A DNA stretch of 64,000 bases from an uncultured Gammaproteobacteria bacterium (lineage in GTDB: Bacteria; Patescibacteriota; Patescibacteriia; Patescibacteriales; GWE2-39-37). Made by a program: the position numbers and the translations under genes. Position 1 is the stretch's first letter. Every line of letters starts with the position of its first letter. Of the stretch, positions 1-64,000 are shown one piece after another. Location of the stretch: positions 277,496-341,495 of the forward strand of contig CAYUCS010000001.1 of NCBI GenBank assembly GCA_964443495.1, in the 5' to 3' direction. The notes below the pieces were generated by a model, which saw nothing but the letters and a program-made list of their open reading frames with translations, had not been told where the DNA came from and ran no database searches.

Positions 1-1725
1 CGTTCTTGGCCCGGAGCCAGCACTTCGCACGAAATCAAGTTTTCTTTGGTCAATTCGATCCCAGCTGGCGGCCGCATCATAATCACTCCGGCTGCCGGGC
101 AATTCGACATCCAGCCAGGTTTCGATTTTACGGATATCGATCTGACGGTCGCGGATAATCTTGGCGGACCTTATGCTGATCGCGAGCTAGCAGCGGCCCG
201 GTCGGCTGTAGAGGACGGAGTCAGTGTCGTGACCGGTGCCAATGGCAGTATCACGATCGATCTGAATTCCTCGCAAGGCATCAATATGGGCAAATATGTC
301 CAGGTCAAGCTCGGCACGATCGCGACTTACGGCAGCGCCGGCGATATTCTGATACAGAATCCCGGGTCGATCGGTTCATATCAGGTTACGATCGCCACTT
401 TCGACGATTTCGGGTCGCCGCTTGACGCAGCTGACGCGATGATCGCGGTAGTCAATCCGATTTCGGTTTCGACGAGCCAAGCGAAAATCAGGAGCAACGG
501 CGCCCCGACTGGCATCTTGGTCGGCGGCACCCAGCAGACGATCATGTCCTTGAACACCAACTACGACGCGACTTGCCGCTATTCGGCAGCCTCGAACACG
601 CCCTACGCCAGCATGGCAGGAATCTTCTCCAGTACGGGGGGCAAATTCCATTCCACGATCATTGCTGGCTTGTCTGACGGCCAGTATTACTATTATTACA
701 TCCGTTGCCGTGACACGCTCGGCGTAAATGACCCGGATGATTACTTGATCACTTTTTCGGTAGCTAACGCCAATGGCGGATCGGGCGGCACGGGCGGCGG
801 CACGGGCGGCGGCACGGGTTCGGGCACTGGCAGCGGTTCAGGCTCTGGCGGAGGCGGTTCAGGCTCTGGCGGTGGTACCGGTTCCGGCGTCGGTCCAGGC
901 AGCAGCAGCGGCTCTGGCGGAGGCGGCGGCGGTGGTGCGGCAGGAGGGCCAGGCGGCCCTTCGCCGGTCGCGACTGAACCATATCCGCCCAAGCCCGAAA
1001 ATCCTGACTTGTCGCTTTCCGGCTGGGCCAGTCCGAATAGTTCCTTGGTCTTATTGAAGGACGGCAAGGAGATTACACGTACTGGCGCTGATGCTGCCGC
1101 TAAATTTTCATTCGGCGTCAAGGATTTGACCGAAGGCATGTATTCCTTCGGCATCTATTCGACCGACACGGAAAATAGGCGCTCGCGCACTTATACCAAT
1201 ACTTTCTGGATCAAGCAGGACTCCAAAACGGTTTTGAACTCAATCATCGTGCCACCGACTATGGCCGTTGCCAAATCTAATCTGGCGCTGGGAGAGGCGC
1301 TCACGGTTTCGGGACAGTCCGTGCCGGATGCCGCCATCGAGTTGTGGATTGAGCCGGTCAAGACGGGCGTGACAGCTAAGGATGTGGTCAAGCAGCAGGG
1401 CGTCATCGGCAGCAATGGCAAATGGAGCCTGGCTGTCGATACCAAGGCTTTGGCTAAAGGGACGTACAACATCCGGGCTCGAGCTATGATAAAAGTAGTT
1501 GGTTACAGCGATTTCAGCCAGATTGTCGCCGTCGGCCTGGGTGAGTCGGTCAGTGCCGGGGTTTGTGCCGGCGCCGACCTCAACAAGGACGGCAAGGTCA
1601 ACCTGATCGATTTCTCCATCCTCCTTTATTATTGGGGCTCGAGCAACGCTTGCGCCGACCAGAACAAGGACGGCAAGGTCAACCTGATCGATTTCTCGAT
1701 TATGCTGTATAACTGGACAGGATAG
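1..1725 (+). CDS. Secreted surface protein with C-terminal tandem dockerin-type repeats (5' end probably truncated by the window edge)
   Basis: Frame 1 is open from nt 1, with no stop before the TTG at 46. A Gly/Ser/Thr linker is followed by Ig-like-looking segments. The protein ends DLNKDGKVNLIDFSILLYYWG...DQNKDGKVNLIDFSIMLYNWTG, which is two Ca-loop plus helix dockerin segments. The C-terminal half is paralogous to ORF 26614-27882. Confidence 0.8.
   Translation, partial: RSWPGASTSHEIKFSLVNSIPAGGRIIITPAAGQFDIQPGFDFTDIDLTVADNLGGPYADRELAAARSAVEDGVSVVTGANGSITIDLNSSQGINMGKYVQVKLGTIATYGSAGDILIQNPGSIGSYQVTIATFDDFGSPLDAADAMIAVVNPISVSTSQAKIRSNGAPTGILVGGTQQTIMSLNTNYDATCRYSAASNTPYASMAGIFSSTGGKFHSTIIAGLSDGQYYYYYIRCRDTLGVNDPDDYLITFSVANANGGSGGTGGGTGGGTGSGTGSGSGSGGGGSGSGGGTGSGVGPGSSSGSGGGGGGGAAGGPGGPSPVATEPYPPKPENPDLSLSGWASPNSSLVLLKDGKEITRTGADAAAKFSFGVKDLTEGMYSFGIYSTDTENRRSRTYTNTFWIKQDSKTVLNSIIVPPTMAVAKSNLALGEALTVSGQSVPDAAIELWIEPVKTGVTAKDVVKQQGVIGSNGKWSLAVDTKALAKGTYNIRARAMIKVVGYSDFSQIVAVGLGESVSAGVCAGADLNKDGKVNLIDFSILLYYWGSSNACADQNKDGKVNLIDFSIMLYNWTG
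775..960 (+). repeat. Low-complexity GGC/GGT-rich tract encoding a Gly/Ser/Thr linker
   Basis: Reiterated ggcggcacgggc / ggttcaggctctggcgg units, translated as GGSGGTGGGTGGGTGSGTGSGSGSGGGGSGSGGG.... A shorter equivalent lies at ~27075-27125 in the paralog. Confidence 0.85.
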
Positions 1726-1793
1726 GAGTAAAATTTTAAATTTTAAAACAGCAGTTTTATTAATCCGGTTTAAATTTATTAATTAAAAATTGT

Positions 1794-1821
1794 TTTTAAA
1801 TTTGAAATTTGAAATTTGAAA
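1794..1821. repeat. Tandem heptamer TTTGAAA (3 perfect copies plus 1 degenerate) just upstream of the hsp20 promoter
   Basis: tttttaaa tttgaaa tttgaaa tttgaaa, read directly. It sits about 15 nt upstream of the putative -35. Confidence 0.7.
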
Positions 1822-1836
1822 TTAATTTCAAGTATT

Positions 1837-1864
1837 TTGTCCAATCACCGAATCGTGCTATAAT
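1837..1864 (+). promoter_or_regulatory. Putative sigma70-type promoter for the Hsp20 gene (extended -10)
   Basis: TTGTCC (1837-1842), 16-nt spacer, TGcTATAAT (1856-1864), 37 nt before the ATG at 1901. Confidence 0.55.
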
Positions 1865-1900
1865 TAATTACACAAATTAATTTCGTATAAAGGCAAAACT

Positions 1901-2368
1901 ATGTCTTTCCTGGATAAATTAAAACGCAAAGTCGATGTCTTGGAGGAAGGGAAGCTGAAAGAAGCGGAAAACGGCGAAGCCAAAAAGGAAACTCTGAGCA
2001 GCGGCACCAATTATGCCCAGCTAGACGTCGATATTTACGAAACCCCCGAGAAATATATCATCTTGGGCTCCATTGCTGGTGTCGATATCAAGAATTTGGA
2101 GCTTTCGGTCGGCGAGGAGAACGACGTTTTGATCATCCAGGGAAAAAAGGAATCGCCGATCGACCAGTTGAAGTCCGGCGAAACCAAGATCGTGCCGCAT
2201 CATCAGGAGTGTCAGTGGGGCGAGTTCTATCGGCAGATCATCTTGCCGCAAGAGATAAATCCGGAACTGATCGAAGCTTACGAAGAAAAGGGTGTCCTCG
2301 TGATCGTTCTGCCGATGTTACGGCTGCAGCGGGGCAAGAAGAATATTCAAGTCAGTTTGAAAGCTTGA
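1901..2368 (+). CDS. Small heat-shock protein, Hsp20/alpha-crystallin family
   Basis: 155 aa. Alpha-crystallin-like core: DVDIYETPEKYIILGSIAGVDIKNLELSV...VLIIQGKK...EFYRQIILPQEINPELIEAYEEKGVLVIVLP. Confidence 0.85.
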   Translation: MSFLDKLKRKVDVLEEGKLKEAENGEAKKETLSSGTNYAQLDVDIYETPEKYIILGSIAGVDIKNLELSVGEENDVLIIQGKKESPIDQLKSGETKIVPHHQECQWGEFYRQIILPQEINPELIEAYEEKGVLVIVLPMLRLQRGKKNIQVSLKA

Positions 2369-2385
2369 AATTAGATTGATATATT

Positions 2386-4218
2386 ATGGCCAATGTTAGG
2401 ACTAAAAAAGTCTGGCATCTCATTATGGCTCAGGTTTTGGTGCTGAGCTTTTTGTTTTCCGGCGGGCAACCGACCAAAGCGGCCGGGGCGACATTATTAC
2501 TCTCGCCAAGTAAGGGCAGCTACAATGTCGGTGCTACTTTCAGCGTCGGTGTTTATATAAACAGCGGCGGGTTAAGCATTAACGCGGCCGAGGCCACCAT
2601 ATCTTTCGACAAGGATGTGCTGAAGGTTAATACCATCAGCCAATCGGGTTCGATTTTCGAGCTATGGACAGCCAAGCCTTCATATTCCAATACCAAGGGT
2701 ACGATAAATTTCGGTGGCGGCGCCACTTCGCCGTACAAGGGCAGTTCCGGCAAAGTGTTTGCCATAAGTTTCACTGCCTTGAAGCAAGGCCAAGCTCAAG
2801 TCAGCTTTTCCGGCGGCATGATCACTGAGTACGGGCCGGAAGGCAAGAATGTTTATGGCGGCGCCAATTCCGGAGCTTTTACCATCACGGAAAAGAAGCC
2901 TGAAGTTATCGACAAACCGAAGGAAGTGCCGAGTGACAGCACTAGCAATAGCACGACCAAGGATGTGAATGCCAAGCCGAAGCCGACGACCGACAGTCAG
3001 ACCCAGACCAGTGCCTCCAAAGGCTTGCTGCCGCCGGCTCCGGAAATCACCTCGACCTCACATCCGAACCAGGATGATTGGTATCCTGTCGACAAGGCGT
3101 CTTTGGATTGGAAAATCCTCCCAAGTATTACTGGTGCCAGCCTGCTGCTGACTGAAAGTCCGAGCTCGACCTTGGGCAACACTTCTGATGGCGTCATCCA
3201 GACCAAGACTTATGACAAGCTGGCCGACGGTATGCATTATTTCCACATCAAGCTGCAGAATAGCGTCGGCTGGGGTCCGACCGCCCATCGCAAGATATTT
3301 GTCGATAAGACTCCGCCAACCATTCCGCGCCTGGAAATTGATAATGGCGGCGACGCCACCAACCCGAGCGTGCTGCTGCGTTTGTCATCAACCGATGCAA
3401 CTTCAGGACTGAGCAAGTACAAGCTAGGCTTTAACAATACCGATAAAGACTTGGAGCCGAGAGATTACATCCTGGCCCCTTATCAGATGGAAAAGCTCCT
3501 CCCGGGACGTTACACTGCATCGGTCAATGCTTATGACAAGGCAGGCAACATGGCCTCGTCATCGATCACGTTCGTGATCGAGCCGCTCAAGGCGCCGATG
3601 ATCACCGACATGCCGAAAGAGATCAAAACCAGGGATGACCTGATTATACGTGGCGTTTCCTTTTACCCCAACTCAACCATCAGCGTCTTTATCGGCAGTA
3701 ACACCGGCGACCCGATCAAGAACGATATCAAGGCAGATGAGAATGGGGATTGGAACTACTTCCATTCCGGCAAGCTGGCCAAGGGCAATTACGAGGTCTG
3801 GGCCAAGGTGACTGACGACCGCGGGGCTGAAAGCCTGAACGGTTCCAAGCAGCCGCTGTCGGTCATAGCTGTCGATTATATCACGGCTTATGGCCTATAC
3901 ATTATCATCGTGTTGGCTTTCATCATAGTGCTGCTGATACTTTATATCATTATCCTCAAGAAGAATTTCCGAGCGGAAAAGGCTAAGATATTGGACGAGA
4001 CGCAAGAGGCGCAGAAAAAGGTCAACGACATCTTCTTGGCTTTGCAGGAGGAGGTCGATGAGCTGATCATCTATGCCGACAAGAAGGCTGGCTTGTCCGA
4101 ATCGGAACGTCGTATCAAGGAAAAGATCAAGGAGGCTTTGGATATTTCCGAGGAATTCTTAAACAAGGAAATCGAAGACATAGAGAAGGAGATTATCGTT
4201 TCCAAGAAGAAGAAGTAG
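2386..4218 (+). CDS. Membrane-anchored surface protein: signal peptide, cohesin-like domain, Thr/Ser/Pro linker, three Ig-like segments, one TM helix, ~85-aa charged coiled-coil cytoplasmic tail
   Basis: The N-terminal hydrophobic segment ends ...PTKAAG. The cohesin-like pattern is ATLLLSPSKGSYNVGATFSVGVYINSGGLSINAAEATISFDKDVLKV...GKVFAISFTALKQGQAQVSF. TM helix: YGLYIIIVLAFIIVLLILYIIIL. It is a full-length paralog of 28991-30784. Confidence 0.7.
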   Translation: MANVRTKKVWHLIMAQVLVLSFLFSGGQPTKAAGATLLLSPSKGSYNVGATFSVGVYINSGGLSINAAEATISFDKDVLKVNTISQSGSIFELWTAKPSYSNTKGTINFGGGATSPYKGSSGKVFAISFTALKQGQAQVSFSGGMITEYGPEGKNVYGGANSGAFTITEKKPEVIDKPKEVPSDSTSNSTTKDVNAKPKPTTDSQTQTSASKGLLPPAPEITSTSHPNQDDWYPVDKASLDWKILPSITGASLLLTESPSSTLGNTSDGVIQTKTYDKLADGMHYFHIKLQNSVGWGPTAHRKIFVDKTPPTIPRLEIDNGGDATNPSVLLRLSSTDATSGLSKYKLGFNNTDKDLEPRDYILAPYQMEKLLPGRYTASVNAYDKAGNMASSSITFVIEPLKAPMITDMPKEIKTRDDLIIRGVSFYPNSTISVFIGSNTGDPIKNDIKADENGDWNYFHSGKLAKGNYEVWAKVTDDRGAESLNGSKQPLSVIAVDYITAYGLYIIIVLAFIIVLLILYIIILKKNFRAEKAKILDETQEAQKKVNDIFLALQEEVDELIIYADKKAGLSESERRIKEKIKEALDISEEFLNKEIEDIEKEIIVSKKKK

Positions 4219-4250
4219 GTAGGGGTTATCCACAACTAGACGGCTTTTCA

Positions 4251-4279
4251 AGCAACCGGCGCAAGCCGGTTGCTTTTTG
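4251..4279 (+). terminator. Rho-independent terminator after the cohesin gene
   Basis: agcaaccggc-gcaa-gccggttgct gives a 10-bp stem with a GCAA loop, followed by TTTTGT. Confidence 0.8.
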
Positions 4280-4445
4280 TCTCCGCCGCGGCGTGGCTTT
4301 TATTCGCACTCGTATCCTGGGCGAGTGCCGCCGCGGCAATCGTTAAAAATATTTGGCTAATAAATAAGGAAATTTAAGGCTGGTCTTTTGTCGCTTCTTG
4401 CGAAGCTGGCAGGGGCACGACGGCACGCTCGCCGCCGAGATAAGC

Positions 4446-4475
4446 TTGAGCCGACGGGCCAAAATCTGGTATAAT
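4446..4475 (+). promoter_or_regulatory. Putative promoter of the giant gene (extended -10)
   Basis: TTGAGC (4446-4451), 18-nt spacer, TGgTATAAT (4467-4475), about 80 nt upstream of the ATG at 4557. Confidence 0.5.
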
Positions 4476-4556
4476 ATGTATGCTGGGCGAAGTGTATCCA
4501 ACTAATTTTTAAACGAAAAAACCAGCGCAAAATACCGGTTCCAAGCTTAATCCCCT

Positions 4557-7500
4557 ATGCTTGTCACGTCAGAGAAAAACAAAAACCTATTGTTTAGGAT
4601 TTTAGTTGTATTTGTATTAATATCAGCTTCTTTCGGCTTGTTTCATGCTGCCTCAACTCCGGCTAAGGCTCAGGGCCAGGCGAGTCAGACTAGCCGTTTG
4701 AACATTTTTCCGGGGGCGTTCGTGCCCGTCGCTGACCAGTCCGGTTCGTCCTGGCAAAAGGTTGGCAACGCGTTCGTAAACGATCTCTCGGAAAATGCTG
4801 ACTTGGGCGAGTTCAATCAGGACAACTCCGCCTTGATCATGAACGCTGTGCCTGGCTCGCCGGAATCATCATCTGGATCGGGTGCGGGTGCGCCGTCAGA
4901 AGCGGTTCCGCCTGCTCAGGACGGAACAGGCGCGCCGACGCCTGCGGTCGTGCCGACGCCGGAGCCAAGCGCCGAGAGAGCGGAGCCTTCGGTCGAGAAG
5001 CCGATTGAAACGCCGACCGAGCCTCCGGCAACGGTTCCGGAAACACCGCAAGTTCCGGGAGAAGTCGAAACCCAGCCAGCCACCGAGCAGGTACAGCCAG
5101 CTGCAGACGCGCCGACCGCGTCAGAGCCGCTGTCGTTGCTGATCAAGGGATTTTTCGGCACTCTTATGCCCGATTTCTTTGGCGGATTGAAAGATGCGGG
5201 AATCAGCGTGACTGCTTTGGCGGCTAATTTTTCTAAGTCAGGCACGGCCAGTGCCCAAGACAAAGATGAGGCGTTGTCAGCCGGGACTTCAGCGTCTTCG
5301 ACGGCAGCCAGCGAAGGCGCGGCCTATTTGCCGCATGACATGGTCTTGAAGGATTTCAGCTTGCCCGGCAGCTTCAGCTCGAGCACTATCGCTAACGTGC
5401 AATTGCGGCTTTCGTTAGCGGCGCAGAGCAACGTCGCGGAAGATCGTTTGAAAATATATTATACGCTCGGAGAAAATTGGGAAGAGATGGGCTCGTTAGA
5501 CCTATCCGACCAGATTTCCAACCAGAGCAATAACGGATACTTCCTGTTCGGCTTGCCGATATTCGAATCATGGGACGATCTCGAAAAATTGCGCGTCAAG
5601 ATCAGCTATCTCGAGGCGCAAACCGGCGATGAGCATCGCGCGGTCGAGGCGTACGTGGATGGCGCTTGGCTAGAGGTCGATTATGAAGGCGCAGAAAAAG
5701 CGGCGGTTATCAGCGAGGCTGAGCCCGATAAGGACAAACAGAAGAGCGATGAATTTACCTTGGATCTGATATCCGGCAAGGACAATTTCAAGACGGCCGA
5801 CGACCCTGAATTCAATTTCCTATTCCAGCGCAAGCAAGGAATGATCGGCAAGGCCATTTCCGAGGTGCTCGGAACTTTCTGGGACCAGTATGGCGACATC
5901 GGTATCGAGGCCGTAATCATTGATGCTGGCGGCAAAAGGACGCCGGTCGAAACCTCCGTCGATTATCTGGCCGATGGCGAGTTCCGTGTCAAGCTCAAGA
6001 ACCAGATGCGATATGTCCGCCCAGGAAAATACTCTATCGAATTGAAAATCAGGGATGGCGACAAGATTTATACCCAGACGCAGGACTTCAGCTGGGGTGT
6101 CTTGGCCATCAATTCCAATAAGTCGGCTTATCTGCCGGGTGAAACGGCTTTTCTCCAGATGGCGACCCTGGACGACTTAGGCAACACTATCTGCGATGCT
6201 GATCTGTTTCTGGAGATCATGGCACCCGATGGCGGTGTCGCCTACTTGAATACGGGGAACGACCTGGTCGCGCGCAACAGCGCGTGCGGCCCCAACAACG
6301 TGATCGACACCCCGGATTATTACGCGCATTATAACGTCGGTGCAGCTGGTGCTTACCAAGTCAAGCTGATCGCTCGGACGGCCAATGGCAATAAGGAAAT
6401 AAGCGACTCGTTTGAAGTGCGCGAGGCCGTGCCGTTCGATATCGAGCGCGTCGGTCCGACCAGAATCTATCCGCTGGCGGACTACAAGATGCGCGTCAAT
6501 ATTCGCGCCAACGAAGATTATTCTGGCGACGTCAAGGAGGTTATTCCTGGACCATTCAAGGTCGTGAGCCAAGAGGTCATGCTGAATGGCAGCGTGATGG
6601 AACGGCCGCCTGAATTGTCTGTCGCCAACGACGGCCACGACGGCATCGCCCTGACCTGGCGCGGCGTGAAGCTGAAGCAGTATGATTCGTTGTCGATAGT
6701 TTACGAATTCGACGCGCCGGATATCTCGCCCGAATTCTATCTCTTGGGTCCTTTGTCCGTTGGCAGCTTTGTCGAAACACGCAAATGGCAGATCGCTTCG
6801 GATGCCGTCGGCGTCTATGTCGCGAACGCCGGCAGCAATGTCGGCTGGACCAATGCTACCAGGGCTTGGGATTCGGTCAATAACCAGTATGCTTCAAGGG
6901 ATATTCCGCCCAACGGCGCCAATGACTCTGCCAATTATTTGAAAGCGACAGCCAACAATGCCGTTGATTTGGGCGGCACGATCACCCAAGTTGAAATAGG
7001 CGTCGAGGGTTATGTCGAGCGCACCTCTGTCAGTGCCTGGTTAAGGCCGTTGCTGAACGGTACCGCGACCGGAACCGCCCAACGGATTCCAGGAACATCA
7101 TTGGGTACGAGCGACAGCGGAACAACCTTCTATGTCGATATCACCAGCGCCAGCCCCACTTGGACTTGGGCGAATATCCAGAATCTGGACATACTGGTGC
7201 ATGGCAGCAGCACGAATACTAGCAACCGTTTTTTGTACATCGATCAAATCAGACTGAGGGTTACGTATACGCCGCCTAATTCTGCCCCCGTCGGCGCGTT
7301 GAACAGTGCCGCCCAAAAGACCGATGGTTCAGGCAAGGTCGACATCGCCTTCAATGTCAGCGATGTCGATGGCGACACCTCCAAGGCTAAATTGGAATAT
7401 GTCGCCGGTTCGGCCTGCGATTTCACATCGCCGAGCGACCCGACTATCGACGCCTCCACCACCGCCACTTTCGGTGCGCCGGTGGTGGATAACGCCAGTG

Positions 7501-10500
7501 CCTATCAGGTCGGTACGACCACTGGCTGGATACTGACCGCCTCCGGAACGAATACGGTCAATGTCGATTGGAATGCCAAGACTGATCTGCCGACCGCTGA
7601 TGGAACGTATTGCCTACGTTTGACGGCGAACGACAAGGTTGATGACCAGACCGCGCCCGCCACCACGACCCTGGTGATCGACAATTCGGCTCCGACCGCT
7701 CCGGGGCAGCTGACGGCCACCACCAGCTCGGCTGGCAACGGGGCACAGCTGTCTTTCGGCGCCACCTCGACCGATAGCAACTTCGGCGAGTATAGGATTT
7801 ATTATAAGGTTGGATCGTCCGGCGTGACTGAAACTGACCAGACCTGGGGTAAGGCGGACGATTCGAATCTCGGCTTCGCTAGTTATAACGGCGCCACTTC
7901 GACGGTCATAGATGATCTTGAACCTCTAACCACCTACGTTTTTGCCATCTGGGCCTACGACCAGTTCGGCAACAAGTCGAGCTCGAGCGAAGTGACGCTG
8001 ACTACGGGCAAGGCTGGTCCGATCCGCGCCAATTCCGTCATGTTCTTGGCCGGCCAGTATTCTTCAAGCGATGGTACCACCGGCCAGCAATCGGACACCG
8101 ACCAGACGCTGCCGGCTTTCGATTTCAAGCTGGCTGAGTCCGGCGCCAGAATCAAGAACGCTTATCTGGTTTTCGAGGCGCAGTACGAGGCGTATGTGAA
8201 CAATGCCGGCAATTATACAGGGTATCAGCTGGCATTCGACGCGTGCCAACAGCCGTGTACGGCCAACGCCTTCACTGGCACGGGCAAGGTATCGGTCACG
8301 GACAGTACGGTCTTGTCTTTTGACGAGACCGGCAGCAATCAGGTCCGCTTGGTTTTCGATGTGACTAATGAGGCTCAGCTTGCCTCGTATTCCGGCGGCA
8401 GCTCCTTGTTGTCGGGCCAAGTCGGCTACAGCATCGATCGCGGCACGGCCGTGAATTCTATCGCCTCTGCCAAGGCAACACTGATCGTGACGTACCAATA
8501 CGATGAAAGATACACGGATAGCTACACCAATACGGTCATCTATCCGCTCGAATCGACCGTAGCCGGCGACCAGGGAACTCGCCGCGCCGTCCAGGCTGAT
8601 GATTGTACGGTCGATAGTACTTGCCCCACGTTCAGTTATAACATGGACATCCCTGAGTTCGGCGAGAAGATTTCCCAGTGGTTCCAGACCTATAACCAGA
8701 ACGACGGTAACAGCACGGCCGATATGAACGCCAACGTCAACATCCAAGGCACCAATTTCGACAGCAACACCTATATCCATGAGTCGGCCCTGGGCGGAAC
8801 CCAAGGCGGCTCGCCGGTCATTTATTTTTACGATGTCAGCGGCTATGCCGAGAGCACGGACCAGCAGCTCGAATATCATGCTACCAGCCCGGGAGCCACG
8901 CTTACTTATTATCTGCTTGGCGGCGAGGTAGTCGAAACTTATACTGCCTCGACTTCTGCCGCTATCCGCACGCGCACCGTCGCAATGCCGCTTGGGGTTA
9001 TCAATAACGGCTTGACCAATGCCAAGACCGGCACCAGCACCTCGGTCTATTTTCCGGAAAACGGACAGGCCACCGGTACGGTTTCGATCAAGAAAGCTTG
9101 GTTCAGAATAATATCTAACAACTACAACACCTTAGCCAATACGGTGACCGTTTCCACTCAGGTCGGCGGTCGCGCTGAAACGGCCGGGTCGGTCTACAAC
9201 TACAATCAAGCCGGTACCTCGAACAAGCCTTCGTTCAATACTATCCATGTCATTCCGGCAGCCGATTATGCCGAATTGGAATCGGCTAACGCGACCACGC
9301 CAGTAGCGGTTTCGGTCTATACGCAGAACAGCAACAATGCCTCGCAGGGCGGAACTTCGGCTGAACTGGTCATAACTTATTCTTATACGACCGAAGTTTT
9401 CGGCCACTTGACCTCGTTGTCCGTCCCGGCCGGACAGACGGCCGTCGATGGCAATGCCCAAAGCGCCACGACTTCGGTCGCGAGATTCATCGCTCCGGAA
9501 GCTCCGAGTTCAAAAACGATAGTATCTGCCGGCCTGCTCGTAAGCTATCTTTTTAGCGATAGCGATGCCGCGATGGCTGGCGCCAACTTGACTTTGGACG
9601 CTGATTTATCGACGAGCTCGCCGGTTTGCGTTAACGCTTACAATTCGCGTCCTGACTCCGTGAATGCCTTTACCGAATTCTATAGCAACGTTACGGCGTC
9701 CATGGTGGCGACTAATAATCAAGAATATATCGCGTGCTATTCCAATGATGGCGGCGGGGACACTACCGGCGGCGGCAAGATGAACGGCATCTTGCGTTAT
9801 GTCTATCGCTATGACGCGCCGCCAGTGCAGTATCGGCAAGACAATTGGCGCTGGTATGGCAATGCTGATTCCTTGGCGCCTGGAGCCGCGAGAGCTGGCG
9901 AGAAGGCTACTACGACAGGTGTCAATTTAGCTGACATATTACGCTTGCGCTTGAACGTCGGCTCTTTGTCCGAAGAGGCTGTCACCTCGAGCCAGGCGTT
10001 CAAGCTGCAATACGGTCTCGGTTCCAACTGCGGGGCCATCGCAAGCTGGTCGGATGTCGGCACTTCGACCAGCGCTTCGGCCTGGCGGAGTTACGATAAT
10101 GCCGGCGTTGCCGACGGCTCGTCCACAGCCGCCGCCCTATTATCGACTTCGGCAAGATTCGAGAGCTACGAGGAAGATAATCCATCGGTTCTGAATCCTC
10201 AAGCCTTGGCCGAGGACGAATATGGCGAGTGGGATTGGGTGCTGTACGACAATGCCGCTACATCCTCGTCCGATTATTGCTTCCGCATGGTCAAGTCTGA
10301 CGGCACCCCGCTGACGAATTATGGCAGCTATCCGATCCTCACCACTGCCGCCAGCAATACAGCTCCGGGACTGCCGGATAATCTGATCCAGTATATCGGT
10401 CCGGCCGGAACGACCACCATACCGAATCAAGGCTGGATCAATCAGGCGACGGTCAGATTCCTTTCGCAAGCCAATGACGTCAATATCAACGAATCAGTCG

Positions 10501-13500
10501 GCCTTTATTATGAGCTGATCACTGACGCCAGCACATTCCGCTCGTCAACTGTCAGGCCGACCAGTACCTGCTCTTATGGCACGACCTTTGCTGCCTGCGC
10601 TTCCAAAGTCTGGGCTGCCACCTCGACTATCGGCGATTACCGCTATTCGGCCTTCGCTACCACGACCAGCATCACGGCCTTGCCGCAGGATTATAGCGGT
10701 TACAAATGGCAAGTCATCGCCTGCGACGACTCGGCGGCTTGTTCGCTTTGGAGCAAGTTCGGGCCGAACCCTAATTTCAAGGTCGATCTGACGGCACCGA
10801 CGCCGCCAGGCAGGCTGACGCTCGACAGCAAGAGTGTCACCAGCATCACGCTGGCGTTCGGGTCCTCCACTACTGAAGCCAATTTCGACCACTATAGGAT
10901 CTATTACAAGAAAGGAACGACGACGGTGAGCGAGTCCGATTATCAGCACACGGACAATGACCTCGGTTTTATTGATTATAACGGCACTGCTACCACCACC
11001 GTCACTTCGCTGACGGCCGGCTCGTCTTATGTCTTCAACATCTGGGCTTATGACCTGGCCGGCAACAAATCGAGCTCGACCCAGGTGTTGGTAGCCACCA
11101 CTACCAGTTCATTTACTCCGCCAGTAGGCACGATCATTACTACCGCTCAGAAAACCGACGGCTCGGGCGCGATCGACTTCACGATTTCTGCGTCCGATCC
11201 GGATAACGATGACACTTTGCGGGCCAAGATCGAATACGTCGCCGGCGTCGGCTGCAACTTCGCCTCGCCGCTCAAGGCCACGATCGACGGCACTGATGCC
11301 AACACCACCGCGACTTATGGCGACCCGAAAGTCGATCAGGCCTCGGCATACCAGGTCGGTACCTCGAGCGGTTGGATCTGGACTTCGCTTGGGGCCAATT
11401 TCGTCCTGTTCGATTGGCTTTCTAAAAGCGATATTCCTAACGTCAACGCGACTTATTGCGTGCGGTTGACCGTCAACGACGGGCTATTCGATCAGGCGAC
11501 ATCATCGACCAAGCTGATCCTGATCGACAATGTAGATCCGGCTGATCCGGGCAATCTGTCGCAGGTCGGCAAGAATCATAGTTCCGTACGCTTAGGCTTC
11601 GGCGCCCCGAGCTCCGACACCAATTTCGCCCGTTATCGTCTTTTCTATTCGACAAGCTCGCCGGTGACGGAGGCGGACATGGAGCAGTCCGACGGCAATT
11701 TGAACAACGTCGGATACAACGGAGCTACCACCACTCTGGTTTCCGGGCTGATTCCTGACACCCAATATTACTTCAAGCTCTGGGCTTATGACGATTATGG
11801 CAACAAGGCCAGCTCGTCGCAGCTCGCCGTCAGGACCAACGCCTATCCGTATAACCTGGCAATCGGCGGGCAATTCAAGAGCGATGACAGCTCGCTAGCC
11901 AATGGCGCTTGGACGCCGGAGAATCAGATCAGGCTGTCGGCCTGGGCCAATGATCCTGACGCTTCTGAGGTGCTGACTCTATATTTCGAATTTTTGCCGA
12001 ACACAGGTTCGTTCAAGACGGCGACGACCGTTCCGTCCGGCGCCTGCGTTTATGGCGCGGCTTACAATTCCTGCGCTTCCAAGATCTGGTTCGTGTCATC
12101 GAGTTCGCCGGCTGATTACTCGGTCAATCCTTTCCGCGCCACGTCCAGCATTACCGGCATTCCCGACAGCGTCAGCGGTTACAAGTGGCAGGTTTTGGCA
12201 TGCGATGACGATGGCACTTGCACTAATTGGCAAACATTCAATGCGGCGACACCGAACGTCAAGGTTGATACGACTGCTCCGACCGTACCTGGAGCCCTGA
12301 CTTTCAACTCGAAGACCAGTACCGAGGTCACCTTGGCTTTCGGCTCTTCGACGGTCGAGACTAATTTCAGCCAGTACAAGATCTTTTATTCAACTTCGAC
12401 GCCGGTCACTGCCACTTCGAGCGAGCATACCGATGCCAATCTCAGCTTCATTAACTACAATGGCGCAACATTGACGACAATCCCGAACCTGTCGCCTAAT
12501 ACCCAGTATTATTTCAACATTTGGGCTTATGATCTGGCGGGCCTGTTCGCCACTTCGACCGAGATCGCAGTTACGACCAATCCGACTGTTTCGACTCCGG
12601 GCGTTTATTTTTACACCAAGAACACCCGCACCTTGTTCTATCGGGTCTGGGACGGCACGAACTGGGGCGGAGAACAGTCGGGGCCGACCTTGGGCAGCGC
12701 TGCCGGAGACAACATCCGCCATATCGAATCGATCCGTTCCGACGACGGCGGCAAGGTGGCGGTCGTTGCCAAGACCTGGGACGGCACCAATCAGGAGTGG
12801 TGGGGCACGGTCTATCGCGTGGCGGCCAACAATTTCGCGACCTCATCGATACTGGGTACGGCCTTGAACAGTGCGACTTATAATACGATCCTTAACGGCT
12901 GCTTGGGCAGCTTGTCTGGCGGCGACTTCTTCGTTGTCAGGAATAACAACGCCGCAAACGGCACTTTGGTTTATTCCTGGAACGCGGTTTCAGGCTGGGT
13001 GTCCGAAGGAGCAGGCCCGAATCCGATCGCCGTTCTGACCGGCTGCAGGCTGACTCGCAGGCCGAGTTCCGACAACTACCTATTGACGACTTTCGATAAC
13101 GCTTCCGACGTGGGCAGTGCATATTATACCGGAACTTCGACTTATTCCAACTCTTGGACGACCTGGAATGAGCATTCGACCAATGAGAATAATGCCAGCA
13201 ACTTCGTCGGCGAAGCTTTTTTCGATCCGGGCGACAACACACGTGGCGCTATCAATTATTCCAATAGCGCTACCAATGCCTATACGAATGCCAAGAATTT
13301 CTTGGCCGATGGGACGAGTATCGCTTACGGTTCGGCTTCGACCAGCCCGCAGTCAGCACCGGACAACTGGAGCGCGGCGTTTTCACAGGGCAAATTCTCG
13401 GCTGATTTCGGCAGTATCGGCTTGGCGTATTTCGCCGGCCGCGATACGGGCGACCAGTTGAACGTATATAAAGTCGATATCACCAATGGCACGCCCGAAT

Positions 13501-16500
13501 GGTCGACGGTGACGAACGGCGACAATATCTCAGCCGCCACGCTTTACCCGGAAACGAACTTTGCGCAGATGCCCTTCGATATCGCTTTTTATAAGTATTT
13601 CAGGGGTGTGGTTACCTGGAACGGGACGTCATCAACGACGCCGAAATACCGCATCCTGAACTCGACCACTAACACTATCGATGCGGTCGATACGGCCGTG
13701 CAAGGCGCGACTTCATCGATCTGGACCAGGGTCAGGCTGTATAAGGATCCGAACGAGATCGAACTGCTGGCGGCTTATCAGAGCACGGCCATTAATTACG
13801 GCGCTGTCTTCTTCAACGGCGCCTCGAACCAATTCTATAGCGCTGGAAACCAGGCCTGGATCAACATCGCTACGAACGCCGGCGCTTTCAGCGCCAACGA
13901 TGCCGCCACCTCTTTCACTTATACTGCGGGCAATTCCGCGCCTAACACCCCGACCGCTTTGCTGCAACAGAGAAGCGATGCCAGCACCACGATCGCCAAT
14001 GGCAGCTGGACTAATGAGAATCAGGTCTATATCGGCGCCAGCGCCATCGACCCTGATACGAGCGAAGTCATCACGCTTTACACTCAGCTTGTGACCAGCA
14101 CTTCGGCTTTCGCCACCAGCACCGGCCTGCCATCCGGAGCCTGCTCCTGGGGCACGGCTTACAATTCATGCGCCTCGAAGATCTGGTTCGTGGCTTCGAG
14201 CACGGCGGGAGATTATAGCGTCAACCCCTATTCCAACAAGGTCAGCATTACGGGCTTACCCGATTCCGCCACCGGCTACAAATGGCAGGTAATCGCTTGT
14301 GACGATTCTACGGCCACAGCCACCGCCTGCTCCAATTGGGTCGCCTTCAATCCGACCCAGCCGAACTTCAAGGTCGATACGACGGCGCCGACAGCCCCGG
14401 GTGCGCTGACCGTTACCTCCAAGAACAGCAACAGCGTCACCTTGCGTTTCGGCGCGGCAACGACCGAGGCCAACTTCTATGCGTATAAGATATTTTATAA
14501 GGCCGGCGCTTCCGGCGTGACGGAAGCGGATACGCTGTGGGGAACGTCGAGCGATGCGAACCTCGGTTACATCAATTATAACGGCGCCACTACGAGCGTG
14601 GTAATCAACCTGGCCTCAACCACGCAATACGTCTTTAACATCTGGGCTTATGACCTGGCCGGCAACAAGGCGACCGCTACGCCGGAGGTTTCGACCACGA
14701 CCAGCGTCGGTCCGATCATGGCGCAGACTTCGTATGTCTTCGAGAATGACGACGGCGCCAACGTCAATTCCAATTCGACATCGACCGTTCCTTCGACCAC
14801 CTTGGCTAATCTGAACCGGGGCGAGCGCTTCAATGCCCGCATCCAGATCGAGAACCGCGGCGGCGATACGAGCGGCAGCAAGGTTTATAAGCTGCAGTAT
14901 GAGAATCAGACCGACGCCCCTGGAACCTGGAACGACGTTTCCAATAACTCCGGCATCGCTTACGGGCTCGGCTTATCCGGCGCTGACGGCGATGCCATTA
15001 CTGGCAGCAAGGCCAGCGCCAACGCGAATGCTTGGGTCAATGGCAGCTGGCACGAGGGTACGGGCCTGACGGCTGCCAAGACATTGGCCAACGGGCAATA
15101 CACCGAGTATGTCTTCGCCCTGCGGACCAACAACGCGCTGACCGGCAAGACTTATCGTTTGCGCCTCTACAACAACACTGATAACAAAGTTTTAGAGGTT
15201 TATAGCAATTATCCGAGCGTTTCGATCGTGGCCAGCGAAACGGTCAGGCATTCGAAGGGCAATTACCCGAGCTTACCGACCGGCACGACCGACCTGACGT
15301 ATTATCTCGACCGTAAGGGCTATAATGACATCTCGGCTGACGACAATGCCAACCGCGATCCGTTAACGGTCGCGGCCCAGTATCCGATCTTCAATTTCGT
15401 GACCAAGAATTCGACCAATACCCAGGCTATTACTGCTACTTGGAACGGCCAGTCGTCAATCAACTCATCATCGTCGAACATGTATCTGCAGGTTTACCGT
15501 TTCGGCACGACCAATGCTTGGGTGACAGTCGATCTGGAAACGACCTTTTTTGCCAACACCGACTTCACCATGACGGCCAATCTCAATTCCAGGTTGTCGG
15601 AATATTATGACGGCTCGAACTGGACTTATTGGCGCGTTTATCAGGATGCGGGCAACGAGACGCTGCGTACCGATCATTTCACGGCCACCTTCACCGCTCC
15701 GGTCGCCGAGACCTGGCAGAAGCACTATCGCTGGCGCTCCAATTTCGGCAATGAAACGACCGCCTACTGGCTTGAAGCCGAAGACGTCGGCAGTCCGACC
15801 GCCTCGACCTCGCTCCAAAAGAACGTGACGACACGCTTGCGCTTGTCGGCGGCCAATACCGGCGGCGGAGCAGCCAATCAGCAGTATCAGATCCAGTACG
15901 CGACCACGACCGGCAACTGCGCCACCGACCCGGGCGGCTGGGCAGCGATTCCGACTTCGACGACATTGGCTTTCCGCATGTCCACGACTACGACCATCAA
16001 TAACGGATCAAGCACGACGCAGCAGCTGTCGAATTCCGAGGGCTACACCTTCGTGGCCGGACGCCTGGTCAAGGATCCTTCGAACAGAGCCGCAGCCACG
16101 ACCCTAGCCGAATCAAGATACACTGAAATGGAGTTCGCCTTCTTCGCCACCAATAACGCCGTGGATAATACGACCTATTGCTTCAGGATGACGGATAACG
16201 GTACGCCTCTCGACCATTACGATCGGTTCGCCGAATTGACCGTCAATCCGAACGCCAATGCGGCACCGACTTTCGTCGTCGATCCTTCTGATAACGGCTC
16301 GGCGACCACGACGCCGACGAATTTCGGCACCCAAGTCACATTCAACGCTACGGCCGAAGATACTGACAACGACAGCTATTATCTGGCAATCTGCCAGACC
16401 AACAGCGTCGCGCCGGGCAACGACGCGCCGCCGATCTGCGCGGGCGGCAGCTGGTGCATCTCGAGCCTGTCTTCGAGTACGCAGGAAGCGACGTGCAATT

Positions 16501-17819
16501 ACACGACGGCCACCACGAGCGAATCTTTGGCCTGGTACGGCTTCGCTTGCGACAAGAAGGCTGGCGTGGGCGTCGGACGCTGCTCGGCGGTTTCCCAAGG
16601 CAACTGGGGGACTGATGACGATTCGCCGTTCGCCATCAACCATCCGCCGACCTTCACCAGCATCACGACCTCGATCGATAATCAAAACCCCGGCGGTACG
16701 TTCTCGATAACGACAGTCTCACAGGATACCGATGTCTTGGGCAGCGCCGATACCTTGACCTTGTTCGTCTGTTCGACCAGTACTGCCACCTTCTCAGGCT
16801 GCGCCGGCGGGGCGGGCAACACCGTCTGTTCAGCCGTGGCGACGAGCTCGCCCAATGCCAGGTGCAGCTTCACCGATACGGCGCCGACGCCAGCCGGCCC
16901 AAAGACTTATTACGGCTTCTTGTTCGACAGCCACAACATGGCAGCGACGGCTAATTACCGTACCAATACCTATACGATCAATAATGTCGCGCCTGTTCTT
17001 GGCAGTCTTGTTTTGAATGGAGGCGTCGATATTGATTTGAATAGCAAGGGTGCTGGCGACAAGATGATATCGACAATCAATACCTCTGTCACCGACCAGA
17101 ATGGTTGTGCTACCGGCCTGGTCAGCGCTACGGCCGTTATTTATATGTCGAATGCCACCAATGGGAGTAACTGTACGGCCAACGACAATGACTGTTATCA
17201 GATTACGACCGGCAATTGCGTCAAGAGTAGTTGTGTTGATGATAATGACACGACTGCCACTTACAGCTGTACTGCGGGAATGAAGCATTTTGCCATCCCG
17301 ACTTGGGGCGACGGTTCAGATGGAAATCCTAACTCAACCTATAATTGGGTTTCACGATTGCAAGTATATGACGGTTCAAATTATGCTGCTACCAGTTCTC
17401 TTGGAATTGAAGTGAAGCCTAGTCAGGTTTTAGAGGTGGCTGAAGCATTAATAGATTACGGCAGCAATCTTTTTGCTGGCGATGATACTGGAACTTCAAG
17501 TAAGATAACTACTGTAATTAATTATGGGAACATTCCTATCAATACCAGCATGTACGGCACAGACATGGTAGGCGCGCCGACCGGCACTCTGGCAGTAACT
17601 CAGCAGAAGTGGTCTTTGACACCGAGTTTTGATTATCCGGTCGGCACTTCGCTTACGGACACCTCTCAAACAGTCAATACTAATTTGCCCAAGCCCACTT
17701 CAACGGCTGATGTATCAAGAAGAATCTATTGGGGAATCGGCATACCGTTCGGCGCTGAGTCTTCAGCCTATTCGGGCGCGAATTGGTTCGAAGCCTTGTT
17801 GGATTTTGCGGGATGGTAA
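4557..17819 (+). CDS. Giant (4420 aa) N-terminally anchored, modular cell-surface protein (putative adhesin)
   Basis: A single uninterrupted ORF. N-terminal hydrophobic helix: LLFRILVVFVLISASFGLF. A Pro/Glu/Thr-rich spacer lies at nt ~4870-5110. There are five FN3-like modules, two copies of module A, three of module B and three of module C, a W-rich repeat region, and a Cys-rich C-terminal module shared with ORF 22851-24593. No catalytic motif was recognised. Confidence 0.9.
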   Translation: MLVTSEKNKNLLFRILVVFVLISASFGLFHAASTPAKAQGQASQTSRLNIFPGAFVPVADQSGSSWQKVGNAFVNDLSENADLGEFNQDNSALIMNAVPGSPESSSGSGAGAPSEAVPPAQDGTGAPTPAVVPTPEPSAERAEPSVEKPIETPTEPPATVPETPQVPGEVETQPATEQVQPAADAPTASEPLSLLIKGFFGTLMPDFFGGLKDAGISVTALAANFSKSGTASAQDKDEALSAGTSASSTAASEGAAYLPHDMVLKDFSLPGSFSSSTIANVQLRLSLAAQSNVAEDRLKIYYTLGENWEEMGSLDLSDQISNQSNNGYFLFGLPIFESWDDLEKLRVKISYLEAQTGDEHRAVEAYVDGAWLEVDYEGAEKAAVISEAEPDKDKQKSDEFTLDLISGKDNFKTADDPEFNFLFQRKQGMIGKAISEVLGTFWDQYGDIGIEAVIIDAGGKRTPVETSVDYLADGEFRVKLKNQMRYVRPGKYSIELKIRDGDKIYTQTQDFSWGVLAINSNKSAYLPGETAFLQMATLDDLGNTICDADLFLEIMAPDGGVAYLNTGNDLVARNSACGPNNVIDTPDYYAHYNVGAAGAYQVKLIARTANGNKEISDSFEVREAVPFDIERVGPTRIYPLADYKMRVNIRANEDYSGDVKEVIPGPFKVVSQEVMLNGSVMERPPELSVANDGHDGIALTWRGVKLKQYDSLSIVYEFDAPDISPEFYLLGPLSVGSFVETRKWQIASDAVGVYVANAGSNVGWTNATRAWDSVNNQYASRDIPPNGANDSANYLKATANNAVDLGGTITQVEIGVEGYVERTSVSAWLRPLLNGTATGTAQRIPGTSLGTSDSGTTFYVDITSASPTWTWANIQNLDILVHGSSTNTSNRFLYIDQIRLRVTYTPPNSAPVGALNSAAQKTDGSGKVDIAFNVSDVDGDTSKAKLEYVAGSACDFTSPSDPTIDASTTATFGAPVVDNASAYQVGTTTGWILTASGTNTVNVDWNAKTDLPTADGTYCLRLTANDKVDDQTAPATTTLVIDNSAPTAPGQLTATTSSAGNGAQLSFGATSTDSNFGEYRIYYKVGSSGVTETDQTWGKADDSNLGFASYNGATSTVIDDLEPLTTYVFAIWAYDQFGNKSSSSEVTLTTGKAGPIRANSVMFLAGQYSSSDGTTGQQSDTDQTLPAFDFKLAESGARIKNAYLVFEAQYEAYVNNAGNYTGYQLAFDACQQPCTANAFTGTGKVSVTDSTVLSFDETGSNQVRLVFDVTNEAQLASYSGGSSLLSGQVGYSIDRGTAVNSIASAKATLIVTYQYDERYTDSYTNTVIYPLESTVAGDQGTRRAVQADDCTVDSTCPTFSYNMDIPEFGEKISQWFQTYNQNDGNSTADMNANVNIQGTNFDSNTYIHESALGGTQGGSPVIYFYDVSGYAESTDQQLEYHATSPGATLTYYLLGGEVVETYTASTSAAIRTRTVAMPLGVINNGLTNAKTGTSTSVYFPENGQATGTVSIKKAWFRIISNNYNTLANTVTVSTQVGGRAETAGSVYNYNQAGTSNKPSFNTIHVIPAADYAELESANATTPVAVSVYTQNSNNASQGGTSAELVITYSYTTEVFGHLTSLSVPAGQTAVDGNAQSATTSVARFIAPEAPSSKTIVSAGLLVSYLFSDSDAAMAGANLTLDADLSTSSPVCVNAYNSRPDSVNAFTEFYSNVTASMVATNNQEYIACYSNDGGGDTTGGGKMNGILRYVYRYDAPPVQYRQDNWRWYGNADSLAPGAARAGEKATTTGVNLADILRLRLNVGSLSEEAVTSSQAFKLQYGLGSNCGAIASWSDVGTSTSASAWRSYDNAGVADGSSTAAALLSTSARFESYEEDNPSVLNPQALAEDEYGEWDWVLYDNAATSSSDYCFRMVKSDGTPLTNYGSYPILTTAASNTAPGLPDNLIQYIGPAGTTTIPNQGWINQATVRFLSQANDVNINESVGLYYELITDASTFRSSTVRPTSTCSYGTTFAACASKVWAATSTIGDYRYSAFATTTSITALPQDYSGYKWQVIACDDSAACSLWSKFGPNPNFKVDLTAPTPPGRLTLDSKSVTSITLAFGSSTTEANFDHYRIYYKKGTTTVSESDYQHTDNDLGFIDYNGTATTTVTSLTAGSSYVFNIWAYDLAGNKSSSTQVLVATTTSSFTPPVGTIITTAQKTDGSGAIDFTISASDPDNDDTLRAKIEYVAGVGCNFASPLKATIDGTDANTTATYGDPKVDQASAYQVGTSSGWIWTSLGANFVLFDWLSKSDIPNVNATYCVRLTVNDGLFDQATSSTKLILIDNVDPADPGNLSQVGKNHSSVRLGFGAPSSDTNFARYRLFYSTSSPVTEADMEQSDGNLNNVGYNGATTTLVSGLIPDTQYYFKLWAYDDYGNKASSSQLAVRTNAYPYNLAIGGQFKSDDSSLANGAWTPENQIRLSAWANDPDASEVLTLYFEFLPNTGSFKTATTVPSGACVYGAAYNSCASKIWFVSSSSPADYSVNPFRATSSITGIPDSVSGYKWQVLACDDDGTCTNWQTFNAATPNVKVDTTAPTVPGALTFNSKTSTEVTLAFGSSTVETNFSQYKIFYSTSTPVTATSSEHTDANLSFINYNGATLTTIPNLSPNTQYYFNIWAYDLAGLFATSTEIAVTTNPTVSTPGVYFYTKNTRTLFYRVWDGTNWGGEQSGPTLGSAAGDNIRHIESIRSDDGGKVAVVAKTWDGTNQEWWGTVYRVAANNFATSSILGTALNSATYNTILNGCLGSLSGGDFFVVRNNNAANGTLVYSWNAVSGWVSEGAGPNPIAVLTGCRLTRRPSSDNYLLTTFDNASDVGSAYYTGTSTYSNSWTTWNEHSTNENNASNFVGEAFFDPGDNTRGAINYSNSATNAYTNAKNFLADGTSIAYGSASTSPQSAPDNWSAAFSQGKFSADFGSIGLAYFAGRDTGDQLNVYKVDITNGTPEWSTVTNGDNISAATLYPETNFAQMPFDIAFYKYFRGVVTWNGTSSTTPKYRILNSTTNTIDAVDTAVQGATSSIWTRVRLYKDPNEIELLAAYQSTAINYGAVFFNGASNQFYSAGNQAWINIATNAGAFSANDAATSFTYTAGNSAPNTPTALLQQRSDASTTIANGSWTNENQVYIGASAIDPDTSEVITLYTQLVTSTSAFATSTGLPSGACSWGTAYNSCASKIWFVASSTAGDYSVNPYSNKVSITGLPDSATGYKWQVIACDDSTATATACSNWVAFNPTQPNFKVDTTAPTAPGALTVTSKNSNSVTLRFGAATTEANFYAYKIFYKAGASGVTEADTLWGTSSDANLGYINYNGATTSVVINLASTTQYVFNIWAYDLAGNKATATPEVSTTTSVGPIMAQTSYVFENDDGANVNSNSTSTVPSTTLANLNRGERFNARIQIENRGGDTSGSKVYKLQYENQTDAPGTWNDVSNNSGIAYGLGLSGADGDAITGSKASANANAWVNGSWHEGTGLTAAKTLANGQYTEYVFALRTNNALTGKTYRLRLYNNTDNKVLEVYSNYPSVSIVASETVRHSKGNYPSLPTGTTDLTYYLDRKGYNDISADDNANRDPLTVAAQYPIFNFVTKNSTNTQAITATWNGQSSINSSSSNMYLQVYRFGTTNAWVTVDLETTFFANTDFTMTANLNSRLSEYYDGSNWTYWRVYQDAGNETLRTDHFTATFTAPVAETWQKHYRWRSNFGNETTAYWLEAEDVGSPTASTSLQKNVTTRLRLSAANTGGGAANQQYQIQYATTTGNCATDPGGWAAIPTSTTLAFRMSTTTTINNGSSTTQQLSNSEGYTFVAGRLVKDPSNRAAATTLAESRYTEMEFAFFATNNAVDNTTYCFRMTDNGTPLDHYDRFAELTVNPNANAAPTFVVDPSDNGSATTTPTNFGTQVTFNATAEDTDNDSYYLAICQTNSVAPGNDAPPICAGGSWCISSLSSSTQEATCNYTTATTSESLAWYGFACDKKAGVGVGRCSAVSQGNWGTDDDSPFAINHPPTFTSITTSIDNQNPGGTFSITTVSQDTDVLGSADTLTLFVCSTSTATFSGCAGGAGNTVCSAVATSSPNARCSFTDTAPTPAGPKTYYGFLFDSHNMAATANYRTNTYTINNVAPVLGSLVLNGGVDIDLNSKGAGDKMISTINTSVTDQNGCATGLVSATAVIYMSNATNGSNCTANDNDCYQITTGNCVKSSCVDDNDTTATYSCTAGMKHFAIPTWGDGSDGNPNSTYNWVSRLQVYDGSNYAATSSLGIEVKPSQVLEVAEALIDYGSNLFAGDDTGTSSKITTVINYGNIPINTSMYGTDMVGAPTGTLAVTQQKWSLTPSFDYPVGTSLTDTSQTVNTNLPKPTSTADVSRRIYWGIGIPFGAESSAYSGANWFEALLDFAGW
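7278..7688 (+). repeat. Giant-protein module A, copy 1 (Ig/cadherin-like, AQKTDGSG...DVDGD...LEYV)
   Basis: NSAPVGALNSAAQKTDGSGKVDIAFNVSDVDGDTSKAKLEYVAGSACDF...YCLRLTANDKVDDQ...LVIDNS aligns along its whole length with copy 2. Confidence 0.7.
7689..8006 (+). repeat. FN3-like module 1 of 5
   Basis: APTAPGQLTA...SFGATSTDSNFGEYRIYYK...NGATSTVIDDLEPLTTYVFAIWAYDQFGNKSSSSEVTLTT. The same pattern recurs in all five copies. Confidence 0.75.
9834..10355 (+). repeat. Giant-protein module C, copy 1 (~175 aa, W.W...LRL...QY......W..V...Y.F...D)
   Basis: RQDNWRWYGNADS...LRLRLNVGS...FKLQYGLGSNCGAIASWSDVG...DYCFRMVKSDGTPLTNYGSYPILT is related to the copies at 14724 and 15717. Confidence 0.6.
10356..10793 (+). 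repeat. Giant-protein module B, copy 1 (Cys-containing, ...SGYKWQVIACDD...)
   Basis: NTAPGLPDNL...CSYGTTFAACASKVWA...SGYKWQVIACDDSAACSLWSKFGPNPNFKVDLT, with conserved Cys positions in all three copies. Confidence 0.7.
10794..11102 (+). repeat. FN3-like module 2 of 5
   Basis: APTPPGRLTLDSKSVTSITLAFGSSTTEANFDHYRIYYKKG...SSYVFNIWAYDLAGNKSSSTQVLVATT. Confidence 0.75.
11115..11534 (+). repeat. Giant-protein module A, copy 2
   Basis: TPPVGTIITTAQKTDGSGAIDFTISASDPDNDDTLRAKIEYVAGVGCNF...YCVRLTVNDGLFDQ...LILIDNV. Confidence 0.7.
11535..11840 (+). repeat. FN3-like module 3 of 5
   Basis: DPADPGNLSQVGKNHSSVRLGFGAPSSDTNFARYRLFYS...DTQYYFKLWAYDDYGNKASSSQLAVRTN. Confidence 0.75.
11841..12275 (+). repeat. 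Giant-protein module B, copy 2
   Basis: ...ACVYGAAYNSCASKIWFVSS...SGYKWQVLACDDDGTCTNWQTFNAATPNVKVDTT. Confidence 0.7.
12276..12581 (+). repeat. FN3-like module 4 of 5
   Basis: APTVPGALTFNSKTSTEVTLAFGSSTVETNFSQYKIFYS...NTQYYFNIWAYDLAGLFATSTEIAVTTN. Confidence 0.75.
12582..13928 (+). repeat. W/Y-rich ~50-aa periodic region of the giant protein (possible beta-propeller, possibly lectin-like)
   Basis: Recurring blade-like motifs: YRVWDGTNWGGEQ, AKTWDGTNQEWWGTVYRV, LVYSWNAVSGWVSEG, YSNSWTTWNEHS, YKVDITNGTPEWSTV, GVVTWNGTSS, AVFFNGASNQFYSAGNQAW. Confidence 0.35.
13929..14384 (+). repeat. Giant-protein module B, copy 3
   Basis: ...ACSWGTAYNSCASKIWFVAS...TGYKWQVIACDDSTATATACSNWVAFNPTQPNFKVDTT. Confidence 0.7.
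14385..14702 (+). repeat. FN3-like module 5 of 5
   Basis: APTAPGALTVTSKNSNSVTLRFGAATTEANFYAYKIFYK...TTQYVFNIWAYDLAGNKATATPEVSTTT. Confidence 0.75.
14724..15230 (+). repeat. Giant-protein module C, copy 2
   Basis: QTSYVFENDDGAN...FNARIQIENRGG...YKLQYENQTDAPGTWNDV...YTEYVFALRTNNALTGKTYRLRLYNNTDNKVLEVYSNYPSVSIV. Confidence 0.6.
15717..16244 (+). repeat. Giant-protein module C, copy 3
   Basis: QKHYRWRSNFGNET...TRLRLSAANTGG...YQIQYATTTGNCATDPGGWAAI...YTEMEFAFFATNNAVDNTTYCFRMTDNGTPLDHYDRFAELTV. Confidence 0.6.
16245..17816 (+). repeat. Cys-rich ~520-aa C-terminal module of the giant protein, paralogous to 23031-24590
   Basis: Collinear similarity to ORF 22851-24593 from NAAPTFVVDP.../NAAPAFTVNA... 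through NHPPTFTS/NHAPTFTA, INNVAPV/TNNVAPA, GDGSDGNP in both, to the termini ...RRIYWGIGIP...FAGW and ...RPVYWGIAIP...AGGTW. Confidence 0.8.
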
Positions 17820-17850
17820 AACAAATGATTTTATAGTTTTGACGTGATTG

Positions 17851-17859
17851 TGTTATAAT
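17851..17859 (+). promoter_or_regulatory. Possible extended -10 promoter element (TGtTATAAT) for the FN3/ABC operon
   Basis: tgttataat lies 60 nt upstream of the ATG at 17920. No well-spaced -35 is present (TTGACG is only 9 nt away). Confidence 0.4.
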
Positions 17860-17919
17860 ATCTTGATGATGAGTCATCGCCTCGAACATCGTTCAGGCTT
17901 GCGATAAAAACAAAGATAG

Positions 17920-19545
17920 ATGCTTAAGAATCGCCAATTACTATTGAATGTTATCATGCTGTCCGCCGCCGTGGTGGCGATCGTCTGGACTAGCTATGAT
18001 TATCTTTATCCCTTGTTCGGTCCGGGGCGTGTCTTTTTCAAGTCGGCTGCCGCGGCGGATGAAGCGGCGGACAAGACGCCGCCGCAGATCAGTGATATTG
18101 CGGTAGCCGAGGTTACCCCCACTTCCACCACCATCACTTGGAAGACGGACAAGGATGCCGATTCATTGGTCAATTTCAATATCAGCCGCGACTACGGCAT
18201 CACCCGCGATTCGGCCTTAGTCAAAGAACATAAGCTGGTCATTCCTGAGCTCAATCCGTCGCAGCAGTATTATTATCGCATCATCGCCGTGGACAAGAAT
18301 GGCAACCAGAATATCTCGAACGACTTCGTTTTTACCACCAAAGACCTCGAGACCAAGACGACAACGCCGGCGGCTCCTCCGGTTGAGACGCAAGACCAGT
18401 CCGAAACGCCGGAACAGAACCTCGGCCCGGGCAATGGCGCGGGCGAAGGCGGCGGTTACAAGGATCCTCCCCAGGACGAGACCCAGGTGGTCAAGGAAAC
18501 AATGAATTTGCTTGAGCAGCTCGACAGCGAGGAGAGCTTGTCTTTGATCGAGTCGAAGATCCAGCAAATCGCCGAGGAGAAGGCCAAGCCGCCGGTAATC
18601 ACCGGCGATTTCGCCAAAGTCGAGGTCGGAACCGACTTCGCCAAGATTACTTGGAAGACCGACAAGGAATCGGATTCGATCGTGGCCTTGGCAGCTGAAA
18701 GCGAGTACGCTCCGACGGCTGCCAATCCTTATCGCTGGAAAGAAGGCGAGCCCAACCAGATGGTGCTGGTTCATGAAGTCATGGTTACCGGGCTGCGTCC
18801 CGCTACCACCTATCATTACCAAGTCACCTCGAAATCGAGCCTGGGCCTCGAGGGCGTCAGCGAGGACAACACTTTCAAGACCAAGTCGATCTTGCCGGAA
18901 ATATTCAACATCAACATCAGCAAGGTGCAGGAAGATTCGGCCACCATCGATTTTAATACGAACGTACCGTGCTCCTCAATCATCGAATATACCGATTTGA
19001 GCACTAACGCCACCAAGCTTGAGGGCAGCACGGCTGTGGTCAACGCCCATTCGATCCAGCTGAAGAATCTGAAATTCGATAGCTATTATTCGGCTATCAT
19101 CAAAGTGGAAAACGAGCAGGGCGAGAAAACGGTCTCGCAGCCGATCACCTTCACGACCATCAAGGACATCCAGCCGCCGGTAATCTCAAAGGTCAACACC
19201 GAATCGACGCTTTATCCGGGTACCGAGAATAAGACCCAGACGATTATCAGCTGGCGCACCGATGAAGGCTCGATGTGCCAATTCTTCTACGGCCAGGGCC
19301 TGGCCTCGAGCAAGGATGCGAGCACGTTGCCCAAAGAAGAAGATTATATCACTAACCACGTCCAGGTGGTGACCGAATTCCAACCGGCCACGGTCTATAA
19401 GTTCTGGATCGAGTGCTATGATAAGACCAAGAACCGCTCCAAGTCGGAAGACTACACCATGTTGACCCCGGCACGCGAGCAAAGCATCTTGGACCTTATC
19501 ATCAAGAACTTCGAAGGCACCTTCGGCTGGTTAAAGAAGAAATAA
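17920..19545 (+). CDS. Membrane-anchored protein with four FN3-like domains
   Basis: N-terminal TM: LLLNVIMLSAAVVAIVW. Four repeats follow the pattern ...ITWKTDK.(A/S)DS.V........Y......H.....L.P...Y.Y......., for example TTITWKTDKDADSLVNF...QQYYYRIIAVDKNGN and AKITWKTDKESDSIVAL...TTYHYQVTSKS. Confidence 0.75.
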   Translation: MLKNRQLLLNVIMLSAAVVAIVWTSYDYLYPLFGPGRVFFKSAAAADEAADKTPPQISDIAVAEVTPTSTTITWKTDKDADSLVNFNISRDYGITRDSALVKEHKLVIPELNPSQQYYYRIIAVDKNGNQNISNDFVFTTKDLETKTTTPAAPPVETQDQSETPEQNLGPGNGAGEGGGYKDPPQDETQVVKETMNLLEQLDSEESLSLIESKIQQIAEEKAKPPVITGDFAKVEVGTDFAKITWKTDKESDSIVALAAESEYAPTAANPYRWKEGEPNQMVLVHEVMVTGLRPATTYHYQVTSKSSLGLEGVSEDNTFKTKSILPEIFNINISKVQEDSATIDFNTNVPCSSIIEYTDLSTNATKLEGSTAVVNAHSIQLKNLKFDSYYSAIIKVENEQGEKTVSQPITFTTIKDIQPPVISKVNTESTLYPGTENKTQTIISWRTDEGSMCQFFYGQGLASSKDASTLPKEEDYITNHVQVVTEFQPATVYKFWIECYDKTKNRSKSEDYTMLTPAREQSILDLIIKNFEGTFGWLKKK

Positions 19546-19549
19546 GCAT

Positions 19550-20878
19550 ATGATAGAACCGATTATCCGCATCAAGAACATGAGCGTAATCTACAACAAG
19601 GGCAAGGAGAACGAATTCCGAGCCGCTGATAACTCAAGCATGGAAATCTATCCTGGCGAGTATATCATCTTCTTCGGCCCGTCCGGCTGCGGCAAGTCGA
19701 CCACCCTATATACCATCCTGGGCGTGCTGCCGCCGACCGAGGGCGTAGTCATGGTCAAAGGGGAGAATCCTTATGCCTATACCGCCGAAGAGTTGGTGAA
19801 TTATCAGACTTCGGTCATCGGTATTATGTATCAGGCTTTTTATCTTATTCCTTCACTGACCATCGCCGATAACGTGACCCTGCCGCTGATCTTCAAGGGC
19901 GTGCACCCGAGCATCCGCAAGAAACGCGCCCAGGAACTGCTTGACCGTTTCGGCGTGGGCAAGCACGGTCACAAGCTGCCCGAAGCCTTGTCCGGCGGCC
20001 AAACCCAAAGAGTCTCGGTCGCCCGCGCCTTCGTCAACGACCCGGAAATCCTCCTGGCCGACGAGCCGGTCGGAAACTTGGACTCGATCTCGGCCGGGCA
20101 GGTTATGGACACCCTGAATGAAATCAATCAGAAGGACAAGAAGACGATCATCCTGGTTACCCATGATGCCAAGTACCTGCCGTATGCCCATCGCGTCATC
20201 TACATCAAGGACGGCCGGGTGGTGCGCATCGTGCCGAATCCGGAGAAGAAGCAGATCGCCCGCGTGGACCAGCAGAAGAATCTGATTACCGAGATGGAGC
20301 AGTTGGTCAAAGTCCATCCGTACTTGTCGCCGAGCGAGCTCAAGGTGAAGAGCATCATCAACTACCTGACGCAGGATTTCACTTTCGAGCAGCTGCAGCG
20401 CTTGGAGGATATTTCCAAGCTGATGATTGACGGCAAGATGAATTCCGAGAATTTCTACGCGCTTTTGGTCAAAGAGTTCAAGGATGGCGGCGTCGGGGTC
20501 AAGCCCGGCTTGGCCGAAGTCATGACCGAGAAGATAGACAAGATCCTGGCCCAGTCCAAGGACATCCGGCGCTATCGCCGGCGCCTGGAGCGCAATAATT
20601 TTTTCGATACCGACAAGGACCTGATCAACAAGCTGGTCAAGTATATGATGGATGAATACGGCCACGCCGTAACCGCGACGCAGAAGCGGCGGCTCAAGGA
20701 CACGGTCTACAACCGCGTAGCCGGCTTGAAGAAGATGGATGAGTTCCTTGGATCGCTGATGGCGCCGGTCGACAAGGGCGGCTTGGGTTTCGACAAAGAG
20801 ATGGCCAACCGCTTGACCCAGTATTTCGAGAAGTTGTTGATGCAAGGATTGGAAACCGAGGACAAGGGAGGACACTAA
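19550..20878 (+). CDS. ABC transporter ATP-binding protein (MacB/LolD-like NBD) with a ~215-aa C-terminal extension of unknown function
   Basis: Walker A GPSGCGKST, signature LSGGQTQRVSVARAF, Walker B ILLADEPVGNLD, H-loop VTHD. Residues ~225-442 (nt ~20222-20875) are helical and charged with no recognisable motif. Confidence 0.9.
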   Translation: MIEPIIRIKNMSVIYNKGKENEFRAADNSSMEIYPGEYIIFFGPSGCGKSTTLYTILGVLPPTEGVVMVKGENPYAYTAEELVNYQTSVIGIMYQAFYLIPSLTIADNVTLPLIFKGVHPSIRKKRAQELLDRFGVGKHGHKLPEALSGGQTQRVSVARAFVNDPEILLADEPVGNLDSISAGQVMDTLNEINQKDKKTIILVTHDAKYLPYAHRVIYIKDGRVVRIVPNPEKKQIARVDQQKNLITEMEQLVKVHPYLSPSELKVKSIINYLTQDFTFEQLQRLEDISKLMIDGKMNSENFYALLVKEFKDGGVGVKPGLAEVMTEKIDKILAQSKDIRRYRRRLERNNFFDTDKDLINKLVKYMMDEYGHAVTATQKRRLKDTVYNRVAGLKKMDEFLGSLMAPVDKGGLGFDKEMANRLTQYFEKLLMQGLETEDKGGH

Positions 20879-20894
20879 AATTGTAAATGTATAT

Positions 20895-22088
20895 ATGAGA
20901 GTCCAAGACACTGCCAGATTAGCCACGCGCATGTTCAAGACCCGGCCAGCCAGAACCTGGCTGACGATTCTTGGCATTGGCGTCGGTATCGCCGCCGTGG
21001 TCGTCTTGGTCGGCCTGGGTTACGGCCTCCAAGGCATCATTTTGGAAAAGATCGTCTTCGGCGAGGCTTTGCTGAGCTTGAACGTCAATGCGCCTTCATC
21101 AAAGGCGGTCATTTTGGATAAGAAGAGCTTGGAAATGCTCGGCAAGGTCGAGCACGTCATGGATGTGGCGCCGATGACCAGCTACACCTCGCTGGTCAAG
21201 TTCGGCGAGCTGACTGGCAGCATCTTCGTGCGCGGCGTCAATCCCAATTATTTCAAATATGCCGGCGTCGTGCCGCTTGAAGGCTCGTTGTTCAATACTG
21301 GCGAATCGAACAAGGTCGTCCTGTCGACGGCAGCTTTGAAGCTATTCGAAATCGAGCCCAAGGCGATCATCGGCAAGCGCGTCAGCTTCAAAGTGTTCGT
21401 TCCGGGCAATACGGCCGACGATGTCCAGGAGGTTCCGCTGGGCAAGGAGTATGATGTCGTCGGCGTCGTCGATGACGCCTCTTCGATCTACGCCTTCGTG
21501 CCGCTCTCCGAGCTGACTTCGAAATTTTCAGTCAACACTTACGAAAGCGCCCGCGTCAAGGTCGAGAGCAATGAGTTCTTGACCGGCGCCGAGGACGCCA
21601 TCATTAAGAAGGGGTATGTCGTGACCGCCTTGTCCAAGACGGTCGAACAGGCGAATAAGATCTTCAGCGGCATCCAGATCATTTTGGCGATCTTCGGCGG
21701 CATCGCTTTGGTCGTGTCGGCCATCGGCATGTTCAACACCATGACCGTCACCTTGATGGAAAGAACCAACGAAATCGGCATCATGCGCACCATCGGCGGC
21801 TCGCCGACCAATATCAAGGTCATGTTCTTATCCGAGTCGATCGTCATGGGCTTTTTAGGCGGCGTGGTCGGCATCGCCATCGGCGTGTCCGGCGGCCTGT
21901 CGTTGAATTTCCTGTTGAACTCGATCGCTACCCGCATGGGCGGCACTGCCATCACCTTGTTCCGCTTTCCGATACCTTTCTTGCTGATGATCGCCGCTTT
22001 CGGCGCCGTCATGGGCTTCTTGACCGGCGTCTATCCGGCCCGGCGTGCCGCCTCCCTGAGTCCGCTTGACGCCATCAGATACAAATAG
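20895..22088 (+). CDS. ABC transporter permease, FtsX/MacB family (4 TM, large extracytoplasmic loop)
   Basis: 397 aa. TM1 is WLTILGIGVGIAAVVVLVGLG, then a ~230-aa loop, then three C-terminal TMs including ERTNEIGIMRTIGGS, which is typical of the FtsX-like permease core. Confidence 0.85.
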   Translation: MRVQDTARLATRMFKTRPARTWLTILGIGVGIAAVVVLVGLGYGLQGIILEKIVFGEALLSLNVNAPSSKAVILDKKSLEMLGKVEHVMDVAPMTSYTSLVKFGELTGSIFVRGVNPNYFKYAGVVPLEGSLFNTGESNKVVLSTAALKLFEIEPKAIIGKRVSFKVFVPGNTADDVQEVPLGKEYDVVGVVDDASSIYAFVPLSELTSKFSVNTYESARVKVESNEFLTGAEDAIIKKGYVVTALSKTVEQANKIFSGIQIILAIFGGIALVVSAIGMFNTMTVTLMERTNEIGIMRTIGGSPTNIKVMFLSESIVMGFLGGVVGIAIGVSGGLSLNFLLNSIATRMGGTAITLFRFPIPFLLMIAAFGAVMGFLTGVYPARRAASLSPLDAIRYK

Positions 22089-22721
22089 ATGAAACCGCTT
22101 GAGAACAAATACGTCCGAGCCTTGGCTTACTTGTTATTAGTCATGCTCAATGTGCTTTCGTTTTACGCATTGTACCAGGTTTCGCAGCATGAGCGCATGA
22201 TTTCAGGCAGTCAAGGCGCGGCCGGCACGGAAAAGGCGGCGGAGCAGGGGATATTCTCACGCATTAGCCATCGGCTTTTCAGCAATGAGCAAGCAGCCGA
22301 TGAGGAGGCCAGGGTGGTGGCTGCGAAATTGGCGGCAGCCCCGAAGGAACCGAAGTTCTCTCGCATCTCCTTCCTATTCCAAACGCCGTACATCGGCAGT
22401 TTGGCCATTCCGGAATCGTGGGAAGGCAAATATGCCACCCGCGAGACCGGCCAATCGATTGATTTTTTGTATGCTTTGCCAGGCGAAGCGGGCACGCCGA
22501 TCTTTACCGTCACCTTGCTTTCGAAAAAAGAATGGGAAAAGCAGAAGCCGGCCAAGCCGGAGCTGCAGGCCATCAAGGAGCTGCCCGAGCACGTCTTTGT
22601 CGTCAAGCTGCACAACGCCGTCATTGCGGACAAGCAGCGAGCGGAGGAGTACCTGCGGATGACCAATGAGGCCAAAGTTTCCTGGAACAGCTTCAGGAGC
22701 TATGTTCAACCAAAAAATTAA
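22089..22721 (+). CDS. Hypothetical membrane-anchored protein, translationally coupled to the permease
   Basis: Its ATG directly abuts the TAG of the upstream gene (tagATG). N-terminal TM: ALAYLLLVMLNVLSFYALY. No recognisable domain. Confidence 0.6.
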   Translation: MKPLENKYVRALAYLLLVMLNVLSFYALYQVSQHERMISGSQGAAGTEKAAEQGIFSRISHRLFSNEQAADEEARVVAAKLAAAPKEPKFSRISFLFQTPYIGSLAIPESWEGKYATRETGQSIDFLYALPGEAGTPIFTVTLLSKKEWEKQKPAKPELQAIKELPEHVFVVKLHNAVIADKQRAEEYLRMTNEAKVSWNSFRSYVQPKN

Positions 22722-22746
22722 TTTAAGGTTAGACAAAAAAAAGTTG

Positions 22747-22776
22747 TTGTCACTGAAACGTAAAATGTGGTAAAAT
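22747..22776 (+). promoter_or_regulatory. Putative promoter (extended -10) of ORF 22851
   Basis: TTGTCA (22747-22752), 18-nt spacer, TGgTAAAAT (22768-22776). Confidence 0.45.
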
Positions 22777-22850
22777 ATCAATAGAAGATTTCTTCAGGAA
22801 TATTTTTGTGTAATTGTTTTCAAATATTAATTTATTAATATTCCCCATGC

Positions 22851-24593
22851 ATGTCGCAAGCAATTAAAAAACAACTCAAACGATCGTATCCCGTCGTGGC
22901 CGGTTTTTTGATTCTCAATATTATCATTTCAGCCGTGTTTTTCAACATGCGTTTTGATTTGTTGACGATCAGCTGGCTTAACAGTGCTTTAGCTCAAGTC
23001 GACACTGCCACTAGTTCGGTTACGGTCAAGAATGCCGCACCGGCCTTTACGGTCAATGCGGCTGAAAATCCGACTTCTTCTTCGACCTCGCCGGTCAATG
23101 TCGGCGCCAATATCAGTTTCATCGGTACGGCTGATGATCCGGAAAACAACAGCTATTATTTGATTGTCTGCGACAGCACGGCCACGGCCACTCCCGGTGC
23201 CGGCGGCGCCGCGCCTACCTGCAGTGCGGGTAACACCATCAACTGCGTCTCAGGCCTAACCGCCGACACCGCCCAAGCGTCCTGCACTTATTCCAATGTG
23301 GCTAATCCTGGCGGTGAAACCAAAGATTGGGCGGCCTTTGTCTGCGATAATCATGCTACCCAAGCCCAGTGTACCACCGTCGGCAATTCCGGCTCGGGTG
23401 ATTCCGGCTCTCCATATTATGTCAATCATGCTCCGACCTTTACGGCCGTGGCCACGACCGACGATAACAAGGATCCGGGCGGCATCTTTACGATCGAGGG
23501 CAGTGTCGGTGACACTGACGTCCAAGGCGGCGGCGATACCCTGACTATGAATGTCTGCAGCACCAATAGCTGGTCAACGACTACCGGTTGTGCCGCCTCC
23601 ACGCTCTGCACCGGCACTACGACCGGTGCTACCGTTTCCTGCACCTACACCAGCCCGGTGCCGATGGCTCATGGCACCTCCTCATACTATGCTTTCGTCA
23701 AGGATTGGCACGAATTAGCCTCGGCCGCCAATTCTCGAACTAGCGTAATTACTACCAATAATGTGGCTCCCGCTGTAAGCAACATAACTTTTAATAATGT
23801 AAGTGATATTACTTTGAATATTAAGGGTGCGGGCGCTAAAACCGTTTGGGCGACCTCTACTTCCGTTACGGATAACAACGGCTGCGCTGATATAGTTGAT
23901 GCCACTAGCACGATATATTATTCAGCGGTAGCTGGCGGTGCTGGCTGTGCAGCTGATGACAATAACTGCTACAAAGCGACTGCAGCAGCGTGCAATGTCA
24001 GTGATTGTTCTGGCGGTGTTGATACGGTAGCCACTGTCGCCTGCAGTGTCGGCTTAGCATATCATGCCTTGCCGACCAATGGCGATGGTTCAGATGGTAA
24101 TCCTTATTGGAGCAATAACTGGATAGCTGCAATATTCGCTTATGACGAAACTTTGTCATCAAGCTTAGCAACAAGTTCCGGTAAGGAGGTTATCGTTGCC
24201 CCTGCGCTAGAGGTTTCCGAGTTAACTATTCCTTATGGAATTTTGCAAGCTGGGCAGAATACCGGCGCTTACAACGCAACTACTACTGTCTTGAATTACG
24301 GCAACTGTCCATTGGCCAGTCAGTTTGAGGGTACGTGGATGTCTAATGGCGGTAATCACATTGCGGAAAATAATCAGAAATACGATTTATCAACTGCTGT
24401 TTATGGATCGCTGACCTACAACTTGTCTTCAACCACTCCCCAAACCTTGAATCTTTCCAATAAGCCGACCAGTGCAGCTGATGTGACCAGGCCGGTTTAC
24501 TGGGGCATTGCCATCCCAGCCTTACTGCCTTCGGGAGATTATACTGGCACGAACACCTTTACGCCTCTTATTAACGCTGGCGGAACTTGGTAA
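22851..24593 (+). CDS. Membrane-anchored Cys-rich surface protein, a stand-alone paralog of the giant protein's C-terminal module
   Basis: N-terminal TM: YPVVAGFLILNIIISAVFF. Residues ~60-580 are collinear with the last ~520 aa of ORF 4557-17819. Confidence 0.8.
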   Translation: MSQAIKKQLKRSYPVVAGFLILNIIISAVFFNMRFDLLTISWLNSALAQVDTATSSVTVKNAAPAFTVNAAENPTSSSTSPVNVGANISFIGTADDPENNSYYLIVCDSTATATPGAGGAAPTCSAGNTINCVSGLTADTAQASCTYSNVANPGGETKDWAAFVCDNHATQAQCTTVGNSGSGDSGSPYYVNHAPTFTAVATTDDNKDPGGIFTIEGSVGDTDVQGGGDTLTMNVCSTNSWSTTTGCAASTLCTGTTTGATVSCTYTSPVPMAHGTSSYYAFVKDWHELASAANSRTSVITTNNVAPAVSNITFNNVSDITLNIKGAGAKTVWATSTSVTDNNGCADIVDATSTIYYSAVAGGAGCAADDNNCYKATAAACNVSDCSGGVDTVATVACSVGLAYHALPTNGDGSDGNPYWSNNWIAAIFAYDETLSSSLATSSGKEVIVAPALEVSELTIPYGILQAGQNTGAYNATTTVLNYGNCPLASQFEGTWMSNGGNHIAENNQKYDLSTAVYGSLTYNLSSTTPQTLNLSNKPTSAADVTRPVYWGIAIPALLPSGDYTGTNTFTPLINAGGTW

Positions 24594-24615
24594 AAATTAT
24601 CTGCAATATATATGA

Positions 24616-24642
24616 AAGAGGCGCCTTCGGGCGCCTCTTTTG
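24616..24642 (+). terminator. Rho-independent terminator
   Basis: aagaggcgcc-ttcg-ggcgcctctt gives a 10-bp stem with a UUCG loop, followed by a T-run. Confidence 0.85.
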
Positions 24643-24800
24643 TGTAAAACTTTAATCTTAGCCTTAATATCATTAAAAAAAGGGTTAAAATCAAGGCATT
24701 TTTCTCCTTGAAAAATGATAGTGGATTATAGTATAATATAAAGGAATATTAATATATATTTGCGGGATATATTTTTTTGTATTGGGCGAATTTTTAGAAT

Positions 24801-25418
24801 ATGAACAAGGTCCAAATCGCGGTCTATGGGGCAATCGTTTTTTCGTTCTTTTATTATCTGATCAGATTTACTTTTGACCTGCTTCTGCGTGGCTTTGCGC
24901 CGGTCGTTTCCTCGCGTCCCTGGGTGATTGAGACCTTGATTGATGAATTGAAAAAGAACAAGATTAAGGAGAACCCGGTAATTTACTCGTTAAGTTGCGG
25001 CAAGTCCGGCTTCCTTTATTTCGTCGGCAAGGCTTTTCCGAACGCTACCTTGGTCGGCGTAGAGAACGACTTCTTGCTTTATCTGCTTGAGCGGATACAG
25101 GTCATGATCAGGCTGCTTGATATCAAGGTGCTGTATCAGAAGCGGCTCTACAATCTGGATGTCAGCCGAGCGAACGTGATTTATTGCTATTTGGGGGTCA
25201 AATATCTGCGCGAACTGCCGAAGAAATTCAAATTCGAGTGCAAGCCCGGAACCTTGATCATCAGTGTCGGCTTTCCGATTCCGAATTTGCCGGAAAAGAA
25301 AGTTTTGGAAATCTCCCAACAGCAAGGACGTCTGGATTTCCTGTCCAAGCGCAAGATTTTTTCTCCGAAAAAGAAGGAGGGCAAGCGGCCTCATCTGATA
25401 TATATTTACGAAATCTAA
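24801..25418 (+). CDS. Hypothetical membrane protein, possibly with a class I methyltransferase-like fold
   Basis: N-terminal TM: IAVYGAIVFSFFYYLI. IYSLSCGKSGFLYF...LVGVENDF weakly resembles SAM-binding motif I and the post-I acidic residue. This is a weak call. Confidence 0.35.
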   Translation: MNKVQIAVYGAIVFSFFYYLIRFTFDLLLRGFAPVVSSRPWVIETLIDELKKNKIKENPVIYSLSCGKSGFLYFVGKAFPNATLVGVENDFLLYLLERIQVMIRLLDIKVLYQKRLYNLDVSRANVIYCYLGVKYLRELPKKFKFECKPGTLIISVGFPIPNLPEKKVLEISQQQGRLDFLSKRKIFSPKKKEGKRPHLIYIYEI

Positions 25419-25437
25419 TCGAGAGGGTATTCCAATA

Positions 25438-26526
25438 ATGAAAAAGGGTATAATAATCAATTTTTTCGGAACCATAGCAGTAGCGCTGTGCCTTTTGGGG
25501 TACGCCAAGAGCGCTTCGGCCGGTTTTGGCATCTCGCCGCCCTATCTGAAGAACCAGCAGCTGGTGCCGGGGTCCCGCTTCGAACAGCAGATCACCCTTT
25601 TGCGCTCTTCAGCTGATGAAGACCTTAGAGCAACCATCAAGGTCAACGCTCCGGAAATCGCCCCCTGGATTACGATCGACAAGGGCGAGGAGTTCGTTCT
25701 GCCGAAGGGCGAGGTCCAAGTGCCGATGATCGTGACGGTCAATGTGCCTAAGAGTGCCGAGTTGGGCAATTACAAAGGCAGTATCAATATCAAGGTCGCC
25801 TCAGCCAATGCTGGCGGCGCTGGCGTGGCCATCGCACTTGGTGCCCGCGTGGACATCGATTTGACCCTTACCAATGTCGCCAACAGCGACTTCGTGGTAA
25901 AGACCGCCGCCATCCCGGATTTCGAGATGCTTGAGTGGCCCTGGAACTGGAAGATCTTCAGTGCCTTCCTTCATCGTGCTACCGTCGTCTTGAATATCGA
26001 GAATATCGGCAATGTAGAAACGGCTCCGTCCAAGGTCGCTTTGGAGATTTTGGATATTTCCAAGACCAAGACGCTTGAGAATCTGGTGGACAAATCGATC
26101 GAAAAGATACCCTCGTTCTCGACCAAGGAAGTCGCCGCCCATTTCCCGACCAAGCTCGGCATCGGGCAATATTGGGGCAAGGTCAAGGTCTATAAGGGCA
26201 ACGACATAGTAAACGTCTATGAAATCGCTTTCACCATCGCCAAACCGGGCGAATTGCCCAACGGCGGGCCGAGCCTCGGCCTATTGCCTTGGCTGCTCAT
26301 GGCCGGCTACCTCGTCGCTGCTATTATCATCTTGGCTTTCTTGATAAAGATCAGGATCTGGCGCTTGACAGGCAAGGGCTTTATCCTGCTAGTGGCTCAA
26401 TTCTTCGCTCCGATCAGGCCGGTTGCCAAGGCGATGTCTAAGCAGACCAATAATCTGAAGACAAGCTTCTGGCGCTGGGTCGGTACCAAGGTTTCCCAGC
26501 ATAACGATAACGATCGGCGCAATTAA
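25438..26526 (+). CDS. Secreted, C-terminally membrane-anchored surface protein (layout reminiscent of DUF916/DUF3324-type Gram-positive surface proteins)
   Basis: Signal peptide ...GYAKSASA, then GFGISPPYLKNQQLVPGSRFEQQITL.... Two beta-rich halves, C-terminal TM LLPWLLMAGYLVAAIIILAFLI, and a basic tail. Confidence 0.5.
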   Translation: MKKGIIINFFGTIAVALCLLGYAKSASAGFGISPPYLKNQQLVPGSRFEQQITLLRSSADEDLRATIKVNAPEIAPWITIDKGEEFVLPKGEVQVPMIVTVNVPKSAELGNYKGSINIKVASANAGGAGVAIALGARVDIDLTLTNVANSDFVVKTAAIPDFEMLEWPWNWKIFSAFLHRATVVLNIENIGNVETAPSKVALEILDISKTKTLENLVDKSIEKIPSFSTKEVAAHFPTKLGIGQYWGKVKVYKGNDIVNVYEIAFTIAKPGELPNGGPSLGLLPWLLMAGYLVAAIIILAFLIKIRIWRLTGKGFILLVAQFFAPIRPVAKAMSKQTNNLKTSFWRWVGTKVSQHNDNDRRN

Positions 26527-26613
26527 GGATAAGCCGCTGATCCTGATCCGGCCACGGACCCTCTTTTATACACGCGCAGTTAGCGTCTTGGATAACTGCC
26601 TTTGAGCCATTTT

Positions 26614-27882
26614 ATGCGTTTGCGTTCGTTAACCATATTTTTGTTATTGATTTGCCAATTGTTTTGGCCATTGGCTGACGCCTTGGCGGTCAGCATCGCT
26701 ACGACTACGGTGACTGTTGAGGCTAGCTGCGGTGATGCCTTTTTGGATTTCGGCGAGGCCTGTGACTTGACCGACTTCGGCGGACAGACTTGCCAGGATC
26801 ATCTTGGCATCGGCGGAGTTCCTTTCGAGCAAGGAGAATTGACTTGCTCGAATAGCCTCGTGCCATTTGATTGCTCCCAAATCTTGACCACTTTTTGCAG
26901 TACTTGCGGCAACGGCGTAAAGGAGGGTTTCGAGCAGTGCGATGGCTCGGATGTCGGCTCGAGCACTTGCCAGACTTTCGGATATAACACCGGCAGCCTT
27001 TCGTGCGCTTCGAATTGCAACCTGGTAATTACTGGCTGCGCCAGCGTCGGCTTGACCGAGCCGGGTAACGCCGGCTCCCAAGGCGGCGGCACGGGCGGAG
27101 GCGGCGGCACGGGCGGAGGCGGTTTTCCGGCCGGCTTCGTGCCTGGTTCGGACACGGCACCGAAGGCCACCAAAGTGGTGGTCAACGGCAAGGCTTACCC
27201 TGGTTCCGACGTCAACATCCTGATCGACGGCAAGACCATCGGCATCGTCAGGGCTGACCCGAAGGCCGATTTCTATTTCGAAAGCGAGACGATCACTCCT
27301 GGAGTCATCGGGCTGGGGTTATGGGCTGAGGACAGCAAGGGCCTGAAGTCGGCCTTGCAGACCCTGACTTTCCGCGTCGCCTCAGGCGCCGTTACGACGG
27401 TTTCTGGCGCGTACCTGTCACCGAGCATCGATATCGACAAGCCGACCGTGGGCCAGGGCGAGATCCTTAAGGTGTTCGGCCAGACCGTGCCGACCAGCGA
27501 TGTTTCGGTCGTCTTCCATTCCGAGACCGAAGTCATCAAGCAGACCCAGAGTTCAAACAAAGGAGAGTGGACCCTGAATTTCAATACCGCCCCGCTGGAG
27601 TCAGAAGCATATCATATCGTCAAAGCCTCGTTCGAACAGAAGGGAGCCAACAATATCATCAAAAGCGGATTTTCCAAGGCGGTCAGCTTCTATGTCGGCA
27701 AAGGTGGCTTCGCCCAACCTTGCCCCAAGGCTGACTTGAACAAGGACAAGAAGACCAATCTCGTCGATTTTTCCATCCTTCTCTATTATTGGGGCACCGA
27801 CAACACCTGTGCCGACCAGAACCGCAACAAGAAAGTCGACCTGATCGATTTCAGCATCATGCTTTATAATTGGACAGGGTAG
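26614..27882 (+). CDS. Secreted protein: two Cys-rich repeats, Gly-rich linker, Ig-like region, tandem dockerin-type repeats
   Basis: I prefer the ATG at 26614 (MRLRSLTIFLLLICQ... signal peptide) over the TTG at 26602. Cys-rich repeats: CGDAFLDFGEACD... and CGNGVKEGFEQCDGSD.... C-terminus: DLNKDKKTNLVDFSILLYYWG...DQNRNKKVDLIDFSIMLYNWTG. Confidence 0.8.
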   Translation: MRLRSLTIFLLLICQLFWPLADALAVSIATTTVTVEASCGDAFLDFGEACDLTDFGGQTCQDHLGIGGVPFEQGELTCSNSLVPFDCSQILTTFCSTCGNGVKEGFEQCDGSDVGSSTCQTFGYNTGSLSCASNCNLVITGCASVGLTEPGNAGSQGGGTGGGGGTGGGGFPAGFVPGSDTAPKATKVVVNGKAYPGSDVNILIDGKTIGIVRADPKADFYFESETITPGVIGLGLWAEDSKGLKSALQTLTFRVASGAVTTVSGAYLSPSIDIDKPTVGQGEILKVFGQTVPTSDVSVVFHSETEVIKQTQSSNKGEWTLNFNTAPLESEAYHIVKASFEQKGANNIIKSGFSKAVSFYVGKGGFAQPCPKADLNKDKKTNLVDFSILLYYWGTDNTCADQNRNKKVDLIDFSIMLYNWTG

Positions 27883-27946
27883 GGAAATTAATTTTCAATT
27901 TCTAATTTTTAACCCGCCTGCCGGCAGGCAGGTTTTCAAAGATAAA

Positions 27947-28972
27947 ATGAAAAATCTTATCAAAATATTCATTTTTGCAAGCTTATTAGCCGCTCCCGCC
28001 TTGGCTGCTCGTGCGGCAACCATATATTTGACGCCGTCTAGCGGCAGCTACGGATTCGGCGACGTCTTCGCTGTCGATATCAAGGTCGATCTGGATGGCG
28101 GCGACGAGTGCATCAATACGATCCAGGGCGTGGTCGGCTTCGACAAGGACTATCTTGAGATGGTCGATTTCAGCGGCGGCGAGTCGATCTTGTCTTTATG
28201 GATCGACCTGCCAAAGACCGGCGACATGCAGAACATTAATCATGAAAAAGTGGTCAGATTTACCGGAGGCATCCCTGGCGGCTATTGCGGCAAGATACCG
28301 GGCGACCCGGGAGAAAGCAACATTGTCGGCAAGATGATCTTCAAAGTGAATAATTTCAAGGCTGATGCCGTGCCGAAGCCTGTGGCAAGGATCGATTTCC
28401 TGGACGGCACCCAAGTCCTCTTGAATGACGGGCTTGGCACCGAGGCTAAGATGGCCCTGAAGGGCGCTGAGCTCACCATTACCGAGCAGCAGCCTGAGCA
28501 GAGGAAAGAATGGGATGCGCTCAAGAACGATGACGTCGTTGCGCCGGAGCCTTTCGTAATCGAGATCCAGCGCAGCCAGTCGATGTATAACGGCAAGAAC
28601 TATCTCATTTTCAATACCACGGACAAGCAGTCTGGTATCGACCACTACGAGGTGCTTGAAACCAGATTCGACGATAGTGCCAGCGAACCTTCCTGGTTTG
28701 ACTGGTTCAAGGTCAAGCCGGCCGCTACTGAATGGAAGCTGGCAAGCACTCCGTATGTCCTCGAAGACCAGACTTTATCAAGCAATATCAAGGTCAAAGC
28801 CGTCGATAAGGCAGGCAATGAGCGCATCGAGGAGTATTTCATCAAAGGACCGGTTCAGACGCCAAAGTCGCCTATGAGATTCGTGCCTTTTGTGATATTA
28901 TTTATCATAGTCATGGCTGCAGCCGGGTTCGCTTATCGCAAGATGAAATCCAGGCGCCGGCCAACCATGTAA
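27947..28972 (+). CDS. Membrane-anchored protein with an N-terminal cohesin-like domain
   Basis: Signal peptide ...ALAARAA, then TIYLTPSSGSYGFGDVFAVDIKVDLDGGDECINTIQGVVGFDKDYLEMV.... C-terminal TM FVPFVILFIIVMAAAGFAY plus a basic tail. Confidence 0.65.
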   Translation: MKNLIKIFIFASLLAAPALAARAATIYLTPSSGSYGFGDVFAVDIKVDLDGGDECINTIQGVVGFDKDYLEMVDFSGGESILSLWIDLPKTGDMQNINHEKVVRFTGGIPGGYCGKIPGDPGESNIVGKMIFKVNNFKADAVPKPVARIDFLDGTQVLLNDGLGTEAKMALKGAELTITEQQPEQRKEWDALKNDDVVAPEPFVIEIQRSQSMYNGKNYLIFNTTDKQSGIDHYEVLETRFDDSASEPSWFDWFKVKPAATEWKLASTPYVLEDQTLSSNIKVKAVDKAGNERIEEYFIKGPVQTPKSPMRFVPFVILFIIVMAAAGFAYRKMKSRRRPTM

Positions 28973-28990
28973 AGCAATTAAATCAAGGAG

Positions 28991-30784
28991 ATGAAAATCA
29001 ATAAGAAGAACCCCTTAATCGTTTTGTCAGCGCTTTTCGCGCTGGTGGCTGCGAATTTCAGCTTGGTCTCGCCCGCGTTAGCGGCGGGAGCCTCGCTCTA
29101 TGTCGCCCCGGCTACGGGCACTTACGTCATCGGCGACAAGATCACGATCACAATCAAGGCCTATACTGGCGGCAACGCCATTAATGCCGCTGAAGGCGTC
29201 TTGAATTTCGACAAGAGCTTTCTGGAAGTCGTCGGCACTTCAAAGAGCGGTTCTATCTTCACTATGTGGCCGGCTGAGCCGAGCTATTCCAATGGCGCCG
29301 GCACGGTCAGCTTCGGCGGCGGTTTGACGCCTCCGGGCTTTTCCGGCCAGTCGGGCAAGATTATCTCCGTTACTTTCAAGGCTAAGGCGGTCGGCACTAC
29401 CCAGGTCAGATTCTCTTCCGGGGCTATCTTGGCCAATGACGGCAAGGGAACGAATGTCCTTGAGACCATGGGCAGCGCCTCTTTGAATATTTCCGCCAAA
29501 GAAGGCGTGGTGTCGGAGTCAGCCCTCAAGGAAACGGCTGATGGCACTAAGCCATTGGTCATCAAGGATGACAAGGCGGCGGTCGTGACTGACGAATACA
29601 ACAAGCCTAATATCGTTTCGGCGAGCCACCCCGATCAGAATACGTGGTATGCCAAGAATAACGTCGAATTCGCCTGGGAAGTTCCAAGCGGCGTGACCGG
29701 AGTCAGTTATGATTTCAATAAGGAATTGAACTTCGATCCCAAATCGGAATCGGCCGGATTGGTTTCTTCCAAGTCTTATGACAATGTCGATAATGGGATA
29801 TGGTATCTCCATGTCAAATTATTTGACGGCAAGAAATGGGGCACGACGGATCATTACCGAGTGATGATCGATAATGTCAGGCCGAAGCCTTTTACCATCA
29901 AAGTCGAACAGACCGATGCGGGCAACTGGCCGCGGCTGCTTTTCAAGACCAAGGATGATATCTCTGGCGTCCAGTCGTATGAAGTCTATGTCAACAGCTT
30001 GGAAGAGAACAAATACAGCATCGCCGAGGATGAATCGCAAGAGAGCCTGAGCGTCGAGTTAGCCCAGCTGGGTTACGGCGACCATACGGCTTTGATCAAA
30101 GTCTTGGACAAGGCCGGCAACGAGACCGACCAGACGATCGAATTCGTCATCCAGCCGATCGAGACCCCTGTTATCAAGAACATCTCCAAGGAAATCAAGC
30201 CGTCAGAGCAGTTTTTCGCCAACGGCACGGCCCTGCCGAACAGCTTGGTGAACATTTACATTCAGGACGAGGCCGGCAAGATCGCGGCCAAAGTCGTGCA
30301 TAGCGACAAGAACGGCAACTGGTTCTATCTTAGCGATGCCGGCCTGCGCAATGGCCGCTACTTCGCTTGGGCCGAAGGCGAAAATGAGAACGGCCTGAAG
30401 AGCGTGCCGACGCAGAAAATCAGCTTCTTGGTGACGCCGCCGGTATTCGCCACCTTCGGATCGTTCGTCATCAACTATTTTACGGTCATTACCAGCCTGC
30501 TGTTCATGATCATCCTGATCGTCGCTTTGGTCATGCTCTTGAGCGGCAAGTTGCGCAAGAAATTGAAAAAGGAGACCGTCGAGGTAGAGGACGTGCTGCA
30601 CCAGAATATGGCCGGATTGAAACAGATGGTCGACGATGAAGTTTCCAAAATCGACCAGTATAAGCGCATTACCGAGGTCAGGAAAGAAAGCACTAAGATG
30701 AAACAGTCCTTGCGCGATTCGATCGATACGACCGAGCGGAATATCTTGAAAGAAATCAAGGACGTCGAAGATATCCTTAAGTAA
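28991..30784 (+). CDS. Membrane-anchored cohesin-like surface protein with a coiled-coil cytoplasmic tail (paralog of 2386-4218)
   Basis: GASLYVAPATGTYVIGDKITITIKAYTGGNAINAAEGVLNFDKSFLEVV...GKIISVTFKAKAVGTTQVRF. The same downstream Ig-like segments are present. TM: VITSLLFMIILIVALVMLL. The tail is charged. Confidence 0.7.
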   Translation: MKINKKNPLIVLSALFALVAANFSLVSPALAAGASLYVAPATGTYVIGDKITITIKAYTGGNAINAAEGVLNFDKSFLEVVGTSKSGSIFTMWPAEPSYSNGAGTVSFGGGLTPPGFSGQSGKIISVTFKAKAVGTTQVRFSSGAILANDGKGTNVLETMGSASLNISAKEGVVSESALKETADGTKPLVIKDDKAAVVTDEYNKPNIVSASHPDQNTWYAKNNVEFAWEVPSGVTGVSYDFNKELNFDPKSESAGLVSSKSYDNVDNGIWYLHVKLFDGKKWGTTDHYRVMIDNVRPKPFTIKVEQTDAGNWPRLLFKTKDDISGVQSYEVYVNSLEENKYSIAEDESQESLSVELAQLGYGDHTALIKVLDKAGNETDQTIEFVIQPIETPVIKNISKEIKPSEQFFANGTALPNSLVNIYIQDEAGKIAAKVVHSDKNGNWFYLSDAGLRNGRYFAWAEGENENGLKSVPTQKISFLVTPPVFATFGSFVINYFTVITSLLFMIILIVALVMLLSGKLRKKLKKETVEVEDVLHQNMAGLKQMVDDEVSKIDQYKRITEVRKESTKMKQSLRDSIDTTERNILKEIKDVEDILK

Positions 30785-30800
30785 AAGAAAGGCGATTCAC

Positions 30801-30835
30801 GCACCTCCGCGGCCATCCGCGGGGGTGCTTTGTTT
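30801..30835 (+). terminator. Rho-independent terminator closing the surface locus
   Basis: gcacctccgcgg-ccat-ccgcgggggtgc gives a 12-bp stem with one G-U pair, followed by TTTGTTT. Confidence 0.85.
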
Positions 30836-30962
30836 AGGTGATAGCATTGACAGCCAGGCGTTAAAGTGATATTTTTAAACTTTGTGCCGTACTTTCAAAC
30901 AAGGAAACGGGCTTTGCGCGATAGCGCAAGATGCAGTACCAATACTCTGGAGGAGGTCTTTA

Positions 30963-31676
30963 ATGAGGAGTGGAAAAAAGAAGAAGGCAGCATTCGTGGC
31001 GGTTGAAACGATTTATGGCGGCGGCGGCTTCGCAGTGGAGCTGATCAAAGAGATCTGCGCCGAATCATCAGTCCGCGGCCGTGAGATAAGCCAGCATATC
31101 AGTCCTGACCTGGCCCGAGCCGTACTTGGCGGAGCTTCGCATCTGGCAACGGCCAAGAAGCTGGAGCGTTTTTCGCGTGACAACTATCTGTTCGATTTGT
31201 CGGTGCGCGCCGCGGTTTGTGCCTTGATCCGGCAAGAGCAGGATGAGGGCAAGCTTAGCGTCTGTAAGAACTTTACTACTGCCAATATCGTCAATGCTCG
31301 GATGTTCGGCCTAGAATGGCGTGGCGAGATCAAGGGTATCGAAAAGTTTTCACGAACCGTCTGGCTCGACCACTACAAGAAGGTAGAGATTGTTCCCGAT
31401 ATCGTAGTTTTTCTGGACATGGGGGCGCCTGCGGCAAGATTGCAGATCGAGCGGCTGCTTGACCCGTCCAGTAATGATTCGCTGCTGAAGCAAGTCGATG
31501 GCGCGACCGGAGAGCAGATCGTCGATTTCTTCAGTCGGATCGACCTCAGTCTCCAACGTCGTCTTTTTCTTGAAGAGGTGTCGAAGGTGCCGAATTATAT
31601 CGTTCTAGATGCGGAGCTGTCTCCCGTCTATAATGCCAAACTCGTTCTCGACCGCGTCGAGGCCCTTTTCCGCTAG
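30963..31676 (+). CDS. Hypothetical protein with a thymidylate/deoxynucleoside-kinase-like layout but a degenerate P-loop
   Basis: I prefer the ATG at 30963, which is preceded by GGAGGAGG. FVAVETIYGGGGFA occupies the place of the Tmk-type (F/I)xxxEGxDGxGK(S/T)T. VPDIVVFLDMGAPAARLQIERL resembles the Tmk PDLxxxLDxxxExxxxR segment. Confidence 0.4.
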   Translation: MRSGKKKKAAFVAVETIYGGGGFAVELIKEICAESSVRGREISQHISPDLARAVLGGASHLATAKKLERFSRDNYLFDLSVRAAVCALIRQEQDEGKLSVCKNFTTANIVNARMFGLEWRGEIKGIEKFSRTVWLDHYKKVEIVPDIVVFLDMGAPAARLQIERLLDPSSNDSLLKQVDGATGEQIVDFFSRIDLSLQRRLFLEEVSKVPNYIVLDAELSPVYNAKLVLDRVEALFR

Positions 31677-31687
31677 TTCTTTCGAGC

Positions 31688-31718
31688 AGGCCGCCCCACC
31701 ATCAGGGGCGGCCTTTTT
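31688..31718 (+). terminator. Rho-independent terminator
   Basis: aggccgcccc-accatca-ggggcggcct gives a 10-bp stem, followed by TTTTT. Confidence 0.85.
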
Positions 31719-31842
31719 CATGGTCAAAAACGCGGTTAAGGCCGTGGAGGCCGTCGCTTTGTATCGAGTTTGATTTTATCCGGTGGTAGGAGTACAATAT
31801 AATTAGGTATATTATTTTAATATTAGCGATTATTGTGTGAAA

Positions 31843-33021
31843 ATGACCGAGAAGAAAAGATTGAATATCGCCATAATCTGCGACCCTATCGGTGACTACA
31901 AGGCTGGGGTCCTGGTTTCAGCATTACGGTTCAGTAAATTGCTCAGCTCCAGGGGGCATAAGGTTGTGTTTATCGGCTCCAAATCCCCGGAACATCCTGA
32001 CAGCGGGCCATATCAAGGCATGATGGCTTATCGTTTCCGCAGTTTGCCGTTGCCAAAATCTGGGGGCTGGCGGCTAGCCTTCCCGACCATCAATGAAATC
32101 AAGGAAGTGCTGCGCAAGGAAGGGATCGACGTGGTGCATATTTTCCTGCCTATGTCCGGAGCGCTGGTCGCGGTTAAGGCGGCCAGGTCGCTCAAGATAA
32201 AGATCGTTGCTCACTCTCATTCGCAGCCGGAAAATCTGTTTACCGACGCTCCGAAATTCGCCCAGCCCCTCCTGGCTAATCTGTGGAACCGCTACTTGGC
32301 TTGGATTTACGGCAAGGCTGAAATCGTCATATATCCTTCCGAATTGGCCAGGGAATTGCTCCATAATCTCTGCCGCAAAGACAAGCCATCGGTCGTGATC
32401 AGTAACGGCATCGATACTGAAGAGTATAAGCCTCAGCCCATCGGAGATTTCCTTGAGCGCTTCAAACTATCAAAGGGCTCGGTCAAGTTGTTGTTCGTCG
32501 GCCGCCTTTATCCTGAGAAGTCGGTCGGCACCTTGATTGAGGCAGTGCCATATATCATTAAGGAGCACAGCGATGTCCAAGTACTGATCGTCGGCGGCGG
32601 CCATCAGCGTCCTAAGCTGGAAAATCTGGCCGAGAGCCTAAGGCTTGGCGACAAGGTGCGATTTCTCGGCATGGTGAGCGACGAGGATAAGATCGCGGCC
32701 TATAACGCTTGCGACATCTTCGTTCTGCCGTCATTGGCTGAACTTGAAGGGATGGTGGTGCTGGAAGCAATGGCCTGCGCCAAGCCGGTTCTCATTTCCG
32801 ACGCCAAGATGAGCGCTTCGCGCTTTTTTGTCGATGGCAACGGCTTCTTGTTTGTCACTGGCGATCCGCAAGACTTGGCGCGGCAAGCGCTCAAGCTGAT
32901 TTCTAACGAGAGTTTGCGGCGCGATATGGGCGAGCGGAGCCTGGCGATGAGCCAGGATTACGATATCCAGGAGAGCGCCAACAAGATGGAGCAAGTTTAT
33001 TATTCAGCGCTAAGCTTATGA
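31843..33021 (+). CDS. Glycosyltransferase family 4 (GT-B fold)
   Basis: LLFVGRLYPEKSV...IVGGG...LPSLAELEGMVVLEAMACAKPVLISD carries the E-x7-E type GT4 C-terminal signature. A GTG at 31837 is an alternative start. Confidence 0.85.
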   Translation: MTEKKRLNIAIICDPIGDYKAGVLVSALRFSKLLSSRGHKVVFIGSKSPEHPDSGPYQGMMAYRFRSLPLPKSGGWRLAFPTINEIKEVLRKEGIDVVHIFLPMSGALVAVKAARSLKIKIVAHSHSQPENLFTDAPKFAQPLLANLWNRYLAWIYGKAEIVIYPSELARELLHNLCRKDKPSVVISNGIDTEEYKPQPIGDFLERFKLSKGSVKLLFVGRLYPEKSVGTLIEAVPYIIKEHSDVQVLIVGGGHQRPKLENLAESLRLGDKVRFLGMVSDEDKIAAYNACDIFVLPSLAELEGMVVLEAMACAKPVLISDAKMSASRFFVDGNGFLFVTGDPQDLARQALKLISNESLRRDMGERSLAMSQDYDIQESANKMEQVYYSALSL

Positions 33022-33815
33022 AAGAGTTTTTTTTAGAAAGCAGAGGCATCTATTACCGGACTAACCAGCTTGAGGCGGGACGCAAGACGCTGGTCTTCGT
33101 TCATGGCTTGTCCGGCAGCTCTTCAGCGTGGGTCAGGTACGAGAACTTGTTCGAGAAGAGCTGCAATGTCGTAACCTTCGATCTGCGGGGCCACGGCAAG
33201 TCAGCCAAGCCGAAACGTTATGACGACTACGCCATGACGAATTTCGCCGATGACCTGGACGCCTTAGTCGCGCATCTCGGACTCAAAGGCTTTATCCTGA
33301 TCAGCCACTCGTTCGGCACCTTGATCGCCTTGGAATATTTGAGCAGGCATCAGGATGCGGTTGAAAAAATCGTTTTTCTGAGCCCGGATTTCGCCGTCAA
33401 GAAGCGGCTAGTGTCTCAGCTGATTCGTCCGCTGCTTCTCGTGACCGGTATTTTCAGGCTGCTGCCATTCAAGGCGGCGCCTGGCAAGCATGTCGATTAC
33501 GGCAAGTATCCCGGGTCGGGCGACTGGAACATTCCGCGGATGATCGCCGATGTCAGCAATACGACCTTGCGCGTCTATCTTTATTGCACTCGGCAGACTT
33601 ACGTGCCGGATTGGGAGGATTTTTTGCCGGAAATATCCAAGCCGACATTGATCATGCACGGCGCCAAGGACTCGATTTTCCCAGTAAGGAATTCTTTGAT
33701 AATGGACAAGAAAATAAAAGACACCAAGCTGATCATACTGCCTGAGTCGGATCATATCCTGGTGCTCAATGATTTTGACGAGGTTGCGCGGGCAATCAAG
33801 GATTTTGCCGGCTGA
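33018..33815 (+). CDS. Alpha/beta-fold hydrolase
   Basis: ATGA overlap with the GT4 stop codon. LVFVHGLSGSSSAW, nucleophile elbow ISHSFG, C-terminal ...SDHILVLND. Confidence 0.8.
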   Translation: MKEFFLESRGIYYRTNQLEAGRKTLVFVHGLSGSSSAWVRYENLFEKSCNVVTFDLRGHGKSAKPKRYDDYAMTNFADDLDALVAHLGLKGFILISHSFGTLIALEYLSRHQDAVEKIVFLSPDFAVKKRLVSQLIRPLLLVTGIFRLLPFKAAPGKHVDYGKYPGSGDWNIPRMIADVSNTTLRVYLYCTRQTYVPDWEDFLPEISKPTLIMHGAKDSIFPVRNSLIMDKKIKDTKLIILPESDHILVLNDFDEVARAIKDFAG

Positions 33816-33819
33816 TGCT

Positions 33820-34413
33820 TCAAAGCTTCTCTTCGTATCTTTTGGCAGCGCGGACAAGCAGCCGGTAGCCGATGAAGATAAGGATGGCGATGCCGGAAGC
33901 GGCAAAGCCGAACCAGTCAAGGTAGCGGCTGATGCTCATATAAGCCTGCCCGAAGAAGTAGCCGATAAGCATAAGAATCAGTGCGATCGGAAAGGCGCCG
34001 AGGGAGCTATAGGCGATGAATTGCCTGAAGCTGACACCGCTGGCGCCGGCAGCCACCAGGAAGACAGGGCCGATGCCATGGGTAATCTTAGAGAGCAGGA
34101 TGGTCTTGCCGCTGTGCTTGCGGTAATGGCTTTCCATCGATGCGATCTTTTCAGTGGAAAAACCGAAAAAATGACCCCAGCGGTCAAGGAAGCGTCGACC
34201 TCCGAAACGCCCGAGCGCGTAGTAGAGGCAGTCGCCAGTGACATCGCCGGCGGCCATTATGAAATAGACGATATAGATATTGACGATATGGTTGGCGCCC
34301 AGGAAACCGGCCACTACCGTGATGATCGGCCCTTCGATGACGGCAACGGGAAACAGCAACGCATACAGCGTCGAAGCGGGCAGCGTGATGAGTTTGGCTA
34401 GGGGTGGTATCAT
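33820..34413 (-). CDS. DedA family (SNARE-associated) membrane protein
   Basis: FPVAVIEGPIITVVAGFL...GDVTGDCLYYALGRFGGRRFLDRWG, with multiple TM helices. Confidence 0.8.
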   Translation of the reverse strand: MIPPLAKLITLPASTLYALLFPVAVIEGPIITVVAGFLGANHIVNIYIVYFIMAAGDVTGDCLYYALGRFGGRRFLDRWGHFFGFSTEKIASMESHYRKHSGKTILLSKITHGIGPVFLVAAGASGVSFRQFIAYSSLGAFPIALILMLIGYFFGQAYMSISRYLDWFGFAASGIAILIFIGYRLLVRAAKRYEEKL

Positions 34414-34459
34414 GACTTAATTATATCAAGAAAATAGTAATTTACACAGGAATAAAAAG

Positions 34460-35701
34460 ATGAAATACGATGTAGCGATTATCGGTGGCGGGCCGGCCGG
34501 CTTGATGGCCGCCGGAAGAGCGGGCGAATTGGGAGCGCGCGTGGTTTTGATCGAGAAGAACAGCCGTGCCGGCATCAAGCTGCTGGCAAGCGGCGGCGCT
34601 CGTTGCAATATCACAAATACCACGGACGAACCACGGGGCATGGCTGCCAAATACGGCAAGAACGGCAAATTCCTGCTTTCAGCCCTGCATCGTTTCAGTC
34701 CCGAGTCGGTAATGGATTTTTTCGAGCGTCGAGGAGTCAAGCTGAAGACCGAACGGGCAGGCAGGGTGTTTCCTGTGAGTGACCGCTCGCAGGACGTGCT
34801 TGACGCCTTGTGGAAGCATGCCAGGCACCCCAACATCGAATTCAAAGCCGGTGTTCCGGTCCGCGATCTGGTTATCGACGGTCGCAGGATAATGAAGGCG
34901 ATTCTGGCCAATGGCCAGGCGATCGAAGCGGACCGGTTCGTTATCGCCACCGGTGGCAAGTCATATCCGGCCACCGGCTCATCAGGCGATGCTTGGCAAT
35001 GGCTCGAGTCTGTCGGCCACAGCATCGTCGCGCCGTTACCAGGCTTGGCCCCGTTGGTGCTCAACAGCCCGTTGATTTCCGAGCTTTCAGGCTTGAGCCT
35101 TCATGACGTTTCCATTAGCGCCTTTACTGGAAAGAAGCGCATCGACTCGAGGTTCGGCGACGCCATATTCACCGCGAACGGCATGAGCGGTCCGGCTATC
35201 CACGATCTGAGCAAGGCAGTCAGCCAGGCCTTGCCGGGCGAAGTCGAGATTTCCATCGATTTTTTTCCAGCTTTGGAACAGTTCAGATTCGATCATCGGT
35301 TGCAAAGCGATTTCCAGGCGAACAACAACAAGCAGTTCCGCAACGGCCTTTCGACTTTGCTGGCGCCGAAGATCGCTCCGGTCATCATCAGTCTTTCGGG
35401 CATCGATCCGGAAAAGAGGGTCAATCAGATTACCAAGGAAGAGCGCTTGCGGCTGGTCTGCCTGCTGAAGGACTTCCGTTTCAAGGTCAGGAGCGTCGGC
35501 GGCTTCGACAAGGCCATCGTCACCGTCGGCGGAGTCGCCCTGTCCGAGGTCGTGCCCAAGACGATGCGGTCGCTGGTCGTAGATAACTTATATCTCGCTG
35601 GCGAGGTCCTGGATCTCGATGGCCCGACGGGCGGTTATAATCTGCAGATCTGCTGGAGCACCGGTTACGTTGCCGGCGAAAGCGCTGCCCTGGCGCATTG
35701 A
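34460..35701 (+). CDS. NAD(P)/FAD-dependent oxidoreductase, HI0933/BaiN-like flavoprotein family
   Basis: MKYDVAIIGGGPAGLMAA...KLLASGGARCNITN...TGGKSYPATGSSGD...GEVLDLDGPTGGYNLQICWSTG. Confidence 0.8.
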   Translation: MKYDVAIIGGGPAGLMAAGRAGELGARVVLIEKNSRAGIKLLASGGARCNITNTTDEPRGMAAKYGKNGKFLLSALHRFSPESVMDFFERRGVKLKTERAGRVFPVSDRSQDVLDALWKHARHPNIEFKAGVPVRDLVIDGRRIMKAILANGQAIEADRFVIATGGKSYPATGSSGDAWQWLESVGHSIVAPLPGLAPLVLNSPLISELSGLSLHDVSISAFTGKKRIDSRFGDAIFTANGMSGPAIHDLSKAVSQALPGEVEISIDFFPALEQFRFDHRLQSDFQANNNKQFRNGLSTLLAPKIAPVIISLSGIDPEKRVNQITKEERLRLVCLLKDFRFKVRSVGGFDKAIVTVGGVALSEVVPKTMRSLVVDNLYLAGEVLDLDGPTGGYNLQICWSTGYVAGESAALAH

Positions 35702-35706
35702 ATATT

Positions 35707-36420
35707 ATGAAAAACGAACGCGGTATTTATCCGGTTATAATCAACAAATATCTGGCTTTGAAGAAGATCAGCAGCCGCAAGGAGGCTGATCGGCTGCTTA
35801 AGGCGGGCAAAATCAGGATCAATGGCCGCCTGGCAGAGCCTGGGCAGATGGTCGGAGAATCGGACGAAGTCGACGTCGACGTTAATGAAAACTTCATTTA
35901 TCTGGCTTACCATAAGCCCAAAGGTATCATTACGCACAGCCCGCAAGGCAAAGAGAAAAGTATCGCCGATATTTTCAAGACGAAAGAGAAGGTTTTTCCG
36001 ATCGGCCGGCTAGATAAGGCTTCGTCCGGCCTGATCATCCTGACGAACGACGGGCGGATTACCGATAGGCTGCTCAACCCGGATGTCTGGCACGAAAAAG
36101 AGTACGAGGTTACGGTCAACAAGAAGCTCGAGCCCCGGACGCTGCGACAGCTGGAACAGGGAGTCAAGCTCGATGACGGCTACCTGACCCGCCCTTGCAA
36201 GACCAGGATGCTTGGCGACAGGAAATTCGGCATCATCCTGACTGAAGGCAAGAAGCATCAGATCAGGCGGATGTGCCAGGCCCTCGGCTACCATGTCGAC
36301 GAGCTTAAAAGAATCCGGGTAATCAACATTAGGCTAGCGGACATCAAGGCCGGAGGCTTCCGTGAAATCAAGGGCCAGGAAAAAGAAAGGTTCTTGAAGT
36401 TGGTCGGTTTGAATAAATAG
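35707..36420 (+). CDS. Pseudouridine synthase, RsuA/RluB family (S4 domain plus catalytic domain)
   Basis: S4-like N-terminus: SRKEADRLLKAGKIRINGR. Catalytic motif: GRLDKASSGLIILTNDG, then KKHQIRRM. A TTG at 35698 is an alternative start. Confidence 0.85.
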   Translation: MKNERGIYPVIINKYLALKKISSRKEADRLLKAGKIRINGRLAEPGQMVGESDEVDVDVNENFIYLAYHKPKGIITHSPQGKEKSIADIFKTKEKVFPIGRLDKASSGLIILTNDGRITDRLLNPDVWHEKEYEVTVNKKLEPRTLRQLEQGVKLDDGYLTRPCKTRMLGDRKFGIILTEGKKHQIRRMCQALGYHVDELKRIRVINIRLADIKAGGFREIKGQEKERFLKLVGLNK

Positions 36421-36454
36421 TCGTGCCAAGGAGTTTAAATAATAAGACAATAAT

Positions 36455-36919
36455 ATGACTGAACAAACCAATAGGCCTCGCCGTTCGCGGGCCGATCGAA
36501 TCATCTTCGGCGTTTGTGGCGGGTTGGCCAAGCATTATGAGCTCGACGCGACTCTGATCAGGATACTTTTCATCCTGCTAGCTCTGACCAATGGCGTCGG
36601 CATCGTCCTTTACCTGATCTTGGCAGTGATCATGCCTCTCGAATCGGGAACGGAAGAGGAGCTGGACCGCGGAGCCAAGGCCAAGGAATTCGCCGAGGAG
36701 GTGGGGCAGAAAGCCAGGGCGCTGGGAGAAGAAGTGCGCGCCAACCGGTCTTGGCGCTGGCGTTCAAGGAATGTTTTCGGCGGCGCAGTGGTATTCATCG
36801 GCGTGATAATGCTCTTGGAACAGACGGTGCCGTTCATCTTCCATTGGATCAATTGGGGAGTGATCTGGCCGCTCTTGATAATATTGCTCGGCCTTTATCT
36901 GATTATCAATAAGGATTAA
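36455..36919 (+). CDS. PspC domain-containing membrane protein
   Basis: RSRADRIIFGVCGGLAKHYELDATLIRILFILLAL is the canonical PspC N-terminal motif. Confidence 0.8.
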   Translation: MTEQTNRPRRSRADRIIFGVCGGLAKHYELDATLIRILFILLALTNGVGIVLYLILAVIMPLESGTEEELDRGAKAKEFAEEVGQKARALGEEVRANRSWRWRSRNVFGGAVVFIGVIMLLEQTVPFIFHWINWGVIWPLLIILLGLYLIINKD

Positions 36920-36929
36920 GTGCAAACAT

Positions 36930-37949
36930 ATGGATCCTATCAATAATAATGATGCCGGGGAGGTGAAATCGGCGGAAGAGAAAATCCGCGAAATCCACCA
37001 TCACCATTATCGCAACCGAGGTTTCAATTTCGGCAGGCTGCTTTTCGGCTTGATCGTCATCATGTTCGGCTTGGCTTTTCTGGCCAGGAACGCCGGTTGG
37101 CTGCCCTACGATATAAGTGTCGATTGGTCGCTCTTGTGGCCGATCGCGGTAATACTTGTCGGTCTCTCATTGATGACCGGCCAGGGCTGGGCCTCGTTGG
37201 TTATCGGCGTGGTCGTGACGTTGGGAGTATTGTTCCTTATCGGTTCCATGTTCTGGCGAGGCCCGATCGGTTTCGGTCCAAGCATGATGGGTTGGCGAGG
37301 GGATTGGCAAGAACGTCGCCAGTTATCGGATAGCGTCTCCTATGCCATTGCCAAAGAACCCGAGGCCAAGCGCGGCGAGATCGCTATCAGGGGCGGGGCC
37401 GGAAGGATCAAGGTCCAAGGCGGGGCGGAACGGCTGATCGAAGGCGTCCTGGTATCGAACTTCGCCCAGGTCTCCACCAGCTCCAAGGTTATCGATGGCC
37501 GCCAAGTGGCTGCGGTTGAGGCCTGGGGGCAAGGCGGCATGATGATGGGCGGCTGGAAGAACGATTTGTCGGCGGCGATTACCAAAGATATCCCGGTTGA
37601 TCTGGCAATCGATGGCGGAGCTGCCTCGCTCGAACTGGACCTTACGCGGGTCGTTGCTGAGTCGGTCAAGATAAATACCGGCGCTTCATCGGTCGATCTG
37701 GCGTTGGGGGACAAGGCAGCCAATGCCAAGGTCGATATCAATGCCGGAGCCAGCTCTGTCGATATCGAGGTGCCGAAAAACGTCGGCGTCAAAGCGGTGC
37801 TGAAGTCCGCCCTCACCAGCGCCGACTTGCCAGGTTTCGAGAAGCTCGGCGACGACACTTACGCGACCAAGGATTTCGATAAGGCCGAAAAGAAAGTCGA
37901 GCTGAATCTAGAGCTGGGCGTATCAAGCGTCAAAATCGTCCTTAAATGA
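36930..37949 (+). CDS. Membrane protein with a LiaF/toastrack-like C-terminal beta-repeat domain
   Basis: Four N-terminal TMs, then repetitive beta-strand-like segments: VKINTGASSVDLALGD...VDINAGASSVDIEVPKNVGVKAV. Adjacency to PspC fits the envelope-stress gene pairs known in monoderms. Confidence 0.5.
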   Translation: MDPINNNDAGEVKSAEEKIREIHHHHYRNRGFNFGRLLFGLIVIMFGLAFLARNAGWLPYDISVDWSLLWPIAVILVGLSLMTGQGWASLVIGVVVTLGVLFLIGSMFWRGPIGFGPSMMGWRGDWQERRQLSDSVSYAIAKEPEAKRGEIAIRGGAGRIKVQGGAERLIEGVLVSNFAQVSTSSKVIDGRQVAAVEAWGQGGMMMGGWKNDLSAAITKDIPVDLAIDGGAASLELDLTRVVAESVKINTGASSVDLALGDKAANAKVDINAGASSVDIEVPKNVGVKAVLKSALTSADLPGFEKLGDDTYATKDFDKAEKKVELNLELGVSSVKIVLK

Positions 37950-37978
37950 TCGTCTGCTAATTCTATAATTTGAATGAT

Positions 37979-38620
37979 ATGAAAAAGAACCTATTGCTTT
38001 TCGCAGCGTTCGCGATCATCTTGTCAGGCTGCAACATAGTCAACACGGAACCGCAGGTGTCCGATGGCAGCGGAAAGCCCGATGGCGCCGATAAGCCAGC
38101 TGTCATATCTGGCAGCAAGGTGGACTTGAGCGGCAAGAACATGGCCAACCTATCGACCGGCATCTTCGACCAGTCGGGCGTGACTTCATTCGATGTCTCC
38201 GATAACCGGCTGACCGGCGCTTTGCCTTCGGAAATCGGCAAATGGAAGCAGCTCGAATCGCTCGATGCCAGCAACAACCTGATGACCGGCATTCCTGCGG
38301 AAATCGGGCAGTTGCGGTTCCTTAAGTCGGTCGATTATGGCAACAACCAGATCGACACGATGCCGAACGAGATTGCCAACCTGGCCAACCTTGAGCGCTT
38401 GTCGCTGGCCGGCAACCTGTATCGCGAAGTGCCGCTGACGTTGCTGCAGCTGCCGAAATTGAGCTCGCTCAACTTGTCTGACAATCGCATCACGAAATTA
38501 CCGGATGATCTCTCCGGCTGGAAGAATGTCCGCACCATCAATCTGGCTGGCAATCCGCTGCCGACGGCTGAGGTCCAACGGGCGCGGCTGGCTTTGCCCG
38601 GCGCGGAAGTCAATTTTTAG
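37979..38620 (+). CDS. Leucine-rich-repeat lipoprotein
   Basis: Lipobox: MKKNLLLFAAFAIILSGC. At least six LRRs of the type L..L.L..N.L..(I/L)P.EI. A TTG at 37970 is an alternative start. Confidence 0.8.
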   Translation: MKKNLLLFAAFAIILSGCNIVNTEPQVSDGSGKPDGADKPAVISGSKVDLSGKNMANLSTGIFDQSGVTSFDVSDNRLTGALPSEIGKWKQLESLDASNNLMTGIPAEIGQLRFLKSVDYGNNQIDTMPNEIANLANLERLSLAGNLYREVPLTLLQLPKLSSLNLSDNRITKLPDDLSGWKNVRTINLAGNPLPTAEVQRARLALPGAEVNF

Positions 38621-38622
38621 CC

Positions 38623-39294
38623 ATGGCGAGCCAAGAAGCTATCCGGCCCAAGCCGAGGCTATTCGCCGTGTATAAGCCGGTCGGCCCGACTTCGCATGAC
38701 GTGGTCAATCGGGTCCGCCGGGCGACCGGTGAGCGGCGCGTCGGCCATGCCGGCACCTTGGATCCGCTAGCAAGCGGCGTCTTGGTAGTGGCGGTCGGTC
38801 GCGAATCGACCAAACAGATCCAATCGATAGTCGAGAGCGAGAAAGAGTATGTTGCCGGCATCCGCCTAGGGCAGGGCAGTACGACCGATGATGCCGAGGG
38901 AGAAAAGCATGACGGGCCGGCCATAAAGCCGCCCGCTGAGGTTGATATTAAAAAGGTGTTGGATGGATTTATCGGAGAGATTGAGCAGGTTCCGCCCGCC
39001 TTCAGTGCCATCAAGATCGGCGGCAGGCCGGCCTACAAGCTGGCCAGGAAAGGCCAGTCCGTCGAGCTCAAGGCGCGCACAGTACTGATCAAGGAGATCG
39101 AACTGCTTGATTACGCCTGGCCCGAATTGAGAATCAGAGTGGTCACTGGTCCGGGAACGTATATCCGAAGCCTGGCTCGCGACATCGGCCAAGCGCTTGG
39201 CACGGCTGCGTACATGTCGTCATTGGAGCGGACCAGGGTGGGGCAATTCACTAAAGAGGAATCAGTACGCTTGGAAGATTTGGACAAAATATAA
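38623..39294 (+). CDS. truB: tRNA pseudouridine(55) synthase
   Basis: VGHAGTLDPLASGVLVVAVG catalytic Asp motif, then ...VPPAFSAIKIGGRPAYKLAR.... Confidence 0.9.
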   Translation: MASQEAIRPKPRLFAVYKPVGPTSHDVVNRVRRATGERRVGHAGTLDPLASGVLVVAVGRESTKQIQSIVESEKEYVAGIRLGQGSTTDDAEGEKHDGPAIKPPAEVDIKKVLDGFIGEIEQVPPAFSAIKIGGRPAYKLARKGQSVELKARTVLIKEIELLDYAWPELRIRVVTGPGTYIRSLARDIGQALGTAAYMSSLERTRVGQFTKEESVRLEDLDKI

Positions 39295-39302
39295 ACATGA
39301 TT

Positions 39303-39335
39303 AAAAAATCTCGGCCGAGTGTCCGAGATTTTTTA
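39303..39335. terminator. Bidirectional rho-independent terminator between truB and the convergent small ORF
   Basis: aaaaa-atctcgg-ccgagtgt-ccgagat-ttttt, with an A-run and a T-run flanking a 7-bp stem. Confidence 0.75.
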
Positions 39336-39524
39336 AACTTCGATTTTTGCTAGGAACCAGCTGAAGGGCCGGTATTCTTTCAGCTCCTGGATGATTTTTT
39401 TGCCGCCCTCCTCAGTGACCAGATTGAGTCCGATGACCAGGAGGATGATGCCTGGGATAATCGGCAGGATTAATCCGGCAAAGCCGATCAGGATGATGAA
39501 ATAGCCGAAAATTAGTCGAGCCAT
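39333..39524 (-). CDS. Small (63 aa) two-TM membrane protein
   Basis: FGYFIILIGFAGLILPIIPGIILLVIGL. On the minus strand, TTGACA, a 16-nt spacer and TATAAT lie at 39552-39579. Confidence 0.5.
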   Translation of the reverse strand: MARLIFGYFIILIGFAGLILPIIPGIILLVIGLNLVTEEGGKKIIQELKEYRPFSWFLAKIEV

Positions 39525-39610
39525 AGAGGTGTTTTATTAAATAGACACTTAATTATACATGATTTTGTTATTTTGTCAAGGCCTTTGGTTGTCATTTATC
39601 TAAAATAAGC

Positions 39611-39642
39611 CAAAATTAAACCCCCTTACTCGCGTAAGGGGG
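39611..39642 (-). terminator. Rho-independent terminator of the beta-rich secreted protein gene
   Basis: Minus-strand reading: ccccctta-cgcg-agtaaggggg (roughly a 9-bp stem) followed by TTTAATTTT. Confidence 0.75.
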
Positions 39643-39668
39643 TGGTTTGTTCGTCTGACGAGGTGATA

Positions 39669-40445
39669 TCAGAAGAGCGTTTTTTCCAGAACAGCCCTGA
39701 ATGAGGCCGTTTCCTTGAAGGTCGCATCGACATTCAGCGACAAGCCGCTGCCGAGATCGATCCTGGCGCCAGCGATGCCGGCCGCCACGGACTTCTCCTT
39801 GAGGCTTGAGCCGTATGTGTCGCTGCCCCAGGCAGTGTTCCAGTAGGTTTCCTTGAGGTTGGCACGCACGAGTTGCAGCGCCGGCCCGGCGTAAAGATGG
39901 ACGTTTTCCCAGTCTTTTTGCGCCAGCAGCCCTACCTCAATGATCTTGAGGTCGCGGATTTCGAACGTGGAGCCGAATTGTTCGGTAGCCCAGCCGACGA
40001 CGTTGCCATCATTGTCATAGACTTCATAATAGTAGTCGCCAGATGCGTTGTGGCCGGGGCTGCCGAAGTGGTACTTGAATTTGCCGTAAACGCCGAGCTG
40101 GAAGTTGTTCTCGAACTGATGTATCCGCTTGGACAGCTCCACTGAGACGGCGGCGCTGTCATCGACCCTGAGGGGCGCGTTCCCATCGTAGTATTCGTAG
40201 CCGGATTTGAGCGTCTCGATCGTCAGGCCGGCACTGGCGTGCAGGCCGATGTCCGCCAAGTCGTAGCTCAGTTTGGGGCCGTAGCCGGACGTTTTGACCT
40301 TGACGATATCGAGGTCGTGCTCATTTTGCTCGAAAACGAAGCCGAGACTGAGGCCATCTTTGTAGGCCAGGTTGTCCGCGGCGAGGGCGGGGGCAGCCGA
40401 GAGGGCGAGGGTGACCAAAGCGACAAGCAAAAGCAATTTCTTCAT
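39669..40445 (-). CDS. Secreted beta-strand-rich protein with a porin/OMP-like sequence pattern
   Basis: I prefer the ATG at 40445, which is preceded by GGAGGA. Signal peptide: MKKLLLLVALVTLALSAAPALA. Amphipathic alternation is seen throughout (GLSLGFVF, GLHASAGLTIE, QLGVYGKFKY, GSGLSLNVDATF). The last residue is Phe. Confidence 0.45.
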   Translation of the reverse strand: MKKLLLLVALVTLALSAAPALAADNLAYKDGLSLGFVFEQNEHDLDIVKVKTSGYGPKLSYDLADIGLHASAGLTIETLKSGYEYYDGNAPLRVDDSAAVSVELSKRIHQFENNFQLGVYGKFKYHFGSPGHNASGDYYYEVYDNDGNVVGWATEQFGSTFEIRDLKIIEVGLLAQKDWENVHLYAGPALQLVRANLKETYWNTAWGSDTYGSSLKEKSVAAGIAGARIDLGSGLSLNVDATFKETASFRAVLEKTLF

Positions 40446-40559
40446 CTGTATTCCTCCGTAGGATCGGTTGTGCCGCAAGCGGCTGTGATGTGGATGTTTT
40501 TGCTATTTTTACTATAAAAAACTATTTTTTCACCTCCTTTCAAAGGGCAAAGATTTTAA

Positions 40560-40588
40560 ACTATAACCCAATAATTAAAATTTGTCAA
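40560..40588 (-). promoter_or_regulatory. Consensus-like promoter for the beta-rich protein gene
   Basis: Minus strand: TTGACA, 17-nt spacer, TATAGT. The leader is about 110 nt. Confidence 0.6.
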
Positions 40589-40604
40589 GGGTATTTTTGT
40601 CCAA

Positions 40605-40635
40605 CAATAAAACAGGCTTATTCGGCCTGTTTTAT
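40605..40635. terminator. Terminator downstream of gdhA (minus strand), flanked by A and T runs
   Basis: aaaacaggc-ttattcg-gcctgtttt. Confidence 0.7.
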
Positions 40636-40645
40636 TGTATTTTAG

Positions 40646-41881
40646 CTAGCTCCTGTCAGACATGGCTTGCGCTACCCGTTCGACCGCCAAAGCGTAGGCG
40701 CCCAGGCGGAAAGTCGTGTCATATTTTTCCTTTTCGGCCCAAACGGATTCGAAGGCTTCGTGCATCATCTTTTTTAGTTTTTCCAGGACTTCGTTTTCTT
40801 CCCAGTAATAATTGTAAGCATTTTGAACTTGTTCCAGGTAGCTGACGGTCACGCCGCCGGCATTGGCTAGGATGTCGGGAACTATAACTGCGCCTTTTTC
40901 ATTCAGGATCCTTTCGGCATCTGGCGAGGTCGGTCCATTGGCCATCTCGATGATCAGCTTGGCTTTGACTTCTCCGGCGTTTTTGGCGGTGATGGCGTTT
41001 TCCAGGGCGGCTGGAATCAGGATGTCGACGTCGTAGGTGATGACGCTTTCGGGCTTGTCGTTTTCGGTTCCGGCGCAATCGGCGACCGAGCCGGTCATCT
41101 CCTTGTGCTGCCTGACCGCATCGATATCGAGCCCCATGGCGTTGTGGATCGAGCATTTGGAGTCGCTGACTGTCAGGACTTTATAGCCTGCCTCCTGCAG
41201 CAATTGGGCCATGTGGCTGCCGGCGTTGCCGAAGCCTTGGATTCCTACCGTAGCGTGCTTTTTCAGGCCAAGTTTCTGCGCCGCCGCTTCGAGCACGTAG
41301 AATGCGCCTTGGGCCGTGGCGTAATCCCGTACTTTGGAGCCGCCGATCGGCAGGGGTTTGCCGGTGATGACACCCGGGCGATGGCTTCCGATGATGGTTT
41401 CATATTCGTCGAGCATCCAGGCCATGATCTGGGAATTAGTGTTGACGTCAGGGGCCGGAACGTCCAAATCAGGACCGAGATTGCGATGCAGTCGGCGGAT
41501 GTAGCCGCGCGAAAGCTTTTCCAGTTCTGCAAGCGAGAGCTCCTTGGGGTTGACGATGACGCCGCCCTTGCCGCCGCCGAGCGGCAGGTTCATGACGGCC
41601 GTTTTCCAGGTCATCCAGGCCGAAAGCGCCTTGACCTCATTCTCGTTGACGTCCTGATGGAAGCGGATGCCGCCCTTGTAGGCGCCCCTGGCGCTATTCC
41701 ACTGCGAGCGGAAGCCGGTGAAGACCCGGATCGTTCCGTCATCCATCCTGACCGGGATGGAAACTTCAATGAACCGTTCAGGCGCCTGCAGCTGCGCGAA
41801 GATGTTCGGATTTATTTTTAGGAAACGATTAACCTGGCCTAGCTGCTCCAAGGCAGAGGCTAAGGGATTGTAGTTTTGCAT
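40646..41881 (-). CDS. gdhA: Glutamate dehydrogenase
   Basis: 411 aa. KGGIRFH...MTWKTAVMNLPLGGGKGGV...GFGNAGSH are the classic Glu/Leu/Phe/Val dehydrogenase motifs. Confidence 0.92.
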   Translation of the reverse strand: MQNYNPLASALEQLGQVNRFLKINPNIFAQLQAPERFIEVSIPVRMDDGTIRVFTGFRSQWNSARGAYKGGIRFHQDVNENEVKALSAWMTWKTAVMNLPLGGGKGGVIVNPKELSLAELEKLSRGYIRRLHRNLGPDLDVPAPDVNTNSQIMAWMLDEYETIIGSHRPGVITGKPLPIGGSKVRDYATAQGAFYVLEAAAQKLGLKKHATVGIQGFGNAGSHMAQLLQEAGYKVLTVSDSKCSIHNAMGLDIDAVRQHKEMTGSVADCAGTENDKPESVITYDVDILIPAALENAITAKNAGEVKAKLIIEMANGPTSPDAERILNEKGAVIVPDILANAGGVTVSYLEQVQNAYNYYWEENEVLEKLKKMMHEAFESVWAEKEKYDTTFRLGAYALAVERVAQAMSDRS

Positions 41882-41898
41882 ATTTGATAGATTAGGCT

Positions 41899-42231
41899 TT
41901 AAGCGATGGCGTCGGTGAGCTCTTTGGCGAAGGTTTCCTGGTCGCGGTAGCCGACGAATTCCTTGGCGACCTGGCCGTTGCGGAAGAGCTTCATATTGGG
42001 GATGCTTTGGATGTTATATTTGCCGGCCAGTTCGGCATGATCCATATTCTCGACATCGAGCTTGGTAATCTTAAGCTTGCCGTCGAACTGGACGGACAAA
42101 TCGTCCAATATCGGAGCCATCATACGGCAAGGCCCGCACCAAGGTGCCCAGAAATCCACCAGGACAGGCAGTTCGGATTTTAAGACTTCATTTTCAAAAG
42201 TCTTGTCTGTCAGATTGATCGTTTTGCTCAT
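41899..42231 (-). CDS. trxA: Thioredoxin
   Basis: 110 aa, with active site WAPWCGPCR. Confidence 0.92.
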   Translation of the reverse strand: MSKTINLTDKTFENEVLKSELPVLVDFWAPWCGPCRMMAPILDDLSVQFDGKLKITKLDVENMDHAELAGKYNIQSIPNMKLFRNGQVAKEFVGYRDQETFAKELTDAIA

Positions 42232-42294
42232 AATTTGTTTTATTTATAATTTTTTCAATATATCAGCAATGAATTAAAAATTCATTAAACCGGG

Positions 42295-42558
42295 TCATTT
42301 CATCTTGATAATTGCCTCCAAGTGTTTCTTGTCGATCGGCTCGCCGCGGTCTAGGCGGCAGAGAACCTCGTTTTCCAAAAGTTCCATGGCCAGGGAGGAG
42401 GCTGCTTGCTTGACCGCAGACAACTGGGTGATGATGCCGCTGCAGGTGTCGCCTGCCTCGATCATGCGTCGGATGCCCTTGATTTGGCCTTCTAGGCGGG
42501 CCAGGCGATTCAAAAGCTTCTTGACTGAGGCCTCTTCGGCCGGGTTGATTTGCTTCAT
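42295..42558 (-). CDS. CsoR/RcnR-family metal- or thiol-sensing transcriptional repressor (two-Cys type, no His ligand)
   Basis: I prefer the ATG at 42558 (MKQINPAEE...). LLNRLARLEGQIKGIRRMIEAGDTCSGIITQLSAVKQA...LLENEVLC shows the family-typical helix pattern with Cys at the X and Z positions. Confidence 0.8.
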   Translation of the reverse strand: MKQINPAEEASVKKLLNRLARLEGQIKGIRRMIEAGDTCSGIITQLSAVKQAASSLAMELLENEVLCRLDRGEPIDKKHLEAIIKMK

Positions 42559-42570
42559 AAAGATGTTTTT

Positions 42571-42616
42571 ATATACCCTATGGGGGTATATTAGCAGAAT
42601 GGAAAAAGCTTGGCAA
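42571..42616 (-). promoter_or_regulatory. Promoter plus CsoR-type operator (AT-flanked G/C-tract pseudo-palindrome) upstream of the csoR-like gene
   Basis: Minus strand: TTGCCA (42611-42616), 17-nt spacer, TAATAT (42588-42593). The -10 is overlapped by ATATACCCCCATAGGGTATAT (42571-42591). Confidence 0.65.
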
Positions 42617-42789
42617 GGGGTGGTCAGCAAGGCCTTGTAATTCGCGGGTTTTTCCGTTATATTGGCTTAATAGCCTTGGAAACAAGGTCTATTGTTTTTT
42701 TGATCTTTAAATCCGAGAAGCTGCAACCGGCAAGATTATCATGAAGCAAGGATAAGAAATCCAACCCTGGTAAAAAGAGAGGAGGGAGT

Positions 42790-43338
42790 ATGAGCAAAAC
42801 TGACGTAAGAGTGATGATGGGCAGCGAATCCGATGCCGAACAAGGCAACAAGGTCTTGGCGATTCTCAGGAAGAACTGCGTAGCGCACAAGGTTACGATC
42901 GCCTCTTGCCATCGTAACATCGGCGGCGAGTTCGAGGAGCTGGCCAAAAGGATCGAAGAGCGGGTCATCCTGATGATCGGCGGCATGTCGTTCGCCGCAC
43001 CGGGAATCATGAGTTCGCTCTTGCGCAACGGAGGCAAGCTCGGTCACGTGATCATCGCGATTCCTTTGGACGAAGCTGCGCGAAGCGCGATCGAAGACCT
43101 GCCTAAGGGCACCGTCGTGCTGACCTGCGGCCTGAATCAGACGAGCATCAGCCACAGCATCGAAAACGCAACTCTGGCAGCCGTCCAGCTGAATGCCATC
43201 TTCAGGCTGCTTGAGAACGAACCGCGGCCGATGACGGCCTTTGCCGCCTACCTTGATGGTTCATCCAAGAAATTGATTGATGAAGTCGAGCTCGACAGCA
43301 ACGGTGATATTCCTTTGCCGTCCAAAAGCAAGCCTTGA
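42790..43338 (+). CDS. purE: PurE-like AIR carboxylase / N5-CAIR mutase (divergent)
   Basis: Strong RBS GAGAGGAGGGAG. MGSESD, SCHR (family motif SAHR) and IGGMSFAAPG (family motif GGAAHLPG). Confidence 0.65.
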   Translation: MSKTDVRVMMGSESDAEQGNKVLAILRKNCVAHKVTIASCHRNIGGEFEELAKRIEERVILMIGGMSFAAPGIMSSLLRNGGKLGHVIIAIPLDEAARSAIEDLPKGTVVLTCGLNQTSISHSIENATLAAVQLNAIFRLLENEPRPMTAFAAYLDGSSKKLIDEVELDSNGDIPLPSKSKP

Positions 43339-43383
43339 ACCCTGCGGCAATGCCGCATGACACACTCATCAGAGGAGGAGCGC

Positions 43384-44283
43384 ATGAAAAGACAGTTATT
43401 GTTGGAAACGGACTTTCCTGGATTGAAGCTGGCGGGCCGCGGCAAAGTCCGCGACATCTACGACCTGGGCGAGACGCTGCTGATCGTTACGACCGACCGC
43501 ATCTCGGCCTTCGATGTCATCATGAACGAAGCGGTGCCGCGCAAAGGCTATGTCCTGAACCAGCTGTCCGCATTCTGGTTCGACAAGATGGCGGACATTA
43601 TCCCGAGCCATATGGTTTCGGTCAACGTCGCTGATTTTCCCGAGGAGTGCCAGCAATATGCCGACGACCTTGTCGGCCGTTCCATGCTGGTCAAGAAGGC
43701 TAAGCCTTTGCCGATCGAATGCATCGTCCGCGGCTACATCTCCGGCTCCGGCTGGAAGGATTACCAGAAGACCGGAGCGGTCTGCGGCATCAAGCTGCCA
43801 GACGGACTGGTCGAATCCGACCGCCTGCCGAATCCGATCTTCACGCCGTCCACCAAGGCCGAGCTGGGTACTCACGACGAGAATATCTCGTTCGATCGGA
43901 TGATTCAGTTGCTCGGAGGTGACGGCAACCTGGCGGAACGCGTCCGCGACATCTGTCTCAGGATTTATGTCGAAGGGCACAATCTCGCCCGAAAGAAAGG
44001 AATCATCATCGCCGACACCAAATTCGAACTCGGTATCCATGACGGTGAGCTGATCATCATCGACGAATGCATGACGCCGGACTCCAGCCGTTTCTGGCCT
44101 GAGAGCCAGTACAAGCCCGGCGGGCCGCAGCCCTCGTTCGACAAGCAGTTCTTGAGGGACTATCTTGAAACCCTTGACTGGGGCAAGACTGCGCCCGCGC
44201 CGCCGCTGCCGGACGATATCGTGGCCAAGACCGCTGAAAAATACATGGAGGCGCTGTCCAGGATCGCCCGTTCGCCGAAATAG
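43384..44283 (+). CDS. purC: SAICAR synthetase
   Basis: I prefer the ATG at 43384, preceded by [32 protein letters not shown]...RGYISGSGW...ADTKFELG. Confidence 0.9.
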
Positions 44284-44304
44284 GCGGGTTAATTGCAGCA
44301 TTTT

Positions 44305-44335
44305 AGGCCGGCACCTTCGGGAGTCGGCCTTTTTA
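44305..44335 (+). terminator. Rho-independent terminator after purC
   Basis: aggccg-gcaccttcgggagt-cggcct followed by TTTTT. Confidence 0.7.
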
Positions 44336-44380
44336 TTCGGATATGATATTATGATATAAAGAATAATCGATCGAAACGAT

Positions 44381-45067
44381 ATGCCCCAGAAAGAAGTTTG
44401 GGAAAAGGAATATCGGTCGCCTCAGCTCGTGACCAAGGGTGAAGAGCCGCAGAATGACGTCCTGCGGCTGTTGCGGCTGCTCAAGAAGAAATATAGCTTG
44501 GAGCTTTCAGGTTTGCGAATCCTTGATCTGGGCGCTGGCACGGGCCGCAATGGCAACTACCTGGCCGGTTTGGGCAATTCGGTGGTCGGCGTCGAAATCG
44601 CGCCGACGGCCGTCAGGATCGCTCGGGAGCGGGCGCGAGAGCTCGGCGTTATCGCCGAATATCACGAGCAGAGCATGGCTGAACGGCTGCCGCTCGATGA
44701 TCATTCCATCGATCTGGCGCTCGACATCACCTCGTCTAATTCGCTTTTGGCGCAAGAGCGTGAAGGCTATTTCGCCGAACTTGAACGGGCGCTCAAGCCA
44801 GGCGCCTTCCTGGTCTTGAAGACGTTGTGCAAGGAAGGGGACAAGAACGCCAAGGAGCTTCTAGCCAAGCAGCCCGGACCGGAGCCGGACACTTATGTCA
44901 TGGCCGAGCTCGGATTGACCGAACGCGTTTTCAGCCGCGAGGATTTGCTCGCGCTGTATGGCCGGCATTTCGAGCTTTTACACCTGGACAAGAAGAGCAG
45001 CTACACCCGTATGAATAATCGCAGCTATAAGCGCAACTTCTGGCTTGCCTTGTGGCGTAAGAAATAG
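44381..45067 (+). CDS. Class I SAM-dependent methyltransferase
   Basis: Motif I is RILDLGAGTGRNGNYLA, followed by VVGVEIAP. Confidence 0.75.
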   Translation: MPQKEVWEKEYRSPQLVTKGEEPQNDVLRLLRLLKKKYSLELSGLRILDLGAGTGRNGNYLAGLGNSVVGVEIAPTAVRIARERARELGVIAEYHEQSMAERLPLDDHSIDLALDITSSNSLLAQEREGYFAELERALKPGAFLVLKTLCKEGDKNAKELLAKQPGPEPDTYVMAELGLTERVFSREDLLALYGRHFELLHLDKKSSYTRMNNRSYKRNFWLALWRKK

Positions 45068-45070
45068 CAT

Positions 45071-45625
45071 ATGGTTCTTAAAAAAGGGCGGATAATCAAT
45101 TTCTTCCTGGTTTCTTTATTTCTGGCATTGATGCTGGCGACATGGCAGACGGCTCGTCCTGGCAACAGCTTCGTTCCGTCATCCTTCGGTGACTTCGGCG
45201 AAGCATTGGGCAGTTTCGGCCTTTGGTTATTGATACTGATTTATGCTCGCACCTTGCTGAAGTTATTGGTCGCCAACGGCATTTTCTGGCAGCGTCTGCA
45301 GCCGCTCAGCACGAGCCAGCTGCCGCTAAAGACTTACCTGGGCAGAATATTATTCTATCTGAACAAGAGCCATGGCTGGCTTGGCGGCTTGGCCGTAGCG
45401 TCAATTTTCGGCCATTGCTATCTGACTGGCACCTGGCGTGATAACTATGTCCTGCAGGTCGTGCTATTGCTGATGGCCTGGCAGGCTTTTTGGGGCGTGG
45501 TCCTGAAAATCAAGTACGTTCCAGCTGACTTGAAGCGGCAGAGCTACCTTTGGCATGCCCAGGTATATACCGGCATAGGCCTGCTTGTCTTTGCCGCTAT
45601 CGGGCACATGCTTATAAGCGATTAA
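45071..45625 (+). CDS. Hypothetical 4-5 TM membrane protein with conserved-looking intramembrane His residues
   Basis: Hydrophobic helices carry H in KSHGWLGG, IFGHCYL, LWHAQVY and AIGHMLI. No family could be assigned by eye. Confidence 0.45.
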   Translation: MVLKKGRIINFFLVSLFLALMLATWQTARPGNSFVPSSFGDFGEALGSFGLWLLILIYARTLLKLLVANGIFWQRLQPLSTSQLPLKTYLGRILFYLNKSHGWLGGLAVASIFGHCYLTGTWRDNYVLQVVLLLMAWQAFWGVVLKIKYVPADLKRQSYLWHAQVYTGIGLLVFAAIGHMLISD

Positions 45626-45651
45626 AAAACCGCCTCTCGGCGGTCTTTTTA
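45624..45651. terminator. Bidirectional terminator between convergent genes
   Basis: aaaaa-accgcc-tctc-ggcggt-cttttt. Confidence 0.75.
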
Positions 45652-46011
45652 TTTGACGATGATCTTGCCTTTCATCTGCGGATGGATACCGCAAGCGTAA
45701 TCGATGTTACCAGGTTCATTGAACTGCTGCTTATAGGTCGAGTTTGGCGCTACCGCGGGGGAGGAAACGCCAGAACCCGTGATTGAATGAGGTGCTGAGT
45801 CGCGGTTGGTCCAGATGACTGTGTCGCCAGCGTTGATCGTGATGATGGAGGGTTGGAAGCTGGAGTCGCTCATGTCGATAGTCCTGTTGGCCGGCTGCGT
45901 ATTGGGAGAAGCCGGTTTTCCGGGAAGCTGTTTCGTTGTGGATGTGCCGCACCCGGAGGTAAAAATAGCGATAATGATGAGGGGCAGGATGATTTTTTTC
46001 ATATTTTTCAT
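45649..46011 (-). CDS. Cupredoxin (plastocyanin/amicyanin-like blue-copper) lipoprotein
   Basis: Lipobox: IIAIFTSGC. Type-1 Cu ligand pattern: H (APHSI) ... C-x2-H-x2-M (YACGIHPQM). Confidence 0.8.
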   Translation of the reverse strand: MKNMKKIILPLIIIAIFTSGCGTSTTKQLPGKPASPNTQPANRTIDMSDSSFQPSIITINAGDTVIWTNRDSAPHSITGSGVSSPAVAPNSTYKQQFNEPGNIDYACGIHPQMKGKIIVK

Positions 46012-46180
46012 TTAGTCCCATTATTATAACACATACGCGGCACAGTGTCTCATTGATTCCTCGTGAAATAATGTGCTAGACTTAGGAAAGGGTTAAATGC
46101 CCGTATTTTTGTGGTTAAGGAGCATTCCCGTCCATGCCCTATCAGCTATCTTATTAACTAGATAAAGATATCAAAAAGAT

Positions 46181-46645
46181 ATGAAAAGCTTGCAAGAAGT
46201 ATTTAACCAGATCCAGGTCGTGAAAAAGCAGCAGAAAGACATCCGGTCTTCTTATCGCGATGCTTTGGCCAATTCGCAGGAATTCCAGCTGGCCAAGGAT
46301 CAGCTTGAGGCGATGAAATTGAAGAAGAAGCAGATTGAAGATGCCATCAAGCTGGAGTATGCTAGCGAGCTCAATAAGCTTGACGAGCTTAAGACCGAAT
46401 TGGAAGAGCAGACGACGATGCTTTCGGATATCGCCCTGACCAAGCTGATGAATGGCGAGCAGATCGAGGAGATCGTCGATACCAAGAACCAGTCCTACGA
46501 ACCGATCCTTTCGGTCAAGTTCAAGAAGAGCGACGTGGCGCGCCAGGAGGAGCCGGCCAAGGCGACAGCTGCCGACGAATTCGAGGACCGCGAGCCTCAG
46601 ATGGTGACGCCGAGCTTCTTGGAAATCAACCCCTCTCTCGATTAA
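46181..46645 (+). CDS. Hypothetical coiled-coil protein
   Basis: 154 aa, rich in K, E, Q and L with heptad-like periodicity. No motif was recognised. Confidence 0.5.
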   Translation: MKSLQEVFNQIQVVKKQQKDIRSSYRDALANSQEFQLAKDQLEAMKLKKKQIEDAIKLEYASELNKLDELKTELEEQTTMLSDIALTKLMNGEQIEEIVDTKNQSYEPILSVKFKKSDVARQEEPAKATAADEFEDREPQMVTPSFLEINPSLD

Positions 46646-47113
46646 ATGCTTTCCCCTGTAACCATCGTTGCGTTCGGCAAGGTCAAGGAGGTGCATTATT
46701 CTGCCGCCGTGGCTGAATATCTGAAGCGTCTCAAGCCTTATGCCAAAGTCGAGGTCGTCGAATTGAAAGCCGAGAGCTTCGCTGATGATAATCATGACAG
46801 GGTCAAAAGGATCGAGGCTGAACGCTTGCGGGAGTTTCTGTCAGGACGCAAGCAGGCGGAGGTGATTTTATTGGACGAAAGGGGCAGGGAATACGCCTCG
46901 ACCGAATTGTCTGAATTTTGGCAGAAAACTGACAAGGAAATGATATTGGCAATCGGCGGCAGCCTGGGGTTTGCCCCGGAAATTTTAGCCGAATATAAGC
47001 ACCATTTGGCCTTGTCACGCCTGACCTTGCCGCATGAATTGGTGCGGGTGGTGCTTGCAGAACAGCTCTATCGGGCGGCAACGATCGCGATAGGAAAAAC
47101 ATACCATTATTAA
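46646..47113 (+). CDS. rlmH: 23S rRNA (pseudouridine1915-N3)-methyltransferase RlmH (SPOUT)
   Basis: VILLDERGREYASTELSEFW...ILAIGGSLGFAPEI...LALSRLTLPHELVRVVLAEQLYRA. Confidence 0.88.
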   Translation: MLSPVTIVAFGKVKEVHYSAAVAEYLKRLKPYAKVEVVELKAESFADDNHDRVKRIEAERLREFLSGRKQAEVILLDERGREYASTELSEFWQKTDKEMILAIGGSLGFAPEILAEYKHHLALSRLTLPHELVRVVLAEQLYRAATIAIGKTYHY

Positions 47114-47128
47114 GCGGGCTTGGCCTAT

Positions 47129-47157
47129 TTGACAAAAATTAAAAATTGCGGTATAGT
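47129..47157 (+). promoter_or_regulatory. Consensus-like promoter upstream of typA
   Basis: TTGACA (47129-47134), 17-nt spacer, TATAGT (47152-47157). Confidence 0.65.
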
Positions 47158-47217
47158 TTTTTGGCTATAAATCATACTGACCGTCCGTAACGGCAGTTTT
47201 TTTGTTCGGAAATATAT

Positions 47218-49035
47218 ATGGAAAATCTCAATCTGCGCAATGTCGCGATAATCGCTCACGTTGACCACGGCAAGACCACGCTCGTGGACGCTTTGCTGCG
47301 CCAATCCAAGACCGAGCTCGGCAAGGAGGCATCCAATGCCGACCTGATCATGGACTCGAACGAGCTCGAGAAAGAGCGGGGTATCACGATCTTCTCGAAA
47401 AATGCCTCTGTAAATTGGCAGGGCACCAAGATCAATATCATCGATACTCCGGGCCACGCCGATTTCGGCGGCGAGGTCGAGCGCGTCTTGTCCATGGCCG
47501 ACGGCGTCTTGCTGCTGGTCGATGCCAAGGAGGGCCCGATGCCTCAGACCCGTTTCGTCTTGCGCAAAGCGCTTGAGATGAAGCATCGGGTCATCGTGGT
47601 CATCAACAAGATCGACAAGCCGGATGCCCGGCCTGATTTCGTCTTGAACGCGACTTTCGATCTTTTCATCGAATTAGGCGCCGACGATGACCTGGCCGAT
47701 TTTCCGGTCGTCTATGCTTCGGCCAAGCAGGGTCTGGCCGGCAATGAGCCGGACATCGCCAAGATGCAGGATATCAGTCCGATTTTCGAAGCCATCTTGA
47801 AGCACGTTCCGGCGCCGAAAGTCGATATCGAGGCGCCTCTGCAGATGCTTATCACAACCATCGGTGCGGATAACTACAAAGGCCGCATCGCCATCGGCCG
47901 CATTTATCGCGGCAAGATTTCTGCGGGCCAGGAAATCGTCCACATCAACCGCGAGGGGCAATCGAAGAAGTGCCGCTTGGTCTCTTTGATGTCTTTCGAG
48001 GGTCTGGGCAAGATTGAAGCGAAAGAAGCTCAAGCCGGCGACATCGTCGCCTTGGCCGGCATTACTGACGCTACTATCGGCGAAACGGTCGCTGACCCGC
48101 TGACCCCGGAGGCATTGCCTGTTCTGAAATTGGAAGAACCGACCGTCAAGATGTCGTTCATGATCAATGATTCGCCATTCGCCGGCAAGGAAGGCAAGTT
48201 CACTACCTCCCGCCAGATCAATGAGCGCTTGATGAAAGAGCTCGAGACTGATATGGCTTTGCGTATCGAGCCGGGCGAGGGCACGAGCTGGCTCGTGTCC
48301 GGTCGCGGCGAATTGCACTTGGCTATTCTGATAGAACGTCTGCGCCGCGAGGGTTACGAGATCCAAGTCGGCCGCCCGCAAGTCATCGTCAAAGAAGTCG
48401 ATGGCAAGCAATTGGTGCCGTTCGAGCGCGTCTTTATCGAAGTGCCTGAAGTTTCTTCAGGCGCGGTCATCCAGAAGCTGGGCAGTCGTAACGGGCAGCT
48501 GCAGGAGATGCGCCTGGAAAACGGCGTCACCTTCCTGGAGTTCGTCATTCCGACGCGCGGCCTCTTCGGTTATCGCAGCGAATTCATCGTCGACACCCGC
48601 GGTTTCGGCATTATGAACAGCTTGTTCGAGGAATTCGCCCAAGACCCGGGCAACTGGCGCGAGCGTGAGCAAGGCTCGCTGGTCGCTCACGAAAGCGGCG
48701 CCTCCAATCTTTATGGGCTGACCAATGTCCAGGATCGAGGGGTTCTCTTCATCGGTCCGGCCGTCCCGGTTTACAAGGGACAGGTCATCGGCCAGCATTC
48801 GCGCGGCGGCGACCTCAGGGTCAATGTCTGCAAGGCCAAAGAGCTTTCGAATATGCGCTCCAAGGGCGACGGCGTGGCCGAACATTTCAACGCCCCGAAA
48901 GAGATGGGGCTGGAAGATGCGCTTGAATATATCGGCGACGACGAGCTGGTCGAGGTCACACCTCTGAACATCCGCATCCGCAAGATAATTCTTGACGAGA
49001 ACGAGGCCAAGCGCTTGGCCAAGATGGGTAAATAA
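47218..49035 (+). CDS. typA: Translational GTPase TypA/BipA
   Basis: NVAIIAHVDHGKTTLVD...DTPGHADFGGEVER...NKIDK. 605 aa with an EF-G-like layout. Confidence 0.93.
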   Translation: MENLNLRNVAIIAHVDHGKTTLVDALLRQSKTELGKEASNADLIMDSNELEKERGITIFSKNASVNWQGTKINIIDTPGHADFGGEVERVLSMADGVLLLVDAKEGPMPQTRFVLRKALEMKHRVIVVINKIDKPDARPDFVLNATFDLFIELGADDDLADFPVVYASAKQGLAGNEPDIAKMQDISPIFEAILKHVPAPKVDIEAPLQMLITTIGADNYKGRIAIGRIYRGKISAGQEIVHINREGQSKKCRLVSLMSFEGLGKIEAKEAQAGDIVALAGITDATIGETVADPLTPEALPVLKLEEPTVKMSFMINDSPFAGKEGKFTTSRQINERLMKELETDMALRIEPGEGTSWLVSGRGELHLAILIERLRREGYEIQVGRPQVIVKEVDGKQLVPFERVFIEVPEVSSGAVIQKLGSRNGQLQEMRLENGVTFLEFVIPTRGLFGYRSEFIVDTRGFGIMNSLFEEFAQDPGNWREREQGSLVAHESGASNLYGLTNVQDRGVLFIGPAVPVYKGQVIGQHSRGGDLRVNVCKAKELSNMRSKGDGVAEHFNAPKEMGLEDALEYIGDDELVEVTPLNIRIRKIILDENEAKRLAKMGK

Positions 49036-49056
49036 TCCGCTTCACATATAGATAGG

Positions 49057-49086
49057 AAAAAAGGGCTCGCTTAGGCGAGCCCTTTT
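49057..49086. terminator. Bidirectional terminator overlapping the 3' end of the convergent minus-strand gene
   Basis: aaaagggctcgc-ttag-gcgagccctttt, a 12-bp perfect stem. Confidence 0.8.
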
Positions 49087-50177
49087 AGTTGGTTCATGAT
49101 GGCAGAGACCGGTTCGATCTTTTTGAGACGAACGGCGTTTGTTCCGACGGTGTAGAGGCCGCCGCGCGGATCGTCTTGGTAGCCGGCACTGTTCAAAAGC
49201 CCGTTGCAGATGCAGAAATAGCGATTGGCATCGATTTTGGCCGGGCATTGTGTGAAGCGGCCGTCCTTGTCGCGTTGCAGCACGTAACCCTTGTCGCAGA
49301 ACGGCAGGTGTTGGCGATGCAAAGCTTTTTGGAACATCGCTGAAGATGCAATCAGGCGGAAGGGCAGGCCGCAAGGCGAGCCTGGATCAACGGCGACAAC
49401 CAAGTCGTTTTCGGTAGCCGCAATGGCGGCCATCTTGTACTCGGTGGTGGCGCTTGATTCTTCGGCGACCAGGAAGCGGGTGCCCAGCTGCACGCCGGCT
49501 GCGCCCAAGTCCAGGAATTCCAGGATATCGGCACGGTCGTAGATGCCGCCGGCAGCGATGATGGGGAATCCGCCGAAGCGCGAGGCTGTTTCCAGTACTT
49601 GAGGCAGCAAAATTTCGAGGCGGTTGCTCTCAAGACTGACATCTTCGATTCTGAAACCGAGATGGCCGCCGGCCAGCGGGCCTTCGAGCACGGCCGCGTC
49701 AGGACGATAGCCGAGCTTGTCCCACTTCTTGCAGATCAGCTCCAAGGCGCGCGCGGAAGACACAATCGGCACCAAGGCGGTCCGTCCGGGATTCTTGATC
49801 GCTGGCAGGTTCAGCGGCAAGCCGGCGCCGCAGATGATGAGATCGGCTCCGACATCGATAGCGCCCCTGACGCTGGCTTCGTAGTCGCGCTGCAGAGCGA
49901 ACATGATGTTCACTCCGATCAGTCCGCCGGAGCTCAAGCGCCTGGCTAAGGCTACCTCTTCGATTATTGCTTGGTAGGAATCCAATTCGGTTCCGGTACG
50001 ACGTGAGACCAGGCGGTCGAGGCAAGCGCTGGAAATTATGCCGATACCGCCTTCATTAGCGACCGCAGCCGCCAGGGGAGCGAGAGAGACACCAACGCCC
50101 ATGCCGCCTTGGATAAGCGGGAAAGAGGCTTGGCAATTCTTGATGTTTAAAGCCGGAGCAGCGTTCTTTTCTGTCAT
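49071..50177 (-). CDS. Nitronate monooxygenase / FabK-like FMN-dependent oxidoreductase
   Basis: FPLIQGGMGVGVSLAPLAAAVANEGGIGIISSA...PIVSSARA...GPLAGGHLGF...IIAAGGI. RBS is AAGGAGGT. Confidence 0.8.
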   Translation of the reverse strand: MTEKNAAPALNIKNCQASFPLIQGGMGVGVSLAPLAAAVANEGGIGIISSACLDRLVSRRTGTELDSYQAIIEEVALARRLSSGGLIGVNIMFALQRDYEASVRGAIDVGADLIICGAGLPLNLPAIKNPGRTALVPIVSSARALELICKKWDKLGYRPDAAVLEGPLAGGHLGFRIEDVSLESNRLEILLPQVLETASRFGGFPIIAAGGIYDRADILEFLDLGAAGVQLGTRFLVAEESSATTEYKMAAIAATENDLVVAVDPGSPCGLPFRLIASSAMFQKALHRQHLPFCDKGYVLQRDKDGRFTQCPAKIDANRYFCICNGLLNSAGYQDDPRGGLYTVGTNAVRLKKIEPVSAIMNQLKGLA

Positions 50178-50423
50178 ACTTAACCTCCTTCGGTATTTTG
50201 ATAAAGATCCGTTTCCAGATAATAGTAGGACATTCTCCAGGGCATAGCAAGTCAGGCTGTGCGGGGTGAACTATCGGGACTGCTGCTGGGTTTAAAACAG
50301 GCGGTACGAGACCTTGCCATTCGGTATTTTGCGGTGTTTGTAAAAAATCGAAAAAGTGGTATCATATTACCTATAGCAAAGGAGGCTTTAAGTCTCTTTT
50401 TGCGTTTAAAAACACCAGGAAAC

Positions 50424-53400
50424 ATGTCTTTTGTCCATCTCCATAATCATACCCACTATAGCTTGCTCGATGGCCTGACTAAGCTCGACGAGCTGATCGA
50501 TTACGCCAAAGCTGACGGTGCTCCGGCGGTCGCCCTGACCGACCATGGCACCATGTACGGCGTAATCGAGTTCTACCAGAAGGCTAAAAAAGCCGGCATC
50601 AAGCCGATCATCGGCGTCGAGACTTACATGGCGCCGAACCTCCTCACCGACAAGCTGACTAAGGCCGACGCCGCCAATTATCACTTATTGTTGCTCGTCA
50701 AGGACGAGGTCGGATATAAGAATCTCATCAAATTAGTTTCAATCGCCCACCTCGAGGGCTACTATTACAAGCCGCGCATCGATTGGCCGACTTTGCAGAA
50801 GCATTCCGAGGGTCTCATCGCCTGCACGGCGTGCTTGGGCGGCGAGATTTCCCAGTTGATCATGCGCGGGCAGCTTGATCGCGCTCGCGAACGGATTACC
50901 GAATTCAACGATCTCTTCGGCCAGGGCAACTTCTACCTGGAAATACAGCATCACCCCAATCTGCCGGAACAGGCCGGGGTCAATGAACAGCTGATCGCCT
51001 TGAGCAAGGAAATGAATGTCCCGTTGGTGGCCACCAACGACCTGCATTATCTGCACAGGGAGGATTACGATGCTCAGGACGTGCTCTTGTGCCTGCAGAC
51101 CAAGCGCAAAAAGAACGACGTGGACCGCATGGCGATGCACGGCCAGGACTTTTATTACAAGACTGCGGCGGAAATGAGGGAGATTTTCAAAGACGTGCCG
51201 GAAGCGGTCGAGAATACCCTGAAGATCGCCGAGGCCTGCAATCTGGAAATAAAGCTCGGCGAAATAACTTTGCCGATTTTCCCGGTTCCCGAAGGAATGA
51301 CCGAATTCGGCTTGCTCAGGCAATGGTGCCACGAAGGCCTGGAAAAGCGTTATCAGAAGGATTATGACAATGTTGATGCCGAGGTGCGCGAACGCATGGA
51401 TTACGAGCTCTCAGTCATCGAGCGCATGGGCTGGCCGTCTTATTTCTTGATCGTGGCCGACTTCATCAATTGGGCCAAGGATAACGGCGTAGTCGTCGGA
51501 CCGGGCCGCGGCAGCGCCGCCGGCTCGCTCGTATGCTATCTGATCGGCATCACCAATCTCGACCCGTTGAAATACAATCTGCTATTCGAGCGTTTCCTGA
51601 ACCCTGAACGCATCTCGATGCCTGATATCGATACCGACTTCTCCGACATCCGCCGTGACGACGTCTTGAAATACGTGGAAAATAAATACGGCAAGGATCA
51701 TGTAGCGCAGATCATCACCTTCGGAACCATGGCCGCTCGCGCTGCCATCCGCGATGTCGGACGCGTCCTCGATTTCCCATATGATTTCTGCGACAAGCTG
51801 GCCAAGATGATCCCGCAGTTTTCGACGATCAAGAAGGCGCTAGACGAGGTTTCGGAATTCAATGACATGTACAAGAACGACCCCGGGGCCAAGCAAGTCA
51901 TCGATTATGCCTTGCGTCTCGAGGGCGTGGCGCGCCACGCTTCGACCCACGCTTGCGGCGTGCTCATCACCCGCGAGCCGCTGACCGAGTACGCGCCGGT
52001 CCAATACGCTTCGACCTCCGATCGCAATATCGTCTCCCAGTACTCTTTGCATCCGGTCGAAGATCTCGGCCTTTTGAAGATGGACTTCCTCGGACTGAAG
52101 AACCTGACCATCATCGAGTCGGCTATCAAGATCATCAAGAACACCCGCGGCATCGAGGTGGATATCGACAACATCCCGCTCGATGACGCGAAATCTTACA
52201 AACTGTTCCAAGACGGCGAGACCACCGGCGTCTTCCAGTTCGAATCTTCGGGCATGAAACGGTATTTGCGCGAGCTCAAGCCGACCGAGTTCGAGGATAT
52301 CATCGCTATGGTGGCCCTGTATCGTCCTGGTCCGATGGAATGGATTCCGGACTACATTTCCGGCAAGCATGGTACGAAGAAGCCGGAATATCTTCATCCG
52401 AAATTGGAGCCTATCCTGGGCGTGACTTACGGCGTGGCCATCTATCAGGAGCAGGTCATGCAGATGGCTCGCGACCTGGCCGGTTTCACCATGGGCGAAG
52501 CTGACGTCCTGCGCAAGGCCGTGGGCAAGAAGATCGTCAAGCTCTTGGCCGAGCAGAAGGAGAAGTTCGTCGACGGCTGCGTCAAGAACGGCATCAGTTC
52601 GGACTTGGCACAGCGCATCTTCGCCTTTATCGAACCGTTTGCCGGCTACGGTTTTAATCGCAGCCATGCGGCTTGCTACGCCTTGATCGGTTATCAGACG
52701 GCTTATCTTAAGGCCAATTGGCCGACCGAGTTCATGGCCGCTCTGCTGACGGCGGATCAGCAGGATACGGATCGGGTCGCGATTGAAATCGACGAATGCC
52801 GCCATATGGGCATCGAGGTCTTGCCGCCGGACATCAACCAGTCTTATGGCACCTTCACGGTGGTCACTTCGGGTACGGTCGAGAACCGGGTAGTCGCATC
52901 AGAAGAAAAGGTAAATACCATCCGCTTCGGATTGAATGCGATCAAGAATGTCGGCGAGAATATCGTGGAAGTGATTATCGCTGAACGCAAGGCCAATGGC
53001 CAGTACAAGGATTTGGTCGACTTGCTTGATCGGGTCACTGACAAGGATTTGAATAAGAAATCTTTGGAAAGCTTGACCAAGAGCGGAGCTCTGGATGCTT
53101 GGGCTGAGCGCGGCCGCCTCCTGGCCAATATGGACAACATCCTCAATTACAGCAAGGAAGTGAGCAAGAACAAGAATAGCGGCCAGGCCAGCCTGTTCGG
53201 CGACATGCCATCCCTGGCCGGCTCCAGGCCGGCGGTCCGCCTGGATAACCCGGGCACGGCTACCCAGCAGGAAAAGCTCGCTTGGGAAAAAGAGCTTCTC
53301 GGCCTCTATATCTCCGAACACCCGATGACCCAGTATAAGCCGTATATCGAGAAATTCGTCATGCCGCTGAACCGTTTGTCAGGCTGTTCGCGCGAGGCCA

Positions 53401-54014
53401 ACATCACGATTGCCGGTGTCATCACTTCGATCAAGAAGATCGTCACCCGCTCGAGCGAAGCGATGCTTTTCGTCAAGATCGAGGATCAGTCTTCGAGCGT
53501 CGAGGCCTTGGTGTTCCCGAGTCTGCTCAAGGAAACCGGCAGCGTCTGGCAAGATGGCAAGATCATCCTGTGCCAAGGAAAACTGTCAGACAAGGATCAA
53601 GACATCAAGCTCTTGGCCAACAAGGCCGCCCTGCTCGATTCCTCCAATATCGCTGCTTCGCTCAAGGCTTTCAATGAAGCCAAGGAAGTCGGCGGCCGCA
53701 ACGGCCGCAACTGGCCGAAAAAAGGCGAAGCCGCGTCCGGCACCCGAATAAACCAAGCTCCTCCGGCGCCGCCGGCCGACACTAGCCTCAAATTGATCTT
53801 CAAGCAGACCTGCGATCAGCATCTGCTTGCGGAGTTGCACAGCCTGTTAGCCGAAAGGCAGGGCGAAGACAAGGTCTATTTTAAGATCGTAGCCGAAAAC
53901 GGCGATTCCAAAATCATCGAATCCGATCTGCGCGTCAAGAATGATGCCGGCCTGGCCCAAACCATCCGTGAAACCTGCGGGGAAATGGTCACGGTTGTCG
54001 ACAAAAAAACCTAA
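50424..54014 (+). CDS. dnaE: DNA polymerase III alpha subunit
   Basis: I prefer the ATG at 50424 (MSFVHLHNHTHYSLLDG, the PHP domain start). ...PDIDTDF...GRVLDFPY...; ~1196 aa. Confidence 0.93.
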   Translation: MSFVHLHNHTHYSLLDGLTKLDELIDYAKADGAPAVALTDHGTMYGVIEFYQKAKKAGIKPIIGVETYMAPNLLTDKLTKADAANYHLLLLVKDEVGYKNLIKLVSIAHLEGYYYKPRIDWPTLQKHSEGLIACTACLGGEISQLIMRGQLDRARERITEFNDLFGQGNFYLEIQHHPNLPEQAGVNEQLIALSKEMNVPLVATNDLHYLHREDYDAQDVLLCLQTKRKKNDVDRMAMHGQDFYYKTAAEMREIFKDVPEAVENTLKIAEACNLEIKLGEITLPIFPVPEGMTEFGLLRQWCHEGLEKRYQKDYDNVDAEVRERMDYELSVIERMGWPSYFLIVADFINWAKDNGVVVGPGRGSAAGSLVCYLIGITNLDPLKYNLLFERFLNPERISMPDIDTDFSDIRRDDVLKYVENKYGKDHVAQIITFGTMAARAAIRDVGRVLDFPYDFCDKLAKMIPQFSTIKKALDEVSEFNDMYKNDPGAKQVIDYALRLEGVARHASTHACGVLITREPLTEYAPVQYASTSDRNIVSQYSLHPVEDLGLLKMDFLGLKNLTIIESAIKIIKNTRGIEVDIDNIPLDDAKSYKLFQDGETTGVFQFESSGMKRYLRELKPTEFEDIIAMVALYRPGPMEWIPDYISGKHGTKKPEYLHPKLEPILGVTYGVAIYQEQVMQMARDLAGFTMGEADVLRKAVGKKIVKLLAEQKEKFVDGCVKNGISSDLAQRIFAFIEPFAGYGFNRSHAACYALIGYQTAYLKANWPTEFMAALLTADQQDTDRVAIEIDECRHMGIEVLPPDINQSYGTFTVVTSGTVENRVVASEEKVNTIRFGLNAIKNVGENIVEVIIAERKANGQYKDLVDLLDRVTDKDLNKKSLESLTKSGALDAWAERGRLLANMDNILNYSKEVSKNKNSGQASLFGDMPSLAGSRPAVRLDNPGTATQQEKLAWEKELLGLYISEHPMTQYKPYIEKFVMPLNRLSGCSREANITIAGVITSIKKIVTRSSEAMLFVKIEDQSSSVEALVFPSLLKETGSVWQDGKIILCQGKLSDKDQDIKLLANKAALLDSSNIAASLKAFNEAKEVGGRNGRNWPKKGEAASGTRINQAPPAPPADTSLKLIFKQTCDQHLLAELHSLLAERQGEDKVYFKIVAENGDSKIIESDLRVKNDAGLAQTIRETCGEMVTVVDKKT

Positions 54015-54064
54015 AAATGGTATAGTGTGTATAACGATAAATAAGTTATTACTCATCTTGCCAT

Positions 54065-55732
54065 ATGGTGGTCAAAAAAACCGAAGAGACCAAAGCGCGC
54101 CCTAAGACTCGCAAGCGGATCGCTGTGAAAAAAGTCAAAACCGCCCACAAGTCTGCCAGTTTGCGTTCCAAAATAAAGCCGGAAGCGGAAGAAAATGAAG
54201 TGGTTGTTACTCCAAGGGAGGAAGTAGCAATCGATACTCAAGAAATCAAGGCTGAGCCAGTCCCATCACCCGCTGTCATTCCGTCCGTGGCGCCTGTTGA
54301 GGCTGCCAAGCCGGCTGCAACAACCGATCCAGCAGGCAAGCACGTGATTCCTTTGGTTCGAAGCCCTCACCAGCCAGGAGTTACCGCTGAAATCGCACCA
54401 GCTACTCTGGCGGAAAAGCAGAGCGTCATCAGGTCATATCTTTCAGGTATTGACCATACGGAAAACCAGCAGGCTGATTATGGCCCTAAGCCTGCCGGCC
54501 CTGCCAAGCCCCAGGGTTTCGAGCAGGCGCTGGAGCAGCGTCCCAAATTCGACCCGCTACGAGCTGTTAATTCCAGGGAGGTGCCCGCAATGGCGAAGCA
54601 AAGCACCAACGGAGGCCATTCGATACCGCTTTATCGCAAGATATCTTATAGCTTCGGTTTTTTGGTGGTAATATTTTTGGGGATTCTGGGATACAGCTTC
54701 GTCGGCAAGCTTGAAGTCAAGGTAACGCCCAAGCAGGAGAAAGTCACCAGCAACCTGGTGGCCGATATCTACAACGGCGATGCCGCGGTCAAGGATAGCG
54801 GAGTGGCAGGATTGGTTCGCCAAGCCGGCATCGAGCAGTCAAAGGAGTTTGAGACTACAGGCAAGCTCGTCAGCGGCGAAGAGCTGATCGGAACGGCCAC
54901 GATCGTCAACAATTACAACAAAAGCCAGTCATTGGTCGCGACTACACGGTTGCTTTCAGCCGATGGCAAGCTTTATCGGATAAAGGATACGGTGACTGTG
55001 CCGGCTAGCGGCTCCATTGAGGTCACGATTTATGCCGATGAGCAGAAGGCCGAAAATGTGGTTCAACCGACTAAATTCACCATCCCGGGACTTTGGGCCG
55101 GCCTTCAGGACAAGATATATGCTGAAACTAAAACGGCGACAGTTTATCAGGAGAAGGCCACCAAGATAGTCGATCAGGCCGATATCGACAAAGCAGTCGA
55201 AGAACTGAAGCTTACTTTGGCCAAGCAGGCCGAAAACCAGCTTTCTCCAGACGAGAAGAATAAATTCAATCAATTCCTGTATAAGCTTGATGACAGCTCG
55301 ATTACCTATGAGTCGGACGGCAAGGCCGGCGAGGAGAAAGAAAGAATCAATGTAACTGTCAAAGGCATCGTTTCGATCGTCGCCTTCAGCGACGATAAGA
55401 TCAAGCAGCTTGCAAAGGATAAGCTCGGCGCCTATTTGGGGGACAACAAGACCTTGGTCAACTTCGATGAGAACAAGTTGACTTACGGCCTATCTAGCGT
55501 CGATGTGAAACAGAACATCGCAAGCATCAACGTCGCATTCGAAGGAGATGTCATTACCAAGAATGACGCCGTTATCGACAAGACAAAGCTGGTGGGCTTG
55601 ACTAAGGCCCAACTGGAGAGTTACCTTGGCAGCTTGCCAGAGGTTGAGAAATATGAGATCAAGTTCAGCCCGAGCTTCATTAATAAGGCTCCGATCACAG
55701 ACAAGCGGATCACGGTTGAAGTTGCACGTTAG
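54065..55732 (+). CDS. Hypothetical bitopic membrane protein (basic/Pro-rich N-terminal half, one TM, ~340-aa extracytoplasmic beta-rich half)
   Basis: TM: YSFGFLVVIFLGILGYSFV. The possible extended -10 TGgTATAGT is at 54018-54026. No domain was recognised. Confidence 0.55.
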   Translation: MVVKKTEETKARPKTRKRIAVKKVKTAHKSASLRSKIKPEAEENEVVVTPREEVAIDTQEIKAEPVPSPAVIPSVAPVEAAKPAATTDPAGKHVIPLVRSPHQPGVTAEIAPATLAEKQSVIRSYLSGIDHTENQQADYGPKPAGPAKPQGFEQALEQRPKFDPLRAVNSREVPAMAKQSTNGGHSIPLYRKISYSFGFLVVIFLGILGYSFVGKLEVKVTPKQEKVTSNLVADIYNGDAAVKDSGVAGLVRQAGIEQSKEFETTGKLVSGEELIGTATIVNNYNKSQSLVATTRLLSADGKLYRIKDTVTVPASGSIEVTIYADEQKAENVVQPTKFTIPGLWAGLQDKIYAETKTATVYQEKATKIVDQADIDKAVEELKLTLAKQAENQLSPDEKNKFNQFLYKLDDSSITYESDGKAGEEKERINVTVKGIVSIVAFSDDKIKQLAKDKLGAYLGDNKTLVNFDENKLTYGLSSVDVKQNIASINVAFEGDVITKNDAVIDKTKLVGLTKAQLESYLGSLPEVEKYEIKFSPSFINKAPITDKRITVEVAR

Positions 55733-55739
55733 ATATTGC

Positions 55740-55767
55740 TTGACTAGACGTGTTTTTGTGATAAAAT
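55740..55767 (+). promoter_or_regulatory. Promoter of the thrS leader (extended -10)
   Basis: TTGACT (55740-55745), 16-nt spacer, TGaTAAAAT (55759-55767). Confidence 0.6.
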
Positions 55768-55774
55768 AGAAAGA

Positions 55775-55980
55775 CTTGAAAGCGGTGATTGATCTGCCCA
55801 CCAAACAGATTGTAGCTAATATTAGCTATATTTTAATTAACTAAGCCGATTTCGAGTATAAAAAGCGCTTGTTTGTTTTGGGCGGATTGCCCAGGGCGGA
55901 CAAGAAATCAGGTGGAACCGCGAGAGGAATCTCGTCCTGATAGTCTGACTTTGTTGGGCTATAAGGACGAGATTTTTTTT
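55775..55980 (+). promoter_or_regulatory. T-box riboswitch leader (transcription attenuation type) controlling thrS
   Basis: T-box sequence AAAUCAGGUGGAACCGCG at 55905-55922. The antiterminator is AUCAG[GUGGAAC]CGCGAGA-GGAA-UCUCG..CUGAU. The mutually exclusive terminator pairs tctcgtcctgatag (55930-55943) with ctataaggacgaga (55959-55972), followed by T8 (55973-55980). The candidate Thr specifier ACC is at 55800-55802. Confidence 0.8.
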
Positions 55981-56003
55981 AATTATTATTAATTACAAAT
56001 ATT

Positions 56004-57818
56004 ATGTCAGAGCAAAATTTAGAAATGTTGCGGCACTCCTTGGCCCATGTGCTGGCTGCCGCCGTCAAGGAGCTTTATCCCGAGGTCAAGCTGGCTATCG
56101 GCCCGGCCATCGAGAATGGATTTTATTATGATATCGATTTTGGCGAAACAAAGATCAGCGACACGGATTTTCCGGCTATCGAAAAAAAGATGGCGTATTT
56201 GATGAAGCAGAATCTCAGATTCGAACGTTCGGAGTTCCCGATTGACGAAGCGACTGCCAAGGCTAAGGCCGAGGACCAGCCGTATAAGCAGGAATTGATC
56301 GAAGATTTGAAGGCCGGCGGTGAAGCTAGCGTCAGCTTTTACGCCTTGAAGCAGGGAGACAGGGTTCTCTTTGAGGATCTTTGCAAGGGGCCGCACATCG
56401 AAAACACCAACAAGGTCAAGGCTGGCAGCTTCAAACTGACCAAGCTGGCCGGCGCTTACTGGCGCGGCGACGAGAAGAACCGGATGCTTACCCGAATTTA
56501 TGCTGTCGCCTTCGCGACCAAGGAAGAGCTGGATGAGTATTTGCGCTTATTGGAAGAAGCGGAGAAGCGAGACCATCGCAAGGTCGGCCGCGAACTGGAC
56601 CTGTATCATATCGATGACGTGGTCGGCATGGGCCTGCCCTTGTGGCACCCGAAGGGGGCGATGCTGTGGCGGTTGATCGAGGATTTCTGGTACCAGGAGC
56701 ATTTGAAGAATGGCTACGAACTGGTGCGGACTCCGCACGTCGGCAACAAATCATTATGGGAACAGTCAGGCCATTGGGGTTTCTATAATGAAAGCATGTA
56801 TCCGCCGCTGGAAGTGGGACAGACTTTGAAGGAAAGCCAGGACAAGGAAAGCGTCAAGGAATCGGAACAATACCTTTTGAAGCCGATGAATTGTCCTTTT
56901 CATATCCGCATTTACAAGAATCAACCTCACTCCTATCGTGAGCTTCCGTTCCGCTGGGCGGAATGCGGCACGGTCTATCGTTACGAAAAGAAAGGCCAGC
57001 TGTCCGGCCTGACCCGCGTCCGCGGCTTCACCCAGGATGATGCCCACATCATCTGCCGCACTGATCAAGTCGAGGAAGAATTGGAGCAAGTCGTCGATTT
57101 CATTTTGTTCATCTATAAGTCATTCGGCTTCAGGATCGAAGATATCAACGTCTATCTTTCGGTGCGCGATCCGGAAAACGATAAGTATGCCGGCACCGAT
57201 GAAGGCTGGGCTCTGACAGAGTCCGTCTTGGAAAAAGTCGCTCGGAAGAAGCAGCTGAATATCAGCAAGGATGTCGGCGGCGCCGTCTTTTACGGTCCGA
57301 AATTGGACTTCAAAATCAAGGACGCCTTGGGCCGCGAGTGGCAGTGCTCGACCCTGCAGTTCGACTTCAATCTGCCGGAACGCTTCGATATGACTTTCGT
57401 CAATAACAAAGGCGAACAGGAGCGTCCCTACATGCTGCATCGCGCGTTATTCGGTTCCTATGAACGATTTATCGGACTATTGATAGAGCATTACGCCGGC
57501 GCTTTTCCGGTCTGGCTGTCGCCGGTCCAGGTCAAGCTTGTTTCCGTCGGCGAGAGCCATATCGATCATTGCTATGCTTTGGCCAAGGAGTTGCGGCAGT
57601 CCGGCATCAGAGTGGAAATCGATGATTCCAGCGAAACCGTCGGCAACAAGACGCGCAAAGCCGTTGCCGAAAAAGTTCCGTACATATTGGTTATCGGTGA
57701 CCAGGAAATGGCTTCGGATAAATTAGCCATACGTGACCGCGGTTCCCGTGAGACCAGGGAATTGAGCAAGGCTGAATTCATCGCTGAAGTTCAGGGCAAA
57801 ATGACGAATCGTGATTAA
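56004..57818 (+). CDS. thrS: Threonine--tRNA ligase (no N-terminal TGS domain)
   Basis: Starts at the editing-domain motif LRHSLAHVLAAAVKELYP...AIGPAIENGFYYDIDF, then ...HRKVGRELDL...; class II motifs and an anticodon-binding C-terminus. Confidence 0.93.
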   Translation: MSEQNLEMLRHSLAHVLAAAVKELYPEVKLAIGPAIENGFYYDIDFGETKISDTDFPAIEKKMAYLMKQNLRFERSEFPIDEATAKAKAEDQPYKQELIEDLKAGGEASVSFYALKQGDRVLFEDLCKGPHIENTNKVKAGSFKLTKLAGAYWRGDEKNRMLTRIYAVAFATKEELDEYLRLLEEAEKRDHRKVGRELDLYHIDDVVGMGLPLWHPKGAMLWRLIEDFWYQEHLKNGYELVRTPHVGNKSLWEQSGHWGFYNESMYPPLEVGQTLKESQDKESVKESEQYLLKPMNCPFHIRIYKNQPHSYRELPFRWAECGTVYRYEKKGQLSGLTRVRGFTQDDAHIICRTDQVEEELEQVVDFILFIYKSFGFRIEDINVYLSVRDPENDKYAGTDEGWALTESVLEKVARKKQLNISKDVGGAVFYGPKLDFKIKDALGREWQCSTLQFDFNLPERFDMTFVNNKGEQERPYMLHRALFGSYERFIGLLIEHYAGAFPVWLSPVQVKLVSVGESHIDHCYALAKELRQSGIRVEIDDSSETVGNKTRKAVAEKVPYILVIGDQEMASDKLAIRDRGSRETRELSKAEFIAEVQGKMTNRD

Positions 57819-57843
57819 TCAGTATGAGCTGTTAGAAATAATC

Positions 57844-59145
57844 ATGCCGAATAAAAAAACATACCACATCATTACCATTGGCTGCCAGATGAATAAGTCT
57901 GACTCCGAACGCATGGCCAGCTTCTTGGACGATCTGGGCTATACCGAGGTTTCTGAGCGCAAGCAGGCTGACTTAGTCGTCATAAACACCTGCGGCGTCA
58001 GGCAATCAGCTGAAGACCGTATCTATGGGCTGATTCCGCGCATCAAGAAAGAGCGGGAAGGCGTCAAGGTGGTCATAACGGGCTGCCTATCCGGCCGGCC
58101 TGACGTTCAAAAGCGCCTCGAGGGCGTGGTTGATTTCTGGCTGCCGATCAAGGATTTGGTCAAGATGGCCGACTTTCTGCGCGAAGCACATGAGCTTAAA
58201 CAGGGGGCAGGCGATTATTTGAAAATAATTCCTAAGTATCATTCAGGAATTTCCGCTTTCGTGCCGATCGGCAACGGTTGCGATAATTTCTGTACTTATT
58301 GCGTCGTGCCTTATGCTCGCGGACGTGAAGTCTATCGTCCCGCCGAAGAGATTCTTGACGAAGTTCGCGGCTTGATCAGGCAGGGCTTCAAGGAGATCGT
58401 GTTGATTGCCCAGAATGTCAATTCATACAAATCTGATGACGAGGAAGGGATAGGCTTCGGCGAGTTGTTGCGGCGTGTCAACGGCATTCCTGGCAAATTC
58501 TGGATCCGTTTCTGGACTAGCCATCCCAAGGATATGTCGGATGACTTGATTTCGGCGATGGCTGACTGCTCCAAGGTCTGCCACTTCCTCCATTTGCCGG
58601 TGCAAGCGGGTAATGATGAGGTTTTAGCGAGAATGAATAGGAAATACACCAATGCCCATTATCGCAAGCTCATAGGCAAGATCAGGTCCGCCATGCCGGA
58701 TATCAGCATTTCTACCGATATCATCGTCGGATTTCCCGGGGAGACCGAAAAGCAATTCCAGGATACGGCTGACCTGGCTCGCTGGTCACGTTTCGATAAT
58801 ATCTATATCGGGCAGTACAGTCCGCGGCCGTACACCGCGGCAGCCAAGCTGGAAGACGACGTTTCTAAAGAGGAGAAGAAAAGGCGCGAAGATGTCCTGA
58901 CTGATATCTTGCGAGAGACGGCTGCTGAAAATCACAGCCAGCTCATCGGCCAGGTGCTCGAAGTGCTGGTCGAAAGCGAAAAAAAAGGCGCCGTTTTCGG
59001 CCGCAGCAGCGACAACACGGCAGTCAAAATTATTGGCGGCGGGCCGAAGCTGGTAGGGAAGTTCGTCAGGGTCGTAATCGAAGCGGCCCGCGACTTCGGC
59101 ATGGACGGAAAATATCTTCAAGACCCGATAACTCGAGTGAGCTGA
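57844..59145 (+). CDS. miaB: tRNA-2-methylthio-N6-dimethylallyladenosine synthase (radical SAM methylthiotransferase)
   Basis: I prefer the ATG at 57844. ITIGCQMNKSDSE, radical-SAM cluster GCDNFCTYCVVPYARG, C-terminal TRAM-like region. Confidence 0.88.
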   Translation: MPNKKTYHIITIGCQMNKSDSERMASFLDDLGYTEVSERKQADLVVINTCGVRQSAEDRIYGLIPRIKKEREGVKVVITGCLSGRPDVQKRLEGVVDFWLPIKDLVKMADFLREAHELKQGAGDYLKIIPKYHSGISAFVPIGNGCDNFCTYCVVPYARGREVYRPAEEILDEVRGLIRQGFKEIVLIAQNVNSYKSDDEEGIGFGELLRRVNGIPGKFWIRFWTSHPKDMSDDLISAMADCSKVCHFLHLPVQAGNDEVLARMNRKYTNAHYRKLIGKIRSAMPDISISTDIIVGFPGETEKQFQDTADLARWSRFDNIYIGQYSPRPYTAAAKLEDDVSKEEKKRREDVLTDILRETAAENHSQLIGQVLEVLVESEKKGAVFGRSSDNTAVKIIGGGPKLVGKFVRVVIEAARDFGMDGKYLQDPITRVS

Positions 59146-59155
59146 AACAATCGCA

Positions 59156-60091
59156 ATGATCGAACGACATGAAAAAAAATTGATCGTCATTCTCGGACCG
59201 ACCGCCTCCGGCAAGACTAGGCTGGCGGTAGAGCTGGCGCGTAAGTTTGATGGCGAGATCGTTTCGGCTGATTCGCGGCAGGTTTATCGCGGCATGGATG
59301 TCGGCACCGGCAAAGACCTGGACGAATATGGCGAGGTGAAATATCATCTCATAGACGTGGCCGACCCGAAAGATTCTTTCAGTCTGGCCCAATATAAGAA
59401 AATGGCCGAAGGCGCTATCGATGATATCATAGGCAGGGGAAAAGTCCCTTTTTTGGTCGGCGGATCAGGCCTTTATTTGCAGGCGGTCGTCGATAATTAC
59501 GGCTTGTCAGAAATCGGTGAAAACAAGGAGCTGCGCCAAGCTCTCGAGGACCTTGATGCCGGCGCTTTGCTTGAAAGGCTGCGCGGCATAAGTCCGTCGT
59601 TCGCAGCCAGGGTCAATCAAAGCGACAGCAAGAACAAGCGTCGCCTTATCAGGTATATCGAGCTCCAATCATCCGGAGGCAAGCCTGATTTTAAGAATGC
59701 CCAAGCTGAGAAATACCGCAGTTTGGTCTTAGGGCTGTATCCTGGCAAGGAGGCGATTGATGGGAATATACATAAGCGGCTTATCGATAGGCTAGAGAAC
59801 GAAGACATGGTGTCAGAAGTCGACCGGCTGCATGCGCAGGGGGTGTCGTGGGACAGGTTGCGTGATTTCGGATTGGAATATCGTTTCGTTTCCGAATATC
59901 TTCAGGAGCGGACGGATTATGATACGATGGTTGAGCGGTTGGATGCGGCCACTCGGCAATTCGCCAAAAAACAGATGACTTGGTTTCGTCGCTGGGAAAA
60001 GCAAGGTAGGGGAATAGACTGGCTGGAAGGCGATTTGTCCGCCGAAGCTAGCCGTCTTATCAGCCGATTTTTGCCGGATAGCGGCAATTGA
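59156..60091 (+). CDS. miaA: tRNA dimethylallyltransferase
   Basis: P-loop VILGPTASGKT...IVSADSRQVYRGMDVGTGK.... Confidence 0.9.
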   Translation: MIERHEKKLIVILGPTASGKTRLAVELARKFDGEIVSADSRQVYRGMDVGTGKDLDEYGEVKYHLIDVADPKDSFSLAQYKKMAEGAIDDIIGRGKVPFLVGGSGLYLQAVVDNYGLSEIGENKELRQALEDLDAGALLERLRGISPSFAARVNQSDSKNKRRLIRYIELQSSGGKPDFKNAQAEKYRSLVLGLYPGKEAIDGNIHKRLIDRLENEDMVSEVDRLHAQGVSWDRLRDFGLEYRFVSEYLQERTDYDTMVERLDAATRQFAKKQMTWFRRWEKQGRGIDWLEGDLSAEASRLISRFLPDSGN

Positions 60092-60131
60092 CAATCAGCG
60101 GTAATAATGCCAATATTTAGTATTGAGATCA

Positions 60132-60156
60132 GAGGGGGGGGCTCCCCCCGCTTTTT
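60132..60156 (+). terminator. G/C-run hairpin terminator after miaA
   Basis: gagggggggg-ct-ccccccgc followed by TTTTT. Confidence 0.6.
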
Positions 60157-60194
60157 ACCTATAACGCACCTTTAACAGAAAGGAGGAATCTGCC

Positions 60195-60560
60195 ATGAAC
60201 GAGGCCTTGAGGGTCAAGACGATCGGGCGCAGCCGCCCGGACTATTTTTTCATCCACGCTTATTGGCATCCTGGGCATATCGAAGTCACATTCAGGGAAC
60301 CGGTCGACCTGGCGGCGATGAGAAGAGAATATCTCATCAAGGCTTTCCATCCTGCTACCGAGGACAAGCCTTTGTTCAATTATCCCTTGAACAGCCTGGA
60401 ATTGAACGATTCCGAAGGAAACGTCATCAGGCCAGGCGATGAAGCGCGCGGCTGCTACCTGACGATCAACCTGCCTCAGCCAGTGCTTGAGAAGGGTTTG
60501 GTAGTCAGGATCTATCGTGTCCGGCGCGAAGTCGTTTTCGGCAAGGAAATGAACCTATAA
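60195..60560 (+). CDS. Hypothetical protein (121 aa)
   Basis: Strong RBS AAAGGAGGA 7 nt upstream, and its own terminator downstream. No motif was recognised. Confidence 0.55.
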   Translation: MNEALRVKTIGRSRPDYFFIHAYWHPGHIEVTFREPVDLAAMRREYLIKAFHPATEDKPLFNYPLNSLELNDSEGNVIRPGDEARGCYLTINLPQPVLEKGLVVRIYRVRREVVFGKEMNL

Positions 60561-60596
60561 AAAAGGACGATTAATCAAGACCGTCCTATTTTTTAT
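60560..60596. terminator. Bidirectional terminator between convergent genes
   Basis: aaaaaggacg-(12-nt loop)-cgtcctatttttt. Confidence 0.6.
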
Positions 60597-60608
60597 GAAG
60601 ATGGAAAC

Positions 60609-61013
60609 CTAGGCTCTGTCTAGATCGCTTAACACCATGGCGGCGTTTTCGAGAGCTTCTTTGTAGTTGTTGTCACCCTTTACTCCGGCAATCTCAGAAT
60701 CGATCTGTGCGGCGTATTTATCTTTGATTTCCTGCCTTTTTGCTTGATCGCCGCCGGCTTTGTCCAGTTCGGCAAAGCACAGTTTGAGGGCATCATTGAT
60801 GTTGGTGATAATTCTCAAATTGTCAGCCTTGAAGTCTTCTGGCTTGGCGGGGCCGATGCCGCTCACTACCTTGTCGATTTCTTTATCGATCTGCGCTTCC
60901 TCTAGCCTGTCATTGGCTATCTTGACCTGTTCTGGCGTGAGGTCGGCTGCCGGTTTACCGTCAGGGCCGGTAGTTTCCATCGGAGAAACTTTCGCTTTGA
61001 ATGGATTCCACAT
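60609..61013 (-). CDS. Hypothetical acidic protein (134 aa) directly downstream of gatB
   Basis: There is a 9-nt gap after the gatB stop on the same strand. No motif was recognised. Confidence 0.5.
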   Translation of the reverse strand: MWNPFKAKVSPMETTGPDGKPAADLTPEQVKIANDRLEEAQIDKEIDKVVSGIGPAKPEDFKADNLRIITNINDALKLCFAELDKAGGDQAKRQEIKDKYAAQIDSEIAGVKGDNNYKEALENAAMVLSDLDRA

Positions 61014-61022
61014 AGTTTTTGA

Positions 61023-62534
61023 TTAGTGGCTTAGTATGTTTTTGAATAAATCCTGAAGCTTGGGCGGATTGCCCTTGCCCTTGGTCGCAGCCATGGCTTG
61101 CCCGACAAAGAATTGGAGCAGCTGTTCCTTGCCGGCACGGTATTGTTCGGCCTGCGAAGGGAATTTGGCGACTATTTCCCGGGCAATCTGTTGCAGATGC
61201 TCATCGTCGTCCATCTGCTCAAGCCCGAGCTCCTTCATGATGTCTTCGGGGTCGCCGCCATTCTGGTACATGTGTTCGAGGATTTTCTGGCCGGCCGAAG
61301 AATTGATCTTATTCTCAAAAAGCAGAGCGATCAGTTCGCCGAAATTTTCAGCCGTGATGTGCAGGTCCTTGATGGAAATGCCGTCGTTTTTCAGATGCTT
61401 GAACAGCTCGCTGACCAGCCAGTTCGAGGTCAGCTTGGCTAAGCGGTCCTTTTGCTCTTGCATCGAAGCGCCGTCGGCGATCAGGCGGGCATGGAGTTCG
61501 GAGATCACGTTCTCGGTGTAATCGGCCAACGCCTTATCTTGGGTCAGGATATCGGCATCGATGGCTGAAAGGTTGTATTCTTCCTGGAAGCGCTTGTTTT
61601 TAGATTGAGGCATTTCGACCAGGCCGTGCCTTATCTCTCTGATTAAGTCATCAGAGATGCGCAATGGCGGCAGGTCAGGATCGGGAAAATAGCGGTAATC
61701 GGCGGATGTTTCCTTGACGCGCTGCCTGATGGTCTGCTGCTTGTCTTCGTTCCAGCCGCGCGTTTCCTGGACCAGTTTTTCCCCATCTTCAAGAGCTTGG
61801 AGTTGCCGTCCAACCTCGTATTCGATCGCTTTTTCGACCGCCTTGAAAGAATTTATATTCTTCAATTCGACTTTAGGGTTCAATTTGTAGTCGCCGACCG
61901 GCTTTATCAACCCGTCTTCGTAAAGCCACTTGCCCTTTTCCTGGATGCTGACATTAGCCTCGCAACGCATCTCGCCTTTTTCCATGTCGGCATTGGAGAT
62001 GTCGAGATAGCGCAAGACCTGCTGGTAGTTCTGGCAGAATTTTTTCGCTGTTGCCGCATCGTGGATTACCGGTTCGGTCACCATTTCCATCAGCGGGGTG
62101 CCGGCGCGGTTGTAATCGACCAGCGAGAAGCTCTTGCCGGCAGGATGGGATAGCTTGCCAGTATCTTCTTCCAGGTGGATCCTGGTGATGTCGATTTTCT
62201 TGCCGTCGACCTCGAGGTAGCCGCCGTAAACGAAGGGCAGATCGAATTGCGAAACCTGATAGCCCTTGGGCAGGTCGGGATAGAAATAGTTTTTGCGGTC
62301 AAATTTGGAAAGCTGATGCACTCGGCAGTGCAACGCTTGTCCGACCAGTATGGTCCACTCGATCGCTTGCTTGTTGGCAACCGGAAGAGTGCCTGGGTGG
62401 CCGAGGCAGATAGGACAGACGTTGGTATTCGGGGCCTTGCCGATCGAATCATTGTCGCAGCGACAAAACATCTTCGACCTGGTTTTTAGCTCGGCGTGAA
62501 TTTCTAGGCCGATGATTATATCGAATTTATCCAT
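61023..62534 (-). CDS. gatB: Asp/Glu-tRNA(Asn/Gln) amidotransferase subunit B
   Basis: IGLEIHAELKT.SKMFC.C...NTNVCPICLGHPGTLP...NRAGTPLMEMVTEP...; C-terminal GatB/YqeY domain. Confidence 0.92.
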   Translation of the reverse strand: MDKFDIIIGLEIHAELKTRSKMFCRCDNDSIGKAPNTNVCPICLGHPGTLPVANKQAIEWTILVGQALHCRVHQLSKFDRKNYFYPDLPKGYQVSQFDLPFVYGGYLEVDGKKIDITRIHLEEDTGKLSHPAGKSFSLVDYNRAGTPLMEMVTEPVIHDAATAKKFCQNYQQVLRYLDISNADMEKGEMRCEANVSIQEKGKWLYEDGLIKPVGDYKLNPKVELKNINSFKAVEKAIEYEVGRQLQALEDGEKLVQETRGWNEDKQQTIRQRVKETSADYRYFPDPDLPPLRISDDLIREIRHGLVEMPQSKNKRFQEEYNLSAIDADILTQDKALADYTENVISELHARLIADGASMQEQKDRLAKLTSNWLVSELFKHLKNDGISIKDLHITAENFGELIALLFENKINSSAGQKILEHMYQNGGDPEDIMKELGLEQMDDDEHLQQIAREIVAKFPSQAEQYRAGKEQLLQFFVGQAMAATKGKGNPPKLQDLFKNILSH

Positions 62535-62628
62535 AGAGAAAAAAATGAAATTATATCTTAATATTAGCTAAAAAAAGCAAAAAAATCAAGGTACCTTCAT
62601 GACCTTTTTTTGCCTAATATTAAATGAA

Positions 62629-63981
62629 TTATATTGCGGGGGGAAGCTTGAAAGAAAAGGTCGAACCACGCCCGGGTTCCGAATCGACCCAGATCTTGCC
62701 GTTCATCCTTTCGATCAGCTCCTTGGTTATGAAGAGGCCTAGGCCCGTGCCAGCGACATTGCAGGCTGAGCCGCTGCAACGGAAAAATTTTTGGAACAGG
62801 TTTTTCTGGTCGCTGTCGCTTATGCCGATGCCGTCGTCGGCGACGTGAGTGACTACGGCGCCGTTGCGCATCTCGTGGCTAATGATGACGTTACCCCCTT
62901 GCTTGCCGTATTTGATGGCATTGGTGATCAGGTTGGAGGCTATTTCCCTGAGTTTGTCTTCATTGGCAAGGACTTCAGGAATGTGTTCGTTTGGCAGGTA
63001 TTCGATCTTTATCTTCTGCCCCTTGGCCAATTGGGAATATCTTGCTATTTCGTCCCTGATAATCGGGGAAAGCGTAATCGGCTTAACGGCAACGCTGGTG
63101 CGCCCTGATTCCGTTCGGGCAATCTCCAGCAAGTCGTTGATCAGAACGATGAGCCGTTCGTTCGAGTCATAAATCTTTTCGACATAGGGCATGATCTTCT
63201 TGCATGACGCGTCGGCTGACGTGTTAAGAAGATCGACGTAGCCTTTGATAACGGTGGCTGGAGCACGCAGTTCGTGCGCCGCCATGAAGACGAATTCGTC
63301 CTTGAGCTTGGCGATGCGTTCAGCCGATTCGAGCTCTTTCTTGTGGGATTCTTCAAGGCGTGAAGAAGTGGACTTGAAGCTCCAGTATTCGCCAAGGAAC
63401 AGGGAAAGGAAGGTGAAGAGTATCAAGGCCAGGCTGTAGCTGTTGTATTTGTTTATTTTCAGGAGCAGTTCGTTGAGATCATAGTACAGCTCAATAACGC
63501 CGACTTGGTGTCCGTCGATGAATATCGGGGTGTAAATCTCAAGATACTTGTCGAAGCCTTGTTCGTAAGCATTTTCTATTTCTGCTGATTCTTTGACGAT
63601 AGTTGACTGCTGACCCGACAGGGCTTCGTTCAGCTGTGGGTTCTGGTAATTCTTACCGATCAATCTGGGCTCGTCAGAATAAATTATCTTGCCGGACTTG
63701 TTGTAGACTTTGATTCTCGTCACGCCGTCGAGATCGATCATTTGGTAAAGCATCGTAAAGGTTCTGGCGGTTTCATCCGGGTTCGGATTGGTGAAATCTT
63801 CCGGCTTCAATGAAAGCGTGGCATGCTTCGCCGTTATGGCGGAAAGCTCGTAGCTCTTTTCTTCGATCAAGATATTCTCGATATTGGTGCGCAGGGTCAG
63901 GTAGAGGCAGACGCCGACGACAATAAGCACGGCTATGGTGAATAGCAGAAAACGCTCCTCGATTTTAAGAGTGAGTCTCAT
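62629..63981 (-). CDS. Sensor histidine kinase (two TMs flanking an extracytoplasmic sensor domain)
   Basis: H-box FMAAHELRAPATVI, N-box LITNAIKYG, G-boxes DDGIGI and GTGLGLFITKEL. No response regulator is present inside the window. Confidence 0.88.
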   Translation of the reverse strand: MRLTLKIEERFLLFTIAVLIVVGVCLYLTLRTNIENILIEEKSYELSAITAKHATLSLKPEDFTNPNPDETARTFTMLYQMIDLDGVTRIKVYNKSGKIIYSDEPRLIGKNYQNPQLNEALSGQQSTIVKESAEIENAYEQGFDKYLEIYTPIFIDGHQVGVIELYYDLNELLLKINKYNSYSLALILFTFLSLFLGEYWSFKSTSSRLEESHKKELESAERIAKLKDEFVFMAAHELRAPATVIKGYVDLLNTSADASCKKIMPYVEKIYDSNERLIVLINDLLEIARTESGRTSVAVKPITLSPIIRDEIARYSQLAKGQKIKIEYLPNEHIPEVLANEDKLREIASNLITNAIKYGKQGGNVIISHEMRNGAVVTHVADDGIGISDSDQKNLFQKFFRCSGSACNVAGTGLGLFITKELIERMNGKIWVDSEPGRGSTFSFKLPPAI

Positions 63982-64000
63982 TACTATATTATGCCATTAT

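Follow-up and report, generated by a model that had tools for sequence, protein, structure and literature searches.

The dockerin and cohesin genes of the locus

The window, by which we mean the whole 64-kb stretch of DNA that was analysed, contains genes for two dockerin-tailed proteins (doc1 and doc2) and for three membrane proteins bearing a cohesin (c1, c2 and c3). All five proteins lie on the + strand at the places given for them in an earlier note made from the DNA alone, and in-house HMMs run over the 64 kb found exactly three cohesin and two dockerin modules, with exactly one cohesin in each cohesin protein. Coordinates of all features are collected in Table 1. Directly 5' of doc2, at a position which is conserved, lies p362, whose product matches no known family. 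The strong hairpin behind c3 ends the p205-p362-doc2-c2-c3 unit.

The block of non-core neighbours encodes a 4420-aa FN3-rich surface protein, an FN3 membrane protein, an ABC ATPase, a MacB/FtsX permease, p210 and p580. The MacB/FtsX-type ABC system recognised earlier was confirmed by Pfam for both the ATPase and the permease (PF00005, 101 bits; PF12704, 79.7 bits; PF02687, 56.6 bits), and the short paralogue ascribed to the giant protein is the 580-aa p580, to which the giant C-terminus is 42% identical (E 1e-105). The claim that the block is devoid of carbohydrate-active motifs also held, as no GH, CBM, PL or CE family was significant in Pfam scans of any of its proteins.

Table 1. Positions in the window of the genes, modules and putative signals described in the text.
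Feature	Position	Strand	Basis
doc1, secreted dockerin protein	1..1725	+	Pfam Dockerin_1 33.7 bits; orthologues in L086, L087
doc1 dockerin module, two Ca-loop plus helix segments	1555..1722	+	Pfam; in-house HMM E 1.5e-32; PDB matches
HSP20/alpha-crystallin gene, between doc1 and c1	1901..2368	+	Pfam HSP20 40.8 bits
c1, predicted type-I membrane protein with cohesin	2386..4218	+	Pfam; hydropathy; homologue names
c1 cohesin domain	2479..2901	+	Pfam Cohesin 43.3 bits; in-house HMM E 5e-54
c1 TM helix, aa 506-524, then K/R-rich tail	3901..3957	+	hydropathy scan
Terminator-like hairpin 3' of c1, 11-bp stem plus T run	4250..4275	+	consensus scan only
Non-core neighbours block	4557..24593	+	Pfam; locus comparison
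Terminator-like hairpin 3' of p580	24615-24640		consensus scan
Promoter-like site	24708-24737		consensus scan
p362: signal peptide, beta-sandwich region, C-terminal TM helix	25438..26526	+	hydropathy; locus comparison
doc2, secreted dockerin protein	26614..27882	+	signal peptide; homologues with PF00404
doc2 dockerin module	27712..27879	+	Pfam 23.4 bits isolated; in-house HMM E 2e-31; AF2 helices
c2, short membrane cohesin protein	27947..28972	+	HHalign; hydropathy scan
c2 divergent cohesin, two insertions	28007..28492	+	HHalign; in-house HMM E 7e-40
c2 TM helix, aa 312-330	28880..28936	+	hydropathy scan
c3, long membrane cohesin protein	28991..30784	+	Pfam; hydropathy scan
c3 cohesin domain, type-I-like, all-beta	29081..29506	+	Pfam 40.3 bits; AF2; Foldseek
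c3 TM helix, aa 499-517	30485..30541	+	hydropathy scan
Strong terminator-like hairpin, 12-bp stem, 10 GC pairs	30801..30828	+	consensus scan only

The dockerin proteins share an Ig-Ig-dockerin tail

In doc1, a beta-sandwich head is followed by a Gly/Ser-rich linker, two Ig-like domains and the C-terminal dockerin, while doc2 consists of a signal peptide, a Cys-rich head (15 Cys are found over the entire protein), a Gly-rich linker, two Ig-like domains and again a C-terminal dockerin. A TTG at position 26602 is an alternative start of doc2. The earlier description of doc1 as secreted could be followed only in part: the window edge truncates the protein, placing its own N-terminus (about 45 aa including the signal peptide) outside, but the orthologues in two related loci, L086 and L087 (597-632 aa), have a signal peptide and doc1 is therefore likely to possess one. 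Over its C-terminal 245 aa, doc1 shares 37% identity with doc2 (E 7e-46).

Both C-terminal modules proved to be dockerins when scanned in isolation, as 60-aa segments (positions 1543-1725 for doc1 and 27700-27882 for doc2), against Pfam Dockerin_1 (PF00404), whose gathering score is 22.9 bits. The doc1 module scored 38.9 bits isolated and 33.7 bits in the full-length protein; the respective values for doc2 were 23.4 bits, which is marginal, and 18.2 bits, and this counts against the tethering reading proposed below. Each dockerin has two 12-residue loops with the pattern D1, N3, D/N5, N/D9, D12, followed by DFSI(L/M)LY.W; all Ca-ligand positions are present in both, and they are kept across 70 homologues. 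The best sequence matches in the PDB are cellulosomal dockerins (2y3n_B, E 2.9e-5; CelS, E 4.6e-5). An AF2 model of the doc2 dockerin places helices 120-128 and 147-158 behind the loops with a pLDDT of 81-91, which matches the arrangement of type I dockerins, a duplicated stretch of about 22 residues in which an EF-hand-like Ca loop precedes a helix. The Ig-dockerin model reached a pTM of 0.62, with pLDDT below 50 at linker residues 102-104, and a Foldseek search of the PDB with this model gave generic Ig matches only, with no X-Doc chain among them.

We found 1183 homologues of doc2, most of them with PF00404 and some named 'dockerin type I repeat-containing protein'. The constant region of these proteins is the Ig-Ig-dockerin tail, of which the dockerin is the best-conserved portion of the homologue alignment, and the heads vary. 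In ten dockerin proteins of other lineages the heads include MG2, FN3, InlB-repeat or Big_6 domains; like doc1 and doc2, these proteins otherwise show only Ig-like or Cys-rich regions, and no enzyme domain was found in those ten. According to the sequence and a hydropathy scan, doc1 and doc2 have the dockerin only and no other anchor.

The cohesin proteins are predicted to be anchored by a single transmembrane helix

c1 is composed of a signal peptide, a cohesin, a Ser/Thr/Pro linker, an Ig-like stalk (DUF7743, Big_13), a TM helix and a tail, and its homologues carry the name 'cohesin domain-containing protein'. The order in c3 is signal peptide, cohesin, Ig-like stalk (Big_13), TM helix and a charged, coiled-coil-like cytoplasmic tail. 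The shorter c2 begins with a signal peptide and a divergent cohesin; the single Ig-like domain that comes next is a homologue of c3 aa 289-382 and leads to a TM helix and a tail. From these features, c1, c2 and c3 are predicted to be N-out, C-in type-I membrane proteins. It had been noted before that each of them ends in a single TM helix; the single helix was confirmed in every case, but it is not terminal, since K/R-rich tails of 86 aa (c1), 80 aa (c3), both charged, and 11 aa (c2) follow it.

Pfam scans of the full-length proteins missed the cohesin domain. As isolated domains, c1 and c3 pass the Pfam Cohesin (PF00963) gathering score of 24.1 bits, with 43.3 and 40.3 bits, respectively, and a match at E<=1 was obtained for 29 of 32 family members. 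c2 scanned alone gave no cohesin match in Pfam, which again counts against tethering. Comparison of the c2-family and c3-family profiles by HHalign returned a probability of 100 and an E of 5.9e-40 over 138 aligned columns, and by this homology c2 is assigned to the cohesin family as a divergent paralogue. The cohesin domain of c3, the one modelled with AF2, is all-beta with a pLDDT of 95.3, in keeping with the nine-stranded flattened beta-sandwich of the cohesin jelly roll; the best 50 Foldseek matches to it in the PDB are all cohesins, headed by 1g1k_A (E 9e-13, TM 0.75).

In known type I complexes, cohesin binds dockerin through its 8-3-6-5 sheet. In c3-type cohesins, conservation is somewhat higher in the strands of this sheet than in those of the opposite one (1.26 vs 1.59 bits, p 0.03), and the beta8-beta9 loop (NDGKGTNV) is near-invariant.

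Dockerin and cohesin genes are neighbours across Patescibacteria

Matching stretches were detected in species-representative genomes 514 times, and the cassette is conserved over hundreds of ultra-small Patescibacteria. The synteny survey among relatives gave 68 evaluable species-level loci from such genomes (Falkow-, Parcu-, Uhr-, Komeili-, Kerfeld-, Giovannoni-, Wolfe-, Yanofskybacteria and others), and in 65 of them the dockerin-protein gene lies immediately 5' of the first cohesin gene. The remaining three loci have two cohesin genes without an adjoining dockerin gene, and they speak against the tethering reading. Two modules recur, namely doc1-HSP20-c1, whose order is retained in L086 and L087 at 45-60% identity, and p362-doc2-c2-c3.

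A proposed tethering system and its alternatives

We propose that, in this relative of Candidatus Falkowbacteria (Patescibacteria/CPR), these genes probably encode a cohesin-dockerin system for tethering proteins that is not a cellulosome. In each of c1, c2 and c3, one type-I-like cohesin would sit on the outward tip of an Ig stalk, with the single TM helix as anchor. doc1 and doc2, exported by the Sec route and anchorless, would plug the dockerin of their conserved Ig-Ig-dockerin tail, with its two near-identical Ca-binding segments, into the cohesin encoded next to them: doc1 into c1, and doc2 into c2 and/or c3. The non-enzymatic, lineage-variable head would thereby be fixed on the cell surface, where it may serve adhesion or envelope architecture. 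Plug-and-socket display is the most economical reading because the computed module identities place both partners in the cohesin and dockerin families, the membrane topology is as predicted above, the dockerin proteins are anchorless, no polysaccharide-degrading domain is present and the coupling of the genes is deeply conserved; from this we infer physical binding, its Ca dependence, the pairs formed and their biological role. With less force, this reading is favoured by the conservation of the 8-3-6-5 sheet and of the beta8-beta9 loop in c3-type cohesins, and by the fusion of c2 and c3 into one polypeptide in about 22 of the best 150 cluster representatives, which links the two functionally. 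Some dockerin proteins are nearly headless (292-320 aa), which counts against display. The complex itself may for this reason be structural rather than a device for presenting cargo.

An unlikely alternative is that the modules are true members of their families which do not bind each other, the genes being co-regulated in the same envelope process. The cohesin would then have another ligand, e.g., a host surface or a glycan, and the dockerin would either serve as a terminal module stabilised by Ca or have some other partner. Orphan cohesins and dockerins with no known partners are reportedly widespread (Peer et al. 2009, cited in PMC10066038), and the three loci lacking an adjoining dockerin gene would fit such a situation. 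In addition, mutual information computed for positions in the dockerin helices and columns of the cohesin was not enriched at the expected face (p 0.80), and this absence of covariation weighs against tethering as well. However, adjacency in 65 of 68 loci from deep lineages, conservation that is highest in the dockerin itself and the lack of any other anchor on the dockerin proteins all argue for mutual binding, which, to our knowledge, is the function of both folds in every studied case.

The earlier note regarded the region as one locus of about 30 kb bracketed by dockerin-cohesin pairs. Were this so, the whole block could be a single envelope machine centred on the MacB/FtsX ABC system, the FN3 membrane protein, the giant protein and p580, for example an apparatus for the assembly, export or retention of the giant adhesin, with cohesins and dockerins as accessories. 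The order fn3p-ABC-MacB-p210-p580-(p205)-p362-doc2-c2-c3 does recur in about 20 loci from Falkowbacteria and relatives, at identities down to about 47%, and in L086 the giant gene is found 3' of c1 as in the window. We nevertheless judge this quite unlikely: only about 20 of 80 loci have the ABC block 5' of the cassette and doc-c2-c3 occurs without it in most, no giant gene lies behind c1 in L087, the units are split by strong terminator-like hairpins (after c1, p580 and c3) and promoter-like sites, and in-house HMMs found neither a dockerin nor a cohesin module in the giant protein and p580. Only in some lineages do the ABC system and the giant gene accompany the cassette, and the true units are the two small conserved modules and not the 30-kb block.

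Tethering could also be taken further. The dockerin-cohesin-cohesin triad might constitute a lineage-defining surface organelle of Patescibacteria, an obligate hetero-oligomer instead of an optional adhesin display. In it, c2 and c3, which form a single polypeptide in some lineages, would cooperate to keep the Ig-Ig-dockerin protein in place as a tether spanning the envelope; the conserved coiled-coil tails in the cytoplasm, together with the likewise conserved HSP20 of the c1 module, would link the cytoplasm with attachment at the surface, for instance to a host cell. As a whole, we consider this extended version rather improbable.

Relation to known cohesin-dockerin systems

The closest fold to the c3 model is that of cellulosomal type I pairs (Clostridium cellulolyticum 1g1k and 2vn5; C. 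thermocellum OlpC-Doc435, 4dh2), with TM 0.75-0.81, rmsd 2.6-3.0 Å and no helices. The dockerins are likewise built as those of cellulosomal type I pairs, from a duplicated segment of Ca loop and helix that bears the canonical ligands, and the near-identity of the two copies suggests that a dual binding mode may exist. In contrast to the cellulosomal systems, the cassette, whose host is a Patescibacterium, has no multi-cohesin scaffoldin, no dockerin-borne enzymes and no CBM; its cohesins would be held by a TM helix that leads into a cytoplasmic tail and not by SLH domains or sortase; and its dockerin is short (~50 aa), has an inter-segment linker of 6-15 aa, lies at the extreme C-terminus and ends in WTG. 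A minimal cellulosome-like polysaccharide-degrading complex with enzymes encoded elsewhere in the genome, for which nothing speaks apart from the presence of the two module types, is thus highly improbable, given that GH, PL, CE and CBM are absent from the block proteins and the ten scanned heads, that each protein has a single cohesin and that the dockerin proteins beside the cohesins are non-catalytic.

In the ScaE-CttA pair of Ruminococcus flavefaciens (4iu3, 2zf9), a non-enzymatic adhesin is held by its X-dockerin on an anchoring cohesin at the cell surface. The cassette resembles it in the single-cohesin anchored protein, in the non-catalytic partner with a C-terminal dockerin (a pairing that is suggested here by the genes) and in the Ig-like module preceding the dockerin. 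The ScaE-CttA modules, however, are of type III and sortase-anchored, R. flavefaciens cohesins fit the c3 model less well (TM 0.58-0.72), and the Ig-like domain is joined to the dockerin in our model by a low-confidence linker, with no X-Doc chain among the fold matches.

Cohesins and dockerins are also found in organisms that are not cellulolytic, in the absence of CAZymes (Peer et al. 2009). Such non-cellulosomal modules from Archaeoglobus fulgidus (2xdh) and the Clostridium perfringens toxin complex (2vo8, 2jh2) are also among the fold matches of c3. What distinguishes the present genes from these is the conserved dockerin-cohesin-cohesin operon with a fixed Ig-Ig-dockerin tail and cohesin-Ig stalk-TM architecture, and we know, also from literature searches, of no earlier non-cellulosomal example with a cassette this conserved. 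The family is already annotated by domain name at NCBI; our literature searches found no paper describing the cassette.

Dockerins on envelope proteins have been described in other host-dependent nanobacteria. SEML1_0315 of Southlakia epibionticum is an essential, dockerin-bearing surface protein, encoded by a stand-alone gene whose neighbours specify a hydrolase and a tRNA, and the tables of that report mention no cohesin (PMC10633639). Giant Omnitrophota ORFs bear nine dockerins (PMC10066038). As in the cassette, these dockerins are on non-enzymatic proteins, for which adhesion was proposed. Whereas those studies identified no cohesin partner, the cassette encodes candidate partners side by side.

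Three cohesin and two dockerin modules are encoded in the window

When the 64-kb window was searched with in-house HMMs, exactly three cohesin and two dockerin modules were found, all within the same-strand gene run spanning positions 1-30784. The cohesins belong to membrane proteins, here called c1, c2 and c3, and the dockerins form the tails of two secreted proteins, doc1 and doc2. The nearest relatives of c1 and c3 are found in Candidatus Falkowbacteria and other Patescibacteria. The remainder of the window consists of ordinary chromosomal genes, including those for DNA polymerase III alpha, BipA, ThrRS, MiaB, MiaA and GatB.

Features of the gene run in the window, with the HSP20 genes of two related loci
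Feature	Position	Strand	Remark
doc1	1-1725	+	5' part beyond window edge
HSP20/alpha-crystallin gene	1901-2368	+	between doc1 and c1
c1	2386-4218	+	membrane cohesin protein
Terminator-like hairpin	4250-4275		after c1; strong, consensus match only
Giant FN3-rich protein, 4420 aa	4557-17819	+
FN3 membrane protein (fn3p)	17920-19545	+
ABC ATPase, MacB type, 442 aa	19550-20878	+
MacB/FtsX permease	20895-22088	+
p580 (580 aa, 17 Cys)	22851-24593	+	preceded by p210
Terminator-like hairpin	24615-24640		after p580; strong, consensus match only
Promoter-like site	24708-24737		5' of p205; near-consensus, 11/12 matches
p205 (205 aa)	24801-25418	+
p362	25438-26526	+	directly upstream of doc2
doc2	26602/26614-27882	+	alternative starts
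c2	27947-28972	+
c3	28991-30784	+
Terminator-like hairpin	30801-30828		after c3; strong, consensus match only
HSP20 gene, related locus L086	9513-9977		in doc1-c1 module
HSP20 gene, related locus L087	9374-9823		in doc1-c1 module

The dockerin module of doc1 and doc2 consists of two segments, each a 12-residue loop (D1, N3, D/N5, N/D9, D12) followed by DFSI(L/M)LY.W. Against Pfam Dockerin_1 (threshold 22.9 bits), doc1 scored 33.7 bits in the full-length scan and 38.9 bits as an isolated 60-aa module, and doc2 18.2 and 23.4 bits, respectively. The earlier note was right to read the duplicated D-x-N-x-D loops as dockerins, both passing the threshold as isolated modules. The Ca-ligand positions, whose loss it had named as a possible refutation, are present; loop and helix positions alike are conserved in an alignment of 70 homologous dockerin C-termini (consensus ADLNxDGRVNLVDFSILLYWW...ADxNxDGKVDLxDFSIMxYYWTG, invariably at the very C-terminal end). 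Among PDB sequences, the best matches were cellulosomal dockerins (2y3n_B, E 2.9e-5; CelS, E 4.6e-5), with both loops covered by the alignment. In an AF2 model of the C-terminal 159 residues of doc2 (pLDDT 84.8, pTM 0.62), an Ig-like sandwich, a low-confidence linker and two loop-helix elements follow one another; a fold search with this model returned generic Ig matches alone, and neither confirmed the dockerin fold nor supported an X-Doc arrangement.

The cohesins were harder to recognise. The earlier note had proposed a Pfam check of all five proteins, and for the cohesins its outcome was divided: scans of the full-length proteins gave no cohesin (PF00963) at E<=0.1, whereas the isolated N-terminal domains of c1 and c3 reached 43.3 and 40.3 bits (threshold 24.1 bits) and that of c2 had no Pfam match. 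Cohesin was matched by 29 of 32 family members, and a precomputed PF00963 match is also absent from several homologues; full-length Pfam scans can overlook these cohesins entirely. None of the five cohesin and dockerin proteins had an NCBIfam match above the curated cut-offs. The c2-family profile aligned with the c3 family in HHalign (probability 100, E 5.9e-40); two insertions set the c2 cohesin apart, and the LxNDGxGT motif is common to both. Its second extracellular domain likewise has a homologue in c3 (residues 289-382, E 2e-18), which makes c2 a shortened paralogue of c3.

The link to solved cohesins came from structure comparison only. Modelled with AF2, the c3 domain is all-beta at high confidence (pLDDT 95.3, pTM 0.88), and the best 50 Foldseek matches of this model in the PDB were all cohesins. 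Type I cohesins were closest (1g1k_A, E 9e-13; TM 0.75-0.81) and types II and III fitted worse; non-cellulosomal cohesins of Archaeoglobus and C. perfringens were also among the matches. Sequence searches of the PDB with cohesin profiles found no cohesin, the best match being 7urp_A, named 'Ribonucleases G and E' (E 0.006-0.17). The alignment covers the cohesin domain's first half, and this 160-aa chain may be a mis-named cohesin-like domain.

Cohesin proteins are membrane-anchored and dockerin proteins are not

Hydrophobic N-terminal signal segments were found in c2, c3 and doc2. Orthologues of doc1 are 597-632 aa long and carry a signal peptide, the copy in the window being short of about 45 N-terminal residues. 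In each of c1, c2 and c3 a single TM helix is followed by K/R-rich sequence, which predicts that the N-terminus lies outside the cell and the C-terminus inside. The C-terminal tails measure 86 aa in c1, 11 aa in c2 and 80 aa in c3, those of c1 and c3 being charged and cytoplasmic. In the dockerin proteins we found no TM helix and no recognisable anchor apart from the dockerin itself.

The conserved units are two small modules

Scanning one genome per GTDB species for a sequence pattern yielded 514 stretches that encode this cohesin. In the best 80 of these, drawn from many Patescibacteria lineages, ORFs were called and classified with phmmer. Of the 68 loci that could be evaluated, 65 have a doc2 homologue immediately 5' of their first cohesin gene, the gene order whose synteny the earlier note had proposed to survey. 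The usual order is doc2, c2-type, c3-type, with two cohesin genes in 57 loci, three in 8 and four in 3; the three exceptional loci have c2 and c3 and lack an adjacent dockerin gene. The p362 gene precedes doc2 in about 34 loci, and the extended order fn3p-ABC-MacB-p210-p580-(p205)-p362-doc2-c2-c3 occurs in roughly 20 only. At the other end, doc1-HSP20-c1 recurs in relatives at 60% and 45% identity, with the giant gene following c1 in one of these two loci and not in the other.

Terminator-like hairpins separate the two modules, and promoter-like sites, likewise consensus matches only, lie 5' of the giant gene and of p205, the first gene of the p362-doc2-c2-c3 unit. A GT4 glycosyltransferase gene lies downstream of the terminator. 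Because the small modules recur, the long order is restricted and hairpins and promoter-like sites intervene, the single 30-kb locus bracketed by dockerin-cohesin pairs, as first proposed, gives way to a better description: in this lineage, two small cohesin-dockerin modules lie on either side of other surface genes.

When 1.84 billion representatives were searched with a profile, 13,086 proteins matched at E<=1e-3, of which 1,544 reached E<=1e-30. About 22 of the top 150 (P0276, P0277 and P0279 among them) are two-cohesin proteins of 690-920 aa, and in the three that we read the c2 TM helix and basic tail continue straight into the c3 signal peptide. These may be fusions or read-through gene calls; in both cases they connect c2 with c3. 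Another member of the same cohesin subfamily, P0275 (2276 aa), has a scaffoldin-like architecture of nine cohesins, FN3 domains and a C-terminal dockerin.

Dockerin proteins carry variable heads without enzymes

Homology between doc1 and doc2 is confined to the C-terminal 245 residues (37% identity, E 7e-46), comprising two Ig-like domains and the dockerin. Across lineages this tail is constant and the heads vary in size, the smallest being next to absent and the largest exceeding 1000 residues. A scan of the heads from ten other loci recognised MG2, FN3, InlB B-repeat or Big_6 domains and no enzyme. Domain scans agreed with the initial reading that the block holds no GH, CBM, PL or CE domain, none being significant. 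For the Cys-rich head of doc2, a 'Myxococcus cysteine-rich repeat' was considered and dropped, since neither NCBIfam nor Pfam gave a match.

The analysis establishes module identity, topology, the lack of enzymes and the coupling of the genes; binding, pairing and biological role are what we infer from these data. The membrane cohesins probably hold the dockerin proteins encoded next to them on the cell surface, by an attachment that depends on Ca. Each would bind its neighbouring dockerin protein and fix it to the cell, so that the non-enzymatic variable head would sit at the tip of an Ig stalk. The two halves of the dockerin are nearly identical, which suggests a dual binding mode. It is unlikely on structural grounds that one dockerin holds c2 and c3 simultaneously, since both dockerin helices contact one cohesin face in the known type I complexes. 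The beta8-beta9 loop hardly varies among c3-type cohesins, and conservation is modestly higher in the strands of the 8-3-6-5 sheet than in the other sheet (p 0.03), which weakly favours the canonical binding face. Over 59 triads, the mutual information of dockerin helix positions with columns of the c3 cohesin was not enriched on that sheet (p 0.80), variable columns and phylogeny dominating the signal.

Relation to known systems

A cellulosome can be dismissed, since the features that define one were tested for and the block has no enzymes, no CBM and no multi-cohesin scaffoldin. In its proposed mode of working the system resembles cell-surface cohesin anchors, R. flavefaciens ScaE-CttA among them. 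A class of non-cellulosomal cohesin and dockerin modules was reportedly described by Peer et al. in 2009, and the present cassette belongs to it. Patescibacteria account for a large part of the bacterial diversity that is uncultivated, and many live attached to other cells; to our knowledge their surface machinery is almost wholly uncharacterised.

A full-text literature search found no paper on this cassette. The nearest mentions concern dockerin-rich giant ORFs of Omnitrophota (PMC10066038) and SEML1_0315, an essential stand-alone dockerin protein of the Saccharibacteria member Southlakia, whose link to the cassette we rejected, its gene lying outside any comparable cassette (PMC10633639). 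At NCBI, members of the family already go by 'cohesin domain-containing protein' or 'dockerin type I repeat-containing protein', and automated metagenome pipelines may score such genes as 'cellulosome' markers. The cassette would clearly exemplify a conserved cohesin-dockerin operon unconnected with polysaccharide degradation, bearing on the role of non-cellulosomal cohesins and dockerins. It offers a concrete, widely conserved and easily testable protein pair (small soluble domains, six combinations, a Ca/EDTA switch) that could explain how variable non-enzymatic proteins are fixed on the Patescibacteria surface.

Neighbouring genes

In p362, a signal peptide and a beta-sandwich region precede a C-terminal TM helix; neither this protein nor ten orthologues matched a Pfam family, and HHalign found no relationship to cohesin, Ig or dockerin profiles. 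For p205, which has no Pfam match, homologues occupy the same position in about five further loci (L001/L002, L006, L008, L026, L031). The giant protein combines a hydrophobic N-terminal segment with at least five FN3 domains and contains 46 Cys, and its last ~520 residues are 42% identical to p580; this common Cys-rich region matched no Pfam family. A cytoplasmic small heat-shock protein gene is conserved within the surface-protein module doc1-HSP20-c1. In the MacB-type ATPase, the nucleotide-binding domain extends to about residue 250 and is followed by a helical-looking extension of ~200 aa with no family match; homologues from other loci, at 439-483 aa, retain the extended length. GC skew is negative over the giant and FN3 genes (window 6000-20000) and positive in the flanking same-strand genes, which probably reflects Thr/Ser/Ala-rich amino-acid composition and not replication.
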